In this document: positions 1-64,000 of the stretch, piece after piece
Layout: every line of letters starts with the position of its first letter
Numbering within the stretch: position 1 is the first letter of the stretch
IMG/VR virus record: IMGVR_UViG_3300030330_000562
Location: 22,434-86,433 of that record
Reading direction: 5' to 3' (one strand)
DNA length: 64,000 nt
Origin: a virus
Lineage: Duplodnaviria > Caudoviricetes
The notes under the pieces: model-generated
Database searches by the model: none
Told to the model about the DNA's origin: nothing
The model's input: the letters and a program-made list of their open reading frames with translations, nothing else
Made by a program: the position numbers and the translations under genes

Positions 1-1
1 T

Positions 2-175
2 TTACGAGGTCAAGTTGCAAGATCTGGAGAAAATGTAGTTGATATAGAAGAGGCAACAGAAATAATATCTGATGTCTTTTTTAGACCTAAAGAAGAAACA
101 GCACGTAAAGATAGAAGAATTGATGCTGCAAAAGATATTTTACAAAGGTACAAAGAGGACAGGAGTCTTAAATAA
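2..175 (+). CDS. 3' end of a virion protein with a possible phage tail lysozyme-like C-terminus (partial, genome copy A)
   Basis: Frame +2 is open from the window edge to TAA at 173-175, which overlaps the next ATG. The translation ...EEATEIISDVFFRPKEETARKDRRIDAA resembles the E-A...F-x-RP...R C-terminus of Phage_lysozyme2-like domains. Confidence 0.45.
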   Translation, partial: LRGQVARSGENVVDIEEATEIISDVFFRPKEETARKDRRIDAAKDILQRYKEDRSLK

Positions 176-696
176 TGTTAATGTTTGAAAGACCTATACC
201 AGGCCAGTCATTGACTGCAGAACCAAAGAGCCAAGCTTTTGAAAGACCTCCAGAGATAACTGATCCTATCGAAGCTTTAGATGCACACATGGATAATCTT
301 GCTAGAGAAGGTGCAATGGAAGATGCACTATACTTTTTAGAGTTTGGTGTAGATCTGGTAACACTAGTTCAAGGTATACTTCGTGGTGCTGTAATGGAAG
401 GTATACATAGTATTGATGTAAGTCTTATCATCGCACCTGTATTACACGAACATATAAAGGGTTTTGCTGATGCATCTGGAGTAGAGTATAACGAGGGTTT
501 TGAAAACGAAGAGGGTAAGAAAGCATTGTCTTACAGGCGTGATGTAGCTAGGGCAAAAGAAATGTTAAAACAAATAAAAGAAGAAGATGCTCCTAGCCCA
601 GACTCTTTTGTTCCAGAGCCTATGGAAGAACCAGAACCAGAGCCTGAGATAGAAGAACAAGAACCAGTTCAAACTGGTCTAATGGCGAGGATGTAA
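175..696 (+). CDS. Conserved virion-associated protein (copy A)
   Basis: 173 aa. Clear homolog of 57881..58375 (RPIPGQSLTAEP, FERPPEI, TGLMARM). Lies in the internal virion protein cluster. Confidence 0.8.
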   Translation: MLMFERPIPGQSLTAEPKSQAFERPPEITDPIEALDAHMDNLAREGAMEDALYFLEFGVDLVTLVQGILRGAVMEGIHSIDVSLIIAPVLHEHIKGFADASGVEYNEGFENEEGKKALSYRRDVARAKEMLKQIKEEDAPSPDSFVPEPMEEPEPEPEIEEQEPVQTGLMARM

Positions 697-698
697 CT

Positions 699-1661
699 AT
701 GGGTGTTGCTAGAGGAATACTTAATTATTTAGAAGATGTAGATGCAGCTCGGGCTGTAGAAAAGAAAAAACAAGATGAGCGAGAAGCTCTAGCTTTTGAG
801 TTAGAGATGAAGTATGGTAGTAACTTTTTAGCTCCCTCTAAAAAAGGTAAAGATACAGGTACATCTTCTAGGACAGCTGTCGCTGCATTGATGAAAACAT
901 ACAATGTTAGTGAAGAAGCACTTGCGCCTATCTTAGCTAGTGGTGATAAAACAGCGGCACCTAGATTATTAAATATATTAGAGAAACAGAAATTAAAATA
1001 TGGAGGTGAAGGATTAATTTTACCTGAAGATGTTGTATCAGGTATAATTGAAGATGCTGTGATAACTCAGTCAGCTACAAGGGAAATAGATTTTTCTAGG
1101 CTAGAAGACTTTATTGGTCGTGAGATGGATTCATTGTATAAGGATCTCTTAAAGTCACAGTCAAAAGATCCTGGAGCTGTGTTCTTTCCTGAACCTGTTT
1201 TTGTGGAGAGACCATCTTTAGAAGATCTAGATAGGTTTGAGAAGAGAGCAATTGCAGGTAATCTAACTCGTGCTCAAGATGAATTAAATATGGTTATGAA
1301 TAAAATAGCTGAGTTTAATTCTTTAGATGAAGGTGGTAATCTTACAACAGATCAGATAGCTGAACGTGCTTGGTTGACTGACAGAAAAGTTGAAATTGAA
1401 ACTGCTGTAAAATCTTTTGAAGATGATAACGTAGTGCCAATAGCAGGTTTATATGGAACAGCTTATACTAGAACATTACAACAACTCTATCCTAAGTATG
1501 AAGATGCTTATCTTAATCCTGCACTATTAAATGCCTCTAGTAAAGATATTACTGTTCCTAATAGAGCAGTTGCTGAAAGTTTAGCTGCAGCTGGAATATT
1601 AAAAGAAGGCGATGTTGTAATTAATGGGCAGACTGGTAAGAAAATTAGAATTGGTGGCTAA
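699..1661 (+). CDS. Putative internal virion/ejection protein (copy A)
   Basis: 320 aa, largely helical. Syntenic with 58378..59235 but only weakly similar. Confidence 0.6.
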   Translation: MGVARGILNYLEDVDAARAVEKKKQDEREALAFELEMKYGSNFLAPSKKGKDTGTSSRTAVAALMKTYNVSEEALAPILASGDKTAAPRLLNILEKQKLKYGGEGLILPEDVVSGIIEDAVITQSATREIDFSRLEDFIGREMDSLYKDLLKSQSKDPGAVFFPEPVFVERPSLEDLDRFEKRAIAGNLTRAQDELNMVMNKIAEFNSLDEGGNLTTDQIAERAWLTDRKVEIETAVKSFEDDNVVPIAGLYGTAYTRTLQQLYPKYEDAYLNPALLNASSKDITVPNRAVAESLAAAGILKEGDVVINGQTGKKIRIGG

Positions 1662-4600
1662 ATGGCAGAGCAATTTGAAGATCCAATAACTATAGGTGAT
1701 AAAAATTTTGAACCACCTATAGTTACAGAAGGAGACTTTGAAGAACCTATTGAACTAGACAGAGTTACTACTCAGTCTCCCATAGTTCCTCAAGGTATTG
1801 ACAACTCTTCCTATGTTGATCTAGAAAAAATTTTTGCAGACTATGGTCGTAAGCTAACTAAAGAAGACATCTTAAATGATGATCGTCTCATGGAAGTTAT
1901 TCGTTCTAGTTTAGAAGCTAGATTTACTCCAAGTGGTGTGCTCACTAAAGCTAGACGTGGTGTCACTGGTTTAGCAGGTGGTGCCATAGGTGGATTATCT
2001 TCTCAAGACTACCGTGAGATGAGTGACAATAAAGTTTTTGAGGTCTGGCAGAACTATCAAAGATCTTTTGCTGGGGGTCAGACAGTTACGACAGGTAACG
2101 AGATAGCCTATGGTATGTCATCAGATGATAATACTAAGGTAAAACTTGGGGCAGGTTATCTTTTATTCGACCAAATGGACAATGCTTTTACAGGCGAAGG
2201 TTCTTGGTCAGAGATGGGTGATGCTATTTGGGACTACAGTAAGTCTGCTGTTTATGACCCATCAACAATACTTTCTTTAGGTTTAGGTAAACTATTTGGT
2301 TTTGGTGCAACTAAAGCAAGCGGTGCAGTAGCACGTAACCTTATGGTCAAGGCTTATCAAGAACAGGTTAAAAGAGGTGTAGGTAAACAGACAGCTCTAG
2401 CCAGTGTAGGCAAAGCAGTTGCCACTACTCTACCATATGCCACAGCAGATGCTATAATAGGTGCAGGTGTAGATGTATTGTATCAAACCCAACTTATTGA
2501 TGTAGGTGTTCAGAAAGAATATTCAGCTGCTCAAACAGCGATTGCATCGGCAGGTGCTCTTGTTGTTATACCTACATTAAAAACAGTAGGTGCATCTATC
2601 AAAGAGTTTCGTAAAAGTGAGATAGCACCACAGTTTTTAGCATATAAAGAGTTCGATGAGAACGTTCTTAAAATAAGTTTAGAAGATGCTAAGAAAGCAC
2701 TTCGTAAACGAGTTAAAAAGAAAGTTCTCATTGATTCCGTTGACGAGAACTTTGGTTTAATAAAAGGCAATACAAAAGATTTTTTAGCTTGGCCTAAGTT
2801 TAGAGAAAAGGCAAAAGAACGTGTTGCAGTTCGTGGTGAAAAATATACAGATGACGAAGTGACAAATGCTTTCTTTCAATACTTCTTTTTAGGAAATCCA
2901 GATGGTAAAACAAAAGGTTATTATCAAGCTTTAAAAGAAGCAGGGTTTGTTGTTCACGAATCTATGTTAGAAGAAGTAAATAAAAAGACTGGTAGAAGCA
3001 TTGGCATATCAGGTGTATTTGGTCAAAGTATTAAATTTCTTTCAGTACCTAAAGTTAAACAGATAGTTAAAAAGTTTGAGAAAGATACTGGATATAAACT
3101 AAGGTTTATGGATGAGGACGGTATTGTTATAACTGGAGATAACGTTACACCAGTAAGTCTTGCCTCACACTTTGCACGTCAAGCAAGTCTTGCAGGTGAA
3201 AGCTTGTGGCTACCATCTCACCTTAGTCGTTTAGAAAAAGCTGGAGTAGATATTAAAGATGCTGTAGCAATCGCAGGTGGTAATGCTAAACTAGCTGATG
3301 AACCTAAACGATTACAATATACCATGTCTGTTTATAAAAGACTTCTTACATCTCACTTAGCTACAACTGGTGCAAACGTAAAAGGTTTTACACAGCTTGT
3401 AAGTATTAACAGTCTTGCAGATTTTTTTACAGCTGCTGTTAATCTTGGTCAAGCACGTTTAGCTAAACGTGCAGGTGATATAGAGTCTGCAGAAAAATTT
3501 ATGAATAGATCCTATGGCTCTGCAGTTGGTGCTATCCGTAGAGGAGTTGATGTATTATCTCCAGACATATCTATGGAGTACGCTGACAAAATACTTTCCT
3601 TAAATCCAGAGGTTGCTTCAAAATTATTTAGAGATGTTTCTGGTGATGGTGGTGTGCGTGATGCTTTATCTGATTTTAATTTAGATAAGATTAAACGTAA
3701 ACCAGGCAGTGTTCTTGAAGGATCAGAAGAAGCAGAGATGCTAGCGTTTAGAGGCATTGATGCTGTAACCAAAGGTGCTCAAACATTAACCATGGTTAGG
3801 CTACAAGATGAGCTAACTAAGATATGGTCTTTTGGTACGAACCTAAATCAGGCAATCATGCGTGAATATGGCATGACATTTGAGAAGTTTTTTGATCCTG
3901 CTAAAGCTGCTGACACTGCACTTGAAATGTCATCTGATAGATTTCAAAAAAATGTTTTAGATAAAGCAGTGTTTCGTACACTAAGAGAAACAGCTTCTGT
4001 CAATTGGTCCACACTTCCAGGAAAAGAATCTTTAATCTCTGCTAGAACTTGGGCAAAGAGTGTTGAAGCATTTACAAACAAAACTCCTTTGGGTTTTATA
4101 GTACCTTTTGGTAGCTTCTTAAATACTACAGTAGCAACCATGGCTGACTTAATTGGTATAAATGCCATGAGGTTTGCAGTTAAAAAGATGACAGGTCAAG
4201 AGTTAGACTTTGCAACTCGTGAGGGTGCAGAGGCACTAGGTAAAATGGCAGCAGGTTGGTCTCTAATTGCAACAGGTATTTATGTAACAGGTGGTGCTAA
4301 AGATAGAATAGAAAACAACCTAGCTTACAACCAAGATATGCAACCTGATGGTAGTATTCAAGATAGAAAATATGATTGGCCTGTCTCAACTATGAGACTC
4401 TTATCTCAGATAGGTGCACATGGCTTAGGTGTAGATAATAATTGGGAATGGAGTGAAGTTCCTACAGATCTTTGGAAAGAATTAGCAGTTCAAGTTGGTG
4501 GACAAGCTGTAAGAGATCTAGATGCTACGGGTCAAACTATTGTTTACGCAAGTGAACAAGCTCTAGAAGGTAATTTTCAACCTTTAGAAGATATGTTTGG

Positions 4601-5309
4601 TGGGGCCACAGCTAGAATTACTCAAGGTGCAACAAGACCACTAGATCCTATCAATCAAGTTTGGGGTATGGTATCTGATGTTAATCTAAATCCTGATAGA
4701 AGACAGGGTGCAGAAACTCAGAATCAAATGCTTCGTTATATTGATAATGTACTTGGTAATACAAAAGAGGGTATGCCAAGACGTGCTACTCCAACAAGAG
4801 GTAGACAGTTTGTCCCAGATATAGGAAAACAAATACTTGGAAATAGAACACTTCAAGTTCCTAATCTAATAGAGAAGATGATGAATGCTGCAGGTAGACC
4901 GTACTGGAAGTCAATACGTTTTGATGGACCTGCAGAGATTAAAAATAAAATGGACGCATTGGCAGCTCCGTTCTTTGAGACAAGAGCTTTAGAGTATTTA
5001 AAAAAGAATCCAGATTATTTTAGATTACCGTTAAAAGATAAACAAAAGATATTAGATACAATATCTACAAAAGTTAAACAAGATGTAACCGACATTGTAA
5101 AAACAGGTATGCCTAAAAGTATAAATGTTTTAAGAACTCTTTCAGGTAAAAATAAAAAAGAAGTTAGAAACGTCATGAAGTTTCTAGGTATCGAAGGTAG
5201 TATAGAGGACTTATTAAAAGAGGAGGATGGTCTCCAACAACTGTTACGAATACAAAGTCTAGTTGATAGCTACGATGATATATTCTATGGAGATCTAGAC
5301 TTAGACTAA
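1662..5309 (+). CDS. Large internal virion/ejection protein (copy A)
   Basis: 1215 aa. Last gene of the structural arm before the terminator, in the position typical of T7 gp16-like proteins. Distant homolog of 59247..62759 (RLLTSH..T..N, PFG.F.N.T.A, KYD.PVS). Confidence 0.7.
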   Translation: MAEQFEDPITIGDKNFEPPIVTEGDFEEPIELDRVTTQSPIVPQGIDNSSYVDLEKIFADYGRKLTKEDILNDDRLMEVIRSSLEARFTPSGVLTKARRGVTGLAGGAIGGLSSQDYREMSDNKVFEVWQNYQRSFAGGQTVTTGNEIAYGMSSDDNTKVKLGAGYLLFDQMDNAFTGEGSWSEMGDAIWDYSKSAVYDPSTILSLGLGKLFGFGATKASGAVARNLMVKAYQEQVKRGVGKQTALASVGKAVATTLPYATADAIIGAGVDVLYQTQLIDVGVQKEYSAAQTAIASAGALVVIPTLKTVGASIKEFRKSEIAPQFLAYKEFDENVLKISLEDAKKALRKRVKKKVLIDSVDENFGLIKGNTKDFLAWPKFREKAKERVAVRGEKYTDDEVTNAFFQYFFLGNPDGKTKGYYQALKEAGFVVHESMLEEVNKKTGRSIGISGVFGQSIKFLSVPKVKQIVKKFEKDTGYKLRFMDEDGIVITGDNVTPVSLASHFARQASLAGESLWLPSHLSRLEKAGVDIKDAVAIAGGNAKLADEPKRLQYTMSVYKRLLTSHLATTGANVKGFTQLVSINSLADFFTAAVNLGQARLAKRAGDIESAEKFMNRSYGSAVGAIRRGVDVLSPDISMEYADKILSLNPEVASKLFRDVSGDGGVRDALSDFNLDKIKRKPGSVLEGSEEAEMLAFRGIDAVTKGAQTLTMVRLQDELTKIWSFGTNLNQAIMREYGMTFEKFFDPAKAADTALEMSSDRFQKNVLDKAVFRTLRETASVNWSTLPGKESLISARTWAKSVEAFTNKTPLGFIVPFGSFLNTTVATMADLIGINAMRFAVKKMTGQELDFATREGAEALGKMAAGWSLIATGIYVTGGAKDRIENNLAYNQDMQPDGSIQDRKYDWPVSTMRLLSQIGAHGLGVDNNWEWSEVPTDLWKELAVQVGGQAVRDLDATGQTIVYASEQALEGNFQPLEDMFGGATARITQGATRPLDPINQVWGMVSDVNLNPDRRQGAETQNQMLRYIDNVLGNTKEGMPRRATPTRGRQFVPDIGKQILGNRTLQVPNLIEKMMNAAGRPYWKSIRFDGPAEIKNKMDALAAPFFETRALEYLKKNPDYFRLPLKDKQKILDTISTKVKQDVTDIVKTGMPKSINVLRTLSGKNKKEVRNVMKFLGIEGSIEDLLKEEDGLQQLLRIQSLVDSYDDIFYGDLDLD

Positions 5310-5312
5310 AAC

Positions 5313-5341
5313 AAAAGGGGGCTAAACGCCCCCTCTTTTTT
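5313..5341. terminator. Bidirectional rho-independent terminator between the two arms
   Basis: AAAAGGGGGC-TAAAC-GCCCCCTCTTTTTT: GC stem with an A-tract on one side and a T-tract on the other, between convergent genes. Repeated at 62763..62789. Confidence 0.9.
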
Positions 5342-5588
5342 ATGTATCATCTTCTAACATATAGTCTGCCCAATCAAAAGATGCTTTCTTAATTTCTTGC
5401 ATTCTCCAAGTCTGTCTACCTGATGAGATAAAACCACCCATAGCTTGACCTGCTAAGTATAAACGAGGTGTTAATTCTTTTACCTTAGCAGGTTTACGTT
5501 TTTGTTGAGCAAACTTTTTAGCTTCTTCTTCGAGACTCTTTGTCAAGTACTTGCTCCTTGTTTTTGAAGTAGGCTTTGTTAAAGCCAA
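5340..5588 (-). CDS. Hypothetical protein
   Basis: 82 aa. Conserved with few substitutions at 62788..63036. Start codon uncertain (TTG, overlapping the upstream gene). Confidence 0.65.
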   Translation of the reverse strand: MALTKPTSKTRSKYLTKSLEEEAKKFAQQKRKPAKVKELTPRLYLAGQAMGGFISSGRQTWRMQEIKKASFDWADYMLEDDT

Positions 5589-5724
5589 ACTCCCAGTCCC
5601 TATGATCTTTTGTATTTTGAGGATAGGGATTAGTTAGGTTTCCTACTAAGAAACCTCTGTAGCCTTGATTAAACGGCTTGGCTACTTTCGCTTTTGTAGT
5701 TGTACTAGTGCGCTTAGATACCAT
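5518..5724 (-). CDS. Small protein with a ribosome modulation factor-like motif
   Basis: GY..F..G...NPY......W..GF pattern resembles phage RMF-like proteins. Conserved in copy B. Confidence 0.5.
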   Translation of the reverse strand: MVSKRTSTTTKAKVAKPFNQGYRGFLVGNLTNPYPQNTKDHRDWEFGFNKAYFKNKEQVLDKESRRRS

Positions 5725-5990
5725 TGTGCTTTCTCCAAATCTTGTACACCATTTTTATATCGCCATCTGTGGAGATACTTTGCAATATTACCTCTATAGT
5801 AACCTGTTAGCTCTTCATCTGTCAAGAAGTCTTCTATATACTTAATACATTCTATTGTGCCTTGACCATAGTGTTGAGGCTTTTTTACTGGATCATAGTC
5901 ATTACCCATAGTCAGTGTTGTAGGACTATCGTCAGTTATAGTTACAGTATCTTTAGATAACTCTGCTATCGCATCATCAAAATTTATCAT
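5682..5990 (-). CDS. DUF3310 family (T7 gp1.7-like nucleotide kinase-related) protein
   Basis: V.KPQHY..G.IECI.YI...GYYRGNIAKYL.RWRYKNGVQDLEKA.WYL signature. Confidence 0.85.
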   Translation of the reverse strand: MINFDDAIAELSKDTVTITDDSPTTLTMGNDYDPVKKPQHYGQGTIECIKYIEDFLTDEELTGYYRGNIAKYLHRWRYKNGVQDLEKAQWYLSALVQLQKRK

Positions 5991-6433
5991 AAGTTTATTA
6001 ACTCCGCTTCTTGGTATGGAATGTGAAAGAATGTTTCACCCTTTGGGATTCTCCTGCCGACAGCAACCTTGAGTGTATCATCTGTCATAAGAGTATCCTT
6101 TATACGCCATGCTTTGTCCATAAATTTATTTAAGACGTAAAAGTTTAACACTCCATTTTGATCTTTATATTTTTCTACGAGTCTCCTTTTTCTTCCTGGG
6201 ATTCTAATCTCAGCCCAATGCTCAGGCCATTCATCTTTCCAAGATGACTTAACTTCTACTTCATTAAAATAGGTAAACCCATCTTTCGTAGAAACTATAT
6301 CAGCATCAAAAGTTTCTTTGTCCTTAACAATAGTGTGTCCTTTTGATATCAGATAATCTGACAGAGTTTTCTTTGATGGCTCATCTACCAGATCATAAAT
6401 ATCTTTTCTAAAAGGTCTAACGTGAACTTGCAT
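5987..6433 (-). CDS. Putative PD-(D/E)XK nuclease-fold protein
   Basis: D(A)DIV...EVEVK motif, 148 aa. Confidence 0.5.
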   Translation of the reverse strand: MQVHVRPFRKDIYDLVDEPSKKTLSDYLISKGHTIVKDKETFDADIVSTKDGFTYFNEVEVKSSWKDEWPEHWAEIRIPGRKRRLVEKYKDQNGVLNFYVLNKFMDKAWRIKDTLMTDDTLKVAVGRRIPKGETFFHIPYQEAELINL

Positions 6434-6434
6434 A

Positions 6435-8336
6435 TTATGCTCCTATGTCTACTATTTCACAAACGTCACCAGTACAAGCAAGAGTTTGGCTGCTTGCAGT
6501 AGTATCTTCTTTTTCATACTCTGAAAGCTTTGCCCAGTCAATACTTTTTGGCATTATTTTTGATAATTTTTTATAATCGTCTTTTGTGCAACTTTGGTAT
6601 GGTGCTTGCTGATAAGTATGTTCGTTATAAGGTAAAAAACTTACTCCAGACATCTCATCAAAATGCTCGTAAACAAATGCACCTACTTCAAACCATTCAT
6701 CCTTTCTCACATTAATTGTTACGCTAGGTTTATGCTCACACCAATGTCTTTGATACACTAACCAAGTTTTTAATTGTTGGATAGCTGAGACATTGTCAGT
6801 GACTACTGCTCCTTGAGGAGCTTTAACTGGAAATGAAAACACAGTTGTTTGATCTGGCTTCATGAAGTCAGCTTCATTAGGGATACCTTGATCTTTCATA
6901 AACTGTGTGAGTGGGTCTTTGTTATCTCCTCTAACGGTTCTAATGTAATGATGTGAATGACGTGCATGGATTCCAGAGGCAGAGTCAACTAATTGTGATA
7001 CTGTGCCTGATGGTTTGACACACGTAATTGCTGCGCTTGGTGTAATGCCAAGGCGGTCAGCCCAAGCAGTATTAGTATAAATAGCAACTTCTCGTAAATG
7101 TTCAAGAGTATTCTCCAATCCTTTGTTTTTAAGTGTTAGTAATGGGTTATCCATTATCCCTGTGAGAGACACACCGAGCAGTCGTTCTTCTTCGGTATTT
7201 CGCTGCCACACCTTTCGCAGATATGGGAATTTTGTGAACGTGCTTTGGATCGTCCCAAGTATTGTGGCACATCTGACCTTTCGCTCCAAGTCTTCAATCG
7301 TATCAGTGGCTCGTACAACAACCTCTGTAAGATTACAGAATTGGTAAGGTCTAAGAATAATTTCACTGCACGGATTGGTGCCAAACTCAAAGTCAGGATC
7401 ACGCCTGTTGTTTTTTGCAGCTTGTTTTTTAGATGCTTCCCTATTAAATACACCTCGTTCTCCACTTCCTGATTCTACTAATGCTAACCACTCTCGCATA
7501 AATGATACGCTGTCTGGTTTTTCTGTATAAGCTACAGAGTTATTTGCCAAAGCTCTTTGTGGATTGTTGTCCCACCAGTTACCTGATTTAGCATGGCGCA
7601 TTCTGTCATCTGATAGATTAGATAAACTTATCATTGCAGATCTTCGAACACCACCTACTACTACAACCTCACCAATCTTACACATCAGATCGTGACACTC
7701 AATTGATGATAGCCTACGTCCTTGTGCCTCCTTGAATATACTCACCGCAAAGTTGAATAAGTCAACCAATGGTGCAGGGCCAGATGCTCTACCACCGAAG
7801 GTTTTAAGTCTTGCACCTGCAGGACGAACTTTAGAGACATCCCACTTGGAGATCTCACCTGCCCAAAGAAGAGCTAGCAATTGTCTGAACGCCTTAGCCC
7901 AGCCTTCCTTACTGTCCTTTACCACAATGGTAGTATCACTCTCGAAGAGTTCTGGAACCTCTGGGAGCTTAGAGATGAACTGACGCTCGACACTGAAGCC
8001 GACACCAGTACCACAGAGCAGAATGAACATAGCTTCGTCAAAGGACTTTGGATCATCTACGGGTAAATAACTACAGTTATACCCTGCTGTATTATCTCTT
8101 TCTAAAGCTGGACCTGCAGTCATCATGGCTCGCATAGAAGGCATAACTTCTAGTCCTAATATAGATGCTCTTATTTCGTTGTATACATCGTGGTCGATGT
8201 CATAGCCCACAACGTTATGCATGTAGCGATCTACAGTCTCTGACCAAGACTCACGTCTTCCATCTTTTTCAAGCCAACGAGCATATCGTGAAGTATGTAT
8301 AAAAGCTTGATAATCAGTTGGTAAATAGTTATTCAT
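6435..8336 (-). CDS. nrdJ: Class II (adenosylcobalamin-dependent) ribonucleotide reductase
   Basis: GYNCSY, GGVRRSAMISLS, TNPCSEIIL, FCNLTEVV and TCVKPSGTVSQL motifs, plus a C-terminal Cys pair (ACTGDVC). No class I beta subunit gene in the window. Confidence 0.93.
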   Translation of the reverse strand: MNNYLPTDYQAFIHTSRYARWLEKDGRRESWSETVDRYMHNVVGYDIDHDVYNEIRASILGLEVMPSMRAMMTAGPALERDNTAGYNCSYLPVDDPKSFDEAMFILLCGTGVGFSVERQFISKLPEVPELFESDTTIVVKDSKEGWAKAFRQLLALLWAGEISKWDVSKVRPAGARLKTFGGRASGPAPLVDLFNFAVSIFKEAQGRRLSSIECHDLMCKIGEVVVVGGVRRSAMISLSNLSDDRMRHAKSGNWWDNNPQRALANNSVAYTEKPDSVSFMREWLALVESGSGERGVFNREASKKQAAKNNRRDPDFEFGTNPCSEIILRPYQFCNLTEVVVRATDTIEDLERKVRCATILGTIQSTFTKFPYLRKVWQRNTEEERLLGVSLTGIMDNPLLTLKNKGLENTLEHLREVAIYTNTAWADRLGITPSAAITCVKPSGTVSQLVDSASGIHARHSHHYIRTVRGDNKDPLTQFMKDQGIPNEADFMKPDQTTVFSFPVKAPQGAVVTDNVSAIQQLKTWLVYQRHWCEHKPSVTINVRKDEWFEVGAFVYEHFDEMSGVSFLPYNEHTYQQAPYQSCTKDDYKKLSKIMPKSIDWAKLSEYEKEDTTASSQTLACTGDVCEIVDIGA

Positions 8337-8689
8337 CTGTTGTCTCCTGATCCAGATATTACACCACGTTTTTTTCTGTCTTGTAGCTTACTAAGATTAG
8401 TTTTAGCTATATCATTCATACTAACATTTAGATCTCTACACAATGCGGCAATGTACCACAGACAATCTCCAATCTCGTCAGCTATAGCTTTACGATCAAA
8501 GTCACCATCACGTAAGATCTTTTTTACTTTGTTTGCAACTTCACCTGCTTCTGCAGCTAATCCAAGTGCAGGATAAATAACAGCATGTTTTTTACTATAA
8601 ATGGCAGTTTCAGCGGCAAGCTTTTGAAAATCATCCATATCCATTGAGTTATAATATTTAAAAGGTTCTATATTAGTTTCATTAATCAC
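8333..8689 (-). CDS. mazG: MazG-like nucleotide pyrophosphohydrolase
   Basis: LGLAAEAGEVANKVKK...EIGDCLWYIA...N.SKL.DR motif. Confidence 0.9.
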   Translation of the reverse strand: MINETNIEPFKYYNSMDMDDFQKLAAETAIYSKKHAVIYPALGLAAEAGEVANKVKKILRDGDFDRKAIADEIGDCLWYIAALCRDLNVSMNDIAKTNLSKLQDRKKRGVISGSGDNR

Positions 8690-8840
8690 GGTTTACCTCA
8701 CACTCTTCTACTATAATATCATCTATATCATACAAACTTGTCATAAGTAAATCTTGTATGACCTCACAATTGTCTCCGAACGTTTCTAAAAAGTTGGCCT
8801 CTGGGTCAACTATTATTCTTAAAGATATTTCAAACTCCAT
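8682..8840 (-). CDS. Small acidic hypothetical protein (not in the ORF track)
   Basis: Translated by hand as MEFEISLRIIVDPEANFLETFGDNCEVIQDLLMTSLYDIDDIIVEECEVNRD (52 aa). Fills the gap between two genes and overlaps the mazG start. Confidence 0.6.
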   Translation of the reverse strand: MEFEISLRIIVDPEANFLETFGDNCEVIQDLLMTSLYDIDDIIVEECEVNRD

Positions 8841-8851
8841 CGGAAAGACCC

Positions 8852-9091
8852 CTAGTTATACTCAGGAGTATCAGGCATGTCAACAACTAACGGTTCGATA
8901 TTTTTAAGAAAATACTTTTTCCATTCATATGCAGAATCAAAATCATCAAACCAAAAATTATCTTCACCCATTACACCATCTATCTCTGATTTACAAACAA
9001 GAAAATAATTAGATCCTGTCGGTGCATCACTATCTTCTACATCTTCTACTGCTATTGGACCTTCCATAACACCCCACACTTTTACTTTCAT
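8852..9091 (-). CDS. Hypothetical protein
   Basis: 79 aa, co-oriented and tightly packed in the operon. Confidence 0.65.
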   Translation of the reverse strand: MKVKVWGVMEGPIAVEDVEDSDAPTGSNYFLVCKSEIDGVMGEDNFWFDDFDSAYEWKKYFLKNIEPLVVDMPDTPEYN

Positions 9092-9092
9092 A

Positions 9093-9434
9093 CTATTTCC
9101 AATTTCTTAATAAGTCCATGTAGTGCTCAAGACTTATCATTGTTATCCAGGACTTTCTATCAGCTCGAAAGAACACTACTGGTTCACCTTTCCCATGCTT
9201 ACTGGCTTGCTCCATGTAATCGTAGGCTGTTTTCATACCAGACTTTCTACGTTTAACTTCGATAGTTATTGGTAGCTTTTTTCTGGCTGCGGGAGATAGT
9301 TGAATATCTTCACCTGTGTCTCCCATAGTTGTAGACTTGATGTCATCTTCTTCAAACTCTGGAAATACTTCCAATAGTTTATCTCTGATTTCATTCTGTC
9401 CAGTTCTACCTTTTGCTTTAGCTGCTCTTGACAT
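9093..9434 (-). CDS. Putative Holliday junction resolvase (Hjc-like PD-(D/E)XK)
   Basis: KAKGR.GQ.E...G.DI.LS...IEVKRRK motif. Confidence 0.7.
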   Translation of the reverse strand: MSRAAKAKGRTGQNEIRDKLLEVFPEFEEDDIKSTTMGDTGEDIQLSPAARKKLPITIEVKRRKSGMKTAYDYMEQASKHGKGEPVVFFRADRKSWITMISLEHYMDLLRNWK

Positions 9435-9440
9435 GACTTA

Positions 9441-10217
9441 TTACAACCAAGATGGTTTCTCCATAACAGTATAGTCACCCCAGTTTGTACCATAATCAGA
9501 TTGTTTTTCTGCCTTTGCAATAGTAGCTAAGGTTTTATGTAAATGTTTCATACCCCAATGCATAATCTCATTACCCATAATATGTAGATGAGAAACATAC
9601 GGTGCAGTTTTTTCACAAGCTATAAAAGAAAACTTCTTTATATTATATCCAGCTAGCTTGCAAGTATAAACATAGTGAGCACCTTGTAAAAAATACCCAT
9701 ACTTCACACACTCTTTTAAGAAACCTTTAGGACTAGCATCCTGTGTTGTCTTAACATCAAACACTGTTTGTTCTGATTCAATCATTAAGTCGGGTCTTGT
9801 TTTAAGAGTAAGGCCTGAGATAGGATCTTCTGCAAAAATACTTACCTCGTTTAACCTATCTGGATGGTTAAGGTAAGACGCACAGACTGGATTCTCTAAC
9901 GCACCCTTTGTTATACAGTTAGCTACGTTATATTCTACCTCTGTTAGAAGTATCTGGTCTTCAGTAAGATTTGCTTTTAAATTTTTATATGCAATGCTAG
10001 ACTTAGTCTTTGGACCTTTTACTACTAGATCACGTTCTTTTTCTAACAGGTTGGCATGTACTGCACTTCCCATTGCAAATGCAGGATTGTTTGCATTACG
10101 TTTTTCACCTTTCCAATGTGCAAGTGATTTCTTAAATACAGCTTTCACTGCACTAGAAGATATACCATCTCGCATATGGTATTCTTGATTAGACATATTT
10201 TCTATTACATTTTCCAT
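9441..10217 (-). CDS. Exonuclease VIII/RecE C-terminal-like nuclease (DUF3799-like)
   Basis: Y H...ISSS, GSAVH..LLE, K.RPD, DVKTT, Y..Q.A.Y motifs. Confidence 0.85.
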   Translation of the reverse strand: MENVIENMSNQEYHMRDGISSSAVKAVFKKSLAHWKGEKRNANNPAFAMGSAVHANLLEKERDLVVKGPKTKSSIAYKNLKANLTEDQILLTEVEYNVANCITKGALENPVCASYLNHPDRLNEVSIFAEDPISGLTLKTRPDLMIESEQTVFDVKTTQDASPKGFLKECVKYGYFLQGAHYVYTCKLAGYNIKKFSFIACEKTAPYVSHLHIMGNEIMHWGMKHLHKTLATIAKAEKQSDYGTNWGDYTVMEKPSWL

Positions 10218-10235
10218 TCTATATCCTTAAAAGGT

Positions 10236-10252
10236 GGCTCCCCGAAGGGAGC
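10236..10252 (-). terminator. Hairpin/terminator downstream of the SSB gene
   Basis: Minus strand reads GGCTCCC-TTC-GGGAGCC followed by ACCTTTT. Confidence 0.6.
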
Positions 10253-10271
10253 CTAGTTGTTTTGGAGGAGG

Positions 10272-10778
10272 TTAAAACAACACTTCGCTTTGTTTTTCTT
10301 CTTGAGCTACAGGTGGTGGCGAAGCATCATCCCCTGCAGTATCTGCTACATAGGTAACATGATCAATAACTTTGACTTTGTCTAACCTAGTACCGACAAT
10401 ATTAGGTCGGCTTGTGTCGTAAACGGATAGCTCTACTTCTACAGTAGACCCATTACCAATGGTGCCGTCAGAACTGATATCCCAAGTAGAACCATCAGAC
10501 TTTTGAACAATAGGTGCACCACTGTCCCAGTCTTTACCAGTGTTAAATTTACGTATAAACTTTACTTTAGTTCCACGTCCTTCTGCATCTGGCGTACCCT
10601 TCTTCATCGAACGTGAAGCTTTTAGGGTAGCTAGGTTATCATCATCCATAATGATGTCAATAGTGCAAGCACCATCATGGTCTCTGTAGACTCCGTCAAA
10701 ACCGTCCATGTCACGGTTAGTTTCAAATACTCTTGCCCATTCGGCAATACCAGTTAGTTTAATTTTACGTGTAGCCAT
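10272..10778 (-). CDS. Single-stranded DNA-binding protein (T7 gp2.5-like)
   Basis: Next to polA. OB-like core (IGNGS.V.V), acidic tail ending in Phe (EEKQSEVLF). Confidence 0.75.
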   Translation of the reverse strand: MATRKIKLTGIAEWARVFETNRDMDGFDGVYRDHDGACTIDIIMDDDNLATLKASRSMKKGTPDAEGRGTKVKFIRKFNTGKDWDSGAPIVQKSDGSTWDISSDGTIGNGSTVEVELSVYDTSRPNIVGTRLDKVKVIDHVTYVADTAGDDASPPPVAQEEKQSEVLF

Positions 10779-10792
10779 GTTGGCCTCCTTTA

Positions 10793-12640
10793 CTAATGCA
10801 CGTCACTATAACGTTGACCATACTGTATGTCAATACCTAAGTCAACATTTAATTTAAGTTTTTGGTTAAGTTTTTTTACAGCCCAGTTTAATGCATCACT
10901 GTGCTCATTTTGCTCTCCTTCTTTTACTAGGTTAATAGACTCGTCATGAAACTGACCAATGATATTTGGTCTACGTGTTCGATAATATGCAACCCACTTG
11001 TCAAAACAATATGCACCAGTAGATTGATTAAGTGTAGAGAACACATCTTTTTCATAACGAAGCGAATGCCAGAAACCACTTACAGGATTTTGTACCCACA
11101 TCTCACCGTTGATCTGTCTTATCTTTTGATCCTCAGAAAACTTTTTTACCGACCAGTTTCGATTCCAATATGCATCAAGCAATGCTTGAGACTGTGGGAC
11201 ACTCATCCCTGTGGTTCGAGATAACTTGGCAGCTCCAACGCCATAGGTTGCAGAATAGTTGACAACTTTGTAGTTCTTACGTAGTGCTTTCAGCTCTGGT
11301 TTTGTTCCGTGGTTGTAAGCATCAATATCAGACTGCTTGATTGCCCCTGCATGTTTGGCTAAGTCAAGATGTGGGTCAAAACCTGCTTGAGACATTTCAT
11401 GTACGTAGTCGGGATCGTAAGGCTGCATGTAATGTCTCTTAGTCGTATCCTCAAGGGAAGTCATATCCGCACCGCAAAGAACATAACCAGTTGGTGCTGT
11501 TAAGCAGCCACGTATCTCCTTGCCCCACGGTCTATCAATTCCTGGAAGATTAACCAAAGGTTTCTTATGCTTGAATCGTAAGGTGTTAGTAAGACCGTCA
11601 ATTTCAGCTCTAACGTATCCGTCTTGTTCACACTCAAGAAAGCCTTGAAAGATTCCAAGTCGGTGTTGCATCACAGTCAAACCCTCAAGTACTTCTACCA
11701 TTGGATTAGTTTCTGCAATTAGTTTTACTGAGTCTGTAAGTTCACCTTCCTTACGAACTTGTGGTATTTTTCTTTCTTCTCCTGTCTCCTTATTTTTGTC
11801 ATACTTAAATGTGCAAGGTTCCCACCCTAAAGAGTAGAGCCAATCTTTTACTTGGTCCGTAGAGTTAGGGTTTGGATCTTCCCAACTTTTGATGACTTCA
11901 ACTTCACCATCAAAATGTAAAGGCAAACCATTCTCTTGTAGGAGATCAAACCAACGTTGTCCGTGAGCCGATGCAGTGCCATCTTTTCTAAAACAATTCT
12001 TTGGTCTACTCTTTTTGGTGGTCACTTTCCGCTTTGGCATTACGCTAATTAGTTCAGCTTCCTTATCAGCTTTCTGTTTTGTAAGATCAGCAACACACTT
12101 CTCTGCCAACTCTACATCTAACTTCCAACCAACTTTCTCAGCCGCTGCAGCGCAATTCATCTTAAACTCTAGGTAGCGGAAAAATTTGTCGAGATTTACT
12201 CTGTCTTTATATATAAACATAAATCTTTTTAGGAGATCTTGCCACAAGCACGAGTTTATCTTTACATCTTCTGTACATCGGTGAGCATAATCCTCTTTTG
12301 ATAGGTTATTCCAATCATTAATCTGCGGTTTGGGAATACCAAAGTCTTCACCAAATGATTCTAGACCATGCTTAGAACGGTTGTAGTTAAGAACCCAAGA
12401 CATAGGTAGTGTATCAAATAGTTGAGCTTTGATCTTAATACCTAGTATCTTTTCTAGAAGTGGGATATCATATCTAATAATATTGTGGCCTATTAATCCA
12501 GGTTGCGCAAGCAATAGATTACGCATGTCAGAGTAGTCGAACAAAGTCTTGTACTCTCTACCATCATCAGTATAAGACAGGCAGTGTATTTTTGTTGCTT
12601 TGTCCAACAATCCGTTAGCTTCTACATCAAATACAATCAT
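10793..12640 (-). CDS. polA: Family A DNA polymerase with 3'-5' exonuclease
   Basis: FDVEANG (ExoI), GHNIIRYD (ExoII), ADMTSLE (motif A), RKNYKVVNYSATYG (motif B), QFHDES (motif C). Confidence 0.95.
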   Translation of the reverse strand: MIVFDVEANGLLDKATKIHCLSYTDDGREYKTLFDYSDMRNLLLAQPGLIGHNIIRYDIPLLEKILGIKIKAQLFDTLPMSWVLNYNRSKHGLESFGEDFGIPKPQINDWNNLSKEDYAHRCTEDVKINSCLWQDLLKRFMFIYKDRVNLDKFFRYLEFKMNCAAAAEKVGWKLDVELAEKCVADLTKQKADKEAELISVMPKRKVTTKKSRPKNCFRKDGTASAHGQRWFDLLQENGLPLHFDGEVEVIKSWEDPNPNSTDQVKDWLYSLGWEPCTFKYDKNKETGEERKIPQVRKEGELTDSVKLIAETNPMVEVLEGLTVMQHRLGIFQGFLECEQDGYVRAEIDGLTNTLRFKHKKPLVNLPGIDRPWGKEIRGCLTAPTGYVLCGADMTSLEDTTKRHYMQPYDPDYVHEMSQAGFDPHLDLAKHAGAIKQSDIDAYNHGTKPELKALRKNYKVVNYSATYGVGAAKLSRTTGMSVPQSQALLDAYWNRNWSVKKFSEDQKIRQINGEMWVQNPVSGFWHSLRYEKDVFSTLNQSTGAYCFDKWVAYYRTRRPNIIGQFHDESINLVKEGEQNEHSDALNWAVKKLNQKLKLNVDLGIDIQYGQRYSDVH

Positions 12641-14250
12641 GCTGCCATATCACTCCTTTCGTATGGAATCTCTTCAGATAAGATCGTAGTCTCTGGGTCG
12701 TAGTAGACTGAGCCTGCTCTACCAAGTTTAGCAAAAGGTCGGTTCTTATCAACTATAAACTCAGTTGTATTCTGCAGAATCTCATCTTCTGATTCTACAT
12801 CCCTTTCTATCTTTATACATATTATTGCCTCTTCTTCAAGAGAGGCTGCGTATTTTGTCCTACCATCGTCATTAACCTGTGATATAAATACCACACCTAT
12901 GTTTAGCTCCTTGGCTAGTTGAGCCATGCGTGAGCCAAGTGTGGTCAGTGTGCTAGTAGCACCATCCACACCAGTGTTAGATAGGTATGCAAGTCTCTGA
13001 ACATGGTCTACAAAAATATAGTCTGCACCAAAAGATGTTACAGCCATTCGGGTATAGTCCAGTAGACTCAGAGGATCATCATGAGACTGCATTTCAAAGA
13101 TGATTGTTCTGTTGTTTTCTGAGTCAGCAATCTTGTTTGCTGCTTCTTCTACTTCATCAAGACTGTATCCATTGCGGTCAGCATCTTCGTGAGTTCTAAC
13201 ATTACTGCCTAGGTGATAGGTAGCCATAGCTCGAAGAGTTGTAGACTTCATCTCTTCCATGTGTAACAATGCTATCTTTACGTTCTCATTTTGAAGTAGT
13301 CCAGTCTCGAAGTATCTGATCACTTCAGTCTTACCAGTGCCACGAGGTGCTTTGATAAATGTTAGACCACCTTTGACCATGCCACGGATCTTCTCATCAA
13401 GACCTGCATGACCAGTGGATACATACTCGTATGGACTCTCGTTACGTAAGGCAAGAGAGAAGTCGTCACGAGAACAGAAGAAGTTCTCAGGGCTGTACCG
13501 TTGAGGCTTCTTAGCTGCCCACATCAAGTCTTTACCATCACCTGCCTGTAAGAAATCATTAGCATCTTTGTGCTTAGACATGGGCACGTACCAGAACTTA
13601 TCTGGAAAAGCTTGGTATAACTTGTCTGCGGCTCTACGTCCTGCAGGATCTAATTCACCTGCATAGATAATCTCTTTGAAGGACGACAGATAAAGGTAAT
13701 TATGTTTAATAAACTTCTCACCAATACTAGCAGATGGTAATGACTTTACAGGAAATGTCTTACCAAGTATCTGATACAGTGATGCAGCATCAAACTCACC
13801 TTCAGTAATGTAAATGCGTTGGCTTGTCCCTGCGTTAAACTCAGGACCAAACAGATGGTTCATACCCATGCCACGATCTTTTGTCCAAGACTTAGACTTA
13901 TCATCTACCAGTCGATACTTGACAGTGTGTGGGTATTTATATGCATACCTGACTGGACGTCCATCATCACCAATCTGCAAGGCAATGCCGTACAATTCAG
14001 CAACGTCAGCATCTAGCCCACGTATACCCTCGTGAGTCTGCGACTCAATTTTTATATCCATAGGGTTTCTCCTCTCCTTTAATGGATACTCACTTTTTAC
14101 CCAATCAAATACCTGCGGCATATCTTTCATTGGGTAAGACCTAGAACAGGAGTGACAGTGACCATAGCCATCATCATTCCAGTTAAAGGCATCACTTGAT
14201 CCACACTCAACATACGGACATGCTAGATGTGGATTATCATTACTCGCCAT
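12637..14250 (-). CDS. T7 gp4-like primase-helicase
   Basis: N-terminal Cys4 zinc finger, TOPRIM (ITEGEFDA), Walker A APRGTGKT, Walker B IFVDH. Confidence 0.92.
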   Translation of the reverse strand: MASNDNPHLACPYVECGSSDAFNWNDDGYGHCHSCSRSYPMKDMPQVFDWVKSEYPLKERRNPMDIKIESQTHEGIRGLDADVAELYGIALQIGDDGRPVRYAYKYPHTVKYRLVDDKSKSWTKDRGMGMNHLFGPEFNAGTSQRIYITEGEFDAASLYQILGKTFPVKSLPSASIGEKFIKHNYLYLSSFKEIIYAGELDPAGRRAADKLYQAFPDKFWYVPMSKHKDANDFLQAGDGKDLMWAAKKPQRYSPENFFCSRDDFSLALRNESPYEYVSTGHAGLDEKIRGMVKGGLTFIKAPRGTGKTEVIRYFETGLLQNENVKIALLHMEEMKSTTLRAMATYHLGSNVRTHEDADRNGYSLDEVEEAANKIADSENNRTIIFEMQSHDDPLSLLDYTRMAVTSFGADYIFVDHVQRLAYLSNTGVDGATSTLTTLGSRMAQLAKELNIGVVFISQVNDDGRTKYAASLEEEAIICIKIERDVESEDEILQNTTEFIVDKNRPFAKLGRAGSVYYDPETTILSEEIPYERSDMAA

Positions 14251-14368
14251 TATTAGCCTCCTCTCGTTCCTTGGCTCTTTGTCTCTCTTCTTTAGTCATA
14301 GGGCGTATCTCTTTTGATATACCCTTTATGCGATCAATGTGCCATTCTTGTGGTTCTTGCTTTACCAT
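14240..14368 (-). CDS. Small hypothetical protein (not in the ORF track)
   Basis: Translated by hand as MVKQEPQEWHIDRIKGISKEIRPMTKEERQRAKEREEANNGE (42 aa). Overlaps its neighbours in operon fashion. Confidence 0.55.
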   Translation of the reverse strand: MVKQEPQEWHIDRIKGISKEIRPMTKEERQRAKEREEANNGE

Positions 14369-14511
14369 AGTGGATTCATCATGTCAAACAATTTATACCA
14401 AGATGATCCCTCTAGTGCTAGCCACATGAGGATCGGTACACCAATTAGAAAGAACACGCAAGTTAAAAATGCCCACATGAGACCTTTTGTCGTACAATAG
14501 TTTTCTGTCAT
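14362..14511 (-). CDS. Small membrane protein (not in the ORF track)
   Basis: MTENYCTTKGLMWAFLTCVFFLIGVPILMWLALEGSSWYKLFDMMNPLW (49 aa), one hydrophobic helix. Confidence 0.6.
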   Translation of the reverse strand: MTENYCTTKGLMWAFLTCVFFLIGVPILMWLALEGSSWYKLFDMMNPLW

Positions 14512-14672
14512 CTATTAAATCCTCTACTTGTTTGTTGAATCTGTGCGGATGTTTCGTCATCCCAACCATCTTGAATTGACTTACAACTTTCTTTTGGGCA
14601 GTCTGTGTATTTAGTTGCGTTAAAATATTCTTTACAGATGGGACACTCTATCTCTCTGTATCTTCTCATCAT
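14508..14672 (-). CDS. Small zinc-finger-like protein
   Basis: CPIC...C....C. Likely start at 14672, an ATGA overlap with the thyX stop. Confidence 0.55.
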   Translation of the reverse strand: MMRRYREIECPICKEYFNATKYTDCPKESCKSIQDGWDDETSAQIQQTSRGFNR

Positions 14673-15358
14673 GCGTATGCCCTCAGTGCTATCCAAGATT
14701 CTGGAAATAACTCAATCATTTTGTCTCCTATTTGTTCTGCTACTAACCTAGTCTCATACTGAGTATCAGGTTTTAATCGTAGTCCACACATCTTTGAAAA
14801 TGCATAGAGTGAACCTGACCAATACCATTCAGTCATTGTAGACTGTGGTAGTACCATACGTGCTTGTTCTGGAGCAATACCTTTGTCCAATAACTTTGAA
14901 TATAAAGCACGGCACCACTCAGTAGTCTCCACTACATCATCTAAAAGCTCTAGATCTTCTTTTAAATCTATAAAACCTTCACTACCTTGTTTTTTGTCTT
15001 TTGCACGTCCACGCCATACATCGTCTTTAGGCCAATACCAATCAGGTTTATCATCCACATATCTACGGCTGATTTCATTCCAAGGCATGTACTCATGCTT
15101 CTGTAGCTGACGTGCTACAAAGATAGGAGCCTTAACATGAAACGTAGCAAAGGCATGATTGAATGGTGACTTGTGGTGATGCCTAGCTAGGTAATTAATT
15201 AACTTTGTATCTGTCTCTGGAAGAAACGGAATCATAGTGGGATCATCACCTAGACTTTCATGATTAAGAGGCTTACTATTTTTACCAAAGCTAACTCTAG
15301 CTGCATTGACCACGGATAGATCACTACCCATGTGATCAATGTATGTTACTTTAATCAT
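14669..15358 (-). CDS. thyX: Flavin-dependent thymidylate synthase
   Basis: GSDLSVVNAARVSF, H.SPF.H, VARQL.KH...NEISRRY, EQAR.VLP motifs. Confidence 0.93.
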   Translation of the reverse strand: MIKVTYIDHMGSDLSVVNAARVSFGKNSKPLNHESLGDDPTMIPFLPETDTKLINYLARHHHKSPFNHAFATFHVKAPIFVARQLQKHEYMPWNEISRRYVDDKPDWYWPKDDVWRGRAKDKKQGSEGFIDLKEDLELLDDVVETTEWCRALYSKLLDKGIAPEQARMVLPQSTMTEWYWSGSLYAFSKMCGLRLKPDTQYETRLVAEQIGDKMIELFPESWIALRAYA

Positions 15359-15360
15359 TC

Positions 15361-15756
15361 CTACTCCTTATAAAATATGTGTGACCCTAAAGTCACAGTA
15401 TGTTTATAGTGTTTACTCCAAAAAGGTTTAACATAGTTTGCATGGTAGTAGACAGATCCATCTGTATTGTCCTTGACATGCCCATACACTACTTTGTGTG
15501 CAACAAGCTGAGAGTCTAACCATGCTCGTCTTTCTCTAGGTTTATCTGACTTACCATCACAGTACCAACTAAATTGACACTTACCTAGACCTTTTTCTAA
15601 ACCCTGATACACCACCTTACACGCATCGTTAGGAAACTTATCATCAGCTACACGATTAAGCACAACGTGAGCTACTGCATACTGTCCCTCTAACGGTTCA
15701 CTACGTGCCTCATAGTACACGTTAAGTGCAATGCATGTAAGCATCTCAGCTATCAT
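15361..15756 (-). CDS. SleB/CwlJ-like cell wall hydrolase (Hydrolase_2)
   Basis: ALNVYYEARSE...AVA.VVLNRV...QFSW...YYHANYV.P.W...G.H.FY signature. Confidence 0.9.
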   Translation of the reverse strand: MIAEMLTCIALNVYYEARSEPLEGQYAVAHVVLNRVADDKFPNDACKVVYQGLEKGLGKCQFSWYCDGKSDKPRERRAWLDSQLVAHKVVYGHVKDNTDGSVYYHANYVKPFWSKHYKHTVTLGSHIFYKE

Positions 15757-15959
15757 TTATTTACTCCCATGTTCATCGGTGCATAGACTTCACCATTATA
15801 TTGACTGCCAGTCTCATTATCTACACCAAAGTTACACCATGCTAAGATAACTAGTATAGCCAGTATCCAATAGACCGCTGTCTTACTGTACTTGATAAAC
15901 TTTTCATAGGTTTTCTTAGCTTCTATCTCTGCAAGTTCGTTCGGTGCTTTTCCTTTCAT
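15753..15959 (-). CDS. Small membrane protein
   Basis: 68 aa with one transmembrane segment (AVYWILAILVILAWCNF). Confidence 0.6.
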   Translation of the reverse strand: MKGKAPNELAEIEAKKTYEKFIKYSKTAVYWILAILVILAWCNFGVDNETGSQYNGEVYAPMNMGVNK

Positions 15960-16066
15960 TCTTCTATATCCTTTCCCTTATGCTTCTTCTTTCTAGGCAC
16001 TACACCCTTCTTTCTATCAGGTATAGCTTTCTGTTTATACTTTGGTTGCCGAAGGTCTTTTGCCAT
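15956..16066 (-). CDS. Small basic protein (not in the ORF track)
   Basis: MAKDLRQPKYKQKAIPDRKKGVVPRKKKHKGKDIEE (36 aa), ATGA overlap with the next gene. Confidence 0.5.
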   Translation of the reverse strand: MAKDLRQPKYKQKAIPDRKKGVVPRKKKHKGKDIEE

Positions 16067-16073
16067 CGGGTTT

Positions 16074-16271
16074 TTAATGTATCGGTCCTTCATACCAGTC
16101 ATCCCATACTTCACTAAGTTCATCGTGGAACTCTATATCAGCAGCCATCAAAAAGAAAAGAGCTGATAGCTCCACTGCATATTCATCTTTAATTTTACCT
16201 TGAGCAAACAACTTGCCATACTTTCTAAAAGTAGAGGCAGGTATGCTTCTCTCATGTTTCTTTTTCTTCAT
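16074..16271 (-). CDS. Hypothetical protein
   Basis: 65 aa, overlaps the recombinase stop. Confidence 0.55.
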   Translation of the reverse strand: MKKKKHERSIPASTFRKYGKLFAQGKIKDEYAVELSALFFLMAADIEFHDELSEVWDDWYEGPIH

Positions 16272-17152
16272 TGCCTTTGTCTCCTCTCCAATGCAGACTT
16301 TGCGGTTTTTAAACTAAATTTATTATACGGATTTAGACTGCTGACATTCTTGTGTCCAGTCACAGATTGAATGGCTAAGTGGTCTACGTCACTCTCAATC
16401 ATCTGAACAATGGCGGTCTTACGCAGATCACCTACCCTCAGCTCATCAGGAAGGCAAGCAATAGCCTTAACCTCTGCCAGTAGTCCAGTCATCTGGGAAA
16501 CTGTTAGCGGTCTGTAGGCACCGTCTGAGGCTCTGTGGTGAGGCACTACATACGGTTGGAAGTCCCAGTCACCCTTCTGTTCAGTGAGCATGGCAATTAA
16601 GTTAGGTGGTATCGGTAATTCTACCTCAGCTCCACGTTTAGTTTGTTTGATTTGTACAACTCCCTCATCAAGATCAACGTTGTCCCAAGTTAGATTGCGA
16701 ATATCTATTGGACGTTGACCCCACTCATAGCACATCAATACGATCAACCCGATGTTACGCCATTCGAATTTAGTAAAGGCGGTATCGAGAAATGATAGTA
16801 CCTGATCGTGTGTCCATACGACAGATCGTGGTTCACTGCTACGTTTCTTAACTTTAGCCATTGGATTAGTCACCATTATCTCCATTGATATGAGGTAGTT
16901 GATGAGAACTGAAAACACCCTAGCGTTATGGTTTGCATTCGAGGTGGATGTTTCCAGCTCCCACGTATCGTATATCTCAGAGCACATCGGTACGGTCAAC
17001 TTGTTTAGCTTCACGTTACCAAGTCGTCTTCCCATAACAGACATACGACAGAAAGCTAATAGACAACACTCGTAGTTCTTTTGAGAGGAACTAGAGAGGG
17101 AGCAGAACTGGCGAGTGTGGAGATAATTGTCTACAGCTTTATTAAATTTCAT
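16268..17152 (-). CDS. Tyrosine recombinase/integrase family protein
   Basis: GQRPIDI (R), KQTK (K), GDLRKTA (R, with the usual H replaced by G), TGHK (H), LNPY (Y). Start set to the ATG at 17152; the ORF track extends to 17167. Confidence 0.85.
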   Translation of the reverse strand: MKFNKAVDNYLHTRQFCSLSSSSQKNYECCLLAFCRMSVMGRRLGNVKLNKLTVPMCSEIYDTWELETSTSNANHNARVFSVLINYLISMEIMVTNPMAKVKKRSSEPRSVVWTHDQVLSFLDTAFTKFEWRNIGLIVLMCYEWGQRPIDIRNLTWDNVDLDEGVVQIKQTKRGAEVELPIPPNLIAMLTEQKGDWDFQPYVVPHHRASDGAYRPLTVSQMTGLLAEVKAIACLPDELRVGDLRKTAIVQMIESDVDHLAIQSVTGHKNVSSLNPYNKFSLKTAKSALERRQRQ

Positions 17153-17202
17153 ATCTTTCCTATCCAATGTGAACAGTCATCATGTGGGTCATCTACTTCC
17201 AT
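17149..17202 (-). CDS. Micro-ORF coupled to the recombinase
   Basis: MEVDDPHDDCSHWIGKI (17 aa), strong GGAGGT SD, ATGA overlap with the recombinase start. Confidence 0.45.
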   Translation of the reverse strand: MEVDDPHDDCSHWIGKI

Positions 17203-17233
17203 AGGCACCTCCTACATTAAGGAGCCTATAGTT

Positions 17234-17296
17234 ATACTTAAAGTTTATAATAATACTACTATTAATATTAAAAAACTTTAAGTATACTTTAAGTAT
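17234..17296. repeat. AT-rich element with ATACTTAAAGT / ACTTTAAGTAT inverted arms (copy 1)
   Basis: ATACTTAAAGT at 17234, ACTTTAAGTAT tandem at 17275 and 17286, TACTACT..ATTAATA core. Similar element at 24020..24107. Confidence 0.75.
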
Positions 17297-17339
17297 ATAA
17301 AATACACTAATTTACTAATTAATCAAGTGTGACATGTCG

Positions 17340-18308
17340 TCACATATATTTCTTCCAATACTTATTACTACCATAATTGTCTGCGTAGTTGTAATACCTA
17401 GACATATCATCAATGTGGCACTCCTCCATGAGTGTGTGTGGGTTAAAGCCATACTGGTCAAGCAGCTCTGCAATCCTAGTTGGGTAGTCAACAATAATCT
17501 GCTCAAGAGCAAAAGTATTATCTTCATCGTAATCATACCTGTAACCATATTTGTCATTGCGTTGCCACAAGTCCTCAACCTTGGATGCATCACGCTCAAA
17601 CACTAGACCAGACCAGTCAGATTGACACAGTGCAATCAGTAATTCATCAGCATAATCAAGGTCTTGCACCTCGTTCTTAGTGTGTTGATTGTAGTAGCCA
17701 ACACTGATATTAGTGCACTCAGATACTACTGAAGCATACTCATTGCTATCGGTATAAGAACCAGTGTTGTCAGGTTCTAATAGTGGCATATTTACAACAT
17801 CTGCAAAAGATTTTGCAAAGGCATCAGATGCAGTACGCAGTCCCATCTGGTGTGTGATCACAGAGTTCTGACCCTTACGATCAAAAGATATTACTGCGTC
17901 AATGTAACTCAGCCACTGAGGTTCAGATGCTACAAGCTGCTGACTACCCTGACACCCAGACTCTTCTGCTGCATGAATAACATAGACACCTTTTACACCG
18001 AACTCAATCATGCCAAGGATCAGCCATACACCAGTGGTGCAGTCAGCACCTAGACAATTAGAGTCAGCATGGTTAGATACAGACACTACGTCATTCATAA
18101 TGATTAGCTTTTGAAAGCCATCAGTGCTATGCACAGTGTCATGGTGTGCAGTAAAACATAGATTAGGTTTGTCACCTATCACCTTGATATAATTACCAAA
18201 CTTGTCAGGCTTGCCGAACGTAGGTTCGAGAAACCTCTTACAAAAAGCTCGCTGCGTAGCACTACCCTCTGGTCGTTTGTAACGCAACATTTCTACTAGA
18301 CTATGCAT
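17340..18308 (-). CDS. M28/M20-family zinc peptidase-like protein
   Basis: FTAHHDTVH, LGADCTTG, AEESG and D/H metal-ligand pattern typical of aminopeptidase-fold enzymes. Confidence 0.8.
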   Translation of the reverse strand: MHSLVEMLRYKRPEGSATQRAFCKRFLEPTFGKPDKFGNYIKVIGDKPNLCFTAHHDTVHSTDGFQKLIIMNDVVSVSNHADSNCLGADCTTGVWLILGMIEFGVKGVYVIHAAEESGCQGSQQLVASEPQWLSYIDAVISFDRKGQNSVITHQMGLRTASDAFAKSFADVVNMPLLEPDNTGSYTDSNEYASVVSECTNISVGYYNQHTKNEVQDLDYADELLIALCQSDWSGLVFERDASKVEDLWQRNDKYGYRYDYDEDNTFALEQIIVDYPTRIAELLDQYGFNPHTLMEECHIDDMSRYYNYADNYGSNKYWKKYM

Positions 18309-19927
18309 TAGTCATCCTCCTCTTTTCTTTTCCAAATACCATCTGTTTCATCAAGCTCTAGCTCATCACCCTCAGCTTCTTCAATAGATATAGTGTCACC
18401 TACATGAGTGATAGCTTTCTGATCGGCAGCATATACCTCACCATCCCAATCGGATATGAAGTAAGTACCTGCATCAATAGCACGTTGACTGATATAGCAA
18501 TCCTGATCCTCACAATAGTAGGCTAGGTCAGTGTGCCAGTACTCATCGTCATTATCACAGTACATGAAGTGATCACCATACTCAACAGCCCAATCACTAA
18601 CACGCTCCTCAGTATAACCATTTCTACAACCGTAAGGTACATAGACCGTGTAAGACTGATCAACGTGATAATCTGCATCTGCATACTCGCAATAGAAATG
18701 CTCATCATAATAGCAGTCATTGCAGTAGTGCTGCTCAGTATACTCACTAAAGTAATATTCTGTCTCCATCAAACCACAACCACAATTATCACACTGACAA
18801 TCGTGAACACTAAGTGTACCTGAGTAGCCACTGGCATCAATGTCACCAGCATCAGAGATGATAAGATACTCACCATTGTCATGTAATCTGCGTGGCTCAG
18901 GGTCAAGGTATGGTGCATAGAAAGAATCCTCATCATCATCGACTGGCTTACGCACTAGCCTAGCACCCTCCCATGCACCATCACAACCATACTCACCACC
19001 GTTGGTATTGATATGATGCTCTATCAAATCTATAGCTTGCTCTGACACACCATATATCGGACCGCCTCTGTACGTGCCATCGGGCATGACACGAACCACA
19101 CAACGAGATGCGATCTTACCGTCTGCATCTTCTGACCATAAGATCTTGAAGTCACCACTTGCGTAGACTGACACTGGATGTACAGGCAAGTGATCGAAAT
19201 CATACCGCATACATGATGATGCACTAGACTTACGTTGATAAGTGGTGTTGATATTGTCAGTAGGGGCTTGCGTCCATGAGTATGCTTTGACAAAGTCTGC
19301 TGCATCTGTACCCTCCTTGAGAAATAGCTTACGTGTAGCAAACCTGTTAAGATACATATCAGTAAGCTCAATAATCTGTTTATGTTCTAGCTCAGGAAAC
19401 ATCATAGAAAATGCACGAGCTGGCTTCATGGCAACCTCACGCTCACGCTCAAAGCGATCACGAGCCGATTGATACATGGTGATCTTAGGTGCAAACCGTT
19501 TGGATCTGCGAGGTGAGAAGCATCGCATACGTATTGTAATCTTGACCTCAGTTTTTACTGCAAGAGTACCTCCAGTCACTCGTGATAATGCTCGGTCAAA
19601 CCATGTGATTAGTGTATCGTCACGGTCACGATTCCACATATTTACCTCATCGTAGTTACCCCATGCCTTGAGTACAGGGTCAATCTCATCAGGTGCAGAC
19701 CAGTCACGTTTAACAACAAAGCCATTCTCCTGTGGCTCTGATACTAAGAACTTCATGTCATTGATCCAGATAGTACCACCAGTCAACTCTCTAGTGTTGT
19801 CGTAGTGTACATTTATCTGTGGCATATCCACATCGTAGTTCTTGTACAGCTCAAGTTGTGAAGCAAGGTGTGCATTGTATGCAGTGACCTTGTCCATATC
19901 ATGAGGCATTAACCAATATTTAGCCAT
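18308..19927 (-). CDS. Hypothetical protein with a possible PcfJ-like core and a Cys/Tyr/Asp-rich C-terminus
   Basis: 539 aa. SSCM..HPV.VY..GD..I, R.V.R, GPIYG and PYLD motifs, followed by CxxC repeats and an acidic tail. Confidence 0.55.
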   Translation of the reverse strand: MAKYWLMPHDMDKVTAYNAHLASQLELYKNYDVDMPQINVHYDNTRELTGGTIWINDMKFLVSEPQENGFVVKRDWSAPDEIDPVLKAWGNYDEVNMWNRDRDDTLITWFDRALSRVTGGTLAVKTEVKITIRMRCFSPRRSKRFAPKITMYQSARDRFEREREVAMKPARAFSMMFPELEHKQIIELTDMYLNRFATRKLFLKEGTDAADFVKAYSWTQAPTDNINTTYQRKSSASSCMRYDFDHLPVHPVSVYASGDFKILWSEDADGKIASRCVVRVMPDGTYRGGPIYGVSEQAIDLIEHHINTNGGEYGCDGAWEGARLVRKPVDDDEDSFYAPYLDPEPRRLHDNGEYLIISDAGDIDASGYSGTLSVHDCQCDNCGCGLMETEYYFSEYTEQHYCNDCYYDEHFYCEYADADYHVDQSYTVYVPYGCRNGYTEERVSDWAVEYGDHFMYCDNDDEYWHTDLAYYCEDQDCYISQRAIDAGTYFISDWDGEVYAADQKAITHVGDTISIEEAEGDELELDETDGIWKRKEEDD

Positions 19928-19928
19928 G

Positions 19929-20420
19929 TTAGTTCCTCCATTCTGGCTCTCTACCCCAACGCCATGTCAGGGTAATATTGTTTTCTTTCCAACGATCATT
20001 CATATACATCCGATACGCTTGATGCACGTCATCAACATCTGAATAATCAACTCCACGTTCTAAATTCCTAGCACAGTTGGCAAACGGTGTCAACCCCTCA
20101 CTAGGAAAATATCCACTATCTGCATACTTTTGAAAGTCAGTAAGCAGATTAGCAGACTTGTGCAACCCATCCTTCTGTAAGAATAGGTGTGACATATGAC
20201 TAAGCAACCACTTGAAGTTAGCTCGTGATTGCCTAGCCCAGATTGTACAAGGGTGGTTCAAGTATGCCACCTTGTACACCGATAAGTCAGTATCTGGACA
20301 CAGTATACGCACTGCGGTAGACAACATTTGCGCAGATTCCAATATCATTTTGTTCTTGCGAATGTCGTCTAACCACTGTGCAGACTGCATCGGACACTTA
20401 TCCAATGCAAATATATTCAT
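19929..20420 (-). CDS. Pyrimidine-dimer DNA glycosylase (DenV/Pyr_excise-like)
   Basis: MNIF.L...P..SA..L.D....KM.LESAQMLSTA...HPCTIW signature. Confidence 0.75.
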   Translation of the reverse strand: MNIFALDKCPMQSAQWLDDIRKNKMILESAQMLSTAVRILCPDTDLSVYKVAYLNHPCTIWARQSRANFKWLLSHMSHLFLQKDGLHKSANLLTDFQKYADSGYFPSEGLTPFANCARNLERGVDYSDVDDVHQAYRMYMNDRWKENNITLTWRWGREPEWRN

Positions 20421-20423
20421 GTA

Positions 20424-20792
20424 TTAATTACTCCCATCACCCATGCTTTTATTGATTATAGCTTGTGCAAAGTCATTGAGCTTACCACTAAGCCATGCAT
20501 TGTCGTCCTTCTGAGCTTGCTTGAGCTGCATCAACTCAGCCTTAACCTTGTTATGCTCAGTCTTAAGCACCTTGAAGTTCTTAGCTATTCTCTCAGCTTT
20601 AGTTGGCATAGGTAGACGCTTTGCAACTTTTAGAGAGAAGCCATGCTTTCTAAGCCACAGAATAAGCGCAGATCTGTGCATACCGAAGTGGTCACACACT
20701 TCCTGTTGTGTTATAGATGGATTGCCCATGTACATTTGACACGCTGCAATTTGAACTTCTACATCGAAACGATTACCATTTGAATTACCCAT
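20424..20792 (-). CDS. HTH-containing early protein with a coiled-coil C-terminus
   Basis: ITQQEVCDHFGMHRSALILWLRK is helix-turn-helix-like. Confidence 0.55.
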   Translation of the reverse strand: MGNSNGNRFDVEVQIAACQMYMGNPSITQQEVCDHFGMHRSALILWLRKHGFSLKVAKRLPMPTKAERIAKNFKVLKTEHNKVKAELMQLKQAQKDDNAWLSGKLNDFAQAIINKSMGDGSN

Positions 20793-20814
20793 AATGATCT
20801 CCTATAATTTGGGT

Positions 20815-21162
20815 TTAAATTAAACTGCGAACTTCCGCAGTCACGTTATAGTCTGCGACAAACCATCCACCATTGAATGATATACTGTACAGACCAAAGT
20901 TTGGATCAGACTGTTTAATTGCTGATACAATATCAGACAGACTTTCACCAGACATCTTTACAGTTTTGGTATCACTACCATCAAAGTACGTACCCTCAAG
21001 CACGTACTCATCCACCATCTTTACAGCTTGAGCAACCTGAGCATAAGCATAAGCTGCTAGTTGTCTTTTCCAAAACGGTGTAAGTTTAGGCTTACTTGCA
21101 CCAAACTTAGAACGTTTTACTGACAGAATTTTTTCTGTTTCTTGTAATTCATGTATCAACAT
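20815..21162 (-). CDS. Early hypothetical protein
   Basis: 115 aa. The C-terminal half resembles the neighbouring 21177..21401. Confidence 0.6.
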   Translation of the reverse strand: MLIHELQETEKILSVKRSKFGASKPKLTPFWKRQLAAYAYAQVAQAVKMVDEYVLEGTYFDGSDTKTVKMSGESLSDIVSAIKQSDPNFGLYSISFNGGWFVADYNVTAEVRSLI

Positions 21163-21176
21163 TGTTTACAAACCCT

Positions 21177-21401
21177 TCATTCGTTAGACACAATACGGCT
21201 GACAGTATCCTCTGCAAACTTTATAGTACCATCGGGTAGATGCACCTCAAGCTCCATGTTGGTATGCCCGAAGTCACTATCCCTGCGTTGCAATCTACAC
21301 ACGATTTCATTTAGACTACTACCTGTTTCATCTAACATTACTGGTTCTTCTGCACCCATTGGGTAATACCAACCAGTTAAAATTACACTATGATTTTCCA
21401 T
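21177..21401 (-). CDS. Early hypothetical protein
   Basis: 74 aa with SD GGTGAGG upstream. Confidence 0.6.
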   Translation of the reverse strand: MENHSVILTGWYYPMGAEEPVMLDETGSSLNEIVCRLQRRDSDFGHTNMELEVHLPDGTIKFAEDTVSRIVSNE

Positions 21402-21556
21402 TATGTATCCTCACCATCATTAATAAATACTACAATTTTAAAACCGAAATTCTCAGTTTCATAGTCCTCACCCTTGATATAATCAAAAATTATATCTCGC
21501 ATGATGTCAATATCTGAGCAATCAAACTCAGTTAATTCAATTTCTTTTATTGCCAT
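21401..21556 (-). CDS. Small acidic early protein (not in the ORF track)
   Basis: MAIKEIELTEFDCSDIDIMRDIIFDYIKGEDYETENFGFKIVVFINDGEDT (51 aa), TAATG overlap with the next gene. Confidence 0.55.
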   Translation of the reverse strand: MAIKEIELTEFDCSDIDIMRDIIFDYIKGEDYETENFGFKIVVFINDGEDT

Positions 21557-21656
21557 TTATATACCTTTCACAAATTGAACGGATGCGTGTGATGACAATG
21601 ACTTTACCATTGTCACCATACAACACCCACTTTTTACCATTATATACTAACTTCAT
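21537..21656 (-). CDS. Small early protein
   Basis: MKLVYNGKKWVLYGDNGKVIVITRIRSICERYINGNKRN, the 3' part of track ORF 21537..21731. Confidence 0.5.
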   Translation of the reverse strand: MKLVYNGKKWVLYGDNGKVIVITRIRSICERYINGNKRN

Positions 21657-21900
21657 GATCTTCATACTCATCCACAAATTCCACATTGTAGTCAAGTATC
21701 TCAACCCATTTAAGTCCATACACGTGTGCATAGTAACCGTTTACGTGTCCACTTGACGCACCATGTCTAGGACAAGTCGCATTTCGCAATACGTCTGGCT
21801 CACCACGAAAGTTTTCTATCGGATCATTCAATGATACTGGTTGCATATCATCCTCAGTTACTAGGCGAAATGTTGCCCCATTAAAGTTTTCTTCAATCAT
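21640..21900 (-). CDS. Early hypothetical protein
   Basis: 86 aa, SD AAGGAG, preceded by the conserved hairpin repeat. Confidence 0.7.
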   Translation of the reverse strand: MIEENFNGATFRLVTEDDMQPVSLNDPIENFRGEPDVLRNATCPRHGASSGHVNGYYAHVYGLKWVEILDYNVEFVDEYEDHEVSI

Positions 21901-21913
21901 GTTATACTCCTTC

Positions 21914-21964
21914 TCTCTAGATTAACATGAGAAAACACCTGACAAAATATTATCAGGTGTTTAT
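21914..21964 (-). repeat. 51-bp leader repeat with covarying hairpin (copy 1)
   Basis: 46 of 51 positions are identical to 22252..22302, and all 5 differences preserve minus-strand pairing. Confidence 0.9.
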
Positions 21965-21983
21965 TCGGTTAACCATCGATTAA

Positions 21984-22241
21984 TTATGCTAGATCATAAT
22001 CATAATCTTTTGGATACATCTCACCTACAAAACTTTCCTCATCAAAGTTATGGAATTCATCACTTTCACGAATTCGATCAAAGCAAATAAACTTATCATA
22101 ATCATTAGTAAAATACCGGATGCAATCACAATAAGTTATAGCCTTTTGATAATACTTATTCCTCAAATCTCTTTGCTTTGCTCTATCGGATCTTTTGATA
22201 CAATAAATCGCTTTTCTTTCCCATTGATAAACTATGTTCAT
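21984..22241 (-). CDS. Early hypothetical protein
   Basis: 85 aa, preceded by hairpin repeat copy 2 and SD AAAGGG. Confidence 0.65.
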   Translation of the reverse strand: MNIVYQWERKAIYCIKRSDRAKQRDLRNKYYQKAITYCDCIRYFTNDYDKFICFDRIRESDEFHNFDEESFVGEMYPKDYDYDLA

Positions 22242-22251
22242 GTTTTCCCTT

Positions 22252-22302
22252 TCTCTAGATTAACATGAGAAAACACCCGACAGAATACTATCGGGTGCTT
22301 AT
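22252..22302 (-). repeat. 51-bp leader repeat with covarying hairpin (copy 2)
   Basis: See 21914..21964. Confidence 0.9.
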
Positions 22303-22324
22303 CCAATGTTAAGCAAAGTGTTAT

Positions 22325-22333
22325 ATTATAACA
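22325..22333 (-). promoter_or_regulatory. Extended -10 promoter (TG-T-TATAAT)
   Basis: Perfect TGnTATAAT on the minus strand about 25 nt upstream of hairpin copy 2, inside the palindrome TGTTATA-T-TATAACA (22319..22333). Confidence 0.55.
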
Positions 22334-22849
22334 TTACGCTGCCGCTGTAACGCCTTTTTTATCCATAATCTTTTGATTGTTTAATTCTTTTTGAACCACT
22401 TGCAATGCTGCAATCATAGCACCAATACGCTCTGGATTGCGTTTTGCTACACCTTGAGCATACTTAACTGGATCAAAATCTACTACTTCTGTTTCTGTTC
22501 TAAATGCACTAGACCATTTAGATCCACGCATTGAAATACCGTCTGCTACCAACTGATTAAGTGTATCAACTGCACTATTTGTAAGTGTAGCATTTTTAGT
22601 TTTGATACGATATTGATTAGTCTTTTTATCAATATTAATATTAACACCTGACCAGATCGATCTGATAGTCAACTCAAAATTATTAGCACCGTCTTTTTTA
22701 GATTTAATCTTATCTAACATCATAGCAATAATCGAAGTATCACCAGTTTTGATAGCATGGTTTACAGCATCAAGAGTGTTTTGACCCATTGCAATTCCGT
22801 TGCCTAAGTTACGTGAAAAGTTACCTACGAATTTTTTAATATCTTGCAT
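22334..22849 (-). CDS. First early gene, hypothetical protein
   Basis: 171 aa, SD AGGAG, first ORF of the minus-strand arm. Confidence 0.75.
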   Translation of the reverse strand: MQDIKKFVGNFSRNLGNGIAMGQNTLDAVNHAIKTGDTSIIAMMLDKIKSKKDGANNFELTIRSIWSGVNINIDKKTNQYRIKTKNATLTNSAVDTLNQLVADGISMRGSKWSSAFRTETEVVDFDPVKYAQGVAKRNPERIGAMIAALQVVQKELNNQKIMDKKGVTAAA

Positions 22850-23989
22850 TTTAATCTCCTATTAATGCAATTACTGTTGTCGATATAACATCATGTTATA
22901 CCGTCAATATACTTAATAAATATATTGAGAGTATAACATAGGGCATCAAGTATAAAACTTAATGCCCTAAAACTTTTCATCTTATAGCGTTTATTCCCTA
23001 ATGTTTTGAACCATAGTCAAAGGCTCAAAATAAATAGTCGCTTGATATAGAAAGTTTGCCCATACCGCACCACTATTTAGAACTATTACTTTTTTCATTT
23101 CTGGTTTTGCATTTGTCCACCAGTGACCCGTCCACCTTGCGTTATAAAGTTACCGCTAATAGTTGGCATCTGAAAAACTCTTGCGATTTTTCTCGACTGT
23201 TTCCTAGTCTGAAATCAATACTTTTTTGATCCTAACTTATATGAAACCACGGAGAACATGTAGAAATAAATTCCCTTATATCAGCTATACCGTAAGCGAA
23301 TAACCTAGTTTATCGGTCAATGCAGCGTTACCATAACTGCATATTGGTTTACTGTAACTAAATGTTACTGGATAGATCTACTAGTTAAACCACCAATTGA
23401 GAATAACCACTCAGTGTAGATCTAAAATGTCAAATATCGTGGGCTTAAAGGTAAGGGCTGAAACTCCGACTACTGCCTTGCCATAAACAACAGCTAGTTC
23501 GGTATTTTCAAAGACAAGAAAAAAATTATAACCTATTGATTTTAAAAGAAAGAAAGTTGAAATTAAAAGGTCACAACTGTTGACCTAGCTAATATAATAA
23601 TCCAGCCAGATAGCTCTAAAAAATCAGTGAAAAAATCAGTATGGGTATACATAACTTTTCAGTTTTTCGCTCCAGCTAGTAAATGTTATGTTATAACATC
23701 CAGAATAGCAGCTATTTAATAATATATTGTATAATTTACTGAATAAAATCAGTTAGTTACCTTAAAAATTACGATAGTTTCTACAAACGGGCTAAACGCA
23801 ATGTTATAACATAACGGCCGTATGGGTCACACGGGGTATACCCGTACGTATATATGCCCAATGACAGAGATGTGATTTTTTAGTTTGGACAAAATGTCGC
23901 ACCTTTTCCCTAAAACTAGCTGTTAACCTTTATTTTGTGATCACAAATATAAAAACGCAACGTCATTTAAAATAAAATTAAAAAAGTAG

Positions 23990-24018
23990 TTGACTTCGGG
24001 GGCAACATACATTATAAT
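23990..24018 (+). promoter_or_regulatory. Sigma70-type promoter
   Basis: TTGACT-N17-TATAAT with an A-rich UP region. Confidence 0.8.
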
Positions 24019-24019
24019 T

Positions 24020-24107
24020 ATACTTAATGTATACTTAAAGTAACCTTAAGTTTATTAATTACTACTAATATTAATAGTTATTATATACTTTAAGTAACTT
24101 TAAGTAT
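24020..24107. repeat. AT-rich element with ATACTTAAAGT / ACTTTAAGTAT inverted arms (copy 2)
   Basis: ATACTTAA(T/A)GT twice at 24020 and 24031, ACTTTAAGTA(T) twice at 24087 and 24097, TACTACT..ATTAATA core. Confidence 0.75.
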
Positions 24108-24177
24108 ACTTTAGTCATTACTAGAAACGATAAGAAAATAAAAATTAAACTTTTTTTGTCGTAGCACATAAAAAGTG

Positions 24178-24206
24178 TTGACTTTACCAAAAAATTTAGG
24201 TATAAC
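24178..24206 (+). promoter_or_regulatory. Sigma70-type promoter
   Basis: TTGACT-N17-TATAAC immediately upstream of the first late-arm ORF. Confidence 0.75.
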
Positions 24207-24209
24207 TAG

Positions 24210-24464
24210 ATGAAGAAACCAGCAATGTATTCTTCTGACAATGTCGTAGAAGAATTTTACAGGGCATTAGCTTCAGAAGATGAAGGTAAACTACGTAGAG
24301 TACACATTCCTAGATCCGATGTGTTCTACATTAGAGAAAAAATACGAAATGATACAGGTATAAAGTACTCTCTAGACAGGGTAGAGAGAGCTATGTACCT
24401 TGAAGGTCATTTAAAAGCACGAGATGTACTAGATCCTAGAAGAAAACGAGATTGGGAAGACTAA
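24210..24464 (+). CDS. Hypothetical protein
   Basis: 84 aa. The true start may be the ATG at 24225, given the promoter position. Confidence 0.7.
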   Translation: MKKPAMYSSDNVVEEFYRALASEDEGKLRRVHIPRSDVFYIREKIRNDTGIKYSLDRVERAMYLEGHLKARDVLDPRRKRDWED

Positions 24465-24794
24465 ATGGTAGTAGACTTTGACATTGATGGTGATGGAAAG
24501 GTTACAGAAGAAGAAGTAGCCATGAAAGAACGTATGCTTGAGATAGAGCTACGTGAAGAAAAGGCAGAATCACAAAAATTTATGGCTTGGGTAGCTATGG
24601 GTATGATGATTATTTTCACTATCTTCTTATTTACCCCATTAATGTCAGATTCTAGAGTAAATGCCCTTGCAGATTTGCTTGGGCTATTTTATATTGCACA
24701 AACTGGTGTAGTAGCAGCCTATATGGGCGCAACAGCTTATATGGCAGGTAAGCCAATGGGCAATAAAATGGCAATGAAAAAGGATATGAGATAA
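24465..24794 (+). CDS. Putative holin with an N-terminal EF-hand-like loop
   Basis: Two transmembrane segments, located near the endolysin gene, with DIDGDGKVTEEE at the N-terminus. Confidence 0.6.
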   Translation: MVVDFDIDGDGKVTEEEVAMKERMLEIELREEKAESQKFMAWVAMGMMIIFTIFLFTPLMSDSRVNALADLLGLFYIAQTGVVAAYMGATAYMAGKPMGNKMAMKKDMR

Positions 24795-25078
24795 TGGTGG
24801 AGGAAAAAAAATCAGGGTATCATCCTGGAGGTAGAGTAAGAGGAAGACCTGTGAGAAGGGGTAGACCTACTCAAGCTAGACCTACATCAAGAAGAAGACA
24901 ACAAGTAGCTTCTAAAATTAATGCACCTGGAATACGTGAAACTTTAGCTAAAAAAAGAACTATTAGATCTACAGGAAGACCTTCAACAAGAAGGAAACCT
25001 CCATCAAGAGCTAATCCAATAAGCAGATTTAATCAAGCTAGCAGAAGAGCTATGGGCAGATTTAACAGGAGAAAATAA
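24794..25078 (+). CDS. Arg-rich basic protein
   Basis: 94 aa, very R/P/S-rich, contains YHPGG near the N-terminus. Confidence 0.6.
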   Translation: MVEEKKSGYHPGGRVRGRPVRRGRPTQARPTSRRRQQVASKINAPGIRETLAKKRTIRSTGRPSTRRKPPSRANPISRFNQASRRAMGRFNRRK

Positions 25079-25545
25079 TGGGTTTTAGATTAAGTCAGAG
25101 ATCACTGGATAAATTAGAGGGTGTACACCCAGCTATGACTGGAGTTGTCGAAAGAGCTATTCAACTTACAGATGTAGACTTTGGAGTTACGCAGGGTATA
25201 CGTACTCTAGATGAGCAGAAGGCTAATGTAGCTGCAGGAAGATCTCAGACTATGAAATCTAAGCACTTATTACAGGATGATGGCTTCAGTCATGCGGTGG
25301 ATGTAGTAGCTTATGTAGGATCAGACGTATCCTGGGAGTTAAACCTCTACGATAACATCTGTGACGCATTTAAAAAGGCTGCAGAAGAAACTGAAGCAGC
25401 CGTAAAGTGGGGTGCTGCCTGGTCTGAGGGAGATATTAGGTCGTATCCCGGCACAGCAGAGGATGCAATGATGGCATACGTAGACTTACGTAGATCACAG
25501 GGACGTAGACCTTTCATTGATGCACCTCACTTTGAGTTAATGTAG
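25078..25545 (+). CDS. Endolysin, M15 family L-Ala-D-Glu peptidase
   Basis: LEGVHP, G.RT..EQ, SKHL...HAVD, D.PHFEL zinc-peptidase motifs. Confidence 0.9.
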   Translation: MGFRLSQRSLDKLEGVHPAMTGVVERAIQLTDVDFGVTQGIRTLDEQKANVAAGRSQTMKSKHLLQDDGFSHAVDVVAYVGSDVSWELNLYDNICDAFKKAAEETEAAVKWGAAWSEGDIRSYPGTAEDAMMAYVDLRRSQGRRPFIDAPHFELM

Positions 25546-25754
25546 TGAAAGAGTTTTTATTAGTTATAAGTATGTGGGGCAACACTGGTGAAGAGTGGGT
25601 ATACACAGGTAATCAGTATATTATGCAGGAACTGTTTACTGAGCAACAGTGTGAAATAATTGCTCAAAATGCAAACTGGGAAAAGTATGAAGAGAATGAA
25701 TACTTAGGTTTGCAGTTTGATTGTTTTAACAAAGCTGATAGGCAGTGGAAATAG
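25545..25754 (+). CDS. Small protein with an N-terminal hydrophobic segment and two Cys
   Basis: 69 aa. Shares an F.TEQ.C motif with 26986..27180. Confidence 0.6.
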   Translation: MKEFLLVISMWGNTGEEWVYTGNQYIMQELFTEQQCEIIAQNANWEKYEENEYLGLQFDCFNKADRQWK

Positions 25755-25755
25755 T

Positions 25756-26085
25756 AGTATGGAAAATTTAAAACTTCCAGTAGCTCTTGTAGCTGCAATG
25801 GCTATACAACTGGCAGGTGGTGTTTGGTGGGTATCTCAACAATCAGCCACTATAACTTCTTTAGAAGAAACAGTATCTCAACTAGGATCTCGTATGGCTA
25901 TTGAAGATAACATAAATCTTAAAAGAGATGCCAAGCAAGCCTTAGATGAAATAGAAGAGCTTTGGGAAGAGACTCAATTTCTTTGGGAAGAAGCTAATAG
26001 TATGGCTAAACATATGACATCTATTATAGAACTACAACAACGTATTGCCATAGTAGAAAATACTTTAACTTACGTGAGTCCTTAA
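25756..26085 (+). CDS. Membrane-anchored coiled-coil protein (possible i-spanin-like)
   Basis: Likely start near MENLKLP within track ORF 25717..26085. N-terminal transmembrane segment followed by a coiled coil. Confidence 0.5.
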   Translation, partial: SMENLKLPVALVAAMAIQLAGGVWWVSQQSATITSLEETVSQLGSRMAIEDNINLKRDAKQALDEIEELWEETQFLWEEANSMAKHMTSIIELQQRIAIVENTLTYVSP

Positions 26086-26447
26086 TGAGATGGTTAATAT
26101 TCGTTTTATTCTTATCTGGGTGTGGTTTGAGTACTCTCCTTCCGCTAGGCGGATCAGGCGGGCCTACAGTAAATTCTAATGCACAGATAGGTGCAGAAAA
26201 TAGGCAGTCTGCAGTAAGTGTTGAGCAAAATACAACTGCAGGTAGAGATGTAATTTCAAAAGAAGTAGAGACAGGATCAGTGGGAAGCTTAGATATTATA
26301 AATACAAATATACCACCTTGGGTTATGTTACTCTTAATACTTGGTTGGCTACTACCAACACCTACAGAAATAGGCAGAGGTATAATGAATTTTATACTAA
26401 CTCTATTTGGTAGAAAAGATAATCCCAAGTATGAAAGATATAAGTAA
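26085..26447 (+). CDS. Putative spanin-like lipoprotein (lipobox plus C-terminal transmembrane segment)
   Basis: MRWLIFVLFLSG-C lipobox and WVMLLLILGWLL helix, which matches u-spanin topology. Confidence 0.65.
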   Translation: MRWLIFVLFLSGCGLSTLLPLGGSGGPTVNSNAQIGAENRQSAVSVEQNTTAGRDVISKEVETGSVGSLDIINTNIPPWVMLLLILGWLLPTPTEIGRGIMNFILTLFGRKDNPKYERYK

Positions 26448-26689
26448 TGAGAAATTACAAAAACGAGTATAAGAAGTATCAAGGTACATCTGTACAGAAA
26501 AAGAATAGGGCTTCACGTAATGCAGCTCGCAACACGTTGAAGAAAGCAGGAGTAGTAAAAAAAGGCGATGGCAAGGACGTAAACCATCGTAATGGTAATC
26601 CCAGAGACAATAGGTCAAAGAATCTATCAGTTACAACTAAACGTGCTAATAGGTCTTTTCCTAGAAATAGCAGAGCAGGAAAAAGATAA
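26447..26689 (+). CDS. HNH endonuclease-like protein
   Basis: KDVNHRNGNPRDN..KNL...NRS beta-beta-alpha-metal motif. Confidence 0.7.
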   Translation: MRNYKNEYKKYQGTSVQKKNRASRNAARNTLKKAGVVKKGDGKDVNHRNGNPRDNRSKNLSVTTKRANRSFPRNSRAGKR

Positions 26690-26985
26690 TGACGACTAAG
26701 CGTAAAAGCACAGGGATGAAGGGTCTGACTATTAAAGGGGGCCATAAACGTCCTACTAAAAAAGGCGCTGGTATGACAGCTAAAGGTGTAGCTGCGTATA
26801 GAAGAAAAAATCCTGGGTCTAAACTTAAGACTGCTGTTACTGAAAAAAAACCATCAAGTAAAGCTAGGGCTGCAAGACGTAAGTCTTTCTGTGCTAGATC
26901 CGCAGGACAAATGAAAAAATTTCCAAAAGCAGCTAAAGATCCTAATTCAAGATTAAGACAGGCTCGTAGAAGATGGCGTTGTTAG
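26689..26985 (+). CDS. Basic phage protein (DUF6321-like)
   Basis: G.T.KG...YRR.NPGS.L...RRKSFCAR...DPNSR...A.RRW.C. Confidence 0.7.
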   Translation: MTTKRKSTGMKGLTIKGGHKRPTKKGAGMTAKGVAAYRRKNPGSKLKTAVTEKKPSSKARAARRKSFCARSAGQMKKFPKAAKDPNSRLRQARRRWRC

Positions 26986-27180
26986 ATGTGGATTGCATTC
27001 GTACTTCTTTGCAGCACACCTGCAGCAATATCTTGTGAAGTGTTTCCAAAAACAGAAGCAACTTTTCCTACAGAACAGTCTTGTTTTGATGAAGCATCAA
27101 TTGTAGCTAACTATTTTCGAAGTAGAGGTTATCTAGCAAGACCACAGTGTATAAATGTTAAAACAGGAGTTTCATTATGA
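26986..27180 (+). CDS. Small secreted/membrane Cys-containing protein
   Basis: MWIAFVLLC N-terminus, TEQSC motif. Confidence 0.6.
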   Translation: MWIAFVLLCSTPAAISCEVFPKTEATFPTEQSCFDEASIVANYFRSRGYLARPQCINVKTGVSL

Positions 27181-27272
27181 AGATGATAAGATGGTTATGG
27201 AGATATTTTAGAAGAATAGGTTGTGCAATTTTAAATAAAAATTGTGGACCTGAATGCAACTGTAAGGCGTAG
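27177..27272 (+). CDS. Micro-ORF, Cys-rich basic peptide (not in the ORF track)
   Basis: MKMIRWLWRYFRRIGCAILNKNCGPECNCKA (31 aa), ATGA overlap with the upstream gene. Confidence 0.5.
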   Translation: MKMIRWLWRYFRRIGCAILNKNCGPECNCKA

Positions 27273-27276
27273 TAAC

Positions 27277-27567
27277 ATGGCTTTAACAAAACAAAATAAA
27301 ACTAAAGTTAAGAAAGTAATTAAAGGTTTAAAGAAAGCCTCTAAATTACATGCAGGTCAAGCAAAGACTTTAAAAAAAGTAAGTGGAATGTCTAAAGGTG
27401 GTAGTACAGTCAACAAAGCAGGTAACTATACCAAGCCTGGGATGCGCAAGAGTTTATTCAACTCAATCAAGGCTGGAAGTAAGGGCGGCAATCCAGGCCA
27501 ATGGTCAGCCAGAAAAGCTCAGATGTTGGCTAAACAGTACAAAGCAAAAGGCGGAGGCTACAAGTAG
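27277..27567 (+). CDS. DUF5872-like protein, N-terminal half
   Basis: NYTKPGMRK..F..IKAG.KGG.PGQWSARKAQMLAKQYKAKGGGYK. Confidence 0.7.
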   Translation: MALTKQNKTKVKKVIKGLKKASKLHAGQAKTLKKVSGMSKGGSTVNKAGNYTKPGMRKSLFNSIKAGSKGGNPGQWSARKAQMLAKQYKAKGGGYK

Positions 27568-27803
27568 TGAAGGCTCCTCAAAAGTCCCTAAAAAAGTGGA
27601 CAAAACAAAAGTGGCGTACAAAGAGTGGCAAGCCTAGTTCTAAGACTGGTGAACGTTATCTACCTACTGCGGCTATTAAGTCTCTTAGCAGCGCTGAGTA
27701 TGCAGCTACAACCAGAGCTAAACGAAAAGGCAAGGCGGCAGGTAAGCAGCATGTGGCTCAACCTAAGAAGATTGCAAAAAAGACCAGAGCCTTTAGGAAA
27801 TAA
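27567..27803 (+). CDS. DUF5872-like protein, C-terminal half
   Basis: QKSLKKWT.QKW.TKSG....TGERYLP..AI..LS..EYAATTRAKR. Confidence 0.7.
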   Translation: MKAPQKSLKKWTKQKWRTKSGKPSSKTGERYLPTAAIKSLSSAEYAATTRAKRKGKAAGKQHVAQPKKIAKKTRAFRK

Positions 27804-27805
27804 AC

Positions 27806-28111
27806 ATGGCGAAGAAACCAGATCCAAAAGTAGGAACAGGTAAAAAACCAAAAGGGTCTGGACGCAGACTATATACGGATGAGAACCCAAAAGATACGGT
27901 TCCAATTAAGTTTGCTACTATGGCTGATGCAAAAGCTACAGTAGCTAAAGTAAAAAGAATAAAAAAACCTTATGCAAGGAAGATTCAGATCTTGACAGTT
28001 GGTGAACAACGTGCTAAAGTAATGGGAAAGACAGCAATAGCAAATGTCTTTAAACAAGCTAAAGCAGACTTGCGAAGGAAACATAAAAAAGATGCCGTAT
28101 CTACAAAGTAG
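27806..28111 (+). CDS. Basic hypothetical phage protein
   Basis: 101 aa, Lys-rich, LYTDENPKDTV motif. Confidence 0.65.
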   Translation: MAKKPDPKVGTGKKPKGSGRRLYTDENPKDTVPIKFATMADAKATVAKVKRIKKPYARKIQILTVGEQRAKVMGKTAIANVFKQAKADLRRKHKKDAVSTK

Positions 28112-28772
28112 TATACCCTACTTCAAAGCATGGGTTCGTAGAGAGTATACAAAAAATTTAGAAGAATACCACGGAGAGTTTTTACATGCTATGGTAATTG
28201 GTGTAACCACCATGCCAAACAGGACTCTAAGTTTTCAAGTTATATTTACAGGTTGTGAGTCAGATTTTGATGACTCAGAAAATGTACATGGTGGTGCAAT
28301 GTGGGCAAGAATGCCTCTAACAGCACTCGTGGCAGATACCCCCCTAGAAGAATGGCCTACAGAGTTACCACCATATTTAGCACAACCCTGGGATTGTATG
28401 TCGCATACACACTCAGTATATAAATTAGAAAGAGCTACACCTGCTCCTTGGATAGCTAAGGTAGATGGTGAGTTCTATCCTGCAAAATATTACTTCACTG
28501 TAGACTACACAGATAACGAAGTAGCAGACGATCCTGCACAACATAAACAATCTCATGTTTTAGAATTGTTAGACGCAGGTGAATACACAGGTAACATGGT
28601 TGCGTTGCCCAATAATAGAGTGAGAGTAACTCACCCAGCTTGGTTTGAAACTGGACAAGGTGCTCCAGATTTTAGACCTAATCAAAATATTTATAACTCA
28701 AAAGAAAACGTAGACTATGTATGGGATACGCAACGAGTGTTTAACAATTTATATAGTGAGGAAGAACAATGA
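28092..28772 (+). CDS. Conserved hypothetical phage protein
   Basis: Likely start at MPYLQSSIP within track ORF 28044..28772. Globular and aromatic-rich. Confidence 0.7.
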   Translation: MPYLQSSIPYFKAWVRREYTKNLEEYHGEFLHAMVIGVTTMPNRTLSFQVIFTGCESDFDDSENVHGGAMWARMPLTALVADTPLEEWPTELPPYLAQPWDCMSHTHSVYKLERATPAPWIAKVDGEFYPAKYYFTVDYTDNEVADDPAQHKQSHVLELLDAGEYTGNMVALPNNRVRVTHPAWFETGQGAPDFRPNQNIYNSKENVDYVWDTQRVFNNLYSEEEQ

Positions 28773-29140
28773 AACCAGATTTTTTAGATATTGATAAAGA
28801 CGGTGATAAAAAAGAGTCTATGAAAAAAGCCTCTAAAGACCGTAAAAAGAAAAAAGGAATGGCTAAAGGTGGGGCTATGATGAAGAAAAAAGGTATGGCT
28901 AATGGTGGTGCTATGATGAAAAAGAAAGGCATGGCCAAAGGCGGAGCACAAATGAAAAAGAAGGGTATGGCTAACGGTGGAGCCATGATGAAGAAAAAGG
29001 GTATGGCTAACGGTGGAGCAATGAAAAAGAAAGCTTACGCTAAGGGTGGTAGAGTTGCCATGTATAACGTAGGTGGAATGGTTAAGTCTTCTGGTGAGCT
29101 TAATACAGGTATTGCTAGACCTAAAAATACCTACAAGTAA
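28769..29140 (+). CDS. Lys/Met/Gly-rich tandem-repeat protein
   Basis: About 5-6 repeats of KKKGMA(K/N)GGA(M/Q)M, with a DIDKDGD loop at the N-terminus. Confidence 0.8.
   Translation: MKPDFLDIDKDGDKKESMKKASKDRKKKKGMAKGGAMMKKKGMANGGAMMKKKGMAKGGAQMKKKGMANGGAMMKKKGMANGGAMKKKAYAKGGRVAMYNVGGMVKSSGELNTGIARPKNTYK
28848..29049 (+). repeat. 33-bp tandem repeat encoding an 11-aa unit
   Basis: Units differ mainly at third codon positions (e.g. ggtggggct, ggtggtgct, ggcggagca). Confidence 0.85.
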
Positions 29141-29151
29141 GGAGTAATACA

Positions 29152-29610
29152 ATGGCAGGTAAATACGATGGTATGACCTTTAAAAAAGCTTTTAATGCCG
29201 CACGTAAAGAAAAAGGTGCAGGTAAAGTTTTTACTTATAAAGGTAAAAGATATACTACTAATTTAAAAGAAGAAGAAAAGAAAATTACAAGACGTAAATC
29301 AGGTGCTCCTAAGAAATCTCTTAAACCTAAAAAACGTCCAGGTTCAGGTAGTGTAGCTGTAGAAAAAATTACAGTCACAAAACTTCCACCTGCTTTTACT
29401 ATTCCAACTAAAGGTGCTCAAGCTAAGATGAGTATTGGACAGCGAGAAGCTTTATCTAAAAAAATAGATAGGATAGAGAAAAAAATGAGAAAAGATTTTA
29501 AAGATAGTCCTAGTTTAGTAGATGATATTTTAAGAGCAATAAAAAACTTTAGAAGAAAAAATCCATCTGCTAGTCAGGTTAAAAAAGAAAAATCTAGATT
29601 TAAATCGTGA
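29152..29610 (+). CDS. Lys-rich basic protein
   Basis: FKKAFNAARK..G.GKVFTYKGKRYTT motif, 152 aa. Confidence 0.7.
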   Translation: MAGKYDGMTFKKAFNAARKEKGAGKVFTYKGKRYTTNLKEEEKKITRRKSGAPKKSLKPKKRPGSGSVAVEKITVTKLPPAFTIPTKGAQAKMSIGQREALSKKIDRIEKKMRKDFKDSPSLVDDILRAIKNFRRKNPSASQVKKEKSRFKS

Positions 29611-29617
29611 GGAATAG

Positions 29618-29854
29618 ATGAAAATAGAAGGTGATAAGGTAGTAGATCAATATGGTGCCATTCTTGCAGAGTATATTCGTGGAGAATGGCACACGAAAGA
29701 TCCTGCTGTATTAAATTTTGTAAAAGATACAGAAGAAGTAAAAGTACGTGCTCGTAATAAAAAGGGTCAACTAATTGGAGACGATCCTTCTACCCCTGAT
29801 ATAAATGAAGCTTGGACTACCAAGGTAGTTAAAAAGGTTAAAGGAAAGTCATAA
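29618..29854 (+). CDS. Hypothetical phage protein
   Basis: RARNKKGQ..GDDPSTPD.NEAW motif. Confidence 0.7.
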   Translation: MKIEGDKVVDQYGAILAEYIRGEWHTKDPAVLNFVKDTEEVKVRARNKKGQLIGDDPSTPDINEAWTTKVVKKVKGKS

Positions 29855-29859
29855 CGGGT

Positions 29860-29889
29860 TTGCATTTTTATCTATAGTAACTTACTATA
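29860..29889 (+). promoter_or_regulatory. Sigma70-type promoter overlapped by a 17-bp palindrome
   Basis: TTGCAT-N17-TACTAT, with TATAGTAA-C-TTACTATA at 29873..29889. Confidence 0.6.
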
Positions 29890-29940
29890 AAATATAGTAT
29901 AACTACTCCTGCCCAGTTAGGGCTAACATAGGAGTAGAAA

Positions 29941-30105
29941 ATGATTAAACGTTTATTTAATAGGATAATAGAAGCAAGAGCAGAATCAGCAAGACGTAAG
30001 ATTGCAAAAATGCAACTTTACAGAATGACTGATAGAGAGCTAAGAGACTTAGGAATAGGTAGATGTGATATAGAAAGGGTTGTACTGACAGGTAAAGCCC
30101 TTTGA
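29941..30105 (+). CDS. DUF1127 (YjiS-like) small Arg-rich protein (not in the ORF track)
   Basis: MIKRLFNRIIEARAESARRKIAKMQLYRMTDRELRDLGIGRCDIERVVLTGKAL (54 aa), with the L..M.DR.L.D.G..R.DI signature and SD AGGAG. Confidence 0.85.
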   Translation: MIKRLFNRIIEARAESARRKIAKMQLYRMTDRELRDLGIGRCDIERVVLTGKAL

Positions 30106-30156
30106 AAAGTACAATAACTTCTTTAATGATTCTAGGAGTACTTTGGGAGGAGGCTC

Positions 30157-30621
30157 GTGGACCCAGTTACAATAATCGGTGGAGCTACCGTAGCGTTCAA
30201 TGCATTGAAGAGAGGCTTTCAGGTAGGTAAAGATCTGCAAGATATGTCAGGACAGTTAACTCAATGGGCAAGTGCTATGAGTGATCTGTCCTACGCAGAG
30301 CAAAAAAACAAAAACCCACCTTGGTGGAAAGCACTTAACGGACAATCTGTTGAAGCTCAGGCTTTAGAAATATTTACAGCTAAAAAGAAAGCTGAAGCCA
30401 TGCGTAAAGAACTTAAAGACTGGATTAGTTTCAGTATGGGTCCATCTGCATGGGATGAGCTTGTAGCAACTGAAGGTAAAATACGTAAACAAAAGAAAGA
30501 ACAAGAATATCGTAAAGCTGAAATGCAAGAGGCAATCATAACTTGGGGTCTTTCAGGTTTTATACTCTTACTGTTTATAGGTATTTTTTCTTTCGTAGTA
30601 TATATGGTGAAATATGGCTAG
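30157..30621 (+). CDS. Hypothetical protein with a C-terminal transmembrane segment
   Basis: 154 aa, MDPVTIIGGA N-terminus, coiled coil and a terminal hydrophobic helix. Confidence 0.7.
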   Translation: MDPVTIIGGATVAFNALKRGFQVGKDLQDMSGQLTQWASAMSDLSYAEQKNKNPPWWKALNGQSVEAQALEIFTAKKKAEAMRKELKDWISFSMGPSAWDELVATEGKIRKQKKEQEYRKAEMQEAIITWGLSGFILLLFIGIFSFVVYMVKYG

Positions 30622-30982
30622 AAATTTAACAGAAAAACAACAGAAGTTTTTAGATGTATTGTTTGAAGAAGCTGGAGGTAATTTATCTACAGCTAGAAAA
30701 CTTGCAGGTTATGCAGACGGTGTATCTTCAAAAGCAATTGCAGAGTCTCTATCTGAAGAGATTGCAGAGCTAACTAAAAGATTTATTAGTTCATCGGCTG
30801 TAAAAGCTGCATATTCAATGTTTGAGGTTATGAACAATCCTACAGACTTAGGTAATAAAGAAAAGATGGCAGCAGCAAAAGATGTTTTAGACCGTAGTGG
30901 TTTTATTAAAACAGAGAAGGTAGAAGTATCTGCAGCTAACCCACTATTTATTTTACCACAGAAAGCTAATGAAGACGAATAA
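30614..30982 (+). CDS. Putative terminase small subunit
   Basis: LTEKQQKFL...A..LAGY N-terminal HTH typical of TerS, upstream of TerL. Confidence 0.6.
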   Translation: MARNLTEKQQKFLDVLFEEAGGNLSTARKLAGYADGVSSKAIAESLSEEIAELTKRFISSSAVKAAYSMFEVMNNPTDLGNKEKMAAAKDVLDRSGFIKTEKVEVSAANPLFILPQKANEDE

Positions 30983-31388
30983 AACTTGGAAGCTACCCAA
31001 ACCTGTAGAGGTAGATGGTAAGTATGAGTGGAGACCAGTTGTAAGAGTTGGAACTCACGTACCATTTGGATATAAACAAGATCCTAATGATGAGGATATA
31101 CTACTACCAATTCCAGAAGAACTAGAGTTATTTGAAAAAGCTAAAAAGTTTCTAAAGCAATATAGTTACAGAGAAGTTGCAGCTTGGCTCAGTACTCAAT
31201 CAGAACGATACATTTCTCATGTAGGTTTATATAAGAGGGTAAAAATTGAGCAACAACGTAAGAACGAAGCTTCAACTCAACGCTACCTTGCCAAAAGGTA
31301 CAAAGAAGCGTTACAAAAAGCGGAAAAGCTCGAAACCCAAAGACTTGGTTACAGAGAAAAAGTTAGCTCCAGCCCAACCGAAGCCTGA
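30969..31388 (+). CDS. Putative DNA-binding/packaging protein
   Basis: VPFGYK...E...SYREVAAWL...ISHVGL helical DNA-binding-like pattern, overlapping the TerL 5' end. Confidence 0.55.
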   Translation: MKTNKTWKLPKPVEVDGKYEWRPVVRVGTHVPFGYKQDPNDEDILLPIPEELELFEKAKKFLKQYSYREVAAWLSTQSERYISHVGLYKRVKIEQQRKNEASTQRYLAKRYKEALQKAEKLETQRLGYREKVSSSPTEA

Positions 31389-32808
31389 AGAAATAGACTT
31401 TGAAAAAGCTAGAGAGATAATATTTGAACCTAATGTTGGACCTCAAACTGACTTTTTGGCAGCAACAGAACAAGAAGTTTTATATGGAGGAGCAGCAGGT
31501 GGTGGCAAATCTTATGCGATGGTTGCAGACCCAGTGCGTTATTTGGGGAATCCAAATGCACGAATGCTACTTGTTCGTAGGAGCACAGAAGAGCTTAGAG
31601 AACTTATATCAGTAAGTAAACAACTTTATCCTAAAGCTATTCCTGGGATAAAGTTTATGGAAAGAGATAAAACTTGGGTAGCTCCATCAGGTGCTACATT
31701 GTGGATGTCCTACCTCGACAGAGAGGATGATGTCATGAGATACCAAGGTCAAGCCTTTAACTGGATTGGCTTTGACGAACTTACACAATGGCCTTCACCT
31801 TATGCATGGAACTATATGAGATCACGTCTCCGTACAACAAGGGCTTCAGGTTTGCCACTGTATATGAGAGCGACTAGCAACCCTGGAGGTCCAGGACATC
31901 AGTGGGTAAAAAGAACGTTTATTGACCCTCAAGTTCCTAATAACTCGTTCTATGCTACTGATGAAAATGGAGAGGTGATATCGTGGCCGAAAGGTCATAG
32001 TCGAGAGGGTGAGCCTCTGTTCAAACGAAAGTTCATCCCTGCCACCCTCTTCGACAATCCGTATCTGGCAGATGATGGTTTATACGAAGCTAATCTTCTT
32101 TCGTTACCTGAACATCAACGTAGACAACTACTCGAAGGTGATTGGGATATAAATGAAGGCGCAGCTTTTCCTGAGTTTAACAGAAACATACACGTAGTAG
32201 AACCTTACGAAATACCCTCTAATTGGATACACTTTAGAGCTTGTGATTATGGTTATGGTTCATACACTGGTGTTCTTTGGTTTACTATAGTTCCTGGATC
32301 TGAACAGCTAGTAGTATATAGAGAGTTATATGTATCAAAAGTTACAGCTACTGATTTAGCCGATATGATACTAGAAATAGAGGGTGAAGAGGGAGAAAAA
32401 ATACGTTACGGAGTTCTTGACTCATCTCTCTGGCATAAACGTGGTGATACTGGTCCAAGTTTAGCAGAACAAATGATTCTAAAAGGTTGTAGATGGAGAC
32501 CTTCAGATAGATCAAAAGGCTCTCGTGTAGCAGGTAAAAACGAGTTACACAGACGATTGCAGGTAGATGAATTTACAGAAGAACCCAGACTTGTGTTTTT
32601 TTCTAATTGCACTAACCTTATATCTCAGTTACCCTCTATTCCGTTAGATAAAAAGAATCCAGAGGATGTAGATACACACGCAGAAGACCACTTATATGAC
32701 GCATTGAGATACGGTATAATGACTAGACCACGAAGTAATATTTTTGATTTTGACCCTGCTGCACAACGTACAGGTTTTCAAGCATCAGATCCCACATTTG
32801 GATACTAA
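31246..32808 (+). CDS. Terminase large subunit
   Basis: Walker A GGAAGGGKS, Walker B IGFDE, TSNPGG, nuclease CDYG and DHLYDALRY. Start uncertain: there is no ATG before the Walker A region, and a TTG near 31345 is plausible. Confidence 0.93.
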   Translation: MSNNVRTKLQLNATLPKGTKKRYKKRKSSKPKDLVTEKKLAPAQPKPEEIDFEKAREIIFEPNVGPQTDFLAATEQEVLYGGAAGGGKSYAMVADPVRYLGNPNARMLLVRRSTEELRELISVSKQLYPKAIPGIKFMERDKTWVAPSGATLWMSYLDREDDVMRYQGQAFNWIGFDELTQWPSPYAWNYMRSRLRTTRASGLPLYMRATSNPGGPGHQWVKRTFIDPQVPNNSFYATDENGEVISWPKGHSREGEPLFKRKFIPATLFDNPYLADDGLYEANLLSLPEHQRRQLLEGDWDINEGAAFPEFNRNIHVVEPYEIPSNWIHFRACDYGYGSYTGVLWFTIVPGSEQLVVYRELYVSKVTATDLADMILEIEGEEGEKIRYGVLDSSLWHKRGDTGPSLAEQMILKGCRWRPSDRSKGSRVAGKNELHRRLQVDEFTEEPRLVFFSNCTNLISQLPSIPLDKKNPEDVDTHAEDHLYDALRYGIMTRPRSNIFDFDPAAQRTGFQASDPTFGY

Positions 32809-32817
32809 GGAAATAAA

Positions 32818-34914
32818 ATGGCAGAAGAAAATTTTGAAGAAATGATTATGGACATGGAACAAACAGTGTCTATAGAAGACGTTGTAGAAGAAGATTATTC
32901 AGATCCACTTACAGGTCATATTGTACAGTTTGTTAAAGATAGGTATAGTAAAGCTGATACAGCTAGACAAATGGATGAAGAACGTTGGATTCAAGCTTAT
33001 AGAAACTATCGTGGATTATATGGACCTGATGTACAATTTACATCTACAGAAAAATCTCGTATCTTTGTAAAAGTAACTAAAACAAAAGTTCTTGCAGCTT
33101 ATGGTCAAATAGCAGAAGTACTATTTGGTGGTAATAGGTTTCCAATCAGTGTTGACCCAACAATTTTACCAGAAAACGTAGAAGATACTGTTAGTTTTGA
33201 AACTAACCCTGAATTAAAGAAAGCAATTGATTCAAATATGGGTGAGTTACTTCCAGGAGAAACTATGCCAGAATTTAAAGAGCGTCTGGGTGCTTTGTCT
33301 GGTACATTAGAGCCTATTATTGATGATGTAAAACCTGGTGCAGGTAAAACTCCAACTGCAGCTCAACTGCATCCTGCTGAAGTTGCAGCTAAGAAAATGG
33401 AAAAGAAGATACATGATCAATTAGAAGAATCTCATGCAAAAAAACATTTACGTGCTGCTGCTTTTGAGTCAGCACTTTTTGGTACAGGGGTTATGAAAGG
33501 CCCATTTGCTATAGATAAAGAATATCCAAATTGGGATGAAGAAGGTAATTACTCTCCTACATTTAAAACAATTCCTCAAACTTCATCTGTGTCTATTTGG
33601 AATTTTTACCCAGATCCAGATGCTGCTACTATGGAAGAGGCAGAGTATGTTGTAGAAAGACACAAGATGTCACGTTCTCAAGTACGTGGTTTAAAAAATC
33701 GTCCATACTTTAGAGAAAATGCAGTAGATAATGCCCTAAAACTTGGTGAAAGTTATCGTAAACAGTGGTGGGAACACATCATGGAAGATAACTCAGAAGA
33801 AGATAGAGCTGATCGTTTTGAAGTTCTAGAGTTTTGGGGTTTTGTAGATAAAGAGATGATAAAAGATCAGGGAGTAGATATCCCTAAAGATTTAGAAGAT
33901 GCAGATCAACTAAGTGTAAATATCTGGATTTGTAATGGACAAGTATTAAGACTTGTAATGAATCCATTTACTCCAGCTTATATACCTTATTTTGTAGCTC
34001 CTTATGAGATGAATCCATATAGTATTTTTGGTATTGGTATTGCCGAAAATATGGACGATACTCAAACACTTATGAATGGCTTTATGCGAATGGCGGTAGA
34101 TAACGCAGCATTGTCTGGTAATCTACTAATTGAGGTAGACGAGACTAATCTCGTCCCAGGGCAAGACCTCTCCGTGTATCCAGGAAAAGTGTTTAGGAGA
34201 CAGGGAGGGGCACCTGGTCAAGCTATCTTTGGAACTAAGTTCCCCAACGTATCTAACGAGAACATGCAGATGTTCGATAAAGCAAGGGTATTAGCTGATG
34301 AATCAACTGGTTTTCCATCTTTCGCACATGGTCAGACAGGCGTTAGTGGAGTGGGTCGTACTGCTTCTGGTATTTCTATGCTTATGTCTGCTGCCAACGG
34401 CAGTATACGCAATGTAGTTAAAAACATAGATGACTATCTACTAGCACCACTAGGTAAAGCCTTTTTTGGTTTTAATATGCAGTTTGACTTTGATAAAGAA
34501 ATTAAAGGTGACTTGGAGATAAAAGCTCGTGGTACAGAAAGTCTTATGGCTAATGAAGTGCGTAGCCAACGCCTTATGCAATTTATGCAAGTGGTATCAA
34601 ACCCTGCACTCGCTCCATTCGCACGTATGGACTATATTGTACGTGAAATTGCTAAGTCAATGGATCTTGATCCAGATAAAGTTGGAAACAATATGGCGGA
34701 AGCTGCGATTCAAGCTGAGATTTTAAAAGAGTTTAGAGAAACTAATCCACCTCCTGCACCACCTCCAGGAGTAAATGCTCCTCAGAACGCACCTGCTGGC
34801 GCACAAGTGCAGGATACTCAAGGTAGTGGGGGTGGTACTATAGGAACTGGAACAGCCCCTCAGCCAGGAGAACAGGGCTTCTCAGGTAATACTGGTCAAC
34901 AACAGATACAATGA
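32818..34914 (+). CDS. Portal protein
   Basis: 698 aa directly after TerL, with GTGV.KGP, IG.AENM.D.Q and RTASG.SML patterns typical of podoviral portals. Confidence 0.88.
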   Translation: MAEENFEEMIMDMEQTVSIEDVVEEDYSDPLTGHIVQFVKDRYSKADTARQMDEERWIQAYRNYRGLYGPDVQFTSTEKSRIFVKVTKTKVLAAYGQIAEVLFGGNRFPISVDPTILPENVEDTVSFETNPELKKAIDSNMGELLPGETMPEFKERLGALSGTLEPIIDDVKPGAGKTPTAAQLHPAEVAAKKMEKKIHDQLEESHAKKHLRAAAFESALFGTGVMKGPFAIDKEYPNWDEEGNYSPTFKTIPQTSSVSIWNFYPDPDAATMEEAEYVVERHKMSRSQVRGLKNRPYFRENAVDNALKLGESYRKQWWEHIMEDNSEEDRADRFEVLEFWGFVDKEMIKDQGVDIPKDLEDADQLSVNIWICNGQVLRLVMNPFTPAYIPYFVAPYEMNPYSIFGIGIAENMDDTQTLMNGFMRMAVDNAALSGNLLIEVDETNLVPGQDLSVYPGKVFRRQGGAPGQAIFGTKFPNVSNENMQMFDKARVLADESTGFPSFAHGQTGVSGVGRTASGISMLMSAANGSIRNVVKNIDDYLLAPLGKAFFGFNMQFDFDKEIKGDLEIKARGTESLMANEVRSQRLMQFMQVVSNPALAPFARMDYIVREIAKSMDLDPDKVGNNMAEAAIQAEILKEFRETNPPPAPPPGVNAPQNAPAGAQVQDTQGSGGGTIGTGTAPQPGEQGFSGNTGQQQIQ

Positions 34915-35117
34915 AACTAGTCGTGAACAATACTTTAAAACCTTTCGTAAATAATCCAGAGTTGTATAATCCATTTCTGGAAGAGATAGTTATTAGAATA
35001 GATAAAGTTCATAAACGTCTTGAGCAGCTTAACGATATAGAAGAAGTATATCGTGCTCAAGGTGAGATACGTATGCTCAGATCAATGTTAAGACTTAGGG
35101 ATGATATTAATGGCTAA
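34911..35117 (+). CDS. Small portal-adjacent protein
   Basis: 68 aa, YRAQGEIR.LR motif. Confidence 0.65.
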   Translation: MKLVVNNTLKPFVNNPELYNPFLEEIVIRIDKVHKRLEQLNDIEEVYRAQGEIRMLRSMLRLRDDING

Positions 35118-38100
35118 TACAGCAGAACAGATGCATGAAATAGAGCATTTTAATCAAAATACAGATTCACCTAAAAACATTCAAGAACAGATGGGAGTAC
35201 TTGGTTATACTCCAGAAACAACAGATAAAAATTCATCTCGTATTCTGCCTCCCAATATTAGCTACCCTGCTCCTTTTCTTTCAAAAGATTCATCTAACAT
35301 TAAAGGTTTAACTTACGGAGAACTTATTGTTGATAATATACTATTTTTAGATAATAATTATGAAAGTAGTATAGAAGGTATTTATAATAAATTTAGTGAA
35401 GATAAAAAAGGTTTTTTAAAAGCACTGGGTCAAAGTATTTATGACTCAGCCAAAAAATTTATGTATGAACCCTCAAAAATACCAGGAACTGATACATATA
35501 TTCCTGCAGAATTATCAAGAGGACAAAAAGTTGGAGAGTTTGTTTTTGATTCTTTAAAAGATATAAAAGATGCAGTTGTAAGACTTTCTTCAGAAGATCT
35601 TGATGCTAGATTACAAAATATGTTTAATGTTAATTCTAAAGATGCAACTAACGAACAAGTATCTCAAGCTAGAGAGTCTGTTATCGTGGATACACTTGCT
35701 GCACTTGAACTTATACCTGCACTTGGGCCTACTGCAAAAGTTACAAAAGAAACAATATCTGGTGCTGTAAAGCTTGCAGATAGAGTTACAGTAAATCCAA
35801 GTGCATTAGGCACTATTGGGGGAAATTTTGCGTTAAGAACTCCTGGAGAAACTGGTAATTTTAAAAGAGCTATAGATTTTTTTAAGAAAAAAGGTGGTAC
35901 TGATCCTAATAATTTTAAAGATATAAATAGAAAAATGTACAATAAATTTGGTTGGTACATTAATCCTTCTGATGGACAATGGCGTTATCAAATATCAGAT
36001 AAGAATTCTAAATTAGACCTTAAAAATTTTAAAGTACAAATTAGAAATTTAGGTCTCAATGAAACTAAAACTTTAAAACTATCTGATATTTTAACACATG
36101 ATCAATTATTTAAAAGATACCCTCATCTAAAAAATATTAATGTTCAATTTGAAAATAGATTTAAAAACCCAATTACTGATGGCTTACCATCTTTAGGATC
36201 TTTTTCTGGGGGTGATAATCTAATAAAAATAAATGTAAATAAAGATAGAGGAGTTGACGTATCTAATCTAGGAAATAGTGCAAGTTTTAAAGCTACTTTA
36301 TTTCATGAAATACAACATGCAATACAAGAGTATGAAGGTTTTATTCCAGGCACAAGTACTATAAATATACCTATTGAAGTAACAAAAAAACATTCAACTA
36401 TGTTAGCTAATAATCTTGATTTTAATAGAAATCAAAGAAAAAAAATAATTGAAGAAATTGAGGGTTCTGCTTTAGAACACAAAATTAATACTGATACTTT
36501 ATTAGCACATTTTTTACAAGATAGGTATCTTAAAACAGGGGTAGTGTTATTTACAAGTGAAGACGAAGTAATAAAAAAGTTTGCTGATGCTGTAGAAAAA
36601 GTAGGTTTACCTCCTAATATATTTGATGTTCCACCAGGATCTAGTAAAGCGTTTTTAGATTTAAGTGATGATTTAAATAGATTAAGAAATAGTTTTTTAG
36701 ATGATGTAAAAACAAAAAAAGCAATAGGGTATATTGAAGATTTACTTTATAGAGGATCAGGTGGAGAGCTAGAAAGCACTGGAGTAGAGGTAGAACTTGA
36801 TAGTGCTCAAAATAAATTACGTTATCCTTTAGATGTAGAACAAGATATAATTAAGGCAAGAAAACTTGAAGATTTTGCAGGTAGTTTAGATGAAACAGCA
36901 CAACAAGCTCTAATTCCAGAAGATCCTGGCTATTATAGAAGACAAACTTATAGAAAAGCTAATCCAGGCGTAGTTGATGTAAAAGTTGATATTGATTTGA
37001 CTAAATATAAATATCATAAACTAGATCAAATTCCACCTGCAAAAGATTTAAATGATCCAGAATATTTAGCTTATCAAAAATTATCAAAAGAAAGTAGTGC
37101 TGTAAAACGTAGAGATGCACGTACTAAATTTCTTTTAGATAATATTATTAAAGATAACTCTCAGTTAAAAAAAGTAAAAAACCTTAAAAATGGAGATACT
37201 TTTTCTTATACACTTCCAAATGGAAAAACTGTAAAAGTAAAATTTGATAAGGTAAAAACACAAAAAATTAAACGTAGTGATTTAAGTGAAACAGATGATA
37301 CACTTATTATTAAAGATACTAGACCTAATAAATATAAAGAGGAAATGAGTGATTTTATCATACCATATGCACGTCTTGAAATTATTGATAGTGATGCACC
37401 AGACTTAGAAATTACAATACCTAATCTTATAAAAAATAGTGATCTAGTTAAAGACGGTAAAAATTTTAACCTATTAGATTTAGGGGATACTAGACCCGAA
37501 GAAGGTGCTTTTAGTAAAATAAAAAGTTTATTTGGATTTGCCGAAGGAGGCGACACAGTGAAACCAGAACCAAAACCAGAAACCAGACCTTTTCCTGATG
37601 TTAAACCACAGGCAAAACCTGACTCGGATGAATACAGAGGTCGTACTTATGATATATACTCTGTAGAAATTGATGGAATAGAAACAAATGTTATTGAGTT
37701 TAAAGACGGTAAAAAAATATCTGCACCTCAAATACGGCAAATGTTTGAAGAATATAAAAGTGCTTCAGAATCAATTCCAGGAAAACAAACTTCACAAGAA
37801 ATATCAAAATTTCTTGAGGATAATAATCCTACGTATGATGAGTTTATCAGACACTTTACTGCTAAAAGAATAAATAAAGGTGGACTGATAGGAGATCAAA
37901 TGGAAATGGCTTTTATGAACGAAGGTGGCCTAACAGATGACGGTATGGATGTAGATCCAGTATCAGGTAATGATATACCTTCAGGTTCTATGGCAGAAGA
38001 GGTACGAGATGATATACCTGCACAGTTGTCCGATGGTGAATATGTAGTTCCTGCTGATGTCGTAAGATACTACGGTGTCAAGTTCTTTGAAGATCTTAGA

Positions 38101-39414
38101 GATCAAGCTAAAATGGGTTTAGCTCAAATGGAGGCCGATGGTCGTATAGGTGGTGAGCCTGTACCTGCAGGTGGTCCAATAAATACTGAAGAGCTATCTC
38201 CAGAAGAGATGCAAGCTATACAAGAAATGATGGGTATGTCTGAGGGTGGTTCTGTAAATGCTTTGAAAACACAACAAGAGCTTCTTGAACAACCAGCTAA
38301 TAAAGCTGTAGGTAATCCACAAATGATGTATGGTGGTGGTCAAGTTAGAGGCTATCAAAACTCAAGTCTTGTTGCACAAGCAGAGTCTAATTTATTAGGT
38401 GGACAATCTCTATCTCAGGTTGAACAACAGATGCTATCTGCAGCAGGAAATAAACCTTATACAGGGCAACCTTTAGGTTTTTCCCTTTTTGGAGGTTCTA
38501 ACACTGGTGTAAAACAAGATCAATCTCAAACTTCTGCTTTTACTCCTATATTTTTATATAATAAAGCTGGTCAAAATAAATATGTAAGTAGTGAAAAAGA
38601 AAAAGCAAAGGCAATAGCTGATGGTTATACTATGACACTAGAGCAGTACAATATTTATAGATCACAATCTGGTGGTTCTGGTGGTAGTGGTGGTAGTAGT
38701 TCTACAGTAACAACAGGTGATGAAGATAAAGAAATAAAATCTTGGGGTCAAGCTGTAAATTGGAATAATGTAGATGATATTAAACAATTTGTAGCTCAGG
38801 CTGAAAGAGGTAATCTATCTGGTTCTGGTAGATTTTTAAGAGGTGCAGGTTTTGCAATTGCTGGATTACCAGGTGCAATGTTAGCAGGAGCATTTCAAAT
38901 TGGTAAGGGTTTAAATAGTATATACGATATGGAAGCTGCAAAAATTATTGCAGAGGCAAAAGGACATACCGAGTTAGCTACTGAAATACAAGAGGGTATA
39001 GATACTTACTTAAAAACTGCAGGTGATATTGCAAACTTTTTATATAAACCTGAAAGTAAAGCTGTTATGAGAAGAGTTGATGGGGTGTTTGCAGGAACTG
39101 GTTATGAAGATGTTAACTCATGGGCAGCAGGTACTAGAAGAACAATAGTTTCAGATTATAAAAAAGGCAAAGAATTTGATAGTAAAAAATCTAAACAAGC
39201 AGGAGATAAAAGAAAAAGAAAAGCTATGAAAGCTTTTAATAAATTACAGAAAAATAAAGATAGTTATATAGCAAGCTCATCTACTCCAGGTGAAACAGCA
39301 GATAATATATCTCAATTAGAAAAATCACTTTCAGCATCAGCACAAAATCCTTCTGGTACAATAAGTTTAAACAAAGGTGGATTGATGCAAAAAAAGAAAA
39401 AGGCAAAGAAATAA
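35101..39414 (+). CDS. Large polyvalent virion protein: LPD23-like domain, zincin HExxH, and a conserved LSDGEYVVPADVV domain
   Basis: GWY.NP.DGQWRYQISD, TLFHEIQHAIQ, DDIPAQLSDGEYVVPADVV.YYG, and six phi-x-x-GG motifs. Confidence 0.75.
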   Translation: MILMANTAEQMHEIEHFNQNTDSPKNIQEQMGVLGYTPETTDKNSSRILPPNISYPAPFLSKDSSNIKGLTYGELIVDNILFLDNNYESSIEGIYNKFSEDKKGFLKALGQSIYDSAKKFMYEPSKIPGTDTYIPAELSRGQKVGEFVFDSLKDIKDAVVRLSSEDLDARLQNMFNVNSKDATNEQVSQARESVIVDTLAALELIPALGPTAKVTKETISGAVKLADRVTVNPSALGTIGGNFALRTPGETGNFKRAIDFFKKKGGTDPNNFKDINRKMYNKFGWYINPSDGQWRYQISDKNSKLDLKNFKVQIRNLGLNETKTLKLSDILTHDQLFKRYPHLKNINVQFENRFKNPITDGLPSLGSFSGGDNLIKINVNKDRGVDVSNLGNSASFKATLFHEIQHAIQEYEGFIPGTSTINIPIEVTKKHSTMLANNLDFNRNQRKKIIEEIEGSALEHKINTDTLLAHFLQDRYLKTGVVLFTSEDEVIKKFADAVEKVGLPPNIFDVPPGSSKAFLDLSDDLNRLRNSFLDDVKTKKAIGYIEDLLYRGSGGELESTGVEVELDSAQNKLRYPLDVEQDIIKARKLEDFAGSLDETAQQALIPEDPGYYRRQTYRKANPGVVDVKVDIDLTKYKYHKLDQIPPAKDLNDPEYLAYQKLSKESSAVKRRDARTKFLLDNIIKDNSQLKKVKNLKNGDTFSYTLPNGKTVKVKFDKVKTQKIKRSDLSETDDTLIIKDTRPNKYKEEMSDFIIPYARLEIIDSDAPDLEITIPNLIKNSDLVKDGKNFNLLDLGDTRPEEGAFSKIKSLFGFAEGGDTVKPEPKPETRPFPDVKPQAKPDSDEYRGRTYDIYSVEIDGIETNVIEFKDGKKISAPQIRQMFEEYKSASESIPGKQTSQEISKFLEDNNPTYDEFIRHFTAKRINKGGLIGDQMEMAFMNEGGLTDDGMDVDPVSGNDIPSGSMAEEVRDDIPAQLSDGEYVVPADVVRYYGVKFFEDLRDQAKMGLAQMEADGRIGGEPVPAGGPINTEELSPEEMQAIQEMMGMSEGGSVNALKTQQELLEQPANKAVGNPQMMYGGGQVRGYQNSSLVAQAESNLLGGQSLSQVEQQMLSAAGNKPYTGQPLGFSLFGGSNTGVKQDQSQTSAFTPIFLYNKAGQNKYVSSEKEKAKAIADGYTMTLEQYNIYRSQSGGSGGSGGSSSTVTTGDEDKEIKSWGQAVNWNNVDDIKQFVAQAERGNLSGSGRFLRGAGFAIAGLPGAMLAGAFQIGKGLNSIYDMEAAKIIAEAKGHTELATEIQEGIDTYLKTAGDIANFLYKPESKAVMRRVDGVFAGTGYEDVNSWAAGTRRTIVSDYKKGKEFDSKKSKQAGDKRKRKAMKAFNKLQKNKDSYIASSSTPGETADNISQLEKSLSASAQNPSGTISLNKGGLMQKKKKAKK

Positions 39415-39417
39415 TAA

Positions 39418-39441
39418 GGCTACTCAGCTTCGGCTGACCCC
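39418..39441 (+). promoter_or_regulatory. cUUCGg hairpin with a CUAC/CC internal loop in the scaffold leader
   Basis: GG-CTAC-TCAGC-TTCG-GCTGA-CC-CC upstream of SD AGGAG. Confidence 0.65.
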
Positions 39442-39461
39442 AACATAAAAAGGAGAAAAAT

Positions 39462-40361
39462 ATGCCTGAATTAGCAGAAGTAGAAACACCAAAAACAGCA
39501 GGGTTTGTTGATAGAGGTTACAACTACGAAAAGAAGCGTAAGCAAATGGAAACGGAAGAAGAGGAGATTCGTAAACTTGAAGCTGAACAACGTGGAGAAA
39601 CAGACGAAGAACAGCAACCAGAAAAAGAAACTTCCAAAAAGAAAGAGACCGATACAGAAGCTAAAGAAGAAACGCTATCTGCTGAAGAAAAATCGTTTAA
39701 AAAGCGTTATGGCGATCTAAGACGCCATATGCAAGAAAAAGAAAAGGAATGGGAAGATAAGTTTAAAGCCTTTGAGAAACGATTAGAAAAAGAATCTATT
39801 GTACCACCTAAGTCTGATGAAGATATAGAAGAGTGGTCTAAAGAATATCCAGACGTAGCAGGTATAGTAGAAACTATTGCTGCTAAAAAAGCTCAAGAGA
39901 TGTTTAATAAAGCTGAAGCTCGTATGCAAGAGTTTGATAAAATTCAAACAGAAGCTGAAAGAACTAAGGCTGAAAGTATCATACGTAAATCACACGAAGA
40001 CTTTGATGATCTACGTGCATCTGATGAATTTCATAACTGGGTTGAAGAACAACCTAAATGGGTACAAGATGCACTGTACGAAAACTCAGATGATCCAGCC
40101 TCTGTAGTTCGTGTTATAGATCTATATAAAGTAGATAAAGGTCTAACTAAGAGTGCAAAGAAAGCAAAAGCTAAAGATGCAGCCTCTACAGTCACAAAAC
40201 GTAGTAAAACACAAGTAGATGTAGAAGATGCAAATGACGTAATTCGTGAGTCAGAAGTTGCTAAAATGTCCGATAAGGAATTTGAAGAAAAGTCTGACGA
40301 TATTAACAAAGCTATCCGTTCGGGTAAATTTGTTTACGATGTATCTGGCAAAGCTAGATAA
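39462..40361 (+). CDS. Capsid scaffolding protein
   Basis: Acidic coiled coil between the portal region and MCP, with KKRYGDLRR and a C-terminal I.KA.R.G motif. Confidence 0.8.
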   Translation: MPELAEVETPKTAGFVDRGYNYEKKRKQMETEEEEIRKLEAEQRGETDEEQQPEKETSKKKETDTEAKEETLSAEEKSFKKRYGDLRRHMQEKEKEWEDKFKAFEKRLEKESIVPPKSDEDIEEWSKEYPDVAGIVETIAAKKAQEMFNKAEARMQEFDKIQTEAERTKAESIIRKSHEDFDDLRASDEFHNWVEEQPKWVQDALYENSDDPASVVRVIDLYKVDKGLTKSAKKAKAKDAASTVTKRSKTQVDVEDANDVIRESEVAKMSDKEFEEKSDDINKAIRSGKFVYDVSGKAR

Positions 40362-40366
40362 AACTG

Positions 40367-40394
40367 TTGACAAATTAATTTTCAGCAGTATAAC
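40367..40394 (+). promoter_or_regulatory. Sigma70-type promoter for the capsid operon
   Basis: TTGACA-N16-TATAAC. Confidence 0.7.
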
Positions 40395-40601
40395 TATGGG
40401 TATGTTGACAAAAGCCTCTTTTTGACTACCTTTTGTCGCACCCAAATTCATAAAAAGTCTAAACTAAGAAGAACTACCTGGACAAGTATAGGCCCAGTGG
40501 TATTTGCTAGCGCAAGTAAGTATTAACTGCACCCTAGAAAACGTACAGCCCCTTTTAGATGTTTAAGCTTAATTCAAGCCAAATATCAGGAGGATTTTAT
40601 C
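40395..40601 (+). ncRNA. Candidate structured 5' leader RNA of the major capsid gene
   Basis: About 205 nt non-coding. Hairpin at 40398..40443 (GACAAAAG/CTTTTGTC) and a long rod at 40478..40548 (CTG/CAG, TAGG/CCTA, CAGT/ACTG, TATTTGC/GCAAGTA). Confidence 0.55.
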
Positions 40602-41675
40602 ATGGCTTTTACAACCGCAGGAGGATACGGTAACTTACCTAACGGTAATTTTTCCAGTGTCATATACTCCAAAAAAGTACAGCTTGCATTTCGCAAGAGT
40701 ACAGTAGTCGGTGATATCACTAATTCAGATTATTTTGGGGAGATTGCTGCCCAAGGTGATACAGTGAAAATCATCAAAGAACCTGAAATCTCAGTAAGCG
40801 CATACGCTCGTGGGACTCAGGTAAATGCACAAGATCTAGACGATGAGGATTTCTCTCTAGTCGTTGACAAAGCAAACTACTATGCTTTTAAAATTGACGA
40901 CATTGAAGAAGCTCACTCACACGTCAACTTCATGGATCTTGCTACCAACCGTGCAGCATATCGTTTAGCTGATCAGCATGACCAAGAAGTACTTGGTTAT
41001 CTATCAGGTTTTAAACAGTCTGCATTACATACCGATGCTGATACAGTCAATGACCAAGTAAATGGTACAAAAGCTGTAGCAAGCGCAGGTTCAGACGAAC
41101 TGCTTTCTTCAATGAAACTGAAGAAAGGTGACTTCGGTAACATCACAACAACTTCTGCAGGAGATCACTCAATTCCTGTAGCAGCACGTCTACCAGGTGC
41201 AACTGCGTTGCCAACAGCAACTGTTTCCCCTGCGATGATTATAAATCGTATGAAACGTTTGTTGGACCAACAACAAGTTGATTCACAAGGCAGATGGCTA
41301 GTTGTAGATCCAGTATTTATGGAAATCTTAGCAGATGAGGATTCTCGATTCTTAAATGCTGATTACGGTGAATCAGGTGCTCTACGCAACGGCCTAGTGC
41401 TAAACAACATGCATGGTTTTAGAATGTATGTTTCTTCAAACCTTCCTCACGTAGGTACAGGTTCAGGAACTTCAGGTTCTGCAAACCAGAATGCTAACTT
41501 TGGTGTGATTGTTGCAGGTCATGATTCTGCTGTTGCAACTGCAGAGCAGATCAGTAAGACTGAAACATATCGTGACCCTGACTCATTTGCAGACATTGTT
41601 CGTGGTATGCACCTATACGGCAGAAAGATTCTTCGTCCAGAAGCAATCGCAACTGCTAAATATAACGCAGCGTAA
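40602..41675 (+). CDS. Major capsid protein
   Basis: 357 aa after the scaffold gene, with GNF..VIYSKKV, GDTVKIIKEP and D.VRG.HLYG.KILRPE motifs of HK97-fold podoviral capsids. Confidence 0.92.
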   Translation: MAFTTAGGYGNLPNGNFSSVIYSKKVQLAFRKSTVVGDITNSDYFGEIAAQGDTVKIIKEPEISVSAYARGTQVNAQDLDDEDFSLVVDKANYYAFKIDDIEEAHSHVNFMDLATNRAAYRLADQHDQEVLGYLSGFKQSALHTDADTVNDQVNGTKAVASAGSDELLSSMKLKKGDFGNITTTSAGDHSIPVAARLPGATALPTATVSPAMIINRMKRLLDQQQVDSQGRWLVVDPVFMEILADEDSRFLNADYGESGALRNGLVLNNMHGFRMYVSSNLPHVGTGSGTSGSANQNANFGVIVAGHDSAVATAEQISKTETYRDPDSFADIVRGMHLYGRKILRPEAIATAKYNAA

Positions 41676-41689
41676 GGGGAGATTGAATT

Positions 41690-42181
41690 ATGGCTTTAGG
41701 TGATAATACACTTCAATCTGCTCGGGGAGTGAATAGCAACCCAGGTAGAAAACCCTACATGGTTCAAACTGTTTTGAATCTTGCAACTGCTTTGTCTGAC
41801 AAAGGTTCTGCTCTTGCAGCTTCTGATGTTATTCCAGTAATTGCTGTCAAAAAAGGAACTATGATCATTAATGCAGGTATCGAAGTTGATACTCAGTCTG
41901 ATGGTTCTACATTAACTCTAGATCTAGGAACAGGGGCAGATGCCGATTGTTTTGTAGATGGATTTGATGGAACATCTGCAGCAGGAGTTGTTGCTCAAAA
42001 TGCAGCAGCATATCAACCATTGATGACTACTGCGGATGACAACATTGACCTAACAATTGCTACACTATCTGGTGGTGCAGTTACTACAGGTAAGTTGCGC
42101 ATCTGGGCAGTTATGATGGACTGTACAGACATGGGTAAAGACGGTACTGCTCAAGAAGTAGATCGTGATACACTCGCATAA
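41690..42181 (+). CDS. Putative capsid decoration/cement protein
   Basis: 163 aa beta-rich protein directly after MCP. Confidence 0.55.
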   Translation: MALGDNTLQSARGVNSNPGRKPYMVQTVLNLATALSDKGSALAASDVIPVIAVKKGTMIINAGIEVDTQSDGSTLTLDLGTGADADCFVDGFDGTSAAGVVAQNAAAYQPLMTTADDNIDLTIATLSGGAVTTGKLRIWAVMMDCTDMGKDGTAQEVDRDTLA

Positions 42182-42188
42182 CTAACTT

Positions 42189-42213
42189 AAGGGGCAGGGC
42201 AACTTGCCCCTTT
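42189..42213 (+). terminator. Terminator after the capsid genes
   Basis: AAGGGGCAGG-GCAA-CTTGCCCCTT stem with a GNRA loop. Confidence 0.75.
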
Positions 42214-42224
42214 AACTTACTGAT

Positions 42225-42617
42225 ATGATACTTACAGCTAAAAATAAACATACAGAATGGGACATACGTGTTTTTAATTTAGATGAAGTATATTGGGAAT
42301 TAGATGAAGCTGCTAAAAGAGATTTAAAATTTTTAGAAGCTATAAAAAATAGCATAGATAATAAAGGGATGCTTTGGCCTCCGATAGTGTGGACACAAAA
42401 AACTTTTTTAAAGTATTTTGAAGATCAACCAAATAGACAAGATCCCATGAAAAGAGTAAACACAAATTTTATTTATCGTTGTGCAATAGGTAATAATAGA
42501 TTTAATTACGCAAAAGAAAATGGATATACACAAATAGAATGTGTATTTGTACCTAAATGGCAAGATAAAGATACAGTTTTAAAAATTACTCAAATGGAAT
42601 ATTGCGTAGATTTTTAA
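42225..42617 (+). CDS. ParB/sulfiredoxin-like domain protein
   Basis: SI...GML.PPIV...Y....GNNR..YA...GY..I.C pattern. Confidence 0.55.
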   Translation: MILTAKNKHTEWDIRVFNLDEVYWELDEAAKRDLKFLEAIKNSIDNKGMLWPPIVWTQKTFLKYFEDQPNRQDPMKRVNTNFIYRCAIGNNRFNYAKENGYTQIECVFVPKWQDKDTVLKITQMEYCVDF

Positions 42618-42636
42618 TAAAATAAGGTAGTTATTT

Positions 42637-43368
42637 ATGGCAACTTATATAACACTCGTAAATCAACTTCTTGTTCGTCTAAACGAAGTTACATTAGATA
42701 CAGCAGGTGATGGCTTTACTACGGTACGTAACGTTCAAGCACTGGCTAAAGACGCTATTAATAACTCTATTAGAAATATAGTACAGACAGGACAAGAGTT
42801 TCCATTTTTAAAAACAACTAATACACAAACATTGGCAGCAGGTACTAGGCAGTATGCTTTTCCTGCTGATTTTGCTTCTGTAGACTGGGATACTTTTTAT
42901 TTAAAAAAACTAGGGTCTGCAAATAATACACCCAGTTTTCTTCCTACAATATCTTTTGAAGAGTATACTCAAAGATTTCGTGGATTAGATGATGAAGGTG
43001 ATTCTGGATCTGGTATATCAGCACCAGAACGTGTATATCAAACGTTAGAAGCAAAGTTTGGTGTAACACCCGTTCCAGATAACAGCTATGAAATAGAATA
43101 TGTGTACTTTTCATTTCCTGCTGATCTGTCTGCTTTTAATGATACATCTGTAATACCTGATAGATTTAACCACGTTGTTATTGACGGTGCTATGATGTAC
43201 ATGATGAGATTTAGATCTAATGATCAAAGTGCCGCCATACATCAACAAAACTTTCAAGATGGTATACGATCTATGAGACGCATACTTATGGATGATCCAC
43301 TTGATGTTAGATCTACAGTAATACAAAGAAATAAAACATTTAGTAACACTATTAGTAGTATCATATAA
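42637..43368 (+). CDS. Tail adaptor (tail tubular protein A-like)
   Basis: 243 aa, MATY.TLVNQ.L.RLNE, GVTPVPD..YEI.Y. Confidence 0.75.
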   Translation: MATYITLVNQLLVRLNEVTLDTAGDGFTTVRNVQALAKDAINNSIRNIVQTGQEFPFLKTTNTQTLAAGTRQYAFPADFASVDWDTFYLKKLGSANNTPSFLPTISFEEYTQRFRGLDDEGDSGSGISAPERVYQTLEAKFGVTPVPDNSYEIEYVYFSFPADLSAFNDTSVIPDRFNHVVIDGAMMYMMRFRSNDQSAAIHQQNFQDGIRSMRRILMDDPLDVRSTVIQRNKTFSNTISSII

Positions 43369-44906
43369 TGCCAGAAAATTTAGCCTCATTTAAAGTCTTC
43401 TGTCAAGGTGGACTAAATACTAGTAGGGATGTGCTATCTCAGGGTGAAAATCAACCTGGATCTGCTACTGCACTTATTAATTATGAACCTGCTGTTACTG
43501 GTGGTTATAGAAAGATAAATGGATTTGCTAATAACTATGGCACGGTTACAGGCACAGGAAGTGTATTAGGCGTTTTTGTAGCAGACGGTATTAATGATGG
43601 TATACTTGCTTGTAGAAAACCTTCTTCAGGTAATAATTATTTACATAAATGGAATAATTCTACAAGTTCTTGGGATGCTGTAACTACCTCTGGTTCACCT
43701 ACTATGGTAGGTGTTAGTAAAGTTAGATTTTCTAAATATAATTTTGGATCGCCAAAAGTTGTTTTAACAGATGGTATAAATCCTGCAGCTACTTATGATG
43801 GTTCAACATACACGCAGATTACACACTCAGATGCACCAACAGATCCTAAGTTTTCTGCGATATTTCAAAACCACTTATTTTTAGCAGGTGATCCTGCACA
43901 TCCAACTAAATTATTTTTTAGTGCTCCATTAGCAGAAACAGATTTTGCGTCAGGTAACGGAGCAGGTGTAATAAATGTAGGTTTTCCTATAGTTGCAATT
44001 AAATCATTTAGAAACGAGCTGTTTATATTTGGCTCTACTAATATTAAAAAACTATCAGGTACTGCACTAGCTAATTTTGCAGTACAGACTGTTACAGATG
44101 ATCTTGGTTGTTTAGCTACAGATAGTGTTATAGAAATTGGTGGTGATCTATTATTTTTATCTCAAGATGGTCTACGTCCTATTGCAGGTACAGCAAAAAT
44201 TGGTGATGTTAATTTAGAAACTGTATCTAAAAATATTCAATCTATTTTTACAGATATTATTTTTGATATTGATCTTGAAGGTTTAAATGCAGTAGTAATT
44301 AGACAAAAAACACAATTTAGATACTTTTTTTCAGGTAGTGATACTCAAGGTATTATAGGTGGATTTAGACAAACACCAAATGGATTGCAGTTTGAATATA
44401 GTCAAATGTTAGGAATTACGGCTACTTGTGCAGCTAGTGGTTATATAGGTCAAAATGAATTTGTATTACATGGCACTTCAGATGGTAAAGTGCAGCAACA
44501 AGAAAGCGGTAATAGTTTTGCAGGAGATCCTATATTTAGTGTTTTTCAAACACCATTCTTTCATATGCAAGATCCAGAACAAAGAAAAATATTTTATAAT
44601 GTAGCTACGTATTTACGATCCGAAGGTGATAACTCAATAGTAATGTCAGCAGTGTATGACTATGAAGACGTAGATACACTAAATCCAACTAACTTTAATT
44701 TATCTACAACGGGAGCTGCAGCATTTTTTAATGAAGCACTTTATAACAGCACTGCAATATTTGATGGTAATCCATCGCCAGTTCAAAGAACTAATATATC
44801 AGGATCAGGCAAATCCGCATCTTTTAAATTCGTTACTAATGATTCCAGTGCATCACACAGTATACAGGGTCTAGTGATTACATTTGGAGTAGGAGACAGG
44901 TTATAA
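43368..44906 (+). CDS. Tail nozzle (tail tubular protein B-like, beta-propeller)
   Basis: 512 aa following the adaptor, with propeller-like repeats (LGC.A.DSV.EIGGD..FLS.DG.R). Confidence 0.75.
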   Translation: MPENLASFKVFCQGGLNTSRDVLSQGENQPGSATALINYEPAVTGGYRKINGFANNYGTVTGTGSVLGVFVADGINDGILACRKPSSGNNYLHKWNNSTSSWDAVTTSGSPTMVGVSKVRFSKYNFGSPKVVLTDGINPAATYDGSTYTQITHSDAPTDPKFSAIFQNHLFLAGDPAHPTKLFFSAPLAETDFASGNGAGVINVGFPIVAIKSFRNELFIFGSTNIKKLSGTALANFAVQTVTDDLGCLATDSVIEIGGDLLFLSQDGLRPIAGTAKIGDVNLETVSKNIQSIFTDIIFDIDLEGLNAVVIRQKTQFRYFFSGSDTQGIIGGFRQTPNGLQFEYSQMLGITATCAASGYIGQNEFVLHGTSDGKVQQQESGNSFAGDPIFSVFQTPFFHMQDPEQRKIFYNVATYLRSEGDNSIVMSAVYDYEDVDTLNPTNFNLSTTGAAAFFNEALYNSTAIFDGNPSPVQRTNISGSGKSASFKFVTNDSSASHSIQGLVITFGVGDRL

Positions 44907-44907
44907 C

Positions 44908-47900
44908 ATGGCAGGTTATTCAAGACAATCAGCAGCCGATATTATCGCTAATGCGGTTATTAAAGCTGCACCAGTAAATGCAGAATATAACGCAATAAGA
45001 GATGCGTTTGCTTTATCGGGTGGACACAAACACGATGGTAGCTCTACTGAAGGTGCATATGTACCTCTTATAGCTGACACTGATGCGTTAAACAAAGTAG
45101 TAATAGATACATCTAACAATCGCATAGGATTTTTTAGTGAGGTATCGTCTGCTGCAGTAGAGCAATTACGAATACAAGATGGTGCTATTGTTCCTGTAAC
45201 TGATAACGATATAGACCTTGGTACATCTAGTTTAGAGTTTAAAGATTTATATGTAGATGGCATAGGCTATATAGACACTGTACAAATACACGAAAATGCT
45301 ACCATTACTGGCAACCTTACTGTAAACGGAAACACCACTCTTGGTGATGCGGCTACAGATACTGTTACTGTAACTGCTGACGTTGCCTCTCCTCTTATTC
45401 CTTCTGCTGATGACACACATGACCTTGGTGCTGTAGGTGCTGAGTGGCGTAACTTACATATAAATGGCACAGCAAACATAGATGCTCTTGTAGCCGATAC
45501 TGCTGATATTGACGGTGGTACAATTGATGGTTCAACTATAGGTGGTAGTACTGCTGCTGCAGGTAGTTTTACTACAATAGGCTCTTCTGATTTAGCCACA
45601 TTAAACTCACTTACAGTAACAGGTGCTACTGCTCTTAATGGTGGTCTTACTATGGACACCAACAAGTTTACTGTCGCAGATACAAGTGGTAACACTGCAA
45701 TAGCAGGTACGTTAGATGTTACAGGTCAAACAACTGTTGCTAACTTTACAGCTACAGGAACTACCACATTACCTGCTACATCTTTTGGTGACAATAACAT
45801 TACTAATGTTGGAGATATTGCTCTAGATAGTATTAGTGCAGATGACTCTACTATTACTATTACAGGCAATACTACATTTGCTGATGGTTCTTTTAACTTT
45901 GATATAGCTTCTCATGACGGTACAAACGGCCTTGCACTTGGCGGTGTTGTAGTAACAGCTAGTGCAGCAGAACTAAATAAATTAGATGGTGTAAATGTAA
46001 CAACTGCTGAATTAAACATATTAGACGGTGACACTTCAGCTAGTTCAGTAACTTTAGCAGATGCAGATCGTTTTGTAGTAAACGATGATGGCACAATGAA
46101 ACAGGTTGCAGCTACAGCTATCTCTACTTATGTAGGAAGTTCTATTACATCATTATCGAATCTTACTACTACAGGTGCTCTTAATTCTGGCTCTATTACA
46201 TCTGGTTTTGGTAGTATTGATACTGGTTCTAGTACAATTACCACTACAGGAAATATTACTGGTGGTAACATTATAATATCTGACGGTGGTAATATAGGTT
46301 CAGCTAGTGACACAGATGCAATAGCCATTGCTTCTGGTGGTAACGTTACTATGAGTCAAGACTTAATTGTTACAGGAGACTTAACTGTTAATGGTACAAC
46401 CACTACGGTAAATACTACAACTGTTACAATAGATGATCCTGTTTTTACTATTGGAGGTGATACAGCACCTGGATCAGATGACAACAAAGATCGTGGTATA
46501 GAATTTAGATACCATACAGGTTCTGCTGCTAAAGTAGGATTTTTTGGTTTTGATGACAGTGCAGGTAAATTTACATTTATACCAGATGCAACAAATAATA
46601 GTGAGGTTTTTTCAGGTACTGCAGGAACAATTGTAGCCAATCTTGAGGGTGCTGTTACAGGAAATGCTTCAACTGCTACAGCATTAGCAAATACCAGAAC
46701 TATAGCAGGTCAATCTTTTGATGGTACTGCTAATATATCTATTGCCCCTACAGATTTAACAGGGGTAAATTCTACTGCTACTGAATTAAATATTATGGAT
46801 GGTGACACTTCTGCTACGTCAACTACACTTGCAGATGCAGATAGAGTTGTTGTTAATGATGATGGCACTATGGTTCAAGTAGCCCTTACTGATTTTGAGA
46901 CATATTTTGAAGGGGCTTTAGACACCCTTAGCAACGTAACAACGGTAGGTGCTCTTAATGCAGGTAGCATAACAAGTGGTTTTGGGGCTATAGACAACGG
47001 CTCTAGTGCAATTACTACAACAGGCACTATAACTTACGGTAGTTTATCTGACGGTGCAATTACTGTAACTGCTTTTGTTGATGAAGACAACATGGCATCC
47101 AACAGTGCTACACTTATTCCTACTCAACAATCTGTAAAAGCTTACGTAGACTCAGTAGCAGGTTCTGCTAACAATGTTACAGGTCTTAACGCCACAGGTG
47201 CAGAGCTTAACGCAGTGGCAGATTTTAGTGCAGTAAGTGTTGATACAAGTACAGCTATAGCTAACAATGATGCTATACTAATGTTTGATAACGGTAATGA
47301 AATAGGTTATCGTGATGTAGATTTGCTTGATACTTACTTTGCAGGAACAACTAAAACTCTAACAAATAAAACCCTTACATCTCCTGTTGTAACTGGTCTT
47401 CACCTTAATGACTCAGGTTTTACTGTAGAGGGTTCTAGTGCAGATGATAACGAAACTACAGTTAGTTTTACAAACCCAACTGCTGATAGAACAATTACAA
47501 TACCAGATGCTACAGGCACAGTAGCATTACTTTCAAGTGCTCAAGACTTTACAGCACAGCAAACTTTTAGTGCAGGTATGGATATAGATAATGACCAGTT
47601 TATCGGTTGGGGAGGCGGTTCTTCTAGACCTGCAATTACAGGTAACAAAACTAGTAATAAAATGGAGTTTTATGTAGGCGGTAATGAACGTTTAGATTTA
47701 ACTACAACAGATCTCACATCTTCTTTAACTGGATCTTTTAAAGTACCTGTAGGAACTACAGCACAAAGAACAAGTTCTGCTGCTAATGGTATGTTTAGGT
47801 ACAACAGTGATGATGATGCATTTGAAGGTTATGCAGGAGGTGCTTGGGGTGCTATCGGTGGCGGTGGAGATTCACAAACAGCTTCTACATCAAGCACTGC

Positions 47901-48177
47901 ACAAACAGCTATTGCAACCTACACAGCTTCTTCATCATTAGGTATTGAGATTACTGTTGTAGCTACAGATACGGTTGCTACAGAAAGAACAATAACAAAA
48001 CTACTTGTAACACACGATGGATCAACAGCAGTAGCTACACAGTACGGTGAAGTAAACACTGCAACTGCTATGGCTAGTTATGATGTAGATATAAACAGTG
48101 GTAACGTAAGATTGCTTGCAACAGCAGCATCGTCAAATGCAACTAACTTCTCAGTCAATGCAGTTGTATTAGCATAA
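44908..48177 (+). CDS. Long tail fiber
   Basis: 1089 aa, T/S/G/A-rich. Internal duplications (AELN..DGDTSA...LADADR.VVNDDGTM twice; TTGALN.GSITSGFG.ID.GSS.ITTTG twice). Confidence 0.85.
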   Translation: MAGYSRQSAADIIANAVIKAAPVNAEYNAIRDAFALSGGHKHDGSSTEGAYVPLIADTDALNKVVIDTSNNRIGFFSEVSSAAVEQLRIQDGAIVPVTDNDIDLGTSSLEFKDLYVDGIGYIDTVQIHENATITGNLTVNGNTTLGDAATDTVTVTADVASPLIPSADDTHDLGAVGAEWRNLHINGTANIDALVADTADIDGGTIDGSTIGGSTAAAGSFTTIGSSDLATLNSLTVTGATALNGGLTMDTNKFTVADTSGNTAIAGTLDVTGQTTVANFTATGTTTLPATSFGDNNITNVGDIALDSISADDSTITITGNTTFADGSFNFDIASHDGTNGLALGGVVVTASAAELNKLDGVNVTTAELNILDGDTSASSVTLADADRFVVNDDGTMKQVAATAISTYVGSSITSLSNLTTTGALNSGSITSGFGSIDTGSSTITTTGNITGGNIIISDGGNIGSASDTDAIAIASGGNVTMSQDLIVTGDLTVNGTTTTVNTTTVTIDDPVFTIGGDTAPGSDDNKDRGIEFRYHTGSAAKVGFFGFDDSAGKFTFIPDATNNSEVFSGTAGTIVANLEGAVTGNASTATALANTRTIAGQSFDGTANISIAPTDLTGVNSTATELNIMDGDTSATSTTLADADRVVVNDDGTMVQVALTDFETYFEGALDTLSNVTTVGALNAGSITSGFGAIDNGSSAITTTGTITYGSLSDGAITVTAFVDEDNMASNSATLIPTQQSVKAYVDSVAGSANNVTGLNATGAELNAVADFSAVSVDTSTAIANNDAILMFDNGNEIGYRDVDLLDTYFAGTTKTLTNKTLTSPVVTGLHLNDSGFTVEGSSADDNETTVSFTNPTADRTITIPDATGTVALLSSAQDFTAQQTFSAGMDIDNDQFIGWGGGSSRPAITGNKTSNKMEFYVGGNERLDLTTTDLTSSLTGSFKVPVGTTAQRTSSAANGMFRYNSDDDAFEGYAGGAWGAIGGGGDSQTASTSSTAQTAIATYTASSSLGIEITVVATDTVATERTITKLLVTHDGSTAVATQYGEVNTATAMASYDVDINSGNVRLLATAASSNATNFSVNAVVLA

Positions 48178-48202
48178 TAAAAAGCCAAGTGGAGAGTGAA
48201 GC

Positions 48203-50176
48203 GTGGCAAACGATAAAGACTTTAAAGTAGGTACAAGTATAAAACCCAAAAGGTATCTTGAAGCTCTGGGTACTATCTCTTCTAGTGCTACTTCTTTTGA
48301 TTTAGCTAATACGTCTTTTTCTAATAAATCTTTTACAACATCAAGTCAGATTGAGATTGAGCATGGTATAGCTTTAAATACTGACGGTACAAAAATGTTT
48401 GTAATTGACGTTGGCTCTGGAGATGACATAAATGAGTATGCTTTAAGTACAGCCTTTGATGTTTCAACAGCTTCTTTTACAGACAGTTTTTCTTTAAGTT
48501 CTCAAACAAATCAACCCTCTGATCTTCATTTTAAACCTGATGGAACATCTTTTTTTATATCAGATAGGCAAACAGAAGATATATTTCAATATAATATGAC
48601 TTCAGCCTTTGATGTTTCAACAGCTAGTTATGCTAATAAAAGTTTTGCTCAAGCACAGGATACAAATATTTGTGGTTTAACATTTAGTTCTGACGGTACA
48701 AAAATGTACATTGGAGGACTTATAAATGATGAAATATTTCAATACTCATTAAGTTCTGCTTTTGATGTCTCGACAGCCTCTTATGATAGCGTTTCTTTAG
48801 ATATTAGTAGTCAATCAAGTGCAGCATTTAGTATAACTTTTAATAACGATGGAACTAAATTATTTGTTTTAGATAACACTGAATTTATTTTTCAATACAA
48901 CTTATCAACAGCTTTTAATTTAAGTACTGCATCTTACTCAAATATATCTCATCAACTTACAGAAGATACATCTCAAAATAAAGCTTTAACATTTAGTGCT
49001 GATGGTACAAAAATGTATGTTACAGGTAATAGTGTTGGGAAAGTATTTCAATACTCTACATCAGTTAATATAAACAGCTTAGATTTATCTACTGGTTCAG
49101 TTTTTAATTTAACACCAACATCCAGTAGTAGAGTAGATTTAACTAACCCTGCAGCATCAGGTACAAATTCTGGTGCTACTTTATTAATTAATGGTGCAGG
49201 AACTACGGCTGATATAACAGCTATAGCAAATGGTAAAACAGCCTCTGCTGAAGGCAGTAATGGTCCTAACGCATTTTCAAGTAATCCTACTTGTTTTGTT
49301 TGGAAACCAGACGGAACTAAAATTTTTTATCACTTATCAGGAAATAGAGACACATACCACGCTACTCTTTCAACTGCTTTTGATCTTTCTACTTGGACTA
49401 ATGTAGCTTCTAATCCAGTTACCCCTAGTAGCTCAACAATTTTTGGAATCGCATTTAATGATGACGGTACAAAATTTTATGAAAATAATGGAAGTCAAAT
49501 TAGACAGTTTAATCTTTCATCAGCATATGATCTTTCGTCAATAGGTAATTCAGATAGTGGTGCAGATGAAACATTAACTATTTCAGGCGGTAGCTCTACA
49601 AGTTTACATTTTGGTAATAATGGAACTCGTTTATACGCTTTTAAAGAAAATACATCAAGTAGTGGTTTTTATCAGTTTAATTTAACAACAGGTTATGATA
49701 TTTCTACTGCTACTCAACAAAGTTTTGGTAATTTAAATTTTAAAGTAAAAACGCATAGTAATTCAACTGATGACGCTGGAGCATTAGTCTTATCTGAAGA
49801 TGGAACTAAAATGCTTGTTGCAGGTAGTGAAAGTAATACTGCTGTAATATATCTATATGAATTAAGTACTCCATACGAAATTTCTTCTATATCTCTTTCT
49901 AACAGTACAGCTAGTATGACAGATGAAAAATTTATAAAAGGTATTGGATTAGCTGACAGTGATAAAAGATTTTATGTAATAGGTTTTAATACAGATGATT
50001 TTTTTGAGTATTCTGCTGCAAGTGATTTTACTATAACATACAATAGCAGTATAAAATTTTCAGGAGGTACAGCCCCTACTTCTCCTGCTACAGGTGAGAC
50101 AGATATAGTTACATTTGATACAACAGATGGTGGTACTACTTACCTTGCATCTCATGCAATAGATGGAGCTAAGTAA
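48203..50176 (+). CDS. Tail-associated protein: shared scaffold with two beta-propeller inserts
   Basis: Y.LS.AFDVSTAS and F..DGTK(M/L)F repeats, with a GG.AP...D..TF.T.DGGTTY C-terminus. Confidence 0.75.
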   Translation: MANDKDFKVGTSIKPKRYLEALGTISSSATSFDLANTSFSNKSFTTSSQIEIEHGIALNTDGTKMFVIDVGSGDDINEYALSTAFDVSTASFTDSFSLSSQTNQPSDLHFKPDGTSFFISDRQTEDIFQYNMTSAFDVSTASYANKSFAQAQDTNICGLTFSSDGTKMYIGGLINDEIFQYSLSSAFDVSTASYDSVSLDISSQSSAAFSITFNNDGTKLFVLDNTEFIFQYNLSTAFNLSTASYSNISHQLTEDTSQNKALTFSADGTKMYVTGNSVGKVFQYSTSVNINSLDLSTGSVFNLTPTSSSRVDLTNPAASGTNSGATLLINGAGTTADITAIANGKTASAEGSNGPNAFSSNPTCFVWKPDGTKIFYHLSGNRDTYHATLSTAFDLSTWTNVASNPVTPSSSTIFGIAFNDDGTKFYENNGSQIRQFNLSSAYDLSSIGNSDSGADETLTISGGSSTSLHFGNNGTRLYAFKENTSSSGFYQFNLTTGYDISTATQQSFGNLNFKVKTHSNSTDDAGALVLSEDGTKMLVAGSESNTAVIYLYELSTPYEISSISLSNSTASMTDEKFIKGIGLADSDKRFYVIGFNTDDFFEYSAASDFTITYNSSIKFSGGTAPTSPATGETDIVTFDTTDGGTTYLASHAIDGAK

Positions 50177-50532
50177 TGGCTAACGATAAAGACTTTGTTG
50201 TAAGTAAAGATGTAGAAATTGGTAAAGATAGTAAAGTTACTATTGGCACTATATCAAACAACGCTGTTGATTTATCTTCAGGTAATTTTTTTACAGATAC
50301 ACCTGCAGGTGCTGTTACTTACACATTTAATAATCCAGGTGCAGTACAAACATTTCAAATGAAACTTACTGGTGGATCTTCAGCAGCAATTACGTGGCCT
50401 AACTCAGTAAAGTATGAGGGTGGTACAGCACCTGTTGCACCTGGAAATGGTGAAATAGATACGCTAACATTTACGACAGATGACGGTGGTACAACTTATA
50501 TTGGTGTATTAACTGGTCACAATTTAAGCTAA
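50176..50532 (+). CDS. Tail-associated protein: bare scaffold paralog
   Basis: MANDKDF N-terminus identical to 48203, with an ITWP.SVKYEGG.AP...DGGTTY C-terminus. Confidence 0.75.
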   Translation: MANDKDFVVSKDVEIGKDSKVTIGTISNNAVDLSSGNFFTDTPAGAVTYTFNNPGAVQTFQMKLTGGSSAAITWPNSVKYEGGTAPVAPGNGEIDTLTFTTDDGGTTYIGVLTGHNLS

Positions 50533-50551
50533 TACTGGAGAGTGAAAGTAT

Positions 50552-51463
50552 ATGGCTACGACTAACTTTAAAATAAAAAATGGATTGTTATCTAAAAGAT
50601 ATTTGCAAAGTAAATCTGCTGCTACCGTTATAAGTGCAGGGATGTCGTCTCTTATTTTGCAAACTACTGGTAATAATAGTAGTTGGGTACAAAAAACAAC
50701 AGATATTTCTACATATGGTGGGGCTACCGTAAGACCAGTGTATCACTACGATATGATCTCAAGTGTATTTACAGCAGACCTGCAATTAGATAATATTGTT
50801 GTAGGTAATGAAACTTATAATTTTAACAGTAATGCTACAGGTTGGCAAACTACCACTACAGACACAGCTATAGGAAGTTATGATTCTGCAAGTTTTACTA
50901 ATGTTTCAACAGGTTCAACTTCAGGAAGAGTTCTTAGAGACTCAGGAGGAACTCCTTCTAATGGTACAGGAGCTACCACAGATGCAGATGGTAATGGGGC
51001 TGGTGTTGGTTTTTATTTATATTTTGAAACTACAAACCCTGCTAACAGTTCAGCTTATGACTTTCTTCTTAGAGGACCAGAAGTAACATTACCAAGTAAC
51101 CCTACTTGGACTTGGTTTGAAAATAGAACAGGTACAGGTATGGGTAATCTTAATGCCTATCTTTTTGTGTCTGCAGGTATTGCGACTATAGATTTAAGTC
51201 AAGGAAGTTATTTTACACTTTCGTTAGGATCAGCAACAACAGCATCTTTTTCAAATCCACCTGCTACAGGTAAAGCCTACTCTTTTGCTTTAGAAGTAAC
51301 AACTTCAGGAGATTATGCAATTACATGGCCTACATCTATAAAGTGGGAGGGTGGCAGTGCTCCTGCTAATACAGCATCAGGAGCAACAGATTTGTACACA
51401 TTTATAACAGTAGATGGTGGCACTACATACTTCGGTAAAAAAGCTTTAACAGGAGTAGCATAA
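50552..51463 (+). CDS. Tail-associated protein: scaffold with a MAM-like beta-sandwich insert
   Basis: TPS.GTG....GFYLYFETT...LLRGP insert and the same ITWP.SIKWEGG.AP...DGGTTY C-terminus. Confidence 0.7.
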   Translation: MATTNFKIKNGLLSKRYLQSKSAATVISAGMSSLILQTTGNNSSWVQKTTDISTYGGATVRPVYHYDMISSVFTADLQLDNIVVGNETYNFNSNATGWQTTTTDTAIGSYDSASFTNVSTGSTSGRVLRDSGGTPSNGTGATTDADGNGAGVGFYLYFETTNPANSSAYDFLLRGPEVTLPSNPTWTWFENRTGTGMGNLNAYLFVSAGIATIDLSQGSYFTLSLGSATTASFSNPPATGKAYSFALEVTTSGDYAITWPTSIKWEGGSAPANTASGATDLYTFITVDGGTTYFGKKALTGVA

Positions 51464-53394
51464 TGTCACTTAGTAAAATGATAATGGGTCAGTCTGGAAA
51501 TCAAGGTTCAGGTGCAAGTTTAGATGTAGATGATGTTTATAGCACGTTTTTGTATGAGGGAACCAATAACCCAAAAACAATTACCAATGGCATTGACCTT
51601 AGTAACGAAGGTGGATTGGTTTGGAGTAAATCAAGAAGTCACTCAAATGGACATGCACTTGTAGATACTGAGAGAGGCGTAACAAAATATTTAATATCTG
51701 AAAGTACAGACGCAGAAACTACGGATGCATTAACATTAACTTCCTTTAATTCTGATGGTTATACTCTTGGTAGTGACAGTAACTCTGATAGATTTAATAG
51801 AGATAATAGAGAATACGTCTCTTGGACATTTCGCAAAGCCCCTAAGTTTTTTGACATTGTGACGTATACTGGGGATGGCAGTTCCTATCAAACGATCTCT
51901 CATAATTTAGGCACTACTGTTGGTTTTATTATTATCAAAAACCGTAGCCGTAGCGGAGATAATTGGACTTGTTTTCATAGGTCATTAGATGCTAACAAAA
52001 CGTTATATCTTAATACAACTGCTGCTGTTTCAAATACCGCAGCAATAATAAACGTCTCGTCAACAAGTTTTGACGTTGAAAATGGAACATTAACCAACCA
52101 AAATGGGGATAGTTATGTTGCGTATATATTCGCACATAATGACGGTGATGGAGAGTTTGGCCCATCGGGTGACCAAGATATTATTAAATGTGGAAGTTAT
52201 ACTGGGAATGGTTCTACTGATGGCCCTGAGATAAATGTAGGTTTTGAGCCTCAATTTGTAATGATAAAAAGGGCAACTGGTGGTTCGGCAGGTTGGTTTG
52301 TACTCGACAATATGAGGGGAATAACAGCTAATGATAATGATGCTTATTTAGAATGGAATACTTCTAGCCAAGAATTTGATACGTCTGAGTGGTTTGATTT
52401 AAGACCTACTGGATGGAAAAACAGAAGAGATTGGACATTAACAAACCATTCTGGCTCTGAGTACATATACATGGTAATCAGACGTGGCTCACTAGCTGCA
52501 CCTACTAGTTCTAGTCAAGTGTTTGAAGTAGACAACGCAGGTTCTACAGGTGACGGTGTTGATCCTAAATTTAGAAGTGGGTTTCCTGTAGATTTTGCAT
52601 TAAGAAAAGATACAGGGTCAGGTAATTGGGAGGCACTTACACGTTTACTACAAGGAACTTCTTTACGTCCAAATGATACTGATGCAGAGGATAGTGGATC
52701 AGGTGGTGATCAATTTGATTACATGAATGGTTACAATACAGGAACAAACACAGACTCTTCTTTATACAGTTGGATGTGGAAACGTGCTCCTAAATACTTT
52801 GATGTGGTTACTTACACAGGTGCATCAGGTGCTCAAACAATAACTCATAATCTAGGTGTAGTACCTGAAATGATTTGGCTTAAAAAACGATCTGAAGTAT
52901 CAGCGACTAATGGAGGATGGGTTGTTTATCATGGGACAACTAGTAATCTAATATTAAATGAAAATTTTAGTTCTGGTTTTGCTGTGAACAATTCAGTTAA
53001 TCATAGCACCATAAGTGCTACAACTTTTGAAGTAGCAAATGGAAATGCTGATGTTAATGATGTTGGTGAAGATCATGTAGCTTACCTCTTTGCATCAGTT
53101 GCAGGTGTGTCAAAGATAGGCTCAGTAGCACATTCAGGAAGTTCTACTGATGTAGATTGTGGATTTTCTAATGGGTCTAAGTTTGTTTTACTAAAACGTA
53201 CAGATGATACAAGTAATTGGAGACTGTTTGATAGCGATAGAGGAATAGTCTCAGGCAATGACCCTCATACATTTGTAAATTTAAGTAGTGCTCAAAATAC
53301 GTCTACTGATTTAATAGACCCTCTTTCATCAGGTTTTCAGATTACAGATGATTTAGATGATGGTACTTATCTCTTTTATGCTATTGCAGCATAA
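51463..53394 (+). CDS. Tail fiber/receptor-binding protein with repeated beta domains
   Basis: 643 aa with repeats FD.VTYTG....TI.HNLG..P..I..K.R and G.YTGNG...I..GF.P..V.IKR. Confidence 0.75.
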   Translation: MSLSKMIMGQSGNQGSGASLDVDDVYSTFLYEGTNNPKTITNGIDLSNEGGLVWSKSRSHSNGHALVDTERGVTKYLISESTDAETTDALTLTSFNSDGYTLGSDSNSDRFNRDNREYVSWTFRKAPKFFDIVTYTGDGSSYQTISHNLGTTVGFIIIKNRSRSGDNWTCFHRSLDANKTLYLNTTAAVSNTAAIINVSSTSFDVENGTLTNQNGDSYVAYIFAHNDGDGEFGPSGDQDIIKCGSYTGNGSTDGPEINVGFEPQFVMIKRATGGSAGWFVLDNMRGITANDNDAYLEWNTSSQEFDTSEWFDLRPTGWKNRRDWTLTNHSGSEYIYMVIRRGSLAAPTSSSQVFEVDNAGSTGDGVDPKFRSGFPVDFALRKDTGSGNWEALTRLLQGTSLRPNDTDAEDSGSGGDQFDYMNGYNTGTNTDSSLYSWMWKRAPKYFDVVTYTGASGAQTITHNLGVVPEMIWLKKRSEVSATNGGWVVYHGTTSNLILNENFSSGFAVNNSVNHSTISATTFEVANGNADVNDVGEDHVAYLFASVAGVSKIGSVAHSGSSTDVDCGFSNGSKFVLLKRTDDTSNWRLFDSDRGIVSGNDPHTFVNLSSAQNTSTDLIDPLSSGFQITDDLDDGTYLFYAIAA

Positions 53395-53422
53395 TATCAA
53401 ACTCATATGAAAGGATCAATCA

Positions 53423-53920
53423 ATGGGTGAATATAGACATAGAGAATCTGGAGTTGTAAAAACTCAAGGAGAGTGGAGAAAAGAGTATTCTAATACTTCT
53501 TTCCCTGCTGTTTGGACTCAAGATACGTTAGACTTTATGAAGTTAGATGCAGTGTTGCCTAGCCCTCCTGCTACAACAACAGCGTATCAAACAAGTGTGC
53601 GTGATGGCGTTGAGCAAGATAGTAAAGGTAACTGGGTAGAAAAGTATGTAGCCAAGGATATGTTTGCTGATACAACTGTAGATGGAAAAACAGTTACAAA
53701 AGCAGAACATGAAAAAGTATATCAAGAAGCACTTGATGAGGTTACTGGTGAACGTAATAGGTCTACACGAAATAGTAAACTTGCAGAAACAGACTTCTAC
53801 GGTTTGTCAGATGTAACAATGCCAAATAATATAAAAACATATAGACAAGCTCTACGTGATTTACCAACACATAAAAACTGGCCTAATCTAGAAAATACAG
53901 ACTGGCCTACAAAGCCATAA
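53423..53920 (+). CDS. Tail fiber assembly chaperone-like protein
   Basis: R..RN.KLAETD.Y.L.D....YRQALRDLP...WP motif. Confidence 0.8.
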   Translation: MGEYRHRESGVVKTQGEWRKEYSNTSFPAVWTQDTLDFMKLDAVLPSPPATTTAYQTSVRDGVEQDSKGNWVEKYVAKDMFADTTVDGKTVTKAEHEKVYQEALDEVTGERNRSTRNSKLAETDFYGLSDVTMPNNIKTYRQALRDLPTHKNWPNLENTDWPTKP

Positions 53921-53925
53921 AAATC

Positions 53926-53954
53926 TTGACATTTTAATAAAAATGAGTTAAACT
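53926..53954 (+). promoter_or_regulatory. Sigma70-type promoter
   Basis: TTGACA-N17-TAAACT in the intergenic gap. Confidence 0.6.
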
Positions 53955-54209
53955 ATGGGCGATATAAACCTCACAATAGAACAAATAGAAGATATGCTAG
54001 ATAAAGCAGCTAGACGTGGAGCTAAAGAAGCACTACGTTCTATTGGATTACTTGATGATGACGCCCAAAAAGATATCATAGAAATGAGAAGTTTACTAGA
54101 GGCATGGCGTGATACTCGTAAATCTTTCTGGTCAACTGTAGTTAAATTAACCACTGTCGCATTGCTAACATTTATTGCAGGTGCAGTGTGGATGACAATG
54201 GGTAAATAA
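53955..54209 (+). CDS. DUF6127-like small membrane protein (possible holin-like)
   Basis: GAKEALRSIGL.D..A..DI.EMRSLLEAWRD...W.TVV plus a C-terminal transmembrane segment. Confidence 0.65.
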   Translation: MGDINLTIEQIEDMLDKAARRGAKEALRSIGLLDDDAQKDIIEMRSLLEAWRDTRKSFWSTVVKLTTVALLTFIAGAVWMTMGK

Positions 54210-54220
54210 GGAAATAAAGT

Positions 54221-57200
54221 ATGGTGCAAGCAACAGATGAGCAACTTTTAGAGGCTGCTAGAAGTGGAGACTACTCTGCTATAATGAACACTCCTGATCG
54301 TTATGGTCAAATACCTGCTGAACATACTGAAGCAAATCGAAAGTTAAAGGAGCTTCAGTATGCAGGTTCTCAATTACTTAAAAAAGAAAATGCTATGCAG
54401 GGTGTTAAAACTGGTGATTACAGTGGTGCTACTCGTGATGCTCAGATGTTGTATGCTCCTCCTGGGGGAAAGGTAGACTATGACAGAACTCTTGGGTCAG
54501 GCTCTGCGGATACAACTAGAGATGCACAAGGAGATCTTCCAGGCACATCATCTAGAAAAGGTTACGCTGTTCTAGATCAAGCGAAAGATGCTGATGGTAA
54601 TCAGTACTTAGCTGTGTCAGGTAAAAACTCTAGCTTTATTGTAAAGATAGATGCTGATGGTAACCATGAAAGAGTAGAAACTACAAGCAGAAAAAAAGGT
54701 AAAAGATATAAAAACGAAAGTGTAGTCACTAGAGCTTTTGACAGATTTAAAGAAGGTTTGTCTGTTCCTAGTGATGATGATGATACTGTAGATTCAGATC
54801 CTATTGATGATGATAATATTTTAGATGATTCTTCAGATGATCCTGTAAGTGGGTCTGTAGAGGATACAATCGAAAACATTGATACAACATCATCTCCTAT
54901 AGACGATAGTGTAGCAGGAGAAAATTTTACTTCTACAGTACCTTCTACAGAAATAGTAGATATAGGAGCAGATGAAGTAGCTCCAATAGACCCTAATGTT
55001 TCTCAAACAGTAGTTCAAGATGTTGCACCAGTTACATATCAAGATCCAGTAACTCAAGTTAATAATAATTTTGGTACTGGAAGCACCGCTAGTTCTACTG
55101 CAGATATGACTACTTCAATTACATCTCCTACAACAGATTATGTTGCAGGTAGTGTAGCTCCTCAAGCTGCTGTTAGCGGTACTTTTAGCCAACCAACTTC
55201 AACTGCTGGTTTGTCTGCAGTACCAAATCAAATAACTTACAAAACACAGTATGCAGGGACTCAAGGGGCAGTGCCAGAAAATTTAATAACTAATGCTCCT
55301 GGTACAGGTCAAAGTATTACCACAGGCTACCAACAAATTCCTTATGAAAATAAATTTACTGGTCAAAAAATGACGGTAACAGAATTTAATGGTCAACCTA
55401 TTACATATGTGCCACCAGGTTTTACAAAAGTAGTTCAGTCTACGACAGGTATGGCAGAGGGCGGTGATATGAATAGAGATACTGTTTTAGCTAAAAAGTT
55501 TTTAGGTTTTAAAGGATCACCTAGTGAATTAGAAGGATTTCTAGCATCTAATCCAGGTGCTGCAGCTCGTATGGGTAAATACAGATCTGCTATGACTAAT
55601 AGAAATTTAAATGTAGTTCCTAATCAAGCTAATATAGCAGGACAACCTCATAGACTCGCTTATGTAAATCCACAAGAAGAAAAACTTCTTAAAGCTGCAG
55701 GAGGATCTGGACAACCTTCTTTTGGTGGTATACCAACTTATTTTTCTCTGTCACCTGACCCTAATAATCCACCAGAAGTAGGGTCTGTTACAACTGATCC
55801 AACTACAGGATATAAGTACACTTGGAATGGAACTTCTTATGATATTACAGATGCAGAAGGTAATACCGCAGGAACAACTGGAGGATTTGGTAACACAGGA
55901 GATCAAGGTTCAACAGGTCAACCTGCAGGTATAAATCAAGACCAATTTCAAGCTATGGGACAAAATCTCGTAGGTCAAACTATGCAACCAATACAAGCTG
56001 GGGTTGCTGGTATTATACCAACTTCAGGTGATTTTATACCTGTAGATGCAGGTCAAACTGTTCCTCAAGCTCCTTTTGCTGAGGCCGCTACTGCAGACAC
56101 GGTTTCCGTTGCAGGTCAGCCTATTATACCCACAGTATCTACAGCAGATACAACTGCTACAACAGAGGATGTAAAAAAAGAGACAGATGCTTTAACAGCT
56201 CAAACATTAAGTGATTTGACAGATACGGTTGAAGGTCAAACTGACTATACAACTAATTTATCAGATTTAACTTCTGCATCTGGTGAATATAAATCTGTTC
56301 AAGAAGTTGCAGGAGAAGATGGAGTTCCAGTGAGAACTTTAGATACAACTACAGGGGGAGTTGGTGAACTAGTTGACGGATCAACTGTAGATCAACAAAG
56401 AGTTGGAGAAGCTTTTGGTACTGGTGAAGTACAAGCTGCTTCTGTACAAGATGAGTTAGCAGGTCTTATGCAGCAGTTTGAAGGTGGTAATACACCTGCT
56501 TGGGCTGCAGGGTCTATGAGAAGGGCCACTGCAATAATGGCACAAAGAGGTCTTGGCGCTTCATCTATGGCAGGTCAGGCTATTATACAAGCTGCTATGG
56601 AAGCTGCCCTACCTATTGCACAAATAGATGCAGGTAACAAGCAGCAAATGGCTTTGTTCAAAGCAGAGCAAAGAGCTAAATTTTTAAATATAGAGTTTGA
56701 TCAGTCATTTCAAGCTAAAGTTATAAATGCAGCTAAAATATCTGAAATAGCTAATATGAATTTTAATGCAGAGCAACAAATTGTATTAGAAAACTCAAAA
56801 GCTGCAAATACAATGGAACTTGCTAATCTTAATAATAAGCAAGCATTGCTTATGTCTGAAGCAGCCGCTTTAGCTAATCTAGAGATGGCTAGCTTAAATA
56901 ATTTACAACAGGCTGAAGTTCAAAATGCTCAAAACTTTTTACAGATGGACATGGCTAATTTAAGTAATGAGCAACAAACTGAAATATTTAAAACTCAACA
57001 AAATATTTCTGCTATATTTAATGATGCAGCCGCTGAAAATGCAGCATCTCAATTTAATGCTACAAGTGAAAATCAGACAAATCAATTTTTTGCTAATCTG
57101 TCGTCTATAGTATCACAGTTTAATGCGTCTCAAGCTAATGCTATGGATCAATTTAATATAAATAATATTAACTCTCTTAGAAAATTTAATTCTGAAATGC

Positions 57201-57574
57201 AACAGCAAAGAGATTTATTTAATGCACAAAATGGGTTAGTTATAGCTCAAGCTAATGCTAAATGGAGACAGAATATTGCAACTTTAAATACTGCTGCTCA
57301 AAACGAAAGTAATATGGATTTTGCTAAAACTATAAATGCTTTATCAGCTAAGAATCTAGATGAGATATGGCAAAGAGAACGTGATATTATGAGTAATGCT
57401 TTTATTTCTTCTGAATCTGCTATGGATAGAGCACTTCAAATTATTCTTGGAGATAAATCTCTAGAATCTATAAGATTGCAATTAGAAACTAAAAAAGATA
57501 TAGCTGATACAGAACTTTTTAGTAGGTTTTTATTTGGCACTGGAGATGATAGCTTTAGTTTATTTGGGCAATAG
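54221..57574 (+). CDS. Large internal virion protein
   Basis: 1117 aa with low-complexity D/T/Q-rich stretches, MAEGG, an HRLAYVNPQE..LL..AGGSG domain, and N/Q/A-rich C-terminal repeats. Confidence 0.7.
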   Translation: MVQATDEQLLEAARSGDYSAIMNTPDRYGQIPAEHTEANRKLKELQYAGSQLLKKENAMQGVKTGDYSGATRDAQMLYAPPGGKVDYDRTLGSGSADTTRDAQGDLPGTSSRKGYAVLDQAKDADGNQYLAVSGKNSSFIVKIDADGNHERVETTSRKKGKRYKNESVVTRAFDRFKEGLSVPSDDDDTVDSDPIDDDNILDDSSDDPVSGSVEDTIENIDTTSSPIDDSVAGENFTSTVPSTEIVDIGADEVAPIDPNVSQTVVQDVAPVTYQDPVTQVNNNFGTGSTASSTADMTTSITSPTTDYVAGSVAPQAAVSGTFSQPTSTAGLSAVPNQITYKTQYAGTQGAVPENLITNAPGTGQSITTGYQQIPYENKFTGQKMTVTEFNGQPITYVPPGFTKVVQSTTGMAEGGDMNRDTVLAKKFLGFKGSPSELEGFLASNPGAAARMGKYRSAMTNRNLNVVPNQANIAGQPHRLAYVNPQEEKLLKAAGGSGQPSFGGIPTYFSLSPDPNNPPEVGSVTTDPTTGYKYTWNGTSYDITDAEGNTAGTTGGFGNTGDQGSTGQPAGINQDQFQAMGQNLVGQTMQPIQAGVAGIIPTSGDFIPVDAGQTVPQAPFAEAATADTVSVAGQPIIPTVSTADTTATTEDVKKETDALTAQTLSDLTDTVEGQTDYTTNLSDLTSASGEYKSVQEVAGEDGVPVRTLDTTTGGVGELVDGSTVDQQRVGEAFGTGEVQAASVQDELAGLMQQFEGGNTPAWAAGSMRRATAIMAQRGLGASSMAGQAIIQAAMEAALPIAQIDAGNKQQMALFKAEQRAKFLNIEFDQSFQAKVINAAKISEIANMNFNAEQQIVLENSKAANTMELANLNNKQALLMSEAAALANLEMASLNNLQQAEVQNAQNFLQMDMANLSNEQQTEIFKTQQNISAIFNDAAAENAASQFNATSENQTNQFFANLSSIVSQFNASQANAMDQFNINNINSLRKFNSEMQQQRDLFNAQNGLVIAQANAKWRQNIATLNTAAQNESNMDFAKTINALSAKNLDEIWQRERDIMSNAFISSESAMDRALQIILGDKSLESIRLQLETKKDIADTELFSRFLFGTGDDSFSLFGQ

Positions 57575-57612
57575 TAGCCAAGTCATAAAATATTAATTAA
57601 GGGTATATAGGT

Positions 57613-57894
57613 ATGAGTTTTAATTATAGAAAAGCATATATAGATTTAGACGAAGCTATTAAAGCAGGTGGTTTAACTGCAGTAAAAGCTTCTAAAAGTA
57701 TACGAGAGTCAAGGCAAGGATTAATGAGTTCTAGTACAGATAAAATAGAAGAGATGATAGAAGATGATTATTCTGATGATATTCGTATATTAAAAAAGTT
57801 TAATGATGTTAAAGAGTCTAATAAAAGGTTAATAGAAAGAATTAAAACTGAAATAGAAGTAGAGGACGAAGGGGATAAAGATGAAGATAACTGA
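57613..57894 (+). CDS. Small virion-cluster protein (copy B)
   Basis: 93 aa, in the position where copy A has a lysozyme-like C-terminus. Confidence 0.6.
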   Translation: MSFNYRKAYIDLDEAIKAGGLTAVKASKSIRESRQGLMSSSTDKIEEMIEDDYSDDIRILKKFNDVKESNKRLIERIKTEIEVEDEGDKDEDN

Positions 57895-58375
57895 TAGACC
57901 AATACCAGGTCAATCTTTAACGGCTGAACCAAGAAGTCAGCCCTTTGAAAGACCCCCTGAAATAGTTGATCCGATAGAAGCCATAGATGCACATATAGAT
58001 AATCTTTCTAATAAAGATGCAGTAGAAGATTTAATTTATTTTGCTGAGTTTGGTGTAGATCTAGTTACCTTAGTTCAAGGTATACTTAGAAGTGCAGTTA
58101 TGGAAGGTATACACAGTATTGATTTAAGTTTAATAATTGCACCTGTTTTACATGAACATATCAAAGGTATACTAGATGCTTCTGGAGTAGAGTACGAAGA
58201 AGGTTTTGAAGATAAAGAAGGTAAGAAAGCTCTAAACTATAAACGTGATGTAGAACGTGCAAAGAGGATGTTGGGTCAATTAGATCCTGAACCAGAGGTT
58301 GTAGAAGAAAAAGAAGAACCTATGGAAATAAAAGAAGAGCCAGAAGTTAAGACTGGCCTAATGGCGAGGATGTAA
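57881..58375 (+). CDS. Conserved virion-associated protein (copy B)
   Basis: Homolog of 175..696. Confidence 0.8.
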   Translation: MKITDRPIPGQSLTAEPRSQPFERPPEIVDPIEAIDAHIDNLSNKDAVEDLIYFAEFGVDLVTLVQGILRSAVMEGIHSIDLSLIIAPVLHEHIKGILDASGVEYEEGFEDKEGKKALNYKRDVERAKRMLGQLDPEPEVVEEKEEPMEIKEEPEVKTGLMARM

Positions 58376-58377
58376 TC

Positions 58378-59235
58378 ATGGGTTGGAACTCTCAAGGAGC
58401 ACTTAACTATTTTAAAGATCAAGATCTTAGAAAAGAGAAAGAAGAAGAAAGAGCATTAGAAAGAGAAAACGCATTGTTTGCTCTGACTCTTGAAAGCATG
58501 AAAGCTAGAAATAAATATCGTACTGGTGAAAAATATACTTCGGCTATAAGTGCAAATAAAACTTTACGTAGTAATCTTATGAATGCTGATTTAACTCCAG
58601 AAGATTTAGCTTTCTATGAGCCTATATTAGAAGACCCTTTTGCTTCAAAGTTTGTAGAAGATTTTATAGCAGAACGTGCAGATCAAGGTTTAAATATAAC
58701 ATACTCTATGATACCTAGTATGTTAAATGTTGTATCGTCTGATGCACCTGAAACTGAAAAGATAGATTTTATAGAAAGAATTACAGGAGCAGATCTCACA
58801 GGAAAAGAAGGTAAAGAACTTTATAGAAAGTTGGCAACAGAAATAGTCTCTGCTCCAACTGAGATTCAATCAACACTTCTTATTAGCCCAAAGCCAGGTA
58901 TGAATATAAACGTAAAGAACAGAGATGCCTACAATAAAGAGATGGTTAAGAAAGTTGAAGCTCAAGTAATGCCTATGGCTAGGACTATACGAGACAATTC
59001 ATTAACAGAGAGGGGTAGATCAGACCCTGAAGTACAAAGATTAACAAGACTTATAAAACAAGTTGAAGAAGGTGGATCTGGAGCAGAAGCTGCATTAAGA
59101 CTGTTATTAGAAACTGTTCAATATGATAAAAATTCTTTTGATGAACTTGTAAGACTATACCCAATGGATTTTATAAGTTGGGAAACAAATCCATTTTTAT
59201 CAGGTATACCTGAATTATTTCCAGATTTAGATTAA
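58378..59235 (+). CDS. Putative internal virion/ejection protein (copy B)
   Basis: 285 aa, syntenic with 699..1661. Confidence 0.6.
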   Translation: MGWNSQGALNYFKDQDLRKEKEEERALERENALFALTLESMKARNKYRTGEKYTSAISANKTLRSNLMNADLTPEDLAFYEPILEDPFASKFVEDFIAERADQGLNITYSMIPSMLNVVSSDAPETEKIDFIERITGADLTGKEGKELYRKLATEIVSAPTEIQSTLLISPKPGMNINVKNRDAYNKEMVKKVEAQVMPMARTIRDNSLTERGRSDPEVQRLTRLIKQVEEGGSGAEAALRLLLETVQYDKNSFDELVRLYPMDFISWETNPFLSGIPELFPDLD

Positions 59236-59246
59236 AAGAGTAGTAA

Positions 59247-62200
59247 ATGGCTCAAGTTACAATACAAGATCTGAGAGATAATTATCCTCAGTATATAGAT
59301 CTAACAGACGATCAGTTAGCAGAAAAATATTCTGCAAAGACTGGTATACAGGTTATGTTTCCTGACTCTGAGATAACTACAGCTCAGGGTCTATTACCTG
59401 AAGCTGGAACATACTCTCAAGACGATATGGTAGATGACTCTATCTATCCAATTATTGAAAATTATATGTTAGACAGATATGGGACTCAGTCTGTAAAAGA
59501 TAGATCAAGAGAAGATGTTGTAGATATGTATCTCAACAATCGTAGAGGTGTGTCTGTAGGAAACACTGTTCGTGGTCTATCAGAAATGGACTATATAAAT
59601 AACATACAGGAAGACAAAGATAAGGTAGCCAGAGCTGCTGCTGCTTATCAACTATATGAAAATATGGCAGGTTTGTATAGTAAAGAAACTGATCTGGGTG
59701 AAAGAGTAGAAGGCACTGTTGATTTTATAAGAAGTGCTTTACTTGACCCAGCAAACTTACTAGCTGGATTTTTAGGTAGAGCTGCAGCAGGTGGCTCTAT
59801 TCGTGTTGGTACAGAGGTAGCTAAAAGAACTGCTTTAAACGAGATGAAAAAGCAGCCTACTAAACAATTAGAAAAGAAAGTTGGTCAAAAATTATTTGCT
59901 GATGGTTTAGAGACTGCACGTAAGGTAGCTAAGCAAAAAATAAACGACTATGCTCAAAAAACTTTAGGTAAAACTGCCAAGCAACGTTTACTGACTAGAG
60001 CAGCTATTAAAGAGGTAGTCACTGTTGCAACTGTAGATGCTGCAATAGGTGCTGGTATGGAATACCTGTATCAAGATGGTCTTGTTGATGTTGATGCACA
60101 AGAAGATATAAACTACTATGCAGTTGGTATATCTGCTCTTGGTGGTATAGTTCTTGGTGCATTACAAGTAGGGTTTATTGCAAAACGTGGTAAATCAGAT
60201 ACTGCAGTACAAACAGCAGAAATACCTGAACCAGAAACTGAAGGTTTTCTTTCTGAGGCATCACAAGCTATAGGTAAATATCTTGAGCAAGACGTTGTGC
60301 CTATTTCTAGAGATTGGAAAACAAAGATAAAAGGTGGTGCAGTATTATCTAAAGATAGTTTAGATTTTAGCACAGATTTTTTTAAGACATTATTGTTAGG
60401 TCATACAAAAGATGATAAAGTTGTTTTTAAAGGTATGACACAGATTGCCTACGAGAGAGGTTTTGTTTGGGCAAGACGTTTTGAAGGTGATCGGTTTACC
60501 AACTGGATGGCTGATATAATTTCAAGTGTAAGTGATAAAGAAGCTAGAGGTTATTTAAAAGCTATAGAAAAAGCAACTGGAAATAAAATTATTGTAAAGG
60601 ACGATGCAGGTAAAGTTATACCTCGTAATAAAGTTACTGGTAAAGACATAGGAGATATACTTGCATACAAAATGTCAGAGGCAGGTGCAACACTTGGAGC
60701 AGCAGGACAGTCAGCAAAACAACTGGGACTATCAATAAGTGATCTAGAGTTAAAAGATTTATATGAATCTGCTATAGATGCAGGTTTTGTAAAAACTAAG
60801 AAGAAATCTAAAGAGCCAAGCATAGTAGCAGAATCCTTTGCAAAAAATCAAAATAGACTAATTAGACTTTTAGTTTCTCACCCATCTACCAGTGCTCTAA
60901 ATGTTATTGGTTGGGGTGCTAATACATCTCTACAAAGTATGTCTGATATAACTTTATCTTTGTTATTAGCAGGTAGGGGAACTATACAAAAACTTTTAGG
61001 TGATGTAGAAAAAGGTGCTAAGACACAAAAGTTAGCTGCAAATTTAATCAAGTCAAATGCACAAAGAGTTTCTTTTTTGTTTGACCCTGACATGACCTAC
61101 ACAGCTTTTGAGTCTGCCTTACAAAGAAACTCTGCTGCTTTAGAGAGATTAAACAGTGTTCTTCCTGGAGGTATAGAGGGAACTAATAGATTATTAACAG
61201 ATGGTAAATTTAGTCCCGATCAAAAACTTTGGGGTATGAAGACTGATGCAAAGATTGATTTTATACAAAAGTTAACTCTCGTGCAAGCTCAAGATCTTTA
61301 TACTAAGTCACAAGAATTTTTGTTTCAGATGGACAAAAAACTTAGGATGGCTACAGGTAAAGGTTGGAATGAGTTTTATAGATCACCCGATGCTGCTCAG
61401 TATATGGCTACTAAAGAGTATCGTAACATTGAAGCCAGTGCAGTTGATGATACATTAGAAGCTATATTTTCTAAGTCTTATAAAGGAAGAGACACAATAG
61501 GAACTCTAGCAGGATATTTAGAAGATGCTAGGAATATACCTGGATTAGGTATGGCAGTACCCTTTGGTAGATTTTTTAACAACACTATAGCTTTTATGGG
61601 AAAGAATACTCCTGGCCTAAATATGGTGCTGAGGGGAGCTGGATACTATGATAGTATGGCAAAGGGAGAAGCATTCTCTAGAAGTCTAGTTACCGCAGGT
61701 ATTTTATATACATTATCTGATCAAGAGATAGAAAATGTTAAGCAAGGACTTCCTGTTTATACTGCTGTAGATCCAATATCAGGACAACTGGTAGATCAGA
61801 AGTATGACTTTCCAGTATCAGCATACAGGATGGGTGCTAGGATTGTTGCGTTAAGTCGTATGGGAGAAAGCCAACAAGCAATGTCTATGTTTGGTCAGTT
61901 TAGTCAGGACTTTGGTGCCTCTGGTTTGTTAAGAAACTTAGATACAGCTCAAAGAGATACATTAGAGGCTATAAAATTTATGGTTGATCCTGAAAGACGT
62001 GACATAGTTAAAGGAGCAGAGATTGCTAGTATAACTCTTGCGAGTCAGTTTATAAATCCAATAATAAGACCTTTAGAACCTTTAAATATTGCTGTTGGAA
62101 TTGTAGCAGGAGCAGATGCAGCTCCTATAGATAGAAAACAAAACAACAAACTTGTTAATAATGCGTTTAGATATATAGATAATATTATACCTTTGTTTAC

Positions 62201-62759
62201 AGGAGAACGTTTAGCAGAACCTAAGCAGACTGCTGCAGGTGGTAAAGCTGATATACAAACTACAAAAGTGTTAGGTGCAAGAACTATTAGTTTAACTGAT
62301 ACTAAAAGAGTCATGGCTAGAATGGGTTTAAGAGACTTTACATTAGATCTAGATAAGAAAGTAAAAGATCTAGCTCCAGCCGCAGCTAATGCTTATCATG
62401 GTATCTTTCATGATGTAATAGAGGCTGAGTCTAGTTTACTGTTAGAGTCCACATGGTTTGAGAGTTTATCTCCAGAGGAAAAGCTTAGGCATTGGAAATC
62501 AGAAGTTTTACCTAGAGCAAGAGATCTATCTAAATCTTTTTTAAGACTTCAATCCTCTGGACCTGATGATGTTACAAACCAACAGTTTGAAATAGCTAGT
62601 AAGTATAATAAAAAAGATATTACAAAAGGTTTAAAAGAATTAAACCTAGGTGACTTTGATGAATTAGAATACGAAGAATTATTTATATTAGAGAGGTTCT
62701 TAGAGACACAGAAAGATTTACAAGATCTTTCGATAGAGATGCAGAGATTCGGAGGTTAA
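59247..62759 (+). CDS. Large internal virion/ejection protein (copy B)
   Basis: 1170 aa, distant homolog of 1662..5309. Confidence 0.7.
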   Translation: MAQVTIQDLRDNYPQYIDLTDDQLAEKYSAKTGIQVMFPDSEITTAQGLLPEAGTYSQDDMVDDSIYPIIENYMLDRYGTQSVKDRSREDVVDMYLNNRRGVSVGNTVRGLSEMDYINNIQEDKDKVARAAAAYQLYENMAGLYSKETDLGERVEGTVDFIRSALLDPANLLAGFLGRAAAGGSIRVGTEVAKRTALNEMKKQPTKQLEKKVGQKLFADGLETARKVAKQKINDYAQKTLGKTAKQRLLTRAAIKEVVTVATVDAAIGAGMEYLYQDGLVDVDAQEDINYYAVGISALGGIVLGALQVGFIAKRGKSDTAVQTAEIPEPETEGFLSEASQAIGKYLEQDVVPISRDWKTKIKGGAVLSKDSLDFSTDFFKTLLLGHTKDDKVVFKGMTQIAYERGFVWARRFEGDRFTNWMADIISSVSDKEARGYLKAIEKATGNKIIVKDDAGKVIPRNKVTGKDIGDILAYKMSEAGATLGAAGQSAKQLGLSISDLELKDLYESAIDAGFVKTKKKSKEPSIVAESFAKNQNRLIRLLVSHPSTSALNVIGWGANTSLQSMSDITLSLLLAGRGTIQKLLGDVEKGAKTQKLAANLIKSNAQRVSFLFDPDMTYTAFESALQRNSAALERLNSVLPGGIEGTNRLLTDGKFSPDQKLWGMKTDAKIDFIQKLTLVQAQDLYTKSQEFLFQMDKKLRMATGKGWNEFYRSPDAAQYMATKEYRNIEASAVDDTLEAIFSKSYKGRDTIGTLAGYLEDARNIPGLGMAVPFGRFFNNTIAFMGKNTPGLNMVLRGAGYYDSMAKGEAFSRSLVTAGILYTLSDQEIENVKQGLPVYTAVDPISGQLVDQKYDFPVSAYRMGARIVALSRMGESQQAMSMFGQFSQDFGASGLLRNLDTAQRDTLEAIKFMVDPERRDIVKGAEIASITLASQFINPIIRPLEPLNIAVGIVAGADAAPIDRKQNNKLVNNAFRYIDNIIPLFTGERLAEPKQTAAGGKADIQTTKVLGARTISLTDTKRVMARMGLRDFTLDLDKKVKDLAPAAANAYHGIFHDVIEAESSLLLESTWFESLSPEEKLRHWKSEVLPRARDLSKSFLRLQSSGPDDVTNQQFEIASKYNKKDITKGLKELNLGDFDELEYEELFILERFLETQKDLQDLSIEMQRFGG

Positions 62760-62762
62760 AAT

Positions 62763-62789
62763 AAAGGGGGCTAAACGCCCCCTCTTTTT
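62763..62789. terminator. Bidirectional terminator (copy B)
   Basis: Same stem as 5313..5341. Confidence 0.9.
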
Positions 62790-63036
62790 ATGTATCATCT
62801 TCTAACATATAATCTGCCCAATCAAAAGATGCCTTTCGTATTTCTTCCATTCGCCATGTATTTCTGCCTGATGAAATAAAACCACCCATAGCTTGACCTG
62901 CTAAGTATAATCTAGGTGTTAGTTCTTTTACCTTAGCAGGTTTACGTTTTTGTCGAGCAAATTTTTTAGCTTCTTCTTCGAGACTCTTTGTCAAGTACTT
63001 GCTCCTTGTTTTTGAAGTAGGCTTTATTAAAGCCAA
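62788..63036 (-). CDS. Hypothetical protein (copy B of 5340..5588)
   Basis: Near-identical translation. Confidence 0.65.
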   Translation of the reverse strand: MALIKPTSKTRSKYLTKSLEEEAKKFARQKRKPAKVKELTPRLYLAGQAMGGFISSGRNTWRMEEIRKASFDWADYMLEDDT

Positions 63037-63172
63037 ACTCCCAGTCCCTATGATCCTTAGTGTTTGGAACGTAAGGATTAGTTAGGTTTCCTACTAGGAA
63101 ACCTCTGTAGCCTTGGTTAAACGGCTTGGCTACTTTCGTTTTTGTAGTTGTACTAGTGCGCTTAGATACCAT
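62966..63172 (-). CDS. RMF-like small protein (copy B)
   Basis: Near-identical to 5518..5724. Confidence 0.5.
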   Translation of the reverse strand: MVSKRTSTTTKTKVAKPFNQGYRGFLVGNLTNPYVPNTKDHRDWEFGFNKAYFKNKEQVLDKESRRRS

Positions 63173-63390
63173 TGTGCTTTCTCCAAATCTTGAACACCAT
63201 TTTTATATCTCCAACGGTGAAGATACTTTGCAATATTACCCCTATAGTAACCTATTAACTCTTCGTCTGTCAAGAAGTCTTCTATGTATTTAATACATTC
63301 TATTGTTCCTTGACCGTAGTGTTGAGGTTTACTTACTGGATCATAGTCATCAAGTCCTAACTCTGCTATTGCATCATCGACATTTATCAT
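63130..63390 (-). CDS. DUF3310 family protein (copy B, 16 aa shorter)
   Basis: Same signature as 5682..5990. Confidence 0.85.
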   Translation of the reverse strand: MINVDDAIAELGLDDYDPVSKPQHYGQGTIECIKYIEDFLTDEELIGYYRGNIAKYLHRWRYKNGVQDLEKAQWYLSALVQLQKRK

Positions 63391-63833
63391 AAGCTTATTA
63401 ACTCCGCTTCTTGGTATGGAATGTGAAAGAATGTCTCACCTTTTGGAATTCTCCTACCGACAGCAACCTTGAGTGTGTCATCTGTCATAAGAGTATCTTT
63501 TATACGCCACGCTTTGTCCATAAATTTATTTAAGACGTAAAAGTTTAACACTCCGTTTTGATCTTTATATTTTTCTACGAGTCTCCTTTTTCTTCCTGGA
63601 ATTCTAATCTCAGCCCAATGCTCAGGCCATTCATCTTTCCAAGATGACTTAACTTCTACTTCATTAAAATAAGTAAACCCATCTTTTGTAGAAATTATAT
63701 CAGCATCTCGGGTTTCTTTGTCCTTAACTATGGTATGTCCTTTTGATATTAGATAATCTGACAGAGTTTTCTTTGATGGCTCATCCACCAGATCATAAAT
63801 ATCTTTTCTAAAAGGTCTAACGTGAACTTGCAT
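63387..63833 (-). CDS. Putative PD-(D/E)XK nuclease-fold protein (copy B)
   Basis: Near-identical to 5987..6433. Confidence 0.5.
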   Translation of the reverse strand: MQVHVRPFRKDIYDLVDEPSKKTLSDYLISKGHTIVKDKETRDADIISTKDGFTYFNEVEVKSSWKDEWPEHWAEIRIPGRKRRLVEKYKDQNGVLNFYVLNKFMDKAWRIKDTLMTDDTLKVAVGRRIPKGETFFHIPYQEAELISL

Positions 63834-63834
63834 A

Positions 63835-64000
63835 TTATGCTCCTATATCTACTATTTCACAAACGTCACCAGTACAAGCAAGAGTTTGGCTGCTTGCAGT
63901 AGTATCTTCTTTTTCATACTCTGAAAGCTTTGCCCAGTCAATACTTTTTGGCATTATTTTTGATAATTTTTTATAATCGTCTTTTGTGCAACTTTGGTAT
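63835..64000 (-). CDS. nrdJ: Class II RNR, 3' end (partial, copy B)
   Basis: Matches 6435..6600. Confidence 0.9.
   Translation of the reverse strand, partial: YQSCTKDDYKKLSKIMPKSIDWAKLSEYEKEDTTASSQTLACTGDVCEIVDIGA

What the first reader, a model, noticed from the sequence alone, without database searches (positions are those of the whole stretch)
24794..57894. Genome-wide hydrophobic-x-x-Gly-Gly motif marking domain boundaries in late proteins: a candidate sorting or cleavage system
Seen: YHPGG (24794); MSKGG (27277); MAKGG/MANGG five times plus YAKGG and YNVGG (28769); FAEGG, INKGG, MNEGG, MSEGG, MYGGG and LNKGG (35101); MAEGG (54221); IKAGG (57613). In the 1437-aa protein the motifs fall at visible switches of composition or domain, and one directly precedes the LSDGEYVVPADVV domain. 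Recalled knowledge: lambda tape measure gpH has FATGG/YATGG around a GEFV segment and is C-terminally processed, and di-Gly ends are cleaved by ubiquitin-type and C39 proteases. Inference: a shared signal that targets diverse cargo into the head and/or lets a protease release it, here used by a podovirus lacking a tape measure. No JAB, NlpC or C39 protease was recognised. Candidate processors are the HExxH zincin, the LSDGE domain itself, or the unknown 28092 protein.
Basis: partly seen in the sequence, partly recalled or inferred. Interest (0 to 1): 0.8.

Follow-up and report, generated by a model that had tools for sequence, protein, structure and literature searches.

The report
Tape-measure-type glycine joints in a podovirus
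The hydrophobic-x-x-Gly-Gly motif is not a genome-wide signal: it is the short joint of an uncatalogued tape-measure-type module, found here in a tail-less-ruler marine podovirus, where it marks the points at which protein cassettes are joined and swapped, and possibly cut.

Summary
All the listed pentapeptides are present. The generic pattern is not enriched genome-wide. Without the 123-aa repeat protein and the 1437-aa protein, late proteins hold 24 copies against 23.5 expected.

In 79 related viral loci a sharper motif, (G/Q/R)-[FMY]-[AN]-[EKQ]-G-G-x-[VM], occurs only in those two protein groups. A third carrier is the 1117-aa protein.

In the 1437-aa post-portal protein the motif brackets a very conserved segment (DDIPAQLSxGEYVVPADVVRYYG). 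This segment defines a family of over 3,000 clusters. The same composite lies near the C-terminus of annotated tape measure proteins, next to where lambda gpH and T5 pb2 are cut. No Pfam model covers it.

The virus record holds a second, variant copy of the gene. Nucleotide similarity between the copies starts at FAEGG, stops at MSEGG and resumes after the C-terminal KGG. So the motifs are cassette joints (shown). Cleavage there is plausible but untested. No phage protease was found, and the zincin occurs in only 7 of 147 homologs.

The scan found this module before in giant tape measures of other genomes. The podovirus setting and the Lys-rich repeat proteins are new.

The parts
35101..39414 (+). 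1437-aa post-portal protein. It has a variable N-terminal cargo (weak LPD23 hit, HEIQH zincin) and a conserved C-terminal half of about 520 aa that carries a tape-measure-type module.
   Evidence: The gene lies between the SU10-type portal (32818-34914) and the scaffold-like gene (39462-40361).
37537..37551 (+). FAEGG813, the joint that ends the zincin cargo. It is followed by a Pro-rich KPEPKPETRP linker.
   Evidence: Nucleotide similarity to the variant gene copy starts at 37536.
37870..37884 (+). INKGG924, the junction copy between cargo and module. This copy occurs only in homologs that have an N-terminal extension.
   Evidence: position -54 relative to the GEYV anchor in 110 homologs.
37891..38178 (+). 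Core module, residues 931-1026: QMEMAF-MNEGG-...DPVSGN...EVRDDIPAQLSDGEYVVPADVVRYYGVKFFEDL...GRIGGEPVPAGGP.
   Evidence: 42 invariant columns in alignment A1. 3,127 cluster representatives match at E<=1e-3. Weak tblastn hits fall almost only in tape measure genes. The AF2 model gives it low pLDDT and no secondary structure before helix 71-98.
38236..38250 (+). MSEGG1046, the joint after the module.
   Evidence: Position +69 in 144 homologs. Similarity to the variant copy ends at 38256.
38323..38340 (+). MMYGGG1075-1080, a further copy in the Q-rich spacer.
   Evidence: Positions +98 to +130 in 117 homologs.
39367..39411 (+). C-terminal LNKGG-LM-QKKKKAKK tail.
   Evidence: 65 of 147 homologs end in hydrophobic-x-x-GG plus a basic tail. 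Similarity to the variant copy resumes at 39399. It resembles lambda gpH's C-terminal MRDGGLFSGGGR.
28769..29140 (+). 123-aa Lys-rich protein made of tandem KKKGMA[KN]GGAMM units (array 28847-29032), then YAKGG and YNVGG.
   Evidence: Seven orthologs in related loci hold 29 motif copies against 0.3 expected, and further small Lys-rich motif proteins occur there.
55451..55465 (+). MAEGG411 in the 1117-aa protein (54221-57574), in a variable linker after TYVPPGF.
   Evidence: A motif copy lies within about 10 alignment columns in CRP-9 gp40 (FKDGG408) and about 20-25 columns away in CRP-2 gp49 (YNKGG402, plus 3 more copies).

Best explanation
The pentapeptide is the glycine joint (consensus [FMY]-[AN]-x-G-G-x-[VM]) of a conserved but uncatalogued junction module that tape measure proteins carry near their distal (C-terminal) end. 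The module runs: joint, then 15-38 aa, then [DS][DS]IPAxLSxGE[FY]V..A..V, then a second joint. In this HMO-2011-type podovirus, which has no tape measure, the module heads the conserved half of the protein encoded after the portal. Shorter relatives begin with the module. Longer ones, like this one, carry variable enzyme cassettes upstream (a zincin here, a cell-wall hydrolase in CRP-2). I read the protein as the podoviral counterpart of a tape measure's distal end: an internal pilot or ejection protein. Its extended, very conserved strand would dock on a conserved partner in the portal-tail channel, and its cargo would be delivered with the DNA. The joints delimit autonomous cassettes, and they are the points where cassettes are added, lost and exchanged. 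Shown: the motif's positional conservation; its restriction to two or three protein classes; the similarity to tape measures; and the coincidence of mosaic breakpoints and of natural N-termini with the joints. Inferred: virion location, docking partner, ejection, and any cutting at the joints.
For: (1) Relative to the GEYV anchor, motif copies sit at fixed positions (-54, -38, +44, +69, about +98, and the C-terminus) in 147 homologs. The -54 copy exists only when cargo is present. (2) The family has 3,127 representatives at 50% clustering. The module sits at the N-terminus in 40 of 147 and follows variable cargo in the rest. (3) A 57-aa core query at permissive E-values hit 325 phage records. 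47 of the 60 rows listed are annotated tape measure genes. (4) phi1026b gp14, Paws, Vibrio LV6 and GardenSalsa tape measures show the pattern joint - [DS]IPAxLSxGE[FY]V - joint. A profile search with Z=4e6 gives E=5.5e-4 for GardenSalsa (two copies) and 1.6e-3 for phi1026b. (5) In phi1026b and in lambda the module follows the Pfam Tape_meas_lam_C domain by about 35 aa, so lambda's FATGG-GEFV-YATGG is the positional equivalent. (6) A within-record natural experiment: a second gene copy (G000:C1:248-3910) has unrelated cargo. Nucleotide similarity runs only over 34845-35133, 37536-38256 and 39399 onward. It therefore starts 1 nt from FAEGG, ends 6 nt after MSEGG and resumes 18 nt after LNKGG. 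(7) 11 of 35 cargo-zone joints are followed by [RK]P..[RK]P (0.6 expected), and 16 homologs start with that same string. (8) AF2 gives the conserved strand no fold of its own, as expected for a partner-bound segment. (9) CRP-2's cargo is a Hydrolase_2 cell-wall hydrolase (E=1.3e-11), which is typical of ejected proteins.
Against: No structure, proteomics or genetics exists for any family member, and no solved structure matches by sequence or fold. Lambda gpH and T5 pb2 are not detected by the profile, so their link rests on motif and position only. The PHROG 'tape measure' hit (E=1.7e-5) may reflect annotation of similar podoviral proteins. A pure joint or docking role does not explain the small Lys-rich proteins built almost entirely of joints. 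Breakpoints at block edges are partly expected wherever conserved and variable segments alternate.
Confidence: 0.6

Rival explanations
1. The joints are proteolytic processing sites. The post-portal protein would be a polyprotein cut at or beside the joints by a host protease or by an autocatalytic activity of the module. That would release the cargo enzymes and the poly-Lys tail. The 123-aa protein would be cut into 12-aa cationic peptides.
For: T5 pb2 is cut inside its copy of the module. One mapping places the cut after R1127, directly before AEGG (PMC10038345; sequence). The older mapping places it at V1148+-1, within GEHGTEVV (quoted in PMC11937520). Lambda gpH* at 78-79 kDa implies a cut around residues 710-732, just before FATGG733 (PMC12617516 states that the site and the protease are unknown). 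Shorter relatives start 3-5 residues after the point where the junction copy ends in longer ones, and some start with the exact string that follows FAEGG. Polyvalent proteins are predicted to be processed (PMC5512222).
Against: No protease domain was found in any late protein. The coat and scaffold are P22/SU10-like, a type that normally lacks a maturation protease. The zincin occurs in only 7 of 147 homologs. Lambda's C-terminal copy MRDGGLF is intact in virions (PMC10721106). The T5 site is disputed and would lie before the A, not after GG. The natural N-termini are equally well explained by cassette swapping.
Confidence: 0.3
2. The motif would be a shared sorting or cargo-loading peptide that targets diverse proteins into the procapsid by binding scaffold, portal or capsid. 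This would be analogous to the T4 capsid-targeting sequences or to encapsulin cargo-loading peptides.
For: The motif occurs in three unrelated protein classes of the late region. The copies are multiple, lie in disordered regions, and include a C-terminal one, as cargo-loading peptides do. That last comparison is from memory and was not tested.
Against: The same motif and module occur in tape measures, which are tail proteins and are never in the head. The motif is absent from the other large late proteins. No binding test was possible.
Confidence: 0.08
3. The motif is a chance or low-complexity artefact of Gly-rich late proteins.
For: Outside two or three proteins the generic pattern is at expectation. 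YHPGG, IKAGG and MSKGG are not supported.
Against: The motif is conserved in position across 147 homologs and in tape measures. It occurs 175 times against 8.9 expected in orthologs. Mosaic breakpoints fall at the motifs.
Confidence: 0.02

Closest known systems
Lambda tape measure gpH, cut into gpH* and gpHC, and lambda-type tape measures such as Burkholderia phi1026b gp14
   Same: The order of elements is the same: joint (FATGG/LATGG), then the GE[FY]V strand, then a second joint (YATGG/FAAGG), then a C-terminal hydrophobic-x-x-GGL[FM]. phi1026b shares DSIPAQLSNGEFVV with this family. The module lies in the fragment that stays at the exit end of the channel.
   Different: Here the gene follows the portal in a podovirus with no tail tube to measure. 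The module is N-terminal, or follows cargo, rather than sitting 110-125 aa from the C-terminus. The linker between the joint and the strand is longer (38 aa). Lambda itself is not detected statistically.
T5 tape measure pb2, cut into pb2* and pb2C
   Same: It has AEGG followed by GEHGTEVVTP, and the experimentally mapped maturation cut lies inside this stretch.
   Different: The similarity is at motif level only. The cut site is disputed (R1127 or V1148). pb2 is a siphovirus ruler.
Polyvalent proteins of phages and conjugative elements (Iyer et al. 2017, PMC5512222)
   Same: A long protein with variable enzyme domains (zincin, weak LPD23 hit). It is predicted to be packaged and injected, and processing is proposed.
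   Different: That paper defines no glycine joint or tape-measure-type anchor module. Here the anchor is this module, not MuF.
Giant tape measures with GG-flanked cassette joints, noted earlier in this scan on other genomes (e1-5738971, e1-5761547, e1-5761561, e1-5373700)
   Same: The same module (…PAMLTPGEFV-type) sits at cargo borders, and cassettes are swapped at the joints.
   Different: Those are tail rulers of long-tailed phages. This one is a podoviral post-portal protein, and it comes with small Lys-rich joint-repeat proteins.
Podoviral internal or ejection proteins (T7 gp14-16, P22 gp7/16/20)
   Same: An inferred role as an internal protein that leaves through the tail, sometimes carrying a cell-wall hydrolase.
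   Different: No sequence or fold similarity was found. The comparison is by role only.

Membership tests
Tape-measure C-terminal junction module (lambda gpHC type; no Pfam model) | The composite: joint [FMYL]AxGG, then [DS][DS]IPAxLSxGE[FY]V, then a second joint | tested here: met
   Window residues 939-1050. 147 homologs. The same composite is in four annotated tape measures and in lambda.
Tape-measure C-terminal junction module (lambda gpHC type; no Pfam model) | Statistically significant sequence similarity to annotated tape measure proteins | tested here: inconclusive
   Module profile with Z=4e6: GardenSalsa 5.5e-4, phi1026b 1.6e-3, Vibrio LV6 0.4, Paws 17, lambda and T5 undetected. Annotation enrichment among weak tblastn hits is overwhelming.
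Tape measure protein (the whole protein as a tail ruler) | Gene lies between tail chaperones and tail-tip genes of a long-tailed phage, with length proportional to the tail | tested here: not met
   The gene lies between an SU10-type portal and the scaffold and capsid genes. The adaptor is SU10-type. The relatives are podoviruses.
Tape measure protein (the whole protein as a tail ruler) | Proteolytic maturation next to the module | not testable with these tools
   This needs virion mass spectrometry. The library holds no proteomics for HMO-2011-type phages.
Polyvalent proteins (Iyer et al. 2017) | Several unrelated effector domains in one polypeptide, variable between relatives | tested here: met
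   Cargo differs between the window, its own variant copy, CRP-9, CRP-2 (Hydrolase_2) and HMO-2011 (none).
Polyvalent proteins (Iyer et al. 2017) | A recognised LPD or MPTase-PolyVal domain above the Pfam threshold | tested here: not met
   LPD23 scores 16.3-16.7 bits against a cut-off of 27. An HEIQH motif is present, but no Pfam peptidase model matches.
Double-glycine leader with a C39 peptidase, or adenovirus-type (M/I/L)xGG with a cysteine protease | A cognate cysteine protease gene, and the hydrophobic residue at P4 of a GG cut site | tested here: not met
   No protease domain in the late proteins. The hydrophobic residue is 3 residues before the first G (P5), and the copies are internal.
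Capsid-targeting or cargo-loading peptides (T4 CTS, encapsulin CLP) | The peptide is necessary and sufficient for encapsidation, and binds the shell or scaffold | not testable with these tools
   No multimer prediction or experiment was available. The resemblance is recalled from memory only.

The most novel reading that the evidence does not exclude
The joints are true processing signals shared by tape measures and podoviral pilot proteins. A host-encoded or module-intrinsic activity would cut at or next to [FMY]-A-x-G-G. That would release enzyme cargo, and 12-aa poly-Lys peptides from the repeat proteins, inside the particle or on ejection. It would also identify the determinant of the lambda gpH-to-gpH* cut, whose site and protease are still unknown after 50 years.
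Probability: 0.25. Interest if true: 0.8.

Novelty: new variant of a known kind. Interest (0 to 1): 0.55.

Why it matters
HMO-2011-type podoviruses are among the most abundant marine phages, and their post-portal protein is annotated only as hypothetical. Three things follow from the finding that it carries the distal junction module of tape measures.

- It links podoviral internal proteins to tail rulers in evolution.
- It gives a sequence handle (joint, strand, joint) for finding injected cargo cassettes in metagenomes. This family alone has more than 3,000 clusters.
- It makes an old question testable in laboratory phages: where and how lambda gpH and T5 pb2 are cut.

It also corrects the idea of a genome-wide sorting code.

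Tried and rejected
- A genome-wide signal was rejected by shuffle tests and by the ortholog-group scan.
- The zincin as general processor was rejected: 7 of 147 homologs carry it.
- A search for any protease among late proteins with Pfam and PHROGs found none.
- A profile search of PDB sequences found nothing.
- The AF2 model has mean pLDDT 60.9, with the module unstructured. Foldseek against the PDB gave no match at E<=0.001.
- The ESM Atlas returned only viral hypotheticals. The nearest named cluster, crAss_CARG1 at 0.81, is below the reliable range.
- hhalign of A1 against gpH failed inside the tool.
- tblastn of the 123-aa protein against cultured phages gave no match, possibly because of low-complexity masking.
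- No small motif-repeat ORF lies within the 6 kb upstream stretches fetched for CRP-9, HMO-2011, CRP-2 and CRP-1. In the window that gene lies about 9 kb upstream.
- I considered an S24/S26 (LexA or signal-peptidase) Ser-Lys reading of S-x-x-x-x-L-x-x-G-[DE]. I dropped it because the Ser position is Asp in this family and absent in lambda and T5.
- An FG-nucleoporin-like gel reading of the Q-rich, GFSF-containing spacer is only an idea and was not tested.
- No virion proteomics for HMO-2011-type phages was found in the library.
Full report
**What the window is.** It is a marine podovirus of the HMO-2011 / Roseobacter CRP type. tblastn and megablast hit only those phages. The late genes on the + strand include an SU10-type portal (32818-34914), a 1437-aa protein (35101-39414), a scaffold-like protein, a P22-type coat, an SU10-type adaptor and tail genes. 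The virus record is 86,433 bases and holds about 1.5 genome lengths of two variants.

**Checking the observation.** All listed pentapeptides exist. Composition-preserving shuffles show that the generic hydrophobic-x-x-GG pattern is only mildly enriched in late proteins: 39 copies against 27.4 expected, p=0.016. The enrichment vanishes when the 123-aa repeat protein and the 1437-aa protein are removed: 24 against 23.5.

I fetched 79 related IMG/VR loci and grouped their ORFs by similarity to the window's proteins. A narrower motif, [FMYLIW][ANS][EKQND]GG, gave these counts:
- post-portal protein group: 175 against 8.9 expected;
- repeat-protein group: 29 against 0.3;
- portal, terminase, scaffold (0), coat (0), adaptor and tail groups: at expectation.

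Several further small Lys-rich ORFs in those loci carry 2-4 copies. The MAEGG of the 1117-aa protein has a motif copy within about 10 alignment columns in CRP-9 and about 20-25 columns away in CRP-2. MSKGG is probably the true N-terminus of a 59-aa protein and is not conserved. The motif is therefore real but confined to two or three protein classes.

**Anatomy in the post-portal protein.** Only residues ~922-1103 are conserved in cultured relatives. A full HMMER scan with that stretch found 3,127 cluster representatives at E<=1e-3. In 40 of 147 inspected homologs the stretch is N-terminal, as in HMO-2011 gp49 and CRP-1 gp49. In the others it follows variable cargo.

Relative to the [ST][DE]GE[YF]V anchor, motif copies sit at fixed positions:
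- -54, present only when cargo is present;
- -38;
- +44;
- +69;
- about +98;
- just before a C-terminal poly-Lys tail.

The pooled logo is (G/Q/R)-[FMY]-[NA]-[EK]-G-G-[LAV]-[VM]. Between -38 and +44 lies an extremely conserved segment, with 42 invariant columns. AF2 leaves this segment without secondary structure and with low confidence up to a helix. That is what one expects of a strand that folds only on a partner.

**Link to tape measures.**
- A 57-aa core query at permissive E-values hit 325 phage records. Apart from HMO-2011-type phages, the listed hits lie almost entirely in annotated tape measure genes: 47 of 60 rows.
- Four fetched tape measures show the pattern joint - [DS]IPAxLSxGE[FY]V - joint. 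In three it lies 110-125 aa from the C-terminus; in GardenSalsa it lies internally and twice.
- A 96-column profile of the module, with a conservative Z of 4 million, scores GardenSalsa at E=5.5e-4 and phi1026b gp14 at 1.6e-3. Reversed decoys score at noise.
- Lambda gpH and T5 pb2 are not detected by that profile. However, in both phi1026b and lambda the module follows the Pfam Tape_meas_lam_C domain by about 35 residues. Both lambda and T5 also show the joint plus a GE strand.
- No Pfam model covers the module.

The literature says that lambda gpH is cut in its Gly-rich C-terminal region, with both site and protease unknown (PMC12617516). My mass arithmetic puts the cut near residues 710-732, just before FATGG733. 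T5 pb2 is reported cut after R1127, directly before AEGG (PMC10038345). An older mapping places the cut at V1148, inside the GE strand (PMC11937520). Lambda residues 818-849, which include MRDGGLF, are seen intact in virions (PMC10721106).

**Cassette joints, shown directly.** The record's second copy of the gene (G000:C1:248-3910) has unrelated cargo. Nucleotide similarity between the two copies exists only at three places:
- 34845-35133, covering the upstream region and the first 11 codons;
- 37536-38256, which starts 1 nt from FAEGG and ends 6 nt after MSEGG;
- 39399 onward, which starts 18 nt after LNKGG.

By my rough arithmetic, three of four breakpoints falling within 20 nt of one of eight motif copies has a chance of about 1e-3.

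Across homologs, 11 of 35 cargo-zone joints are followed by [RK]P..[RK]P, against 0.6 expected. Sixteen homologs begin with that same string. One homolog begins with essentially the sequence that follows FAEGG in the window. Cargo differs widely between relatives. CRP-2 carries a Hydrolase_2 cell-wall hydrolase that ends in YAKGG.

**Interpretation.** The best-supported reading is that the pentapeptide is the glycine joint of a tape-measure-type junction module. The 1437-aa protein would then be the podoviral counterpart of a ruler's distal end: an internal pilot protein with swappable cargo, anchored through an extended conserved strand.

Cleavage at the joints is a serious rival. The T5 and lambda precedents support it, and so do the natural N-termini that fall just after joints. 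Against it:
- no protease was found;
- the zincin occurs in only 7 of 147 homologs;
- one lambda copy is uncut.

A head-sorting code is unlikely, because the same module is found in tail proteins. The Lys-rich repeat proteins remain unexplained. Their repeat unit mirrors the main protein's C-terminal KGG-LM-KKKK tail.

**Relation to earlier scan notes.** After I reached the tape-measure link, a look-up showed that the scan had already described the same GG-flanked module at cargo borders of giant tape measures in other genomes. It had also noted an 870-aa portal-adjacent gene with a KKGGLASKKKKK tail in another podophage. Those notes agree with this report. What is new here is the podovirus context, the size of the family, the within-record mosaic, and the joint-repeat proteins.

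Noticed in passing
window 5314-6600 versus 62763-64000; G000:C1 (86,433 bases): The record is about 1.5 genome lengths with a period of about 57.4 kb. It joins two variants that are about 90% identical in these flanks. It is probably an assembly concatemer of co-occurring strains rather than a terminal repeat.
   Followed up: partly
G000:C1:248-3910 (locus L094): A second copy of the post-portal gene (open frame 1221 aa). Its N-terminal cargo and its central and C-terminal regions are entirely different from the window's copy, while the module block is near-identical.
   Followed up: yes
window 27244-27567: The ORF probably starts at the internal ATG (27388). The PHROG 17747 match (E=2.6e-33) covers residues 49-107 only, which gives a 59-aa protein ending in KAQMLAKQYKAKGGGYK.
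   Followed up: partly
window 35101-35133 and homolog N-termini: N-terminal leaders of cargo-bearing homologs (MANTAEQMEMFGYTAEG-like) resemble the module's own leader (QMEMAF-MxEGG). It looks as if cargo was inserted within a duplicated leader.
   Followed up: partly
related loci L027, L055, L073, L019, L023, L054: Small Lys-rich proteins with 2-4 joint copies. Some have CxxC pairs and a shared ...CGASNPAERP... ending. They form a diverse, unannotated small-protein family upstream of the terminase genes.
   Followed up: no
window 28044-28772: The 242-aa protein matches PHROG 3704, which is labelled 'ferredoxin' (E=4.4e-27), but it has no Pfam hit. The label looks doubtful.
   Followed up: no
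window 26447-26985: An HNH_3 endonuclease (80 aa, E=4.7e-7) and a DUF6321 protein (98 aa) lie among the small late genes.
   Followed up: no
window 51463-53394 and 48203-50176: One tail-region protein has DUF7483 (E=1.4e-92). Another has weak beta-propeller (SGL) similarity.
   Followed up: no
window 37843-38415: In the ESM Atlas, the nearest named cluster to the module is the crAssphage cargo protein 1 domain (score 0.81, below the reliable range). This is an untested lead to another class of ejected cargo proteins.
   Followed up: no

Follow-up and report, generated by a model that had tools for sequence, protein, structure and literature searches.

The leaders of the scaffold-like gene and of the major capsid gene in the viral DNA analysed here share a small RNA internal loop, which is almost certainly part of a real, selected RNA element, because several hundred related phage contigs show invariant loop bases together with covariation of the surrounding stems. 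The element is conserved and strand-specific, its stems show covariation, it has a defined position, and it is unique to that position. As best explanation we tentatively assume that both leaders belong to one uncatalogued cis-acting mRNA structure family of HMO-2011-type podoviruses. The best, though still provisional, reading of these leaders is that of a factor-binding translational operator.

The window is the whole stretch of 64,000 nucleotides that was analysed, positions 22,434 to 86,433 of the IMG/VR virus record IMGVR_UViG_3300030330_000562. Its capsid protein is 81% identical to those of the Roseobacter phages CRP-13 and CRP-9 and 72% identical to that of Puniceispirillum phage HMO-2011, and the DNA similarity of the window indicates the same relatives. 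Judged by these similarities, the window is from an HMO-2011-type marine podovirus. HMO-2011-type podoviruses have Alphaproteobacteria as hosts and are among the most abundant phage groups of the ocean; related phages infect roseobacters, SAR116 and rhizobia. In the record, which is a concatemer, position 5654 recurs at 63102, giving a unit of ~57.4 kb. The comparison set consisted of 320 IMG/VR loci, obtained with four capsid queries, and of GenBank relatives. Two covariance models were used, R1 for the twin form of the scaffold element described below and R2 for the capsid-leader domain (CRP-13 and CRP-3 are in the seed, HMO-2011 is not). The gene order is terminase, portal, 1437-aa head or polyvalent protein, scaffold-like gene and capsid gene, with the following positions:

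32818-34914: portal gene
35101-39414: gene of the 1437-aa head or polyvalent protein
39462-40361, + strand: scaffold-like gene, phrog_13678
40602-41675, + strand: major capsid protein gene, P22-coat-like, phrog_267

In the scaffold leader, sequence and fold give these features:

39418-39441, + strand: scaffold-leader hairpin in its single form, GG-[CUAC]-UCAGC-UUCG-GCUGA-[CC]-CC
39418-39432: hairpin parts GG (39418-39419), CUAC (39420-39423), UCAGC (39424-39428) and UUCG (39429-39432)
39433-39441: 3' parts of the hairpin, GCUGA (39433-39437), CC (39438-39439) and CC (39440-39441)
39450-39464, + strand: scaffold Shine-Dalgarno sequence AAGGAG (39450-39455) and ATG (39462)

The window leader contains one loop only, and its closure by GG/CC gains only about 0.7 kcal/mol. 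Throughout the window clade the leader has the sequence AUAAGG-CUAC-stem-CC-CC-AACAUAA(A)GGAG, with the stem exchanged by compensatory swaps (UCAGC/GCUGA, CCAGC/GCUGG, CCAGGAA/UUCCUGG, CUAGCA/UGCUAG). The same arrangement of outer stem, CUAC, helix, CC and outer stem was found in 136 distinct scaffold leaders of relatives, which over all clades comprise 56 distinct single and 80 distinct double or twin forms. The twin form consists of outer stem, CUAC, helix, CC, inner hairpin, CUAC, second helix strand, CC and outer stem. Both strands of its middle helix thus read 5'-CUAC-N5-8-CC-3', so that two nested loops lie in opposite order with pseudo-twofold symmetry. This symmetry suggests a dimeric factor, and the twin loop is a candidate for a new RNA-protein recognition module. 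Among 31 double forms, 94.3% of the cells are paired, versus 17-41% when the partners are slid against each other, and compensatory changes occur in 7 of the 13 pairs. Furthermore, the middle helix of these 31 forms shows 30 U·G cells and not a single A·C cell; since G·U pairs fit the sense strand only, the structure belongs to the sense RNA. RNAalifold, run unaided, returned the same three helices of the twin form and left the loops open. The placement towards the ribosome-binding site is tight as well: the Shine-Dalgarno core follows the outer stem at a median distance of 1 nt in the twin form and of 5 nt in the single form, and between the last CC loop and the ATG there are 12-23 nt in 78 of 79 distinct scaffold leaders, the exception being 40 nt.

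The scaffold element is intercistronic and begins 3 nt past the stop codon of the upstream 1437-aa gene. Such a position would suit processing or decay signals for a host ribonuclease, by which the polycistronic late transcript would be cut before the scaffold and capsid genes, and the T7 RNase III sites between late genes are indeed hairpins with an asymmetric internal loop. However, neither the window hairpin, whose stems of 2 + 5 bp are far below the roughly 20 bp needed by RNase III, nor the twin forms, with about 11-16 bp in three short helices, extend over two helical turns. Moreover, the capsid leader has its own promoter, and processing needs no tightly conserved spacing to the Shine-Dalgarno sequence, which makes ribonuclease signals a very improbable explanation.

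The capsid leader is larger and contains a promoter, a first hairpin and a second structured domain:

40367-40394, + strand: sigma-70-type promoter consensus TTGACA-N16-TATAAC, preceding the capsid leader
40398-40443, + strand: capsid-leader hairpin 1 according to folds, with outer stem 40407-40414/40430-40437 and inner stem UC/GA
40407-40418: 5' side of hairpin 1, GACAAAAG (40407-40414), CC (40415-40416) and UC (40417-40418)
40424-40437: 3' side of hairpin 1, GA (40424-40425), CUAC (40426-40429) and CUUUUGUC (40430-40437)
40467-40557, + strand: capsid-leader domain 2 (~90 nt), 74 bits with model R2
Outer part of domain 2: P2o AAGA/CCUU, [A-CUAC] (40473-40477), P2 CUG/CAG and [CC] (40549-40550)
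Inner part of domain 2: internal loop, P3 UAGG/CCUA, [CC]/[CAC], P4 CAGU/ACUG and the P5 hairpin
40489-40498: 5' strand of the rod, UAGG (40489-40492), CC (40493-40494) and CAGU (40495-40498)
40526-40536: 3' strand of the rod, ACUG (40526-40529), CAC (40530-40532) and CCUA (40533-40536)
40474-40477 and 40549-40552: flanks of the rod, CUAC and CCCC
40551-40593, + strand: alternative helix predicted by folding, CCUUUU (40551-40556) with the capsid Shine-Dalgarno sequence AGGAGG (40588-40593)

The spacer between the scaffold and capsid genes measures 212-321 nt in every locus of the window clade. The capsid leader is opened by TTGACA-N16/17-TATAACTA, and an alignment of 59 intergenic regions shows no variation in TTGACA or in TATAACTA; the TTGACA-TATAAC pattern matches twice in the window with 0.07 matches expected. 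Hairpin 1 is present in 64 of 77 window-clade leaders, and both its outer and inner stems are unrelated among relatives. In 42 distinct cores the short strand is always CC (42/42), and the long strand is CUAC in 34, CCAC in 6 and CAAC in 2. The loop-bearing hairpin 1 is missing as such from the HMO clade, which has a different 5' hairpin there. A 9-codon open reading frame at 40396 was considered as a leader peptide and rejected, as it is not conserved among relatives.

A structured leader of about 200 nt right after a conserved promoter, followed by a long block of genes in the same direction up to a strong terminator (5317-5341), could also be a put-like or EAR-like RNA for processive antitermination, with which the host polymerase would read through the 20-kb virion operon. 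Against this, the same loop is found at the scaffold ribosome-binding site, which in most clades has no promoter directly upstream, the placement against the Shine-Dalgarno sequence points to translation, and no conserved intrinsic terminators were seen inside the gene block in a terminator scan. Antitermination is therefore highly improbable. The elements are not intrinsic terminators either: no U run follows either of them, and neither appears in the terminator scan.

Domain 2 is common to the window, HMO and CRP-3 clades, and its two loops flank an interrupted helix. Across these clades the layout is P2o, [(A)NNAC], P2, a variable internal loop, P3, [CC]/[CAC], P4, P5 and the [CC] that closes P2. 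Among 63 sequences of the three clades, 85.4% of the cells are paired, versus 34-46% in slid controls, and 20 of the 23 pairs show compensatory changes; P2 is paired in 100% (CUG/CAG, CUA/UAG, CAG/CUG) and P3 in 95%. Pairing of P2o reaches 94% within the window clade, and its register differs between clades. P2-P5 were recovered independently by RNAalifold, again with open loops. Domain 2 repeats the logic of the scaffold twin form, with (N)NAC-helix-CC on one strand and CAC-helix-CC on the other. In the window, long-range pairing of AAGUCUAAAC (40455-40464) with GUUUAAGCUU (40561-40570) would be possible; the 3' region aligns poorly, and in several relatives GUUUA is paired locally, unlike in this possible long-range pairing.

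The strand 3' of the outer CC loop is an anti-Shine-Dalgarno sequence, CC-UCUU in the window clade and CC-CCUUUU in the window itself. In the window clade the capsid Shine-Dalgarno core is predicted to be paired with a probability of 0.86, of which on average 0.73 is with this strand; the HMO clade gives 0.26 in total and 0.02 with this strand, and the CRP-3 clade 0.01 with this strand. Closing of the domain and masking of the Shine-Dalgarno sequence use the same strand and are therefore mutually exclusive, so that a switch between the two predicted states is conceivable. The masking helix holds only in the window clade and is therefore not a universal mechanism. A switch of this kind could also be worked by a small molecule or an ion, for which the loops and their closing G-C pairs would form the pocket; its binding would steady the closing helix of the capsid domain and free the Shine-Dalgarno sequence. 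Conserved nucleotides in loops and junctions with variable helices would suit such a riboswitch-like element, and a closing-helix 3' strand that is an anti-Shine-Dalgarno sequence, as in the window clade, recalls translational ON switches. However, the single-form scaffold hairpin, with 24 nt and one 2x4 loop, is too simple for most aptamers, neither the internal loop between P2 and P3 nor the expression platform is conserved between clades, and the context of head-protein genes points to no metabolite. A riboswitch-like element is thus quite improbable.

What both leaders have in common is a small asymmetric internal loop between two helices of freely changing sequence, with 5'-R-CC-Y-3' as strand 1 and 5'-R-(N)NAC-Y-3' as strand 2. 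A preliminary description had placed four such CC / C(U)AC loops in the window; their positions agree with the sequence, and minimum-free-energy folds contain all the noted helices and leave the loops open. Its further observation, that loop bases are kept while the closing stems are unrelated, was borne out in the upstream regions of homologs: CC and (N)NAC are fixed and the stems co-vary over several hundred related phage contigs, and in the aligned sequences 85-94% of cells are paired versus 17-46% in slid controls. Strand 2 is CUAC in every scaffold leader, but the outer loop of the capsid domain conforms across clades only to NNAC/CC (CUAC, UUAC, CCAC, CAAC, ACAC, AUAC), with the 5-nt ACUAC in the window clade.

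Folding energy by itself is weak evidence for the loops: hairpin 1 has a z-score of -3.3 to -3.8, and the scaffold hairpin and the rod have -0.7 and -0.3, respectively. The latter two values are unremarkable, and the strict motif is not enriched over the genome as a whole (7 matches on the + strand versus 4.3 in shuffles), as would be expected if short pyrimidine-rich loops resembled each other by chance. However, the two leaders, with 287 nt in total, contain two strict matches versus 0.02 expected (P about 2e-4), and relative to the capsid ATG motif matches cluster only at -1300 to -1100 and -300 to -200 on the coding strand. Together with conservation and covariation in several hundred contigs of four clades and the lineage-specific placement, this leaves chance similarity a negligible probability; the comparative data refute it, and the loop is indeed common to the leaders of two co-assembling head proteins, as had been proposed. 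Further candidate copies of the loop at 5654/63102, 23331, 25347 and 55028 were rejected, as they lie in coding sequence or in long irregular spans and both models are silent there.

Searches with the two models show how specific the element is. In the window, R1 matches 39412-39464 (E 0.003), which is its sole match below E 0.4, and in the relatives it finds HMO-2011 (4.6e-15), CRP-13 (2e-4), CRP-3 (3e-3) and Rhizobium phage RHph_N3_13 (0.06). R2 matches once each in HMO-2011 (2e-18), RHph_N3_13 (0.004), CRP-3 and CRP-13. The sole clear match is thus the expected leader in the window and in four of five relatives for R1, and in the window and four relatives for R2. In Pelagibacter phage HTVC033P, R2 had no match and the one match of R1 (E 0.34) lies away from the scaffold gene. 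A weak antisense match of R2 in the window (E 0.003) looks like chance. In 21 Rhizobium-phage-like loci the expected site was found by R1 in 19 and by R2 in 7. At least 120 IMG/VR contigs contain the exact twin pattern, with a fully complementary helix in 103 of 120 matches. In 90 matches the fetched locus includes a capsid gene; in all of them this gene is of HMO type, on the same strand, and 0.8-1.8 kb downstream of the pattern. R1 and R2 can therefore mark the scaffold and capsid genes of the HMO-type lineage in metagenomes. A cellular counterpart in the hosts was rejected, since in 596 Gb of bacterial and archaeal genomes only 3 of 140 matches to the twin pattern were complementary, which is chance level; one of these three is on a phage-like contig.

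The element is without a family in Rfam 15. Only sub-threshold snoRNA noise was returned by cmscan, both for window positions 38500-41500 (E up to 10) and for eight relatives including twin forms (E up to 5), and full-text literature searches on RNA motifs of HMO-2011 and of capsid leaders gave nothing relevant. An undescribed cis-regulatory RNA family, as had been suggested, would fit an element that has no Rfam match, is conserved and strand-specific and lies directly at the ribosome-binding site.

Invariant unpaired bases, free stems, reuse in two leaders and placement at the ribosome-binding site together form the signature of factor recognition for the initiation of translation. The loops may accordingly be recognition sites of a factor acting in trans, which is probably a protein encoded by the phage and possibly a dimer, with the unassembled scaffolding protein as obvious candidate, and binding of this factor would control the access of the 30S subunit to both ribosome-binding sites. 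In the window clade, where the strand 3' of the outer CC loop would pair either with the closing helix of the domain or with the capsid Shine-Dalgarno sequence, factor binding could thereby switch capsid translation. If true, such an easily recognised element, at the genes of the two head proteins produced in the largest amounts, would be one of very few defined elements of post-transcriptional late-gene control outside the model coliphages. The translational operator that the preliminary description had put forward thus agrees with the features of the element, which would fit a recognition site for a trans-acting factor, but not with the Pfam result for the neighbouring genes: no phage-encoded ribosomal protein S21 and no other known RNA-binding domain was found in 20 proteins covering the basic-protein block, terminase, portal, the 1437-aa protein, scaffold and the post-capsid genes. 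Also against an operator, the two loops are 5-8 bp apart in scaffold leaders versus about 15 layers in the capsid domain, which is awkward for one rigid dimer, and both the loop-bearing hairpin 1, with its absence from the HMO clade, and the masking helix are restricted to certain clades.

A more specific, and unlikely, version of the operator is a feedback that senses assembly. Here, a dimer of unassembled scaffolding protein would shut off scaffold synthesis by attaching to the pseudo-twofold RNA at the scaffold ribosome-binding site. On the two loops of the capsid leader the same dimer would close the domain and free the Shine-Dalgarno sequence from the anti-Shine-Dalgarno strand, so that capsid synthesis would go up and the pool of free scaffold would set the stoichiometry of the head proteins.

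As a universal binder, the DUF1127 protein (open reading frame 29941-30105) was rejected: it is present in CRP-3 and CRP-13 and absent from HMO-2011, RHph_N3_13 and HTVC033P, and HMO-2011 and the Rhizobium phage have the motif nevertheless. Mimicry of rRNA was rejected as well, with 28 CC/CUAC or CC/CAC loops in Mesorhizobium 16S and 23S rRNA versus 26 in shuffles and none of them convincing as a mimic. GA(U/C)(C/U)ACCU and CCUCUU resemble the 3' tail of 16S rRNA, a likeness with no further support.

That the searches by Pfam and by the distribution of DUF1127 yielded no binder would be expected if the loop were an architectural module made of RNA only, twisting or bending the leader in the manner of a C-loop, so that compact leaders guard the two very abundant late mRNAs from decay or fix translation efficiency with no trans-acting regulator. 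The predicted capsid transcript has hairpin 1 at its 5' end, just after the promoter, in the classical place of a stabilising hairpin. C-loops, with examples in rRNA (H38, H50 and H96), the ThrRS operator and viroid loop 26, are asymmetric internal loops, often with C as first base of the longer strand; they are typically 1x3, are defined by two base triples, with two bases of the longer strand in non-Watson-Crick contact with the flanking pairs, and can act as protein recognition sites and in translational control (PMC9516175). Like them, the present loop is asymmetric and internal to a hairpin stem, and its long strand is C-initial in most copies, i.e. in scaffold leaders (CUAC), hairpin 1 (CUAC/CCAC/CAAC) and the inner capsid loop (CAC), the outer capsid loop being NNAC. 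Unlike in C-loops, two C make up the short strand and the long one has 3-5 nt, in a comparison made by sequence. Loops of 2x3 to 2x5 thus stand against published C-loops of about 1x3. Moreover, a stem would suffice for a stabiliser, yet six loop bases are invariant in more than 130 distinct scaffold leaders, and the loop is reused in two leaders of otherwise unrelated fold. We therefore regard an RNA-only module as rather unlikely.

For the factor-binding operator there are several precedents. The scaffolding protein gene of phage P22 is said to be autoregulated post-transcriptionally, according to work of Casjens and Adams and of Wyckoff and Casjens, both from 1985, and we know of no RNA operator that has been defined for it. 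As in P22, a P22-type coat protein is encoded here with the scaffold gene directly upstream of the coat gene, and the RNA element at the scaffold ribosome-binding site is where an autogenous operator would be expected. Unlike in P22, the element is also found in the capsid leader, and the analogy is one of logic only. The element would offer an entry point to the matching of scaffold and coat synthesis, a question that dates from the description of P22 scaffold autoregulation. The coat-protein hairpins of MS2 and PP7 and the RegA and gp32 sites of T4, each bound by a phage protein, are likewise small, with invariant unpaired bases and free stems near the Shine-Dalgarno sequence or start codon. 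In contrast to these operators, the putative recognition feature of the element is an internal loop of 2x3 to 2x5, which is often present twice in pseudo-twofold form, and the sequences show no similarity. Finally, the capsid leader resembles the T7 gene 10 unit, where a podovirus major capsid gene likewise has a strong promoter of its own, followed by a hairpin at the 5' end and a strong GGAGG. Unlike in T7, the promoter is of the host sigma-70 type, the leader has about 200 nt with a conserved multi-helix domain, and the scaffold leader has the same loop motif.

The apical hairpin P5 of domain 2 of the capsid leader, the structured mRNA 5' of the major capsid gene, ends in a hexaloop, and an inverted repeat lies around the promoter of this leader:

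40509-40514, P5 apical hexaloop of the window capsid leader, AGCGCA
40364-40388, inverted repeat CUGUUGA/UCAGCAG enclosing the capsid promoter's -35 box and spacer

Among 63 aligned capsid leaders the hexaloop reads NGGCCN in 42 and NGCGCN in six, the window being one of the latter. In both versions the middle four bases are self-complementary, which would allow the P5 hexaloops of two leader molecules to pair by loop-loop kissing. Within a subset of the window clade the inverted repeat shows covariation, for which CUAUUGA/UCAAUAG and CCAU/AUGG are examples. It reaches at least 6 bp in just 29 of 65 leaders, is absent from the HMO clade and, taken overall, is not above shuffled spacers.

Two regions of the Pelagibacter phage HTVC033P (L087) and one match in the window concern the covariance models R1 (twin form of the scaffold leader) and R2 (domain 2 of the capsid leader):

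HTVC033P 972-1039, scaffold leader
HTVC033P 1970-2000, scaffold-capsid gap
38126-38181, minus strand, antisense to the gene for the 1437-aa protein, weak match to R2 (18 bits, E about 0.003)

The scaffold leader of HTVC033P is a degenerate form, GAG-CUAC-CCUUA-UCCA-UAAGG-CA-CUC, which was not detected in the R1 search, and the gap between its scaffold and capsid genes measures only 31 nt and holds no structured capsid leader. The antisense R2 match, GACCACCUG...GGCCUCC, is probably due to chance.

Positions 5654-5685 of the window are identical to 63102-63133, a self-repeat whose copies lie 57,448 bp apart. Judged from this repeat and the length of the whole record (86,433 bases), the record is a concatemer or an over-assembled circular genome, with a unit of about 57.4 kb. 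Three further features were recorded:

29941-30105, 54-aa ORF matching the DUF1127 family
8883-8855, minus strand, exact TTGACA-N17-TATAAC 5' of the minus-strand gene block
5317-5341, intrinsic terminator of textbook form, GGGGGC-UAAAC-GCCCCC followed by UCUUUUUU

Homologs of the DUF1127 ORF are present in CRP-3 and CRP-13, and none is found in HMO-2011, RHph_N3_13 or HTVC033P. The minus-strand promoter-type sequence is the second of only two exact TTGACA-N17-TATAAC matches in the window, and the terminator lies directly 3' of the final plus-strand virion gene, where both gene blocks converge.
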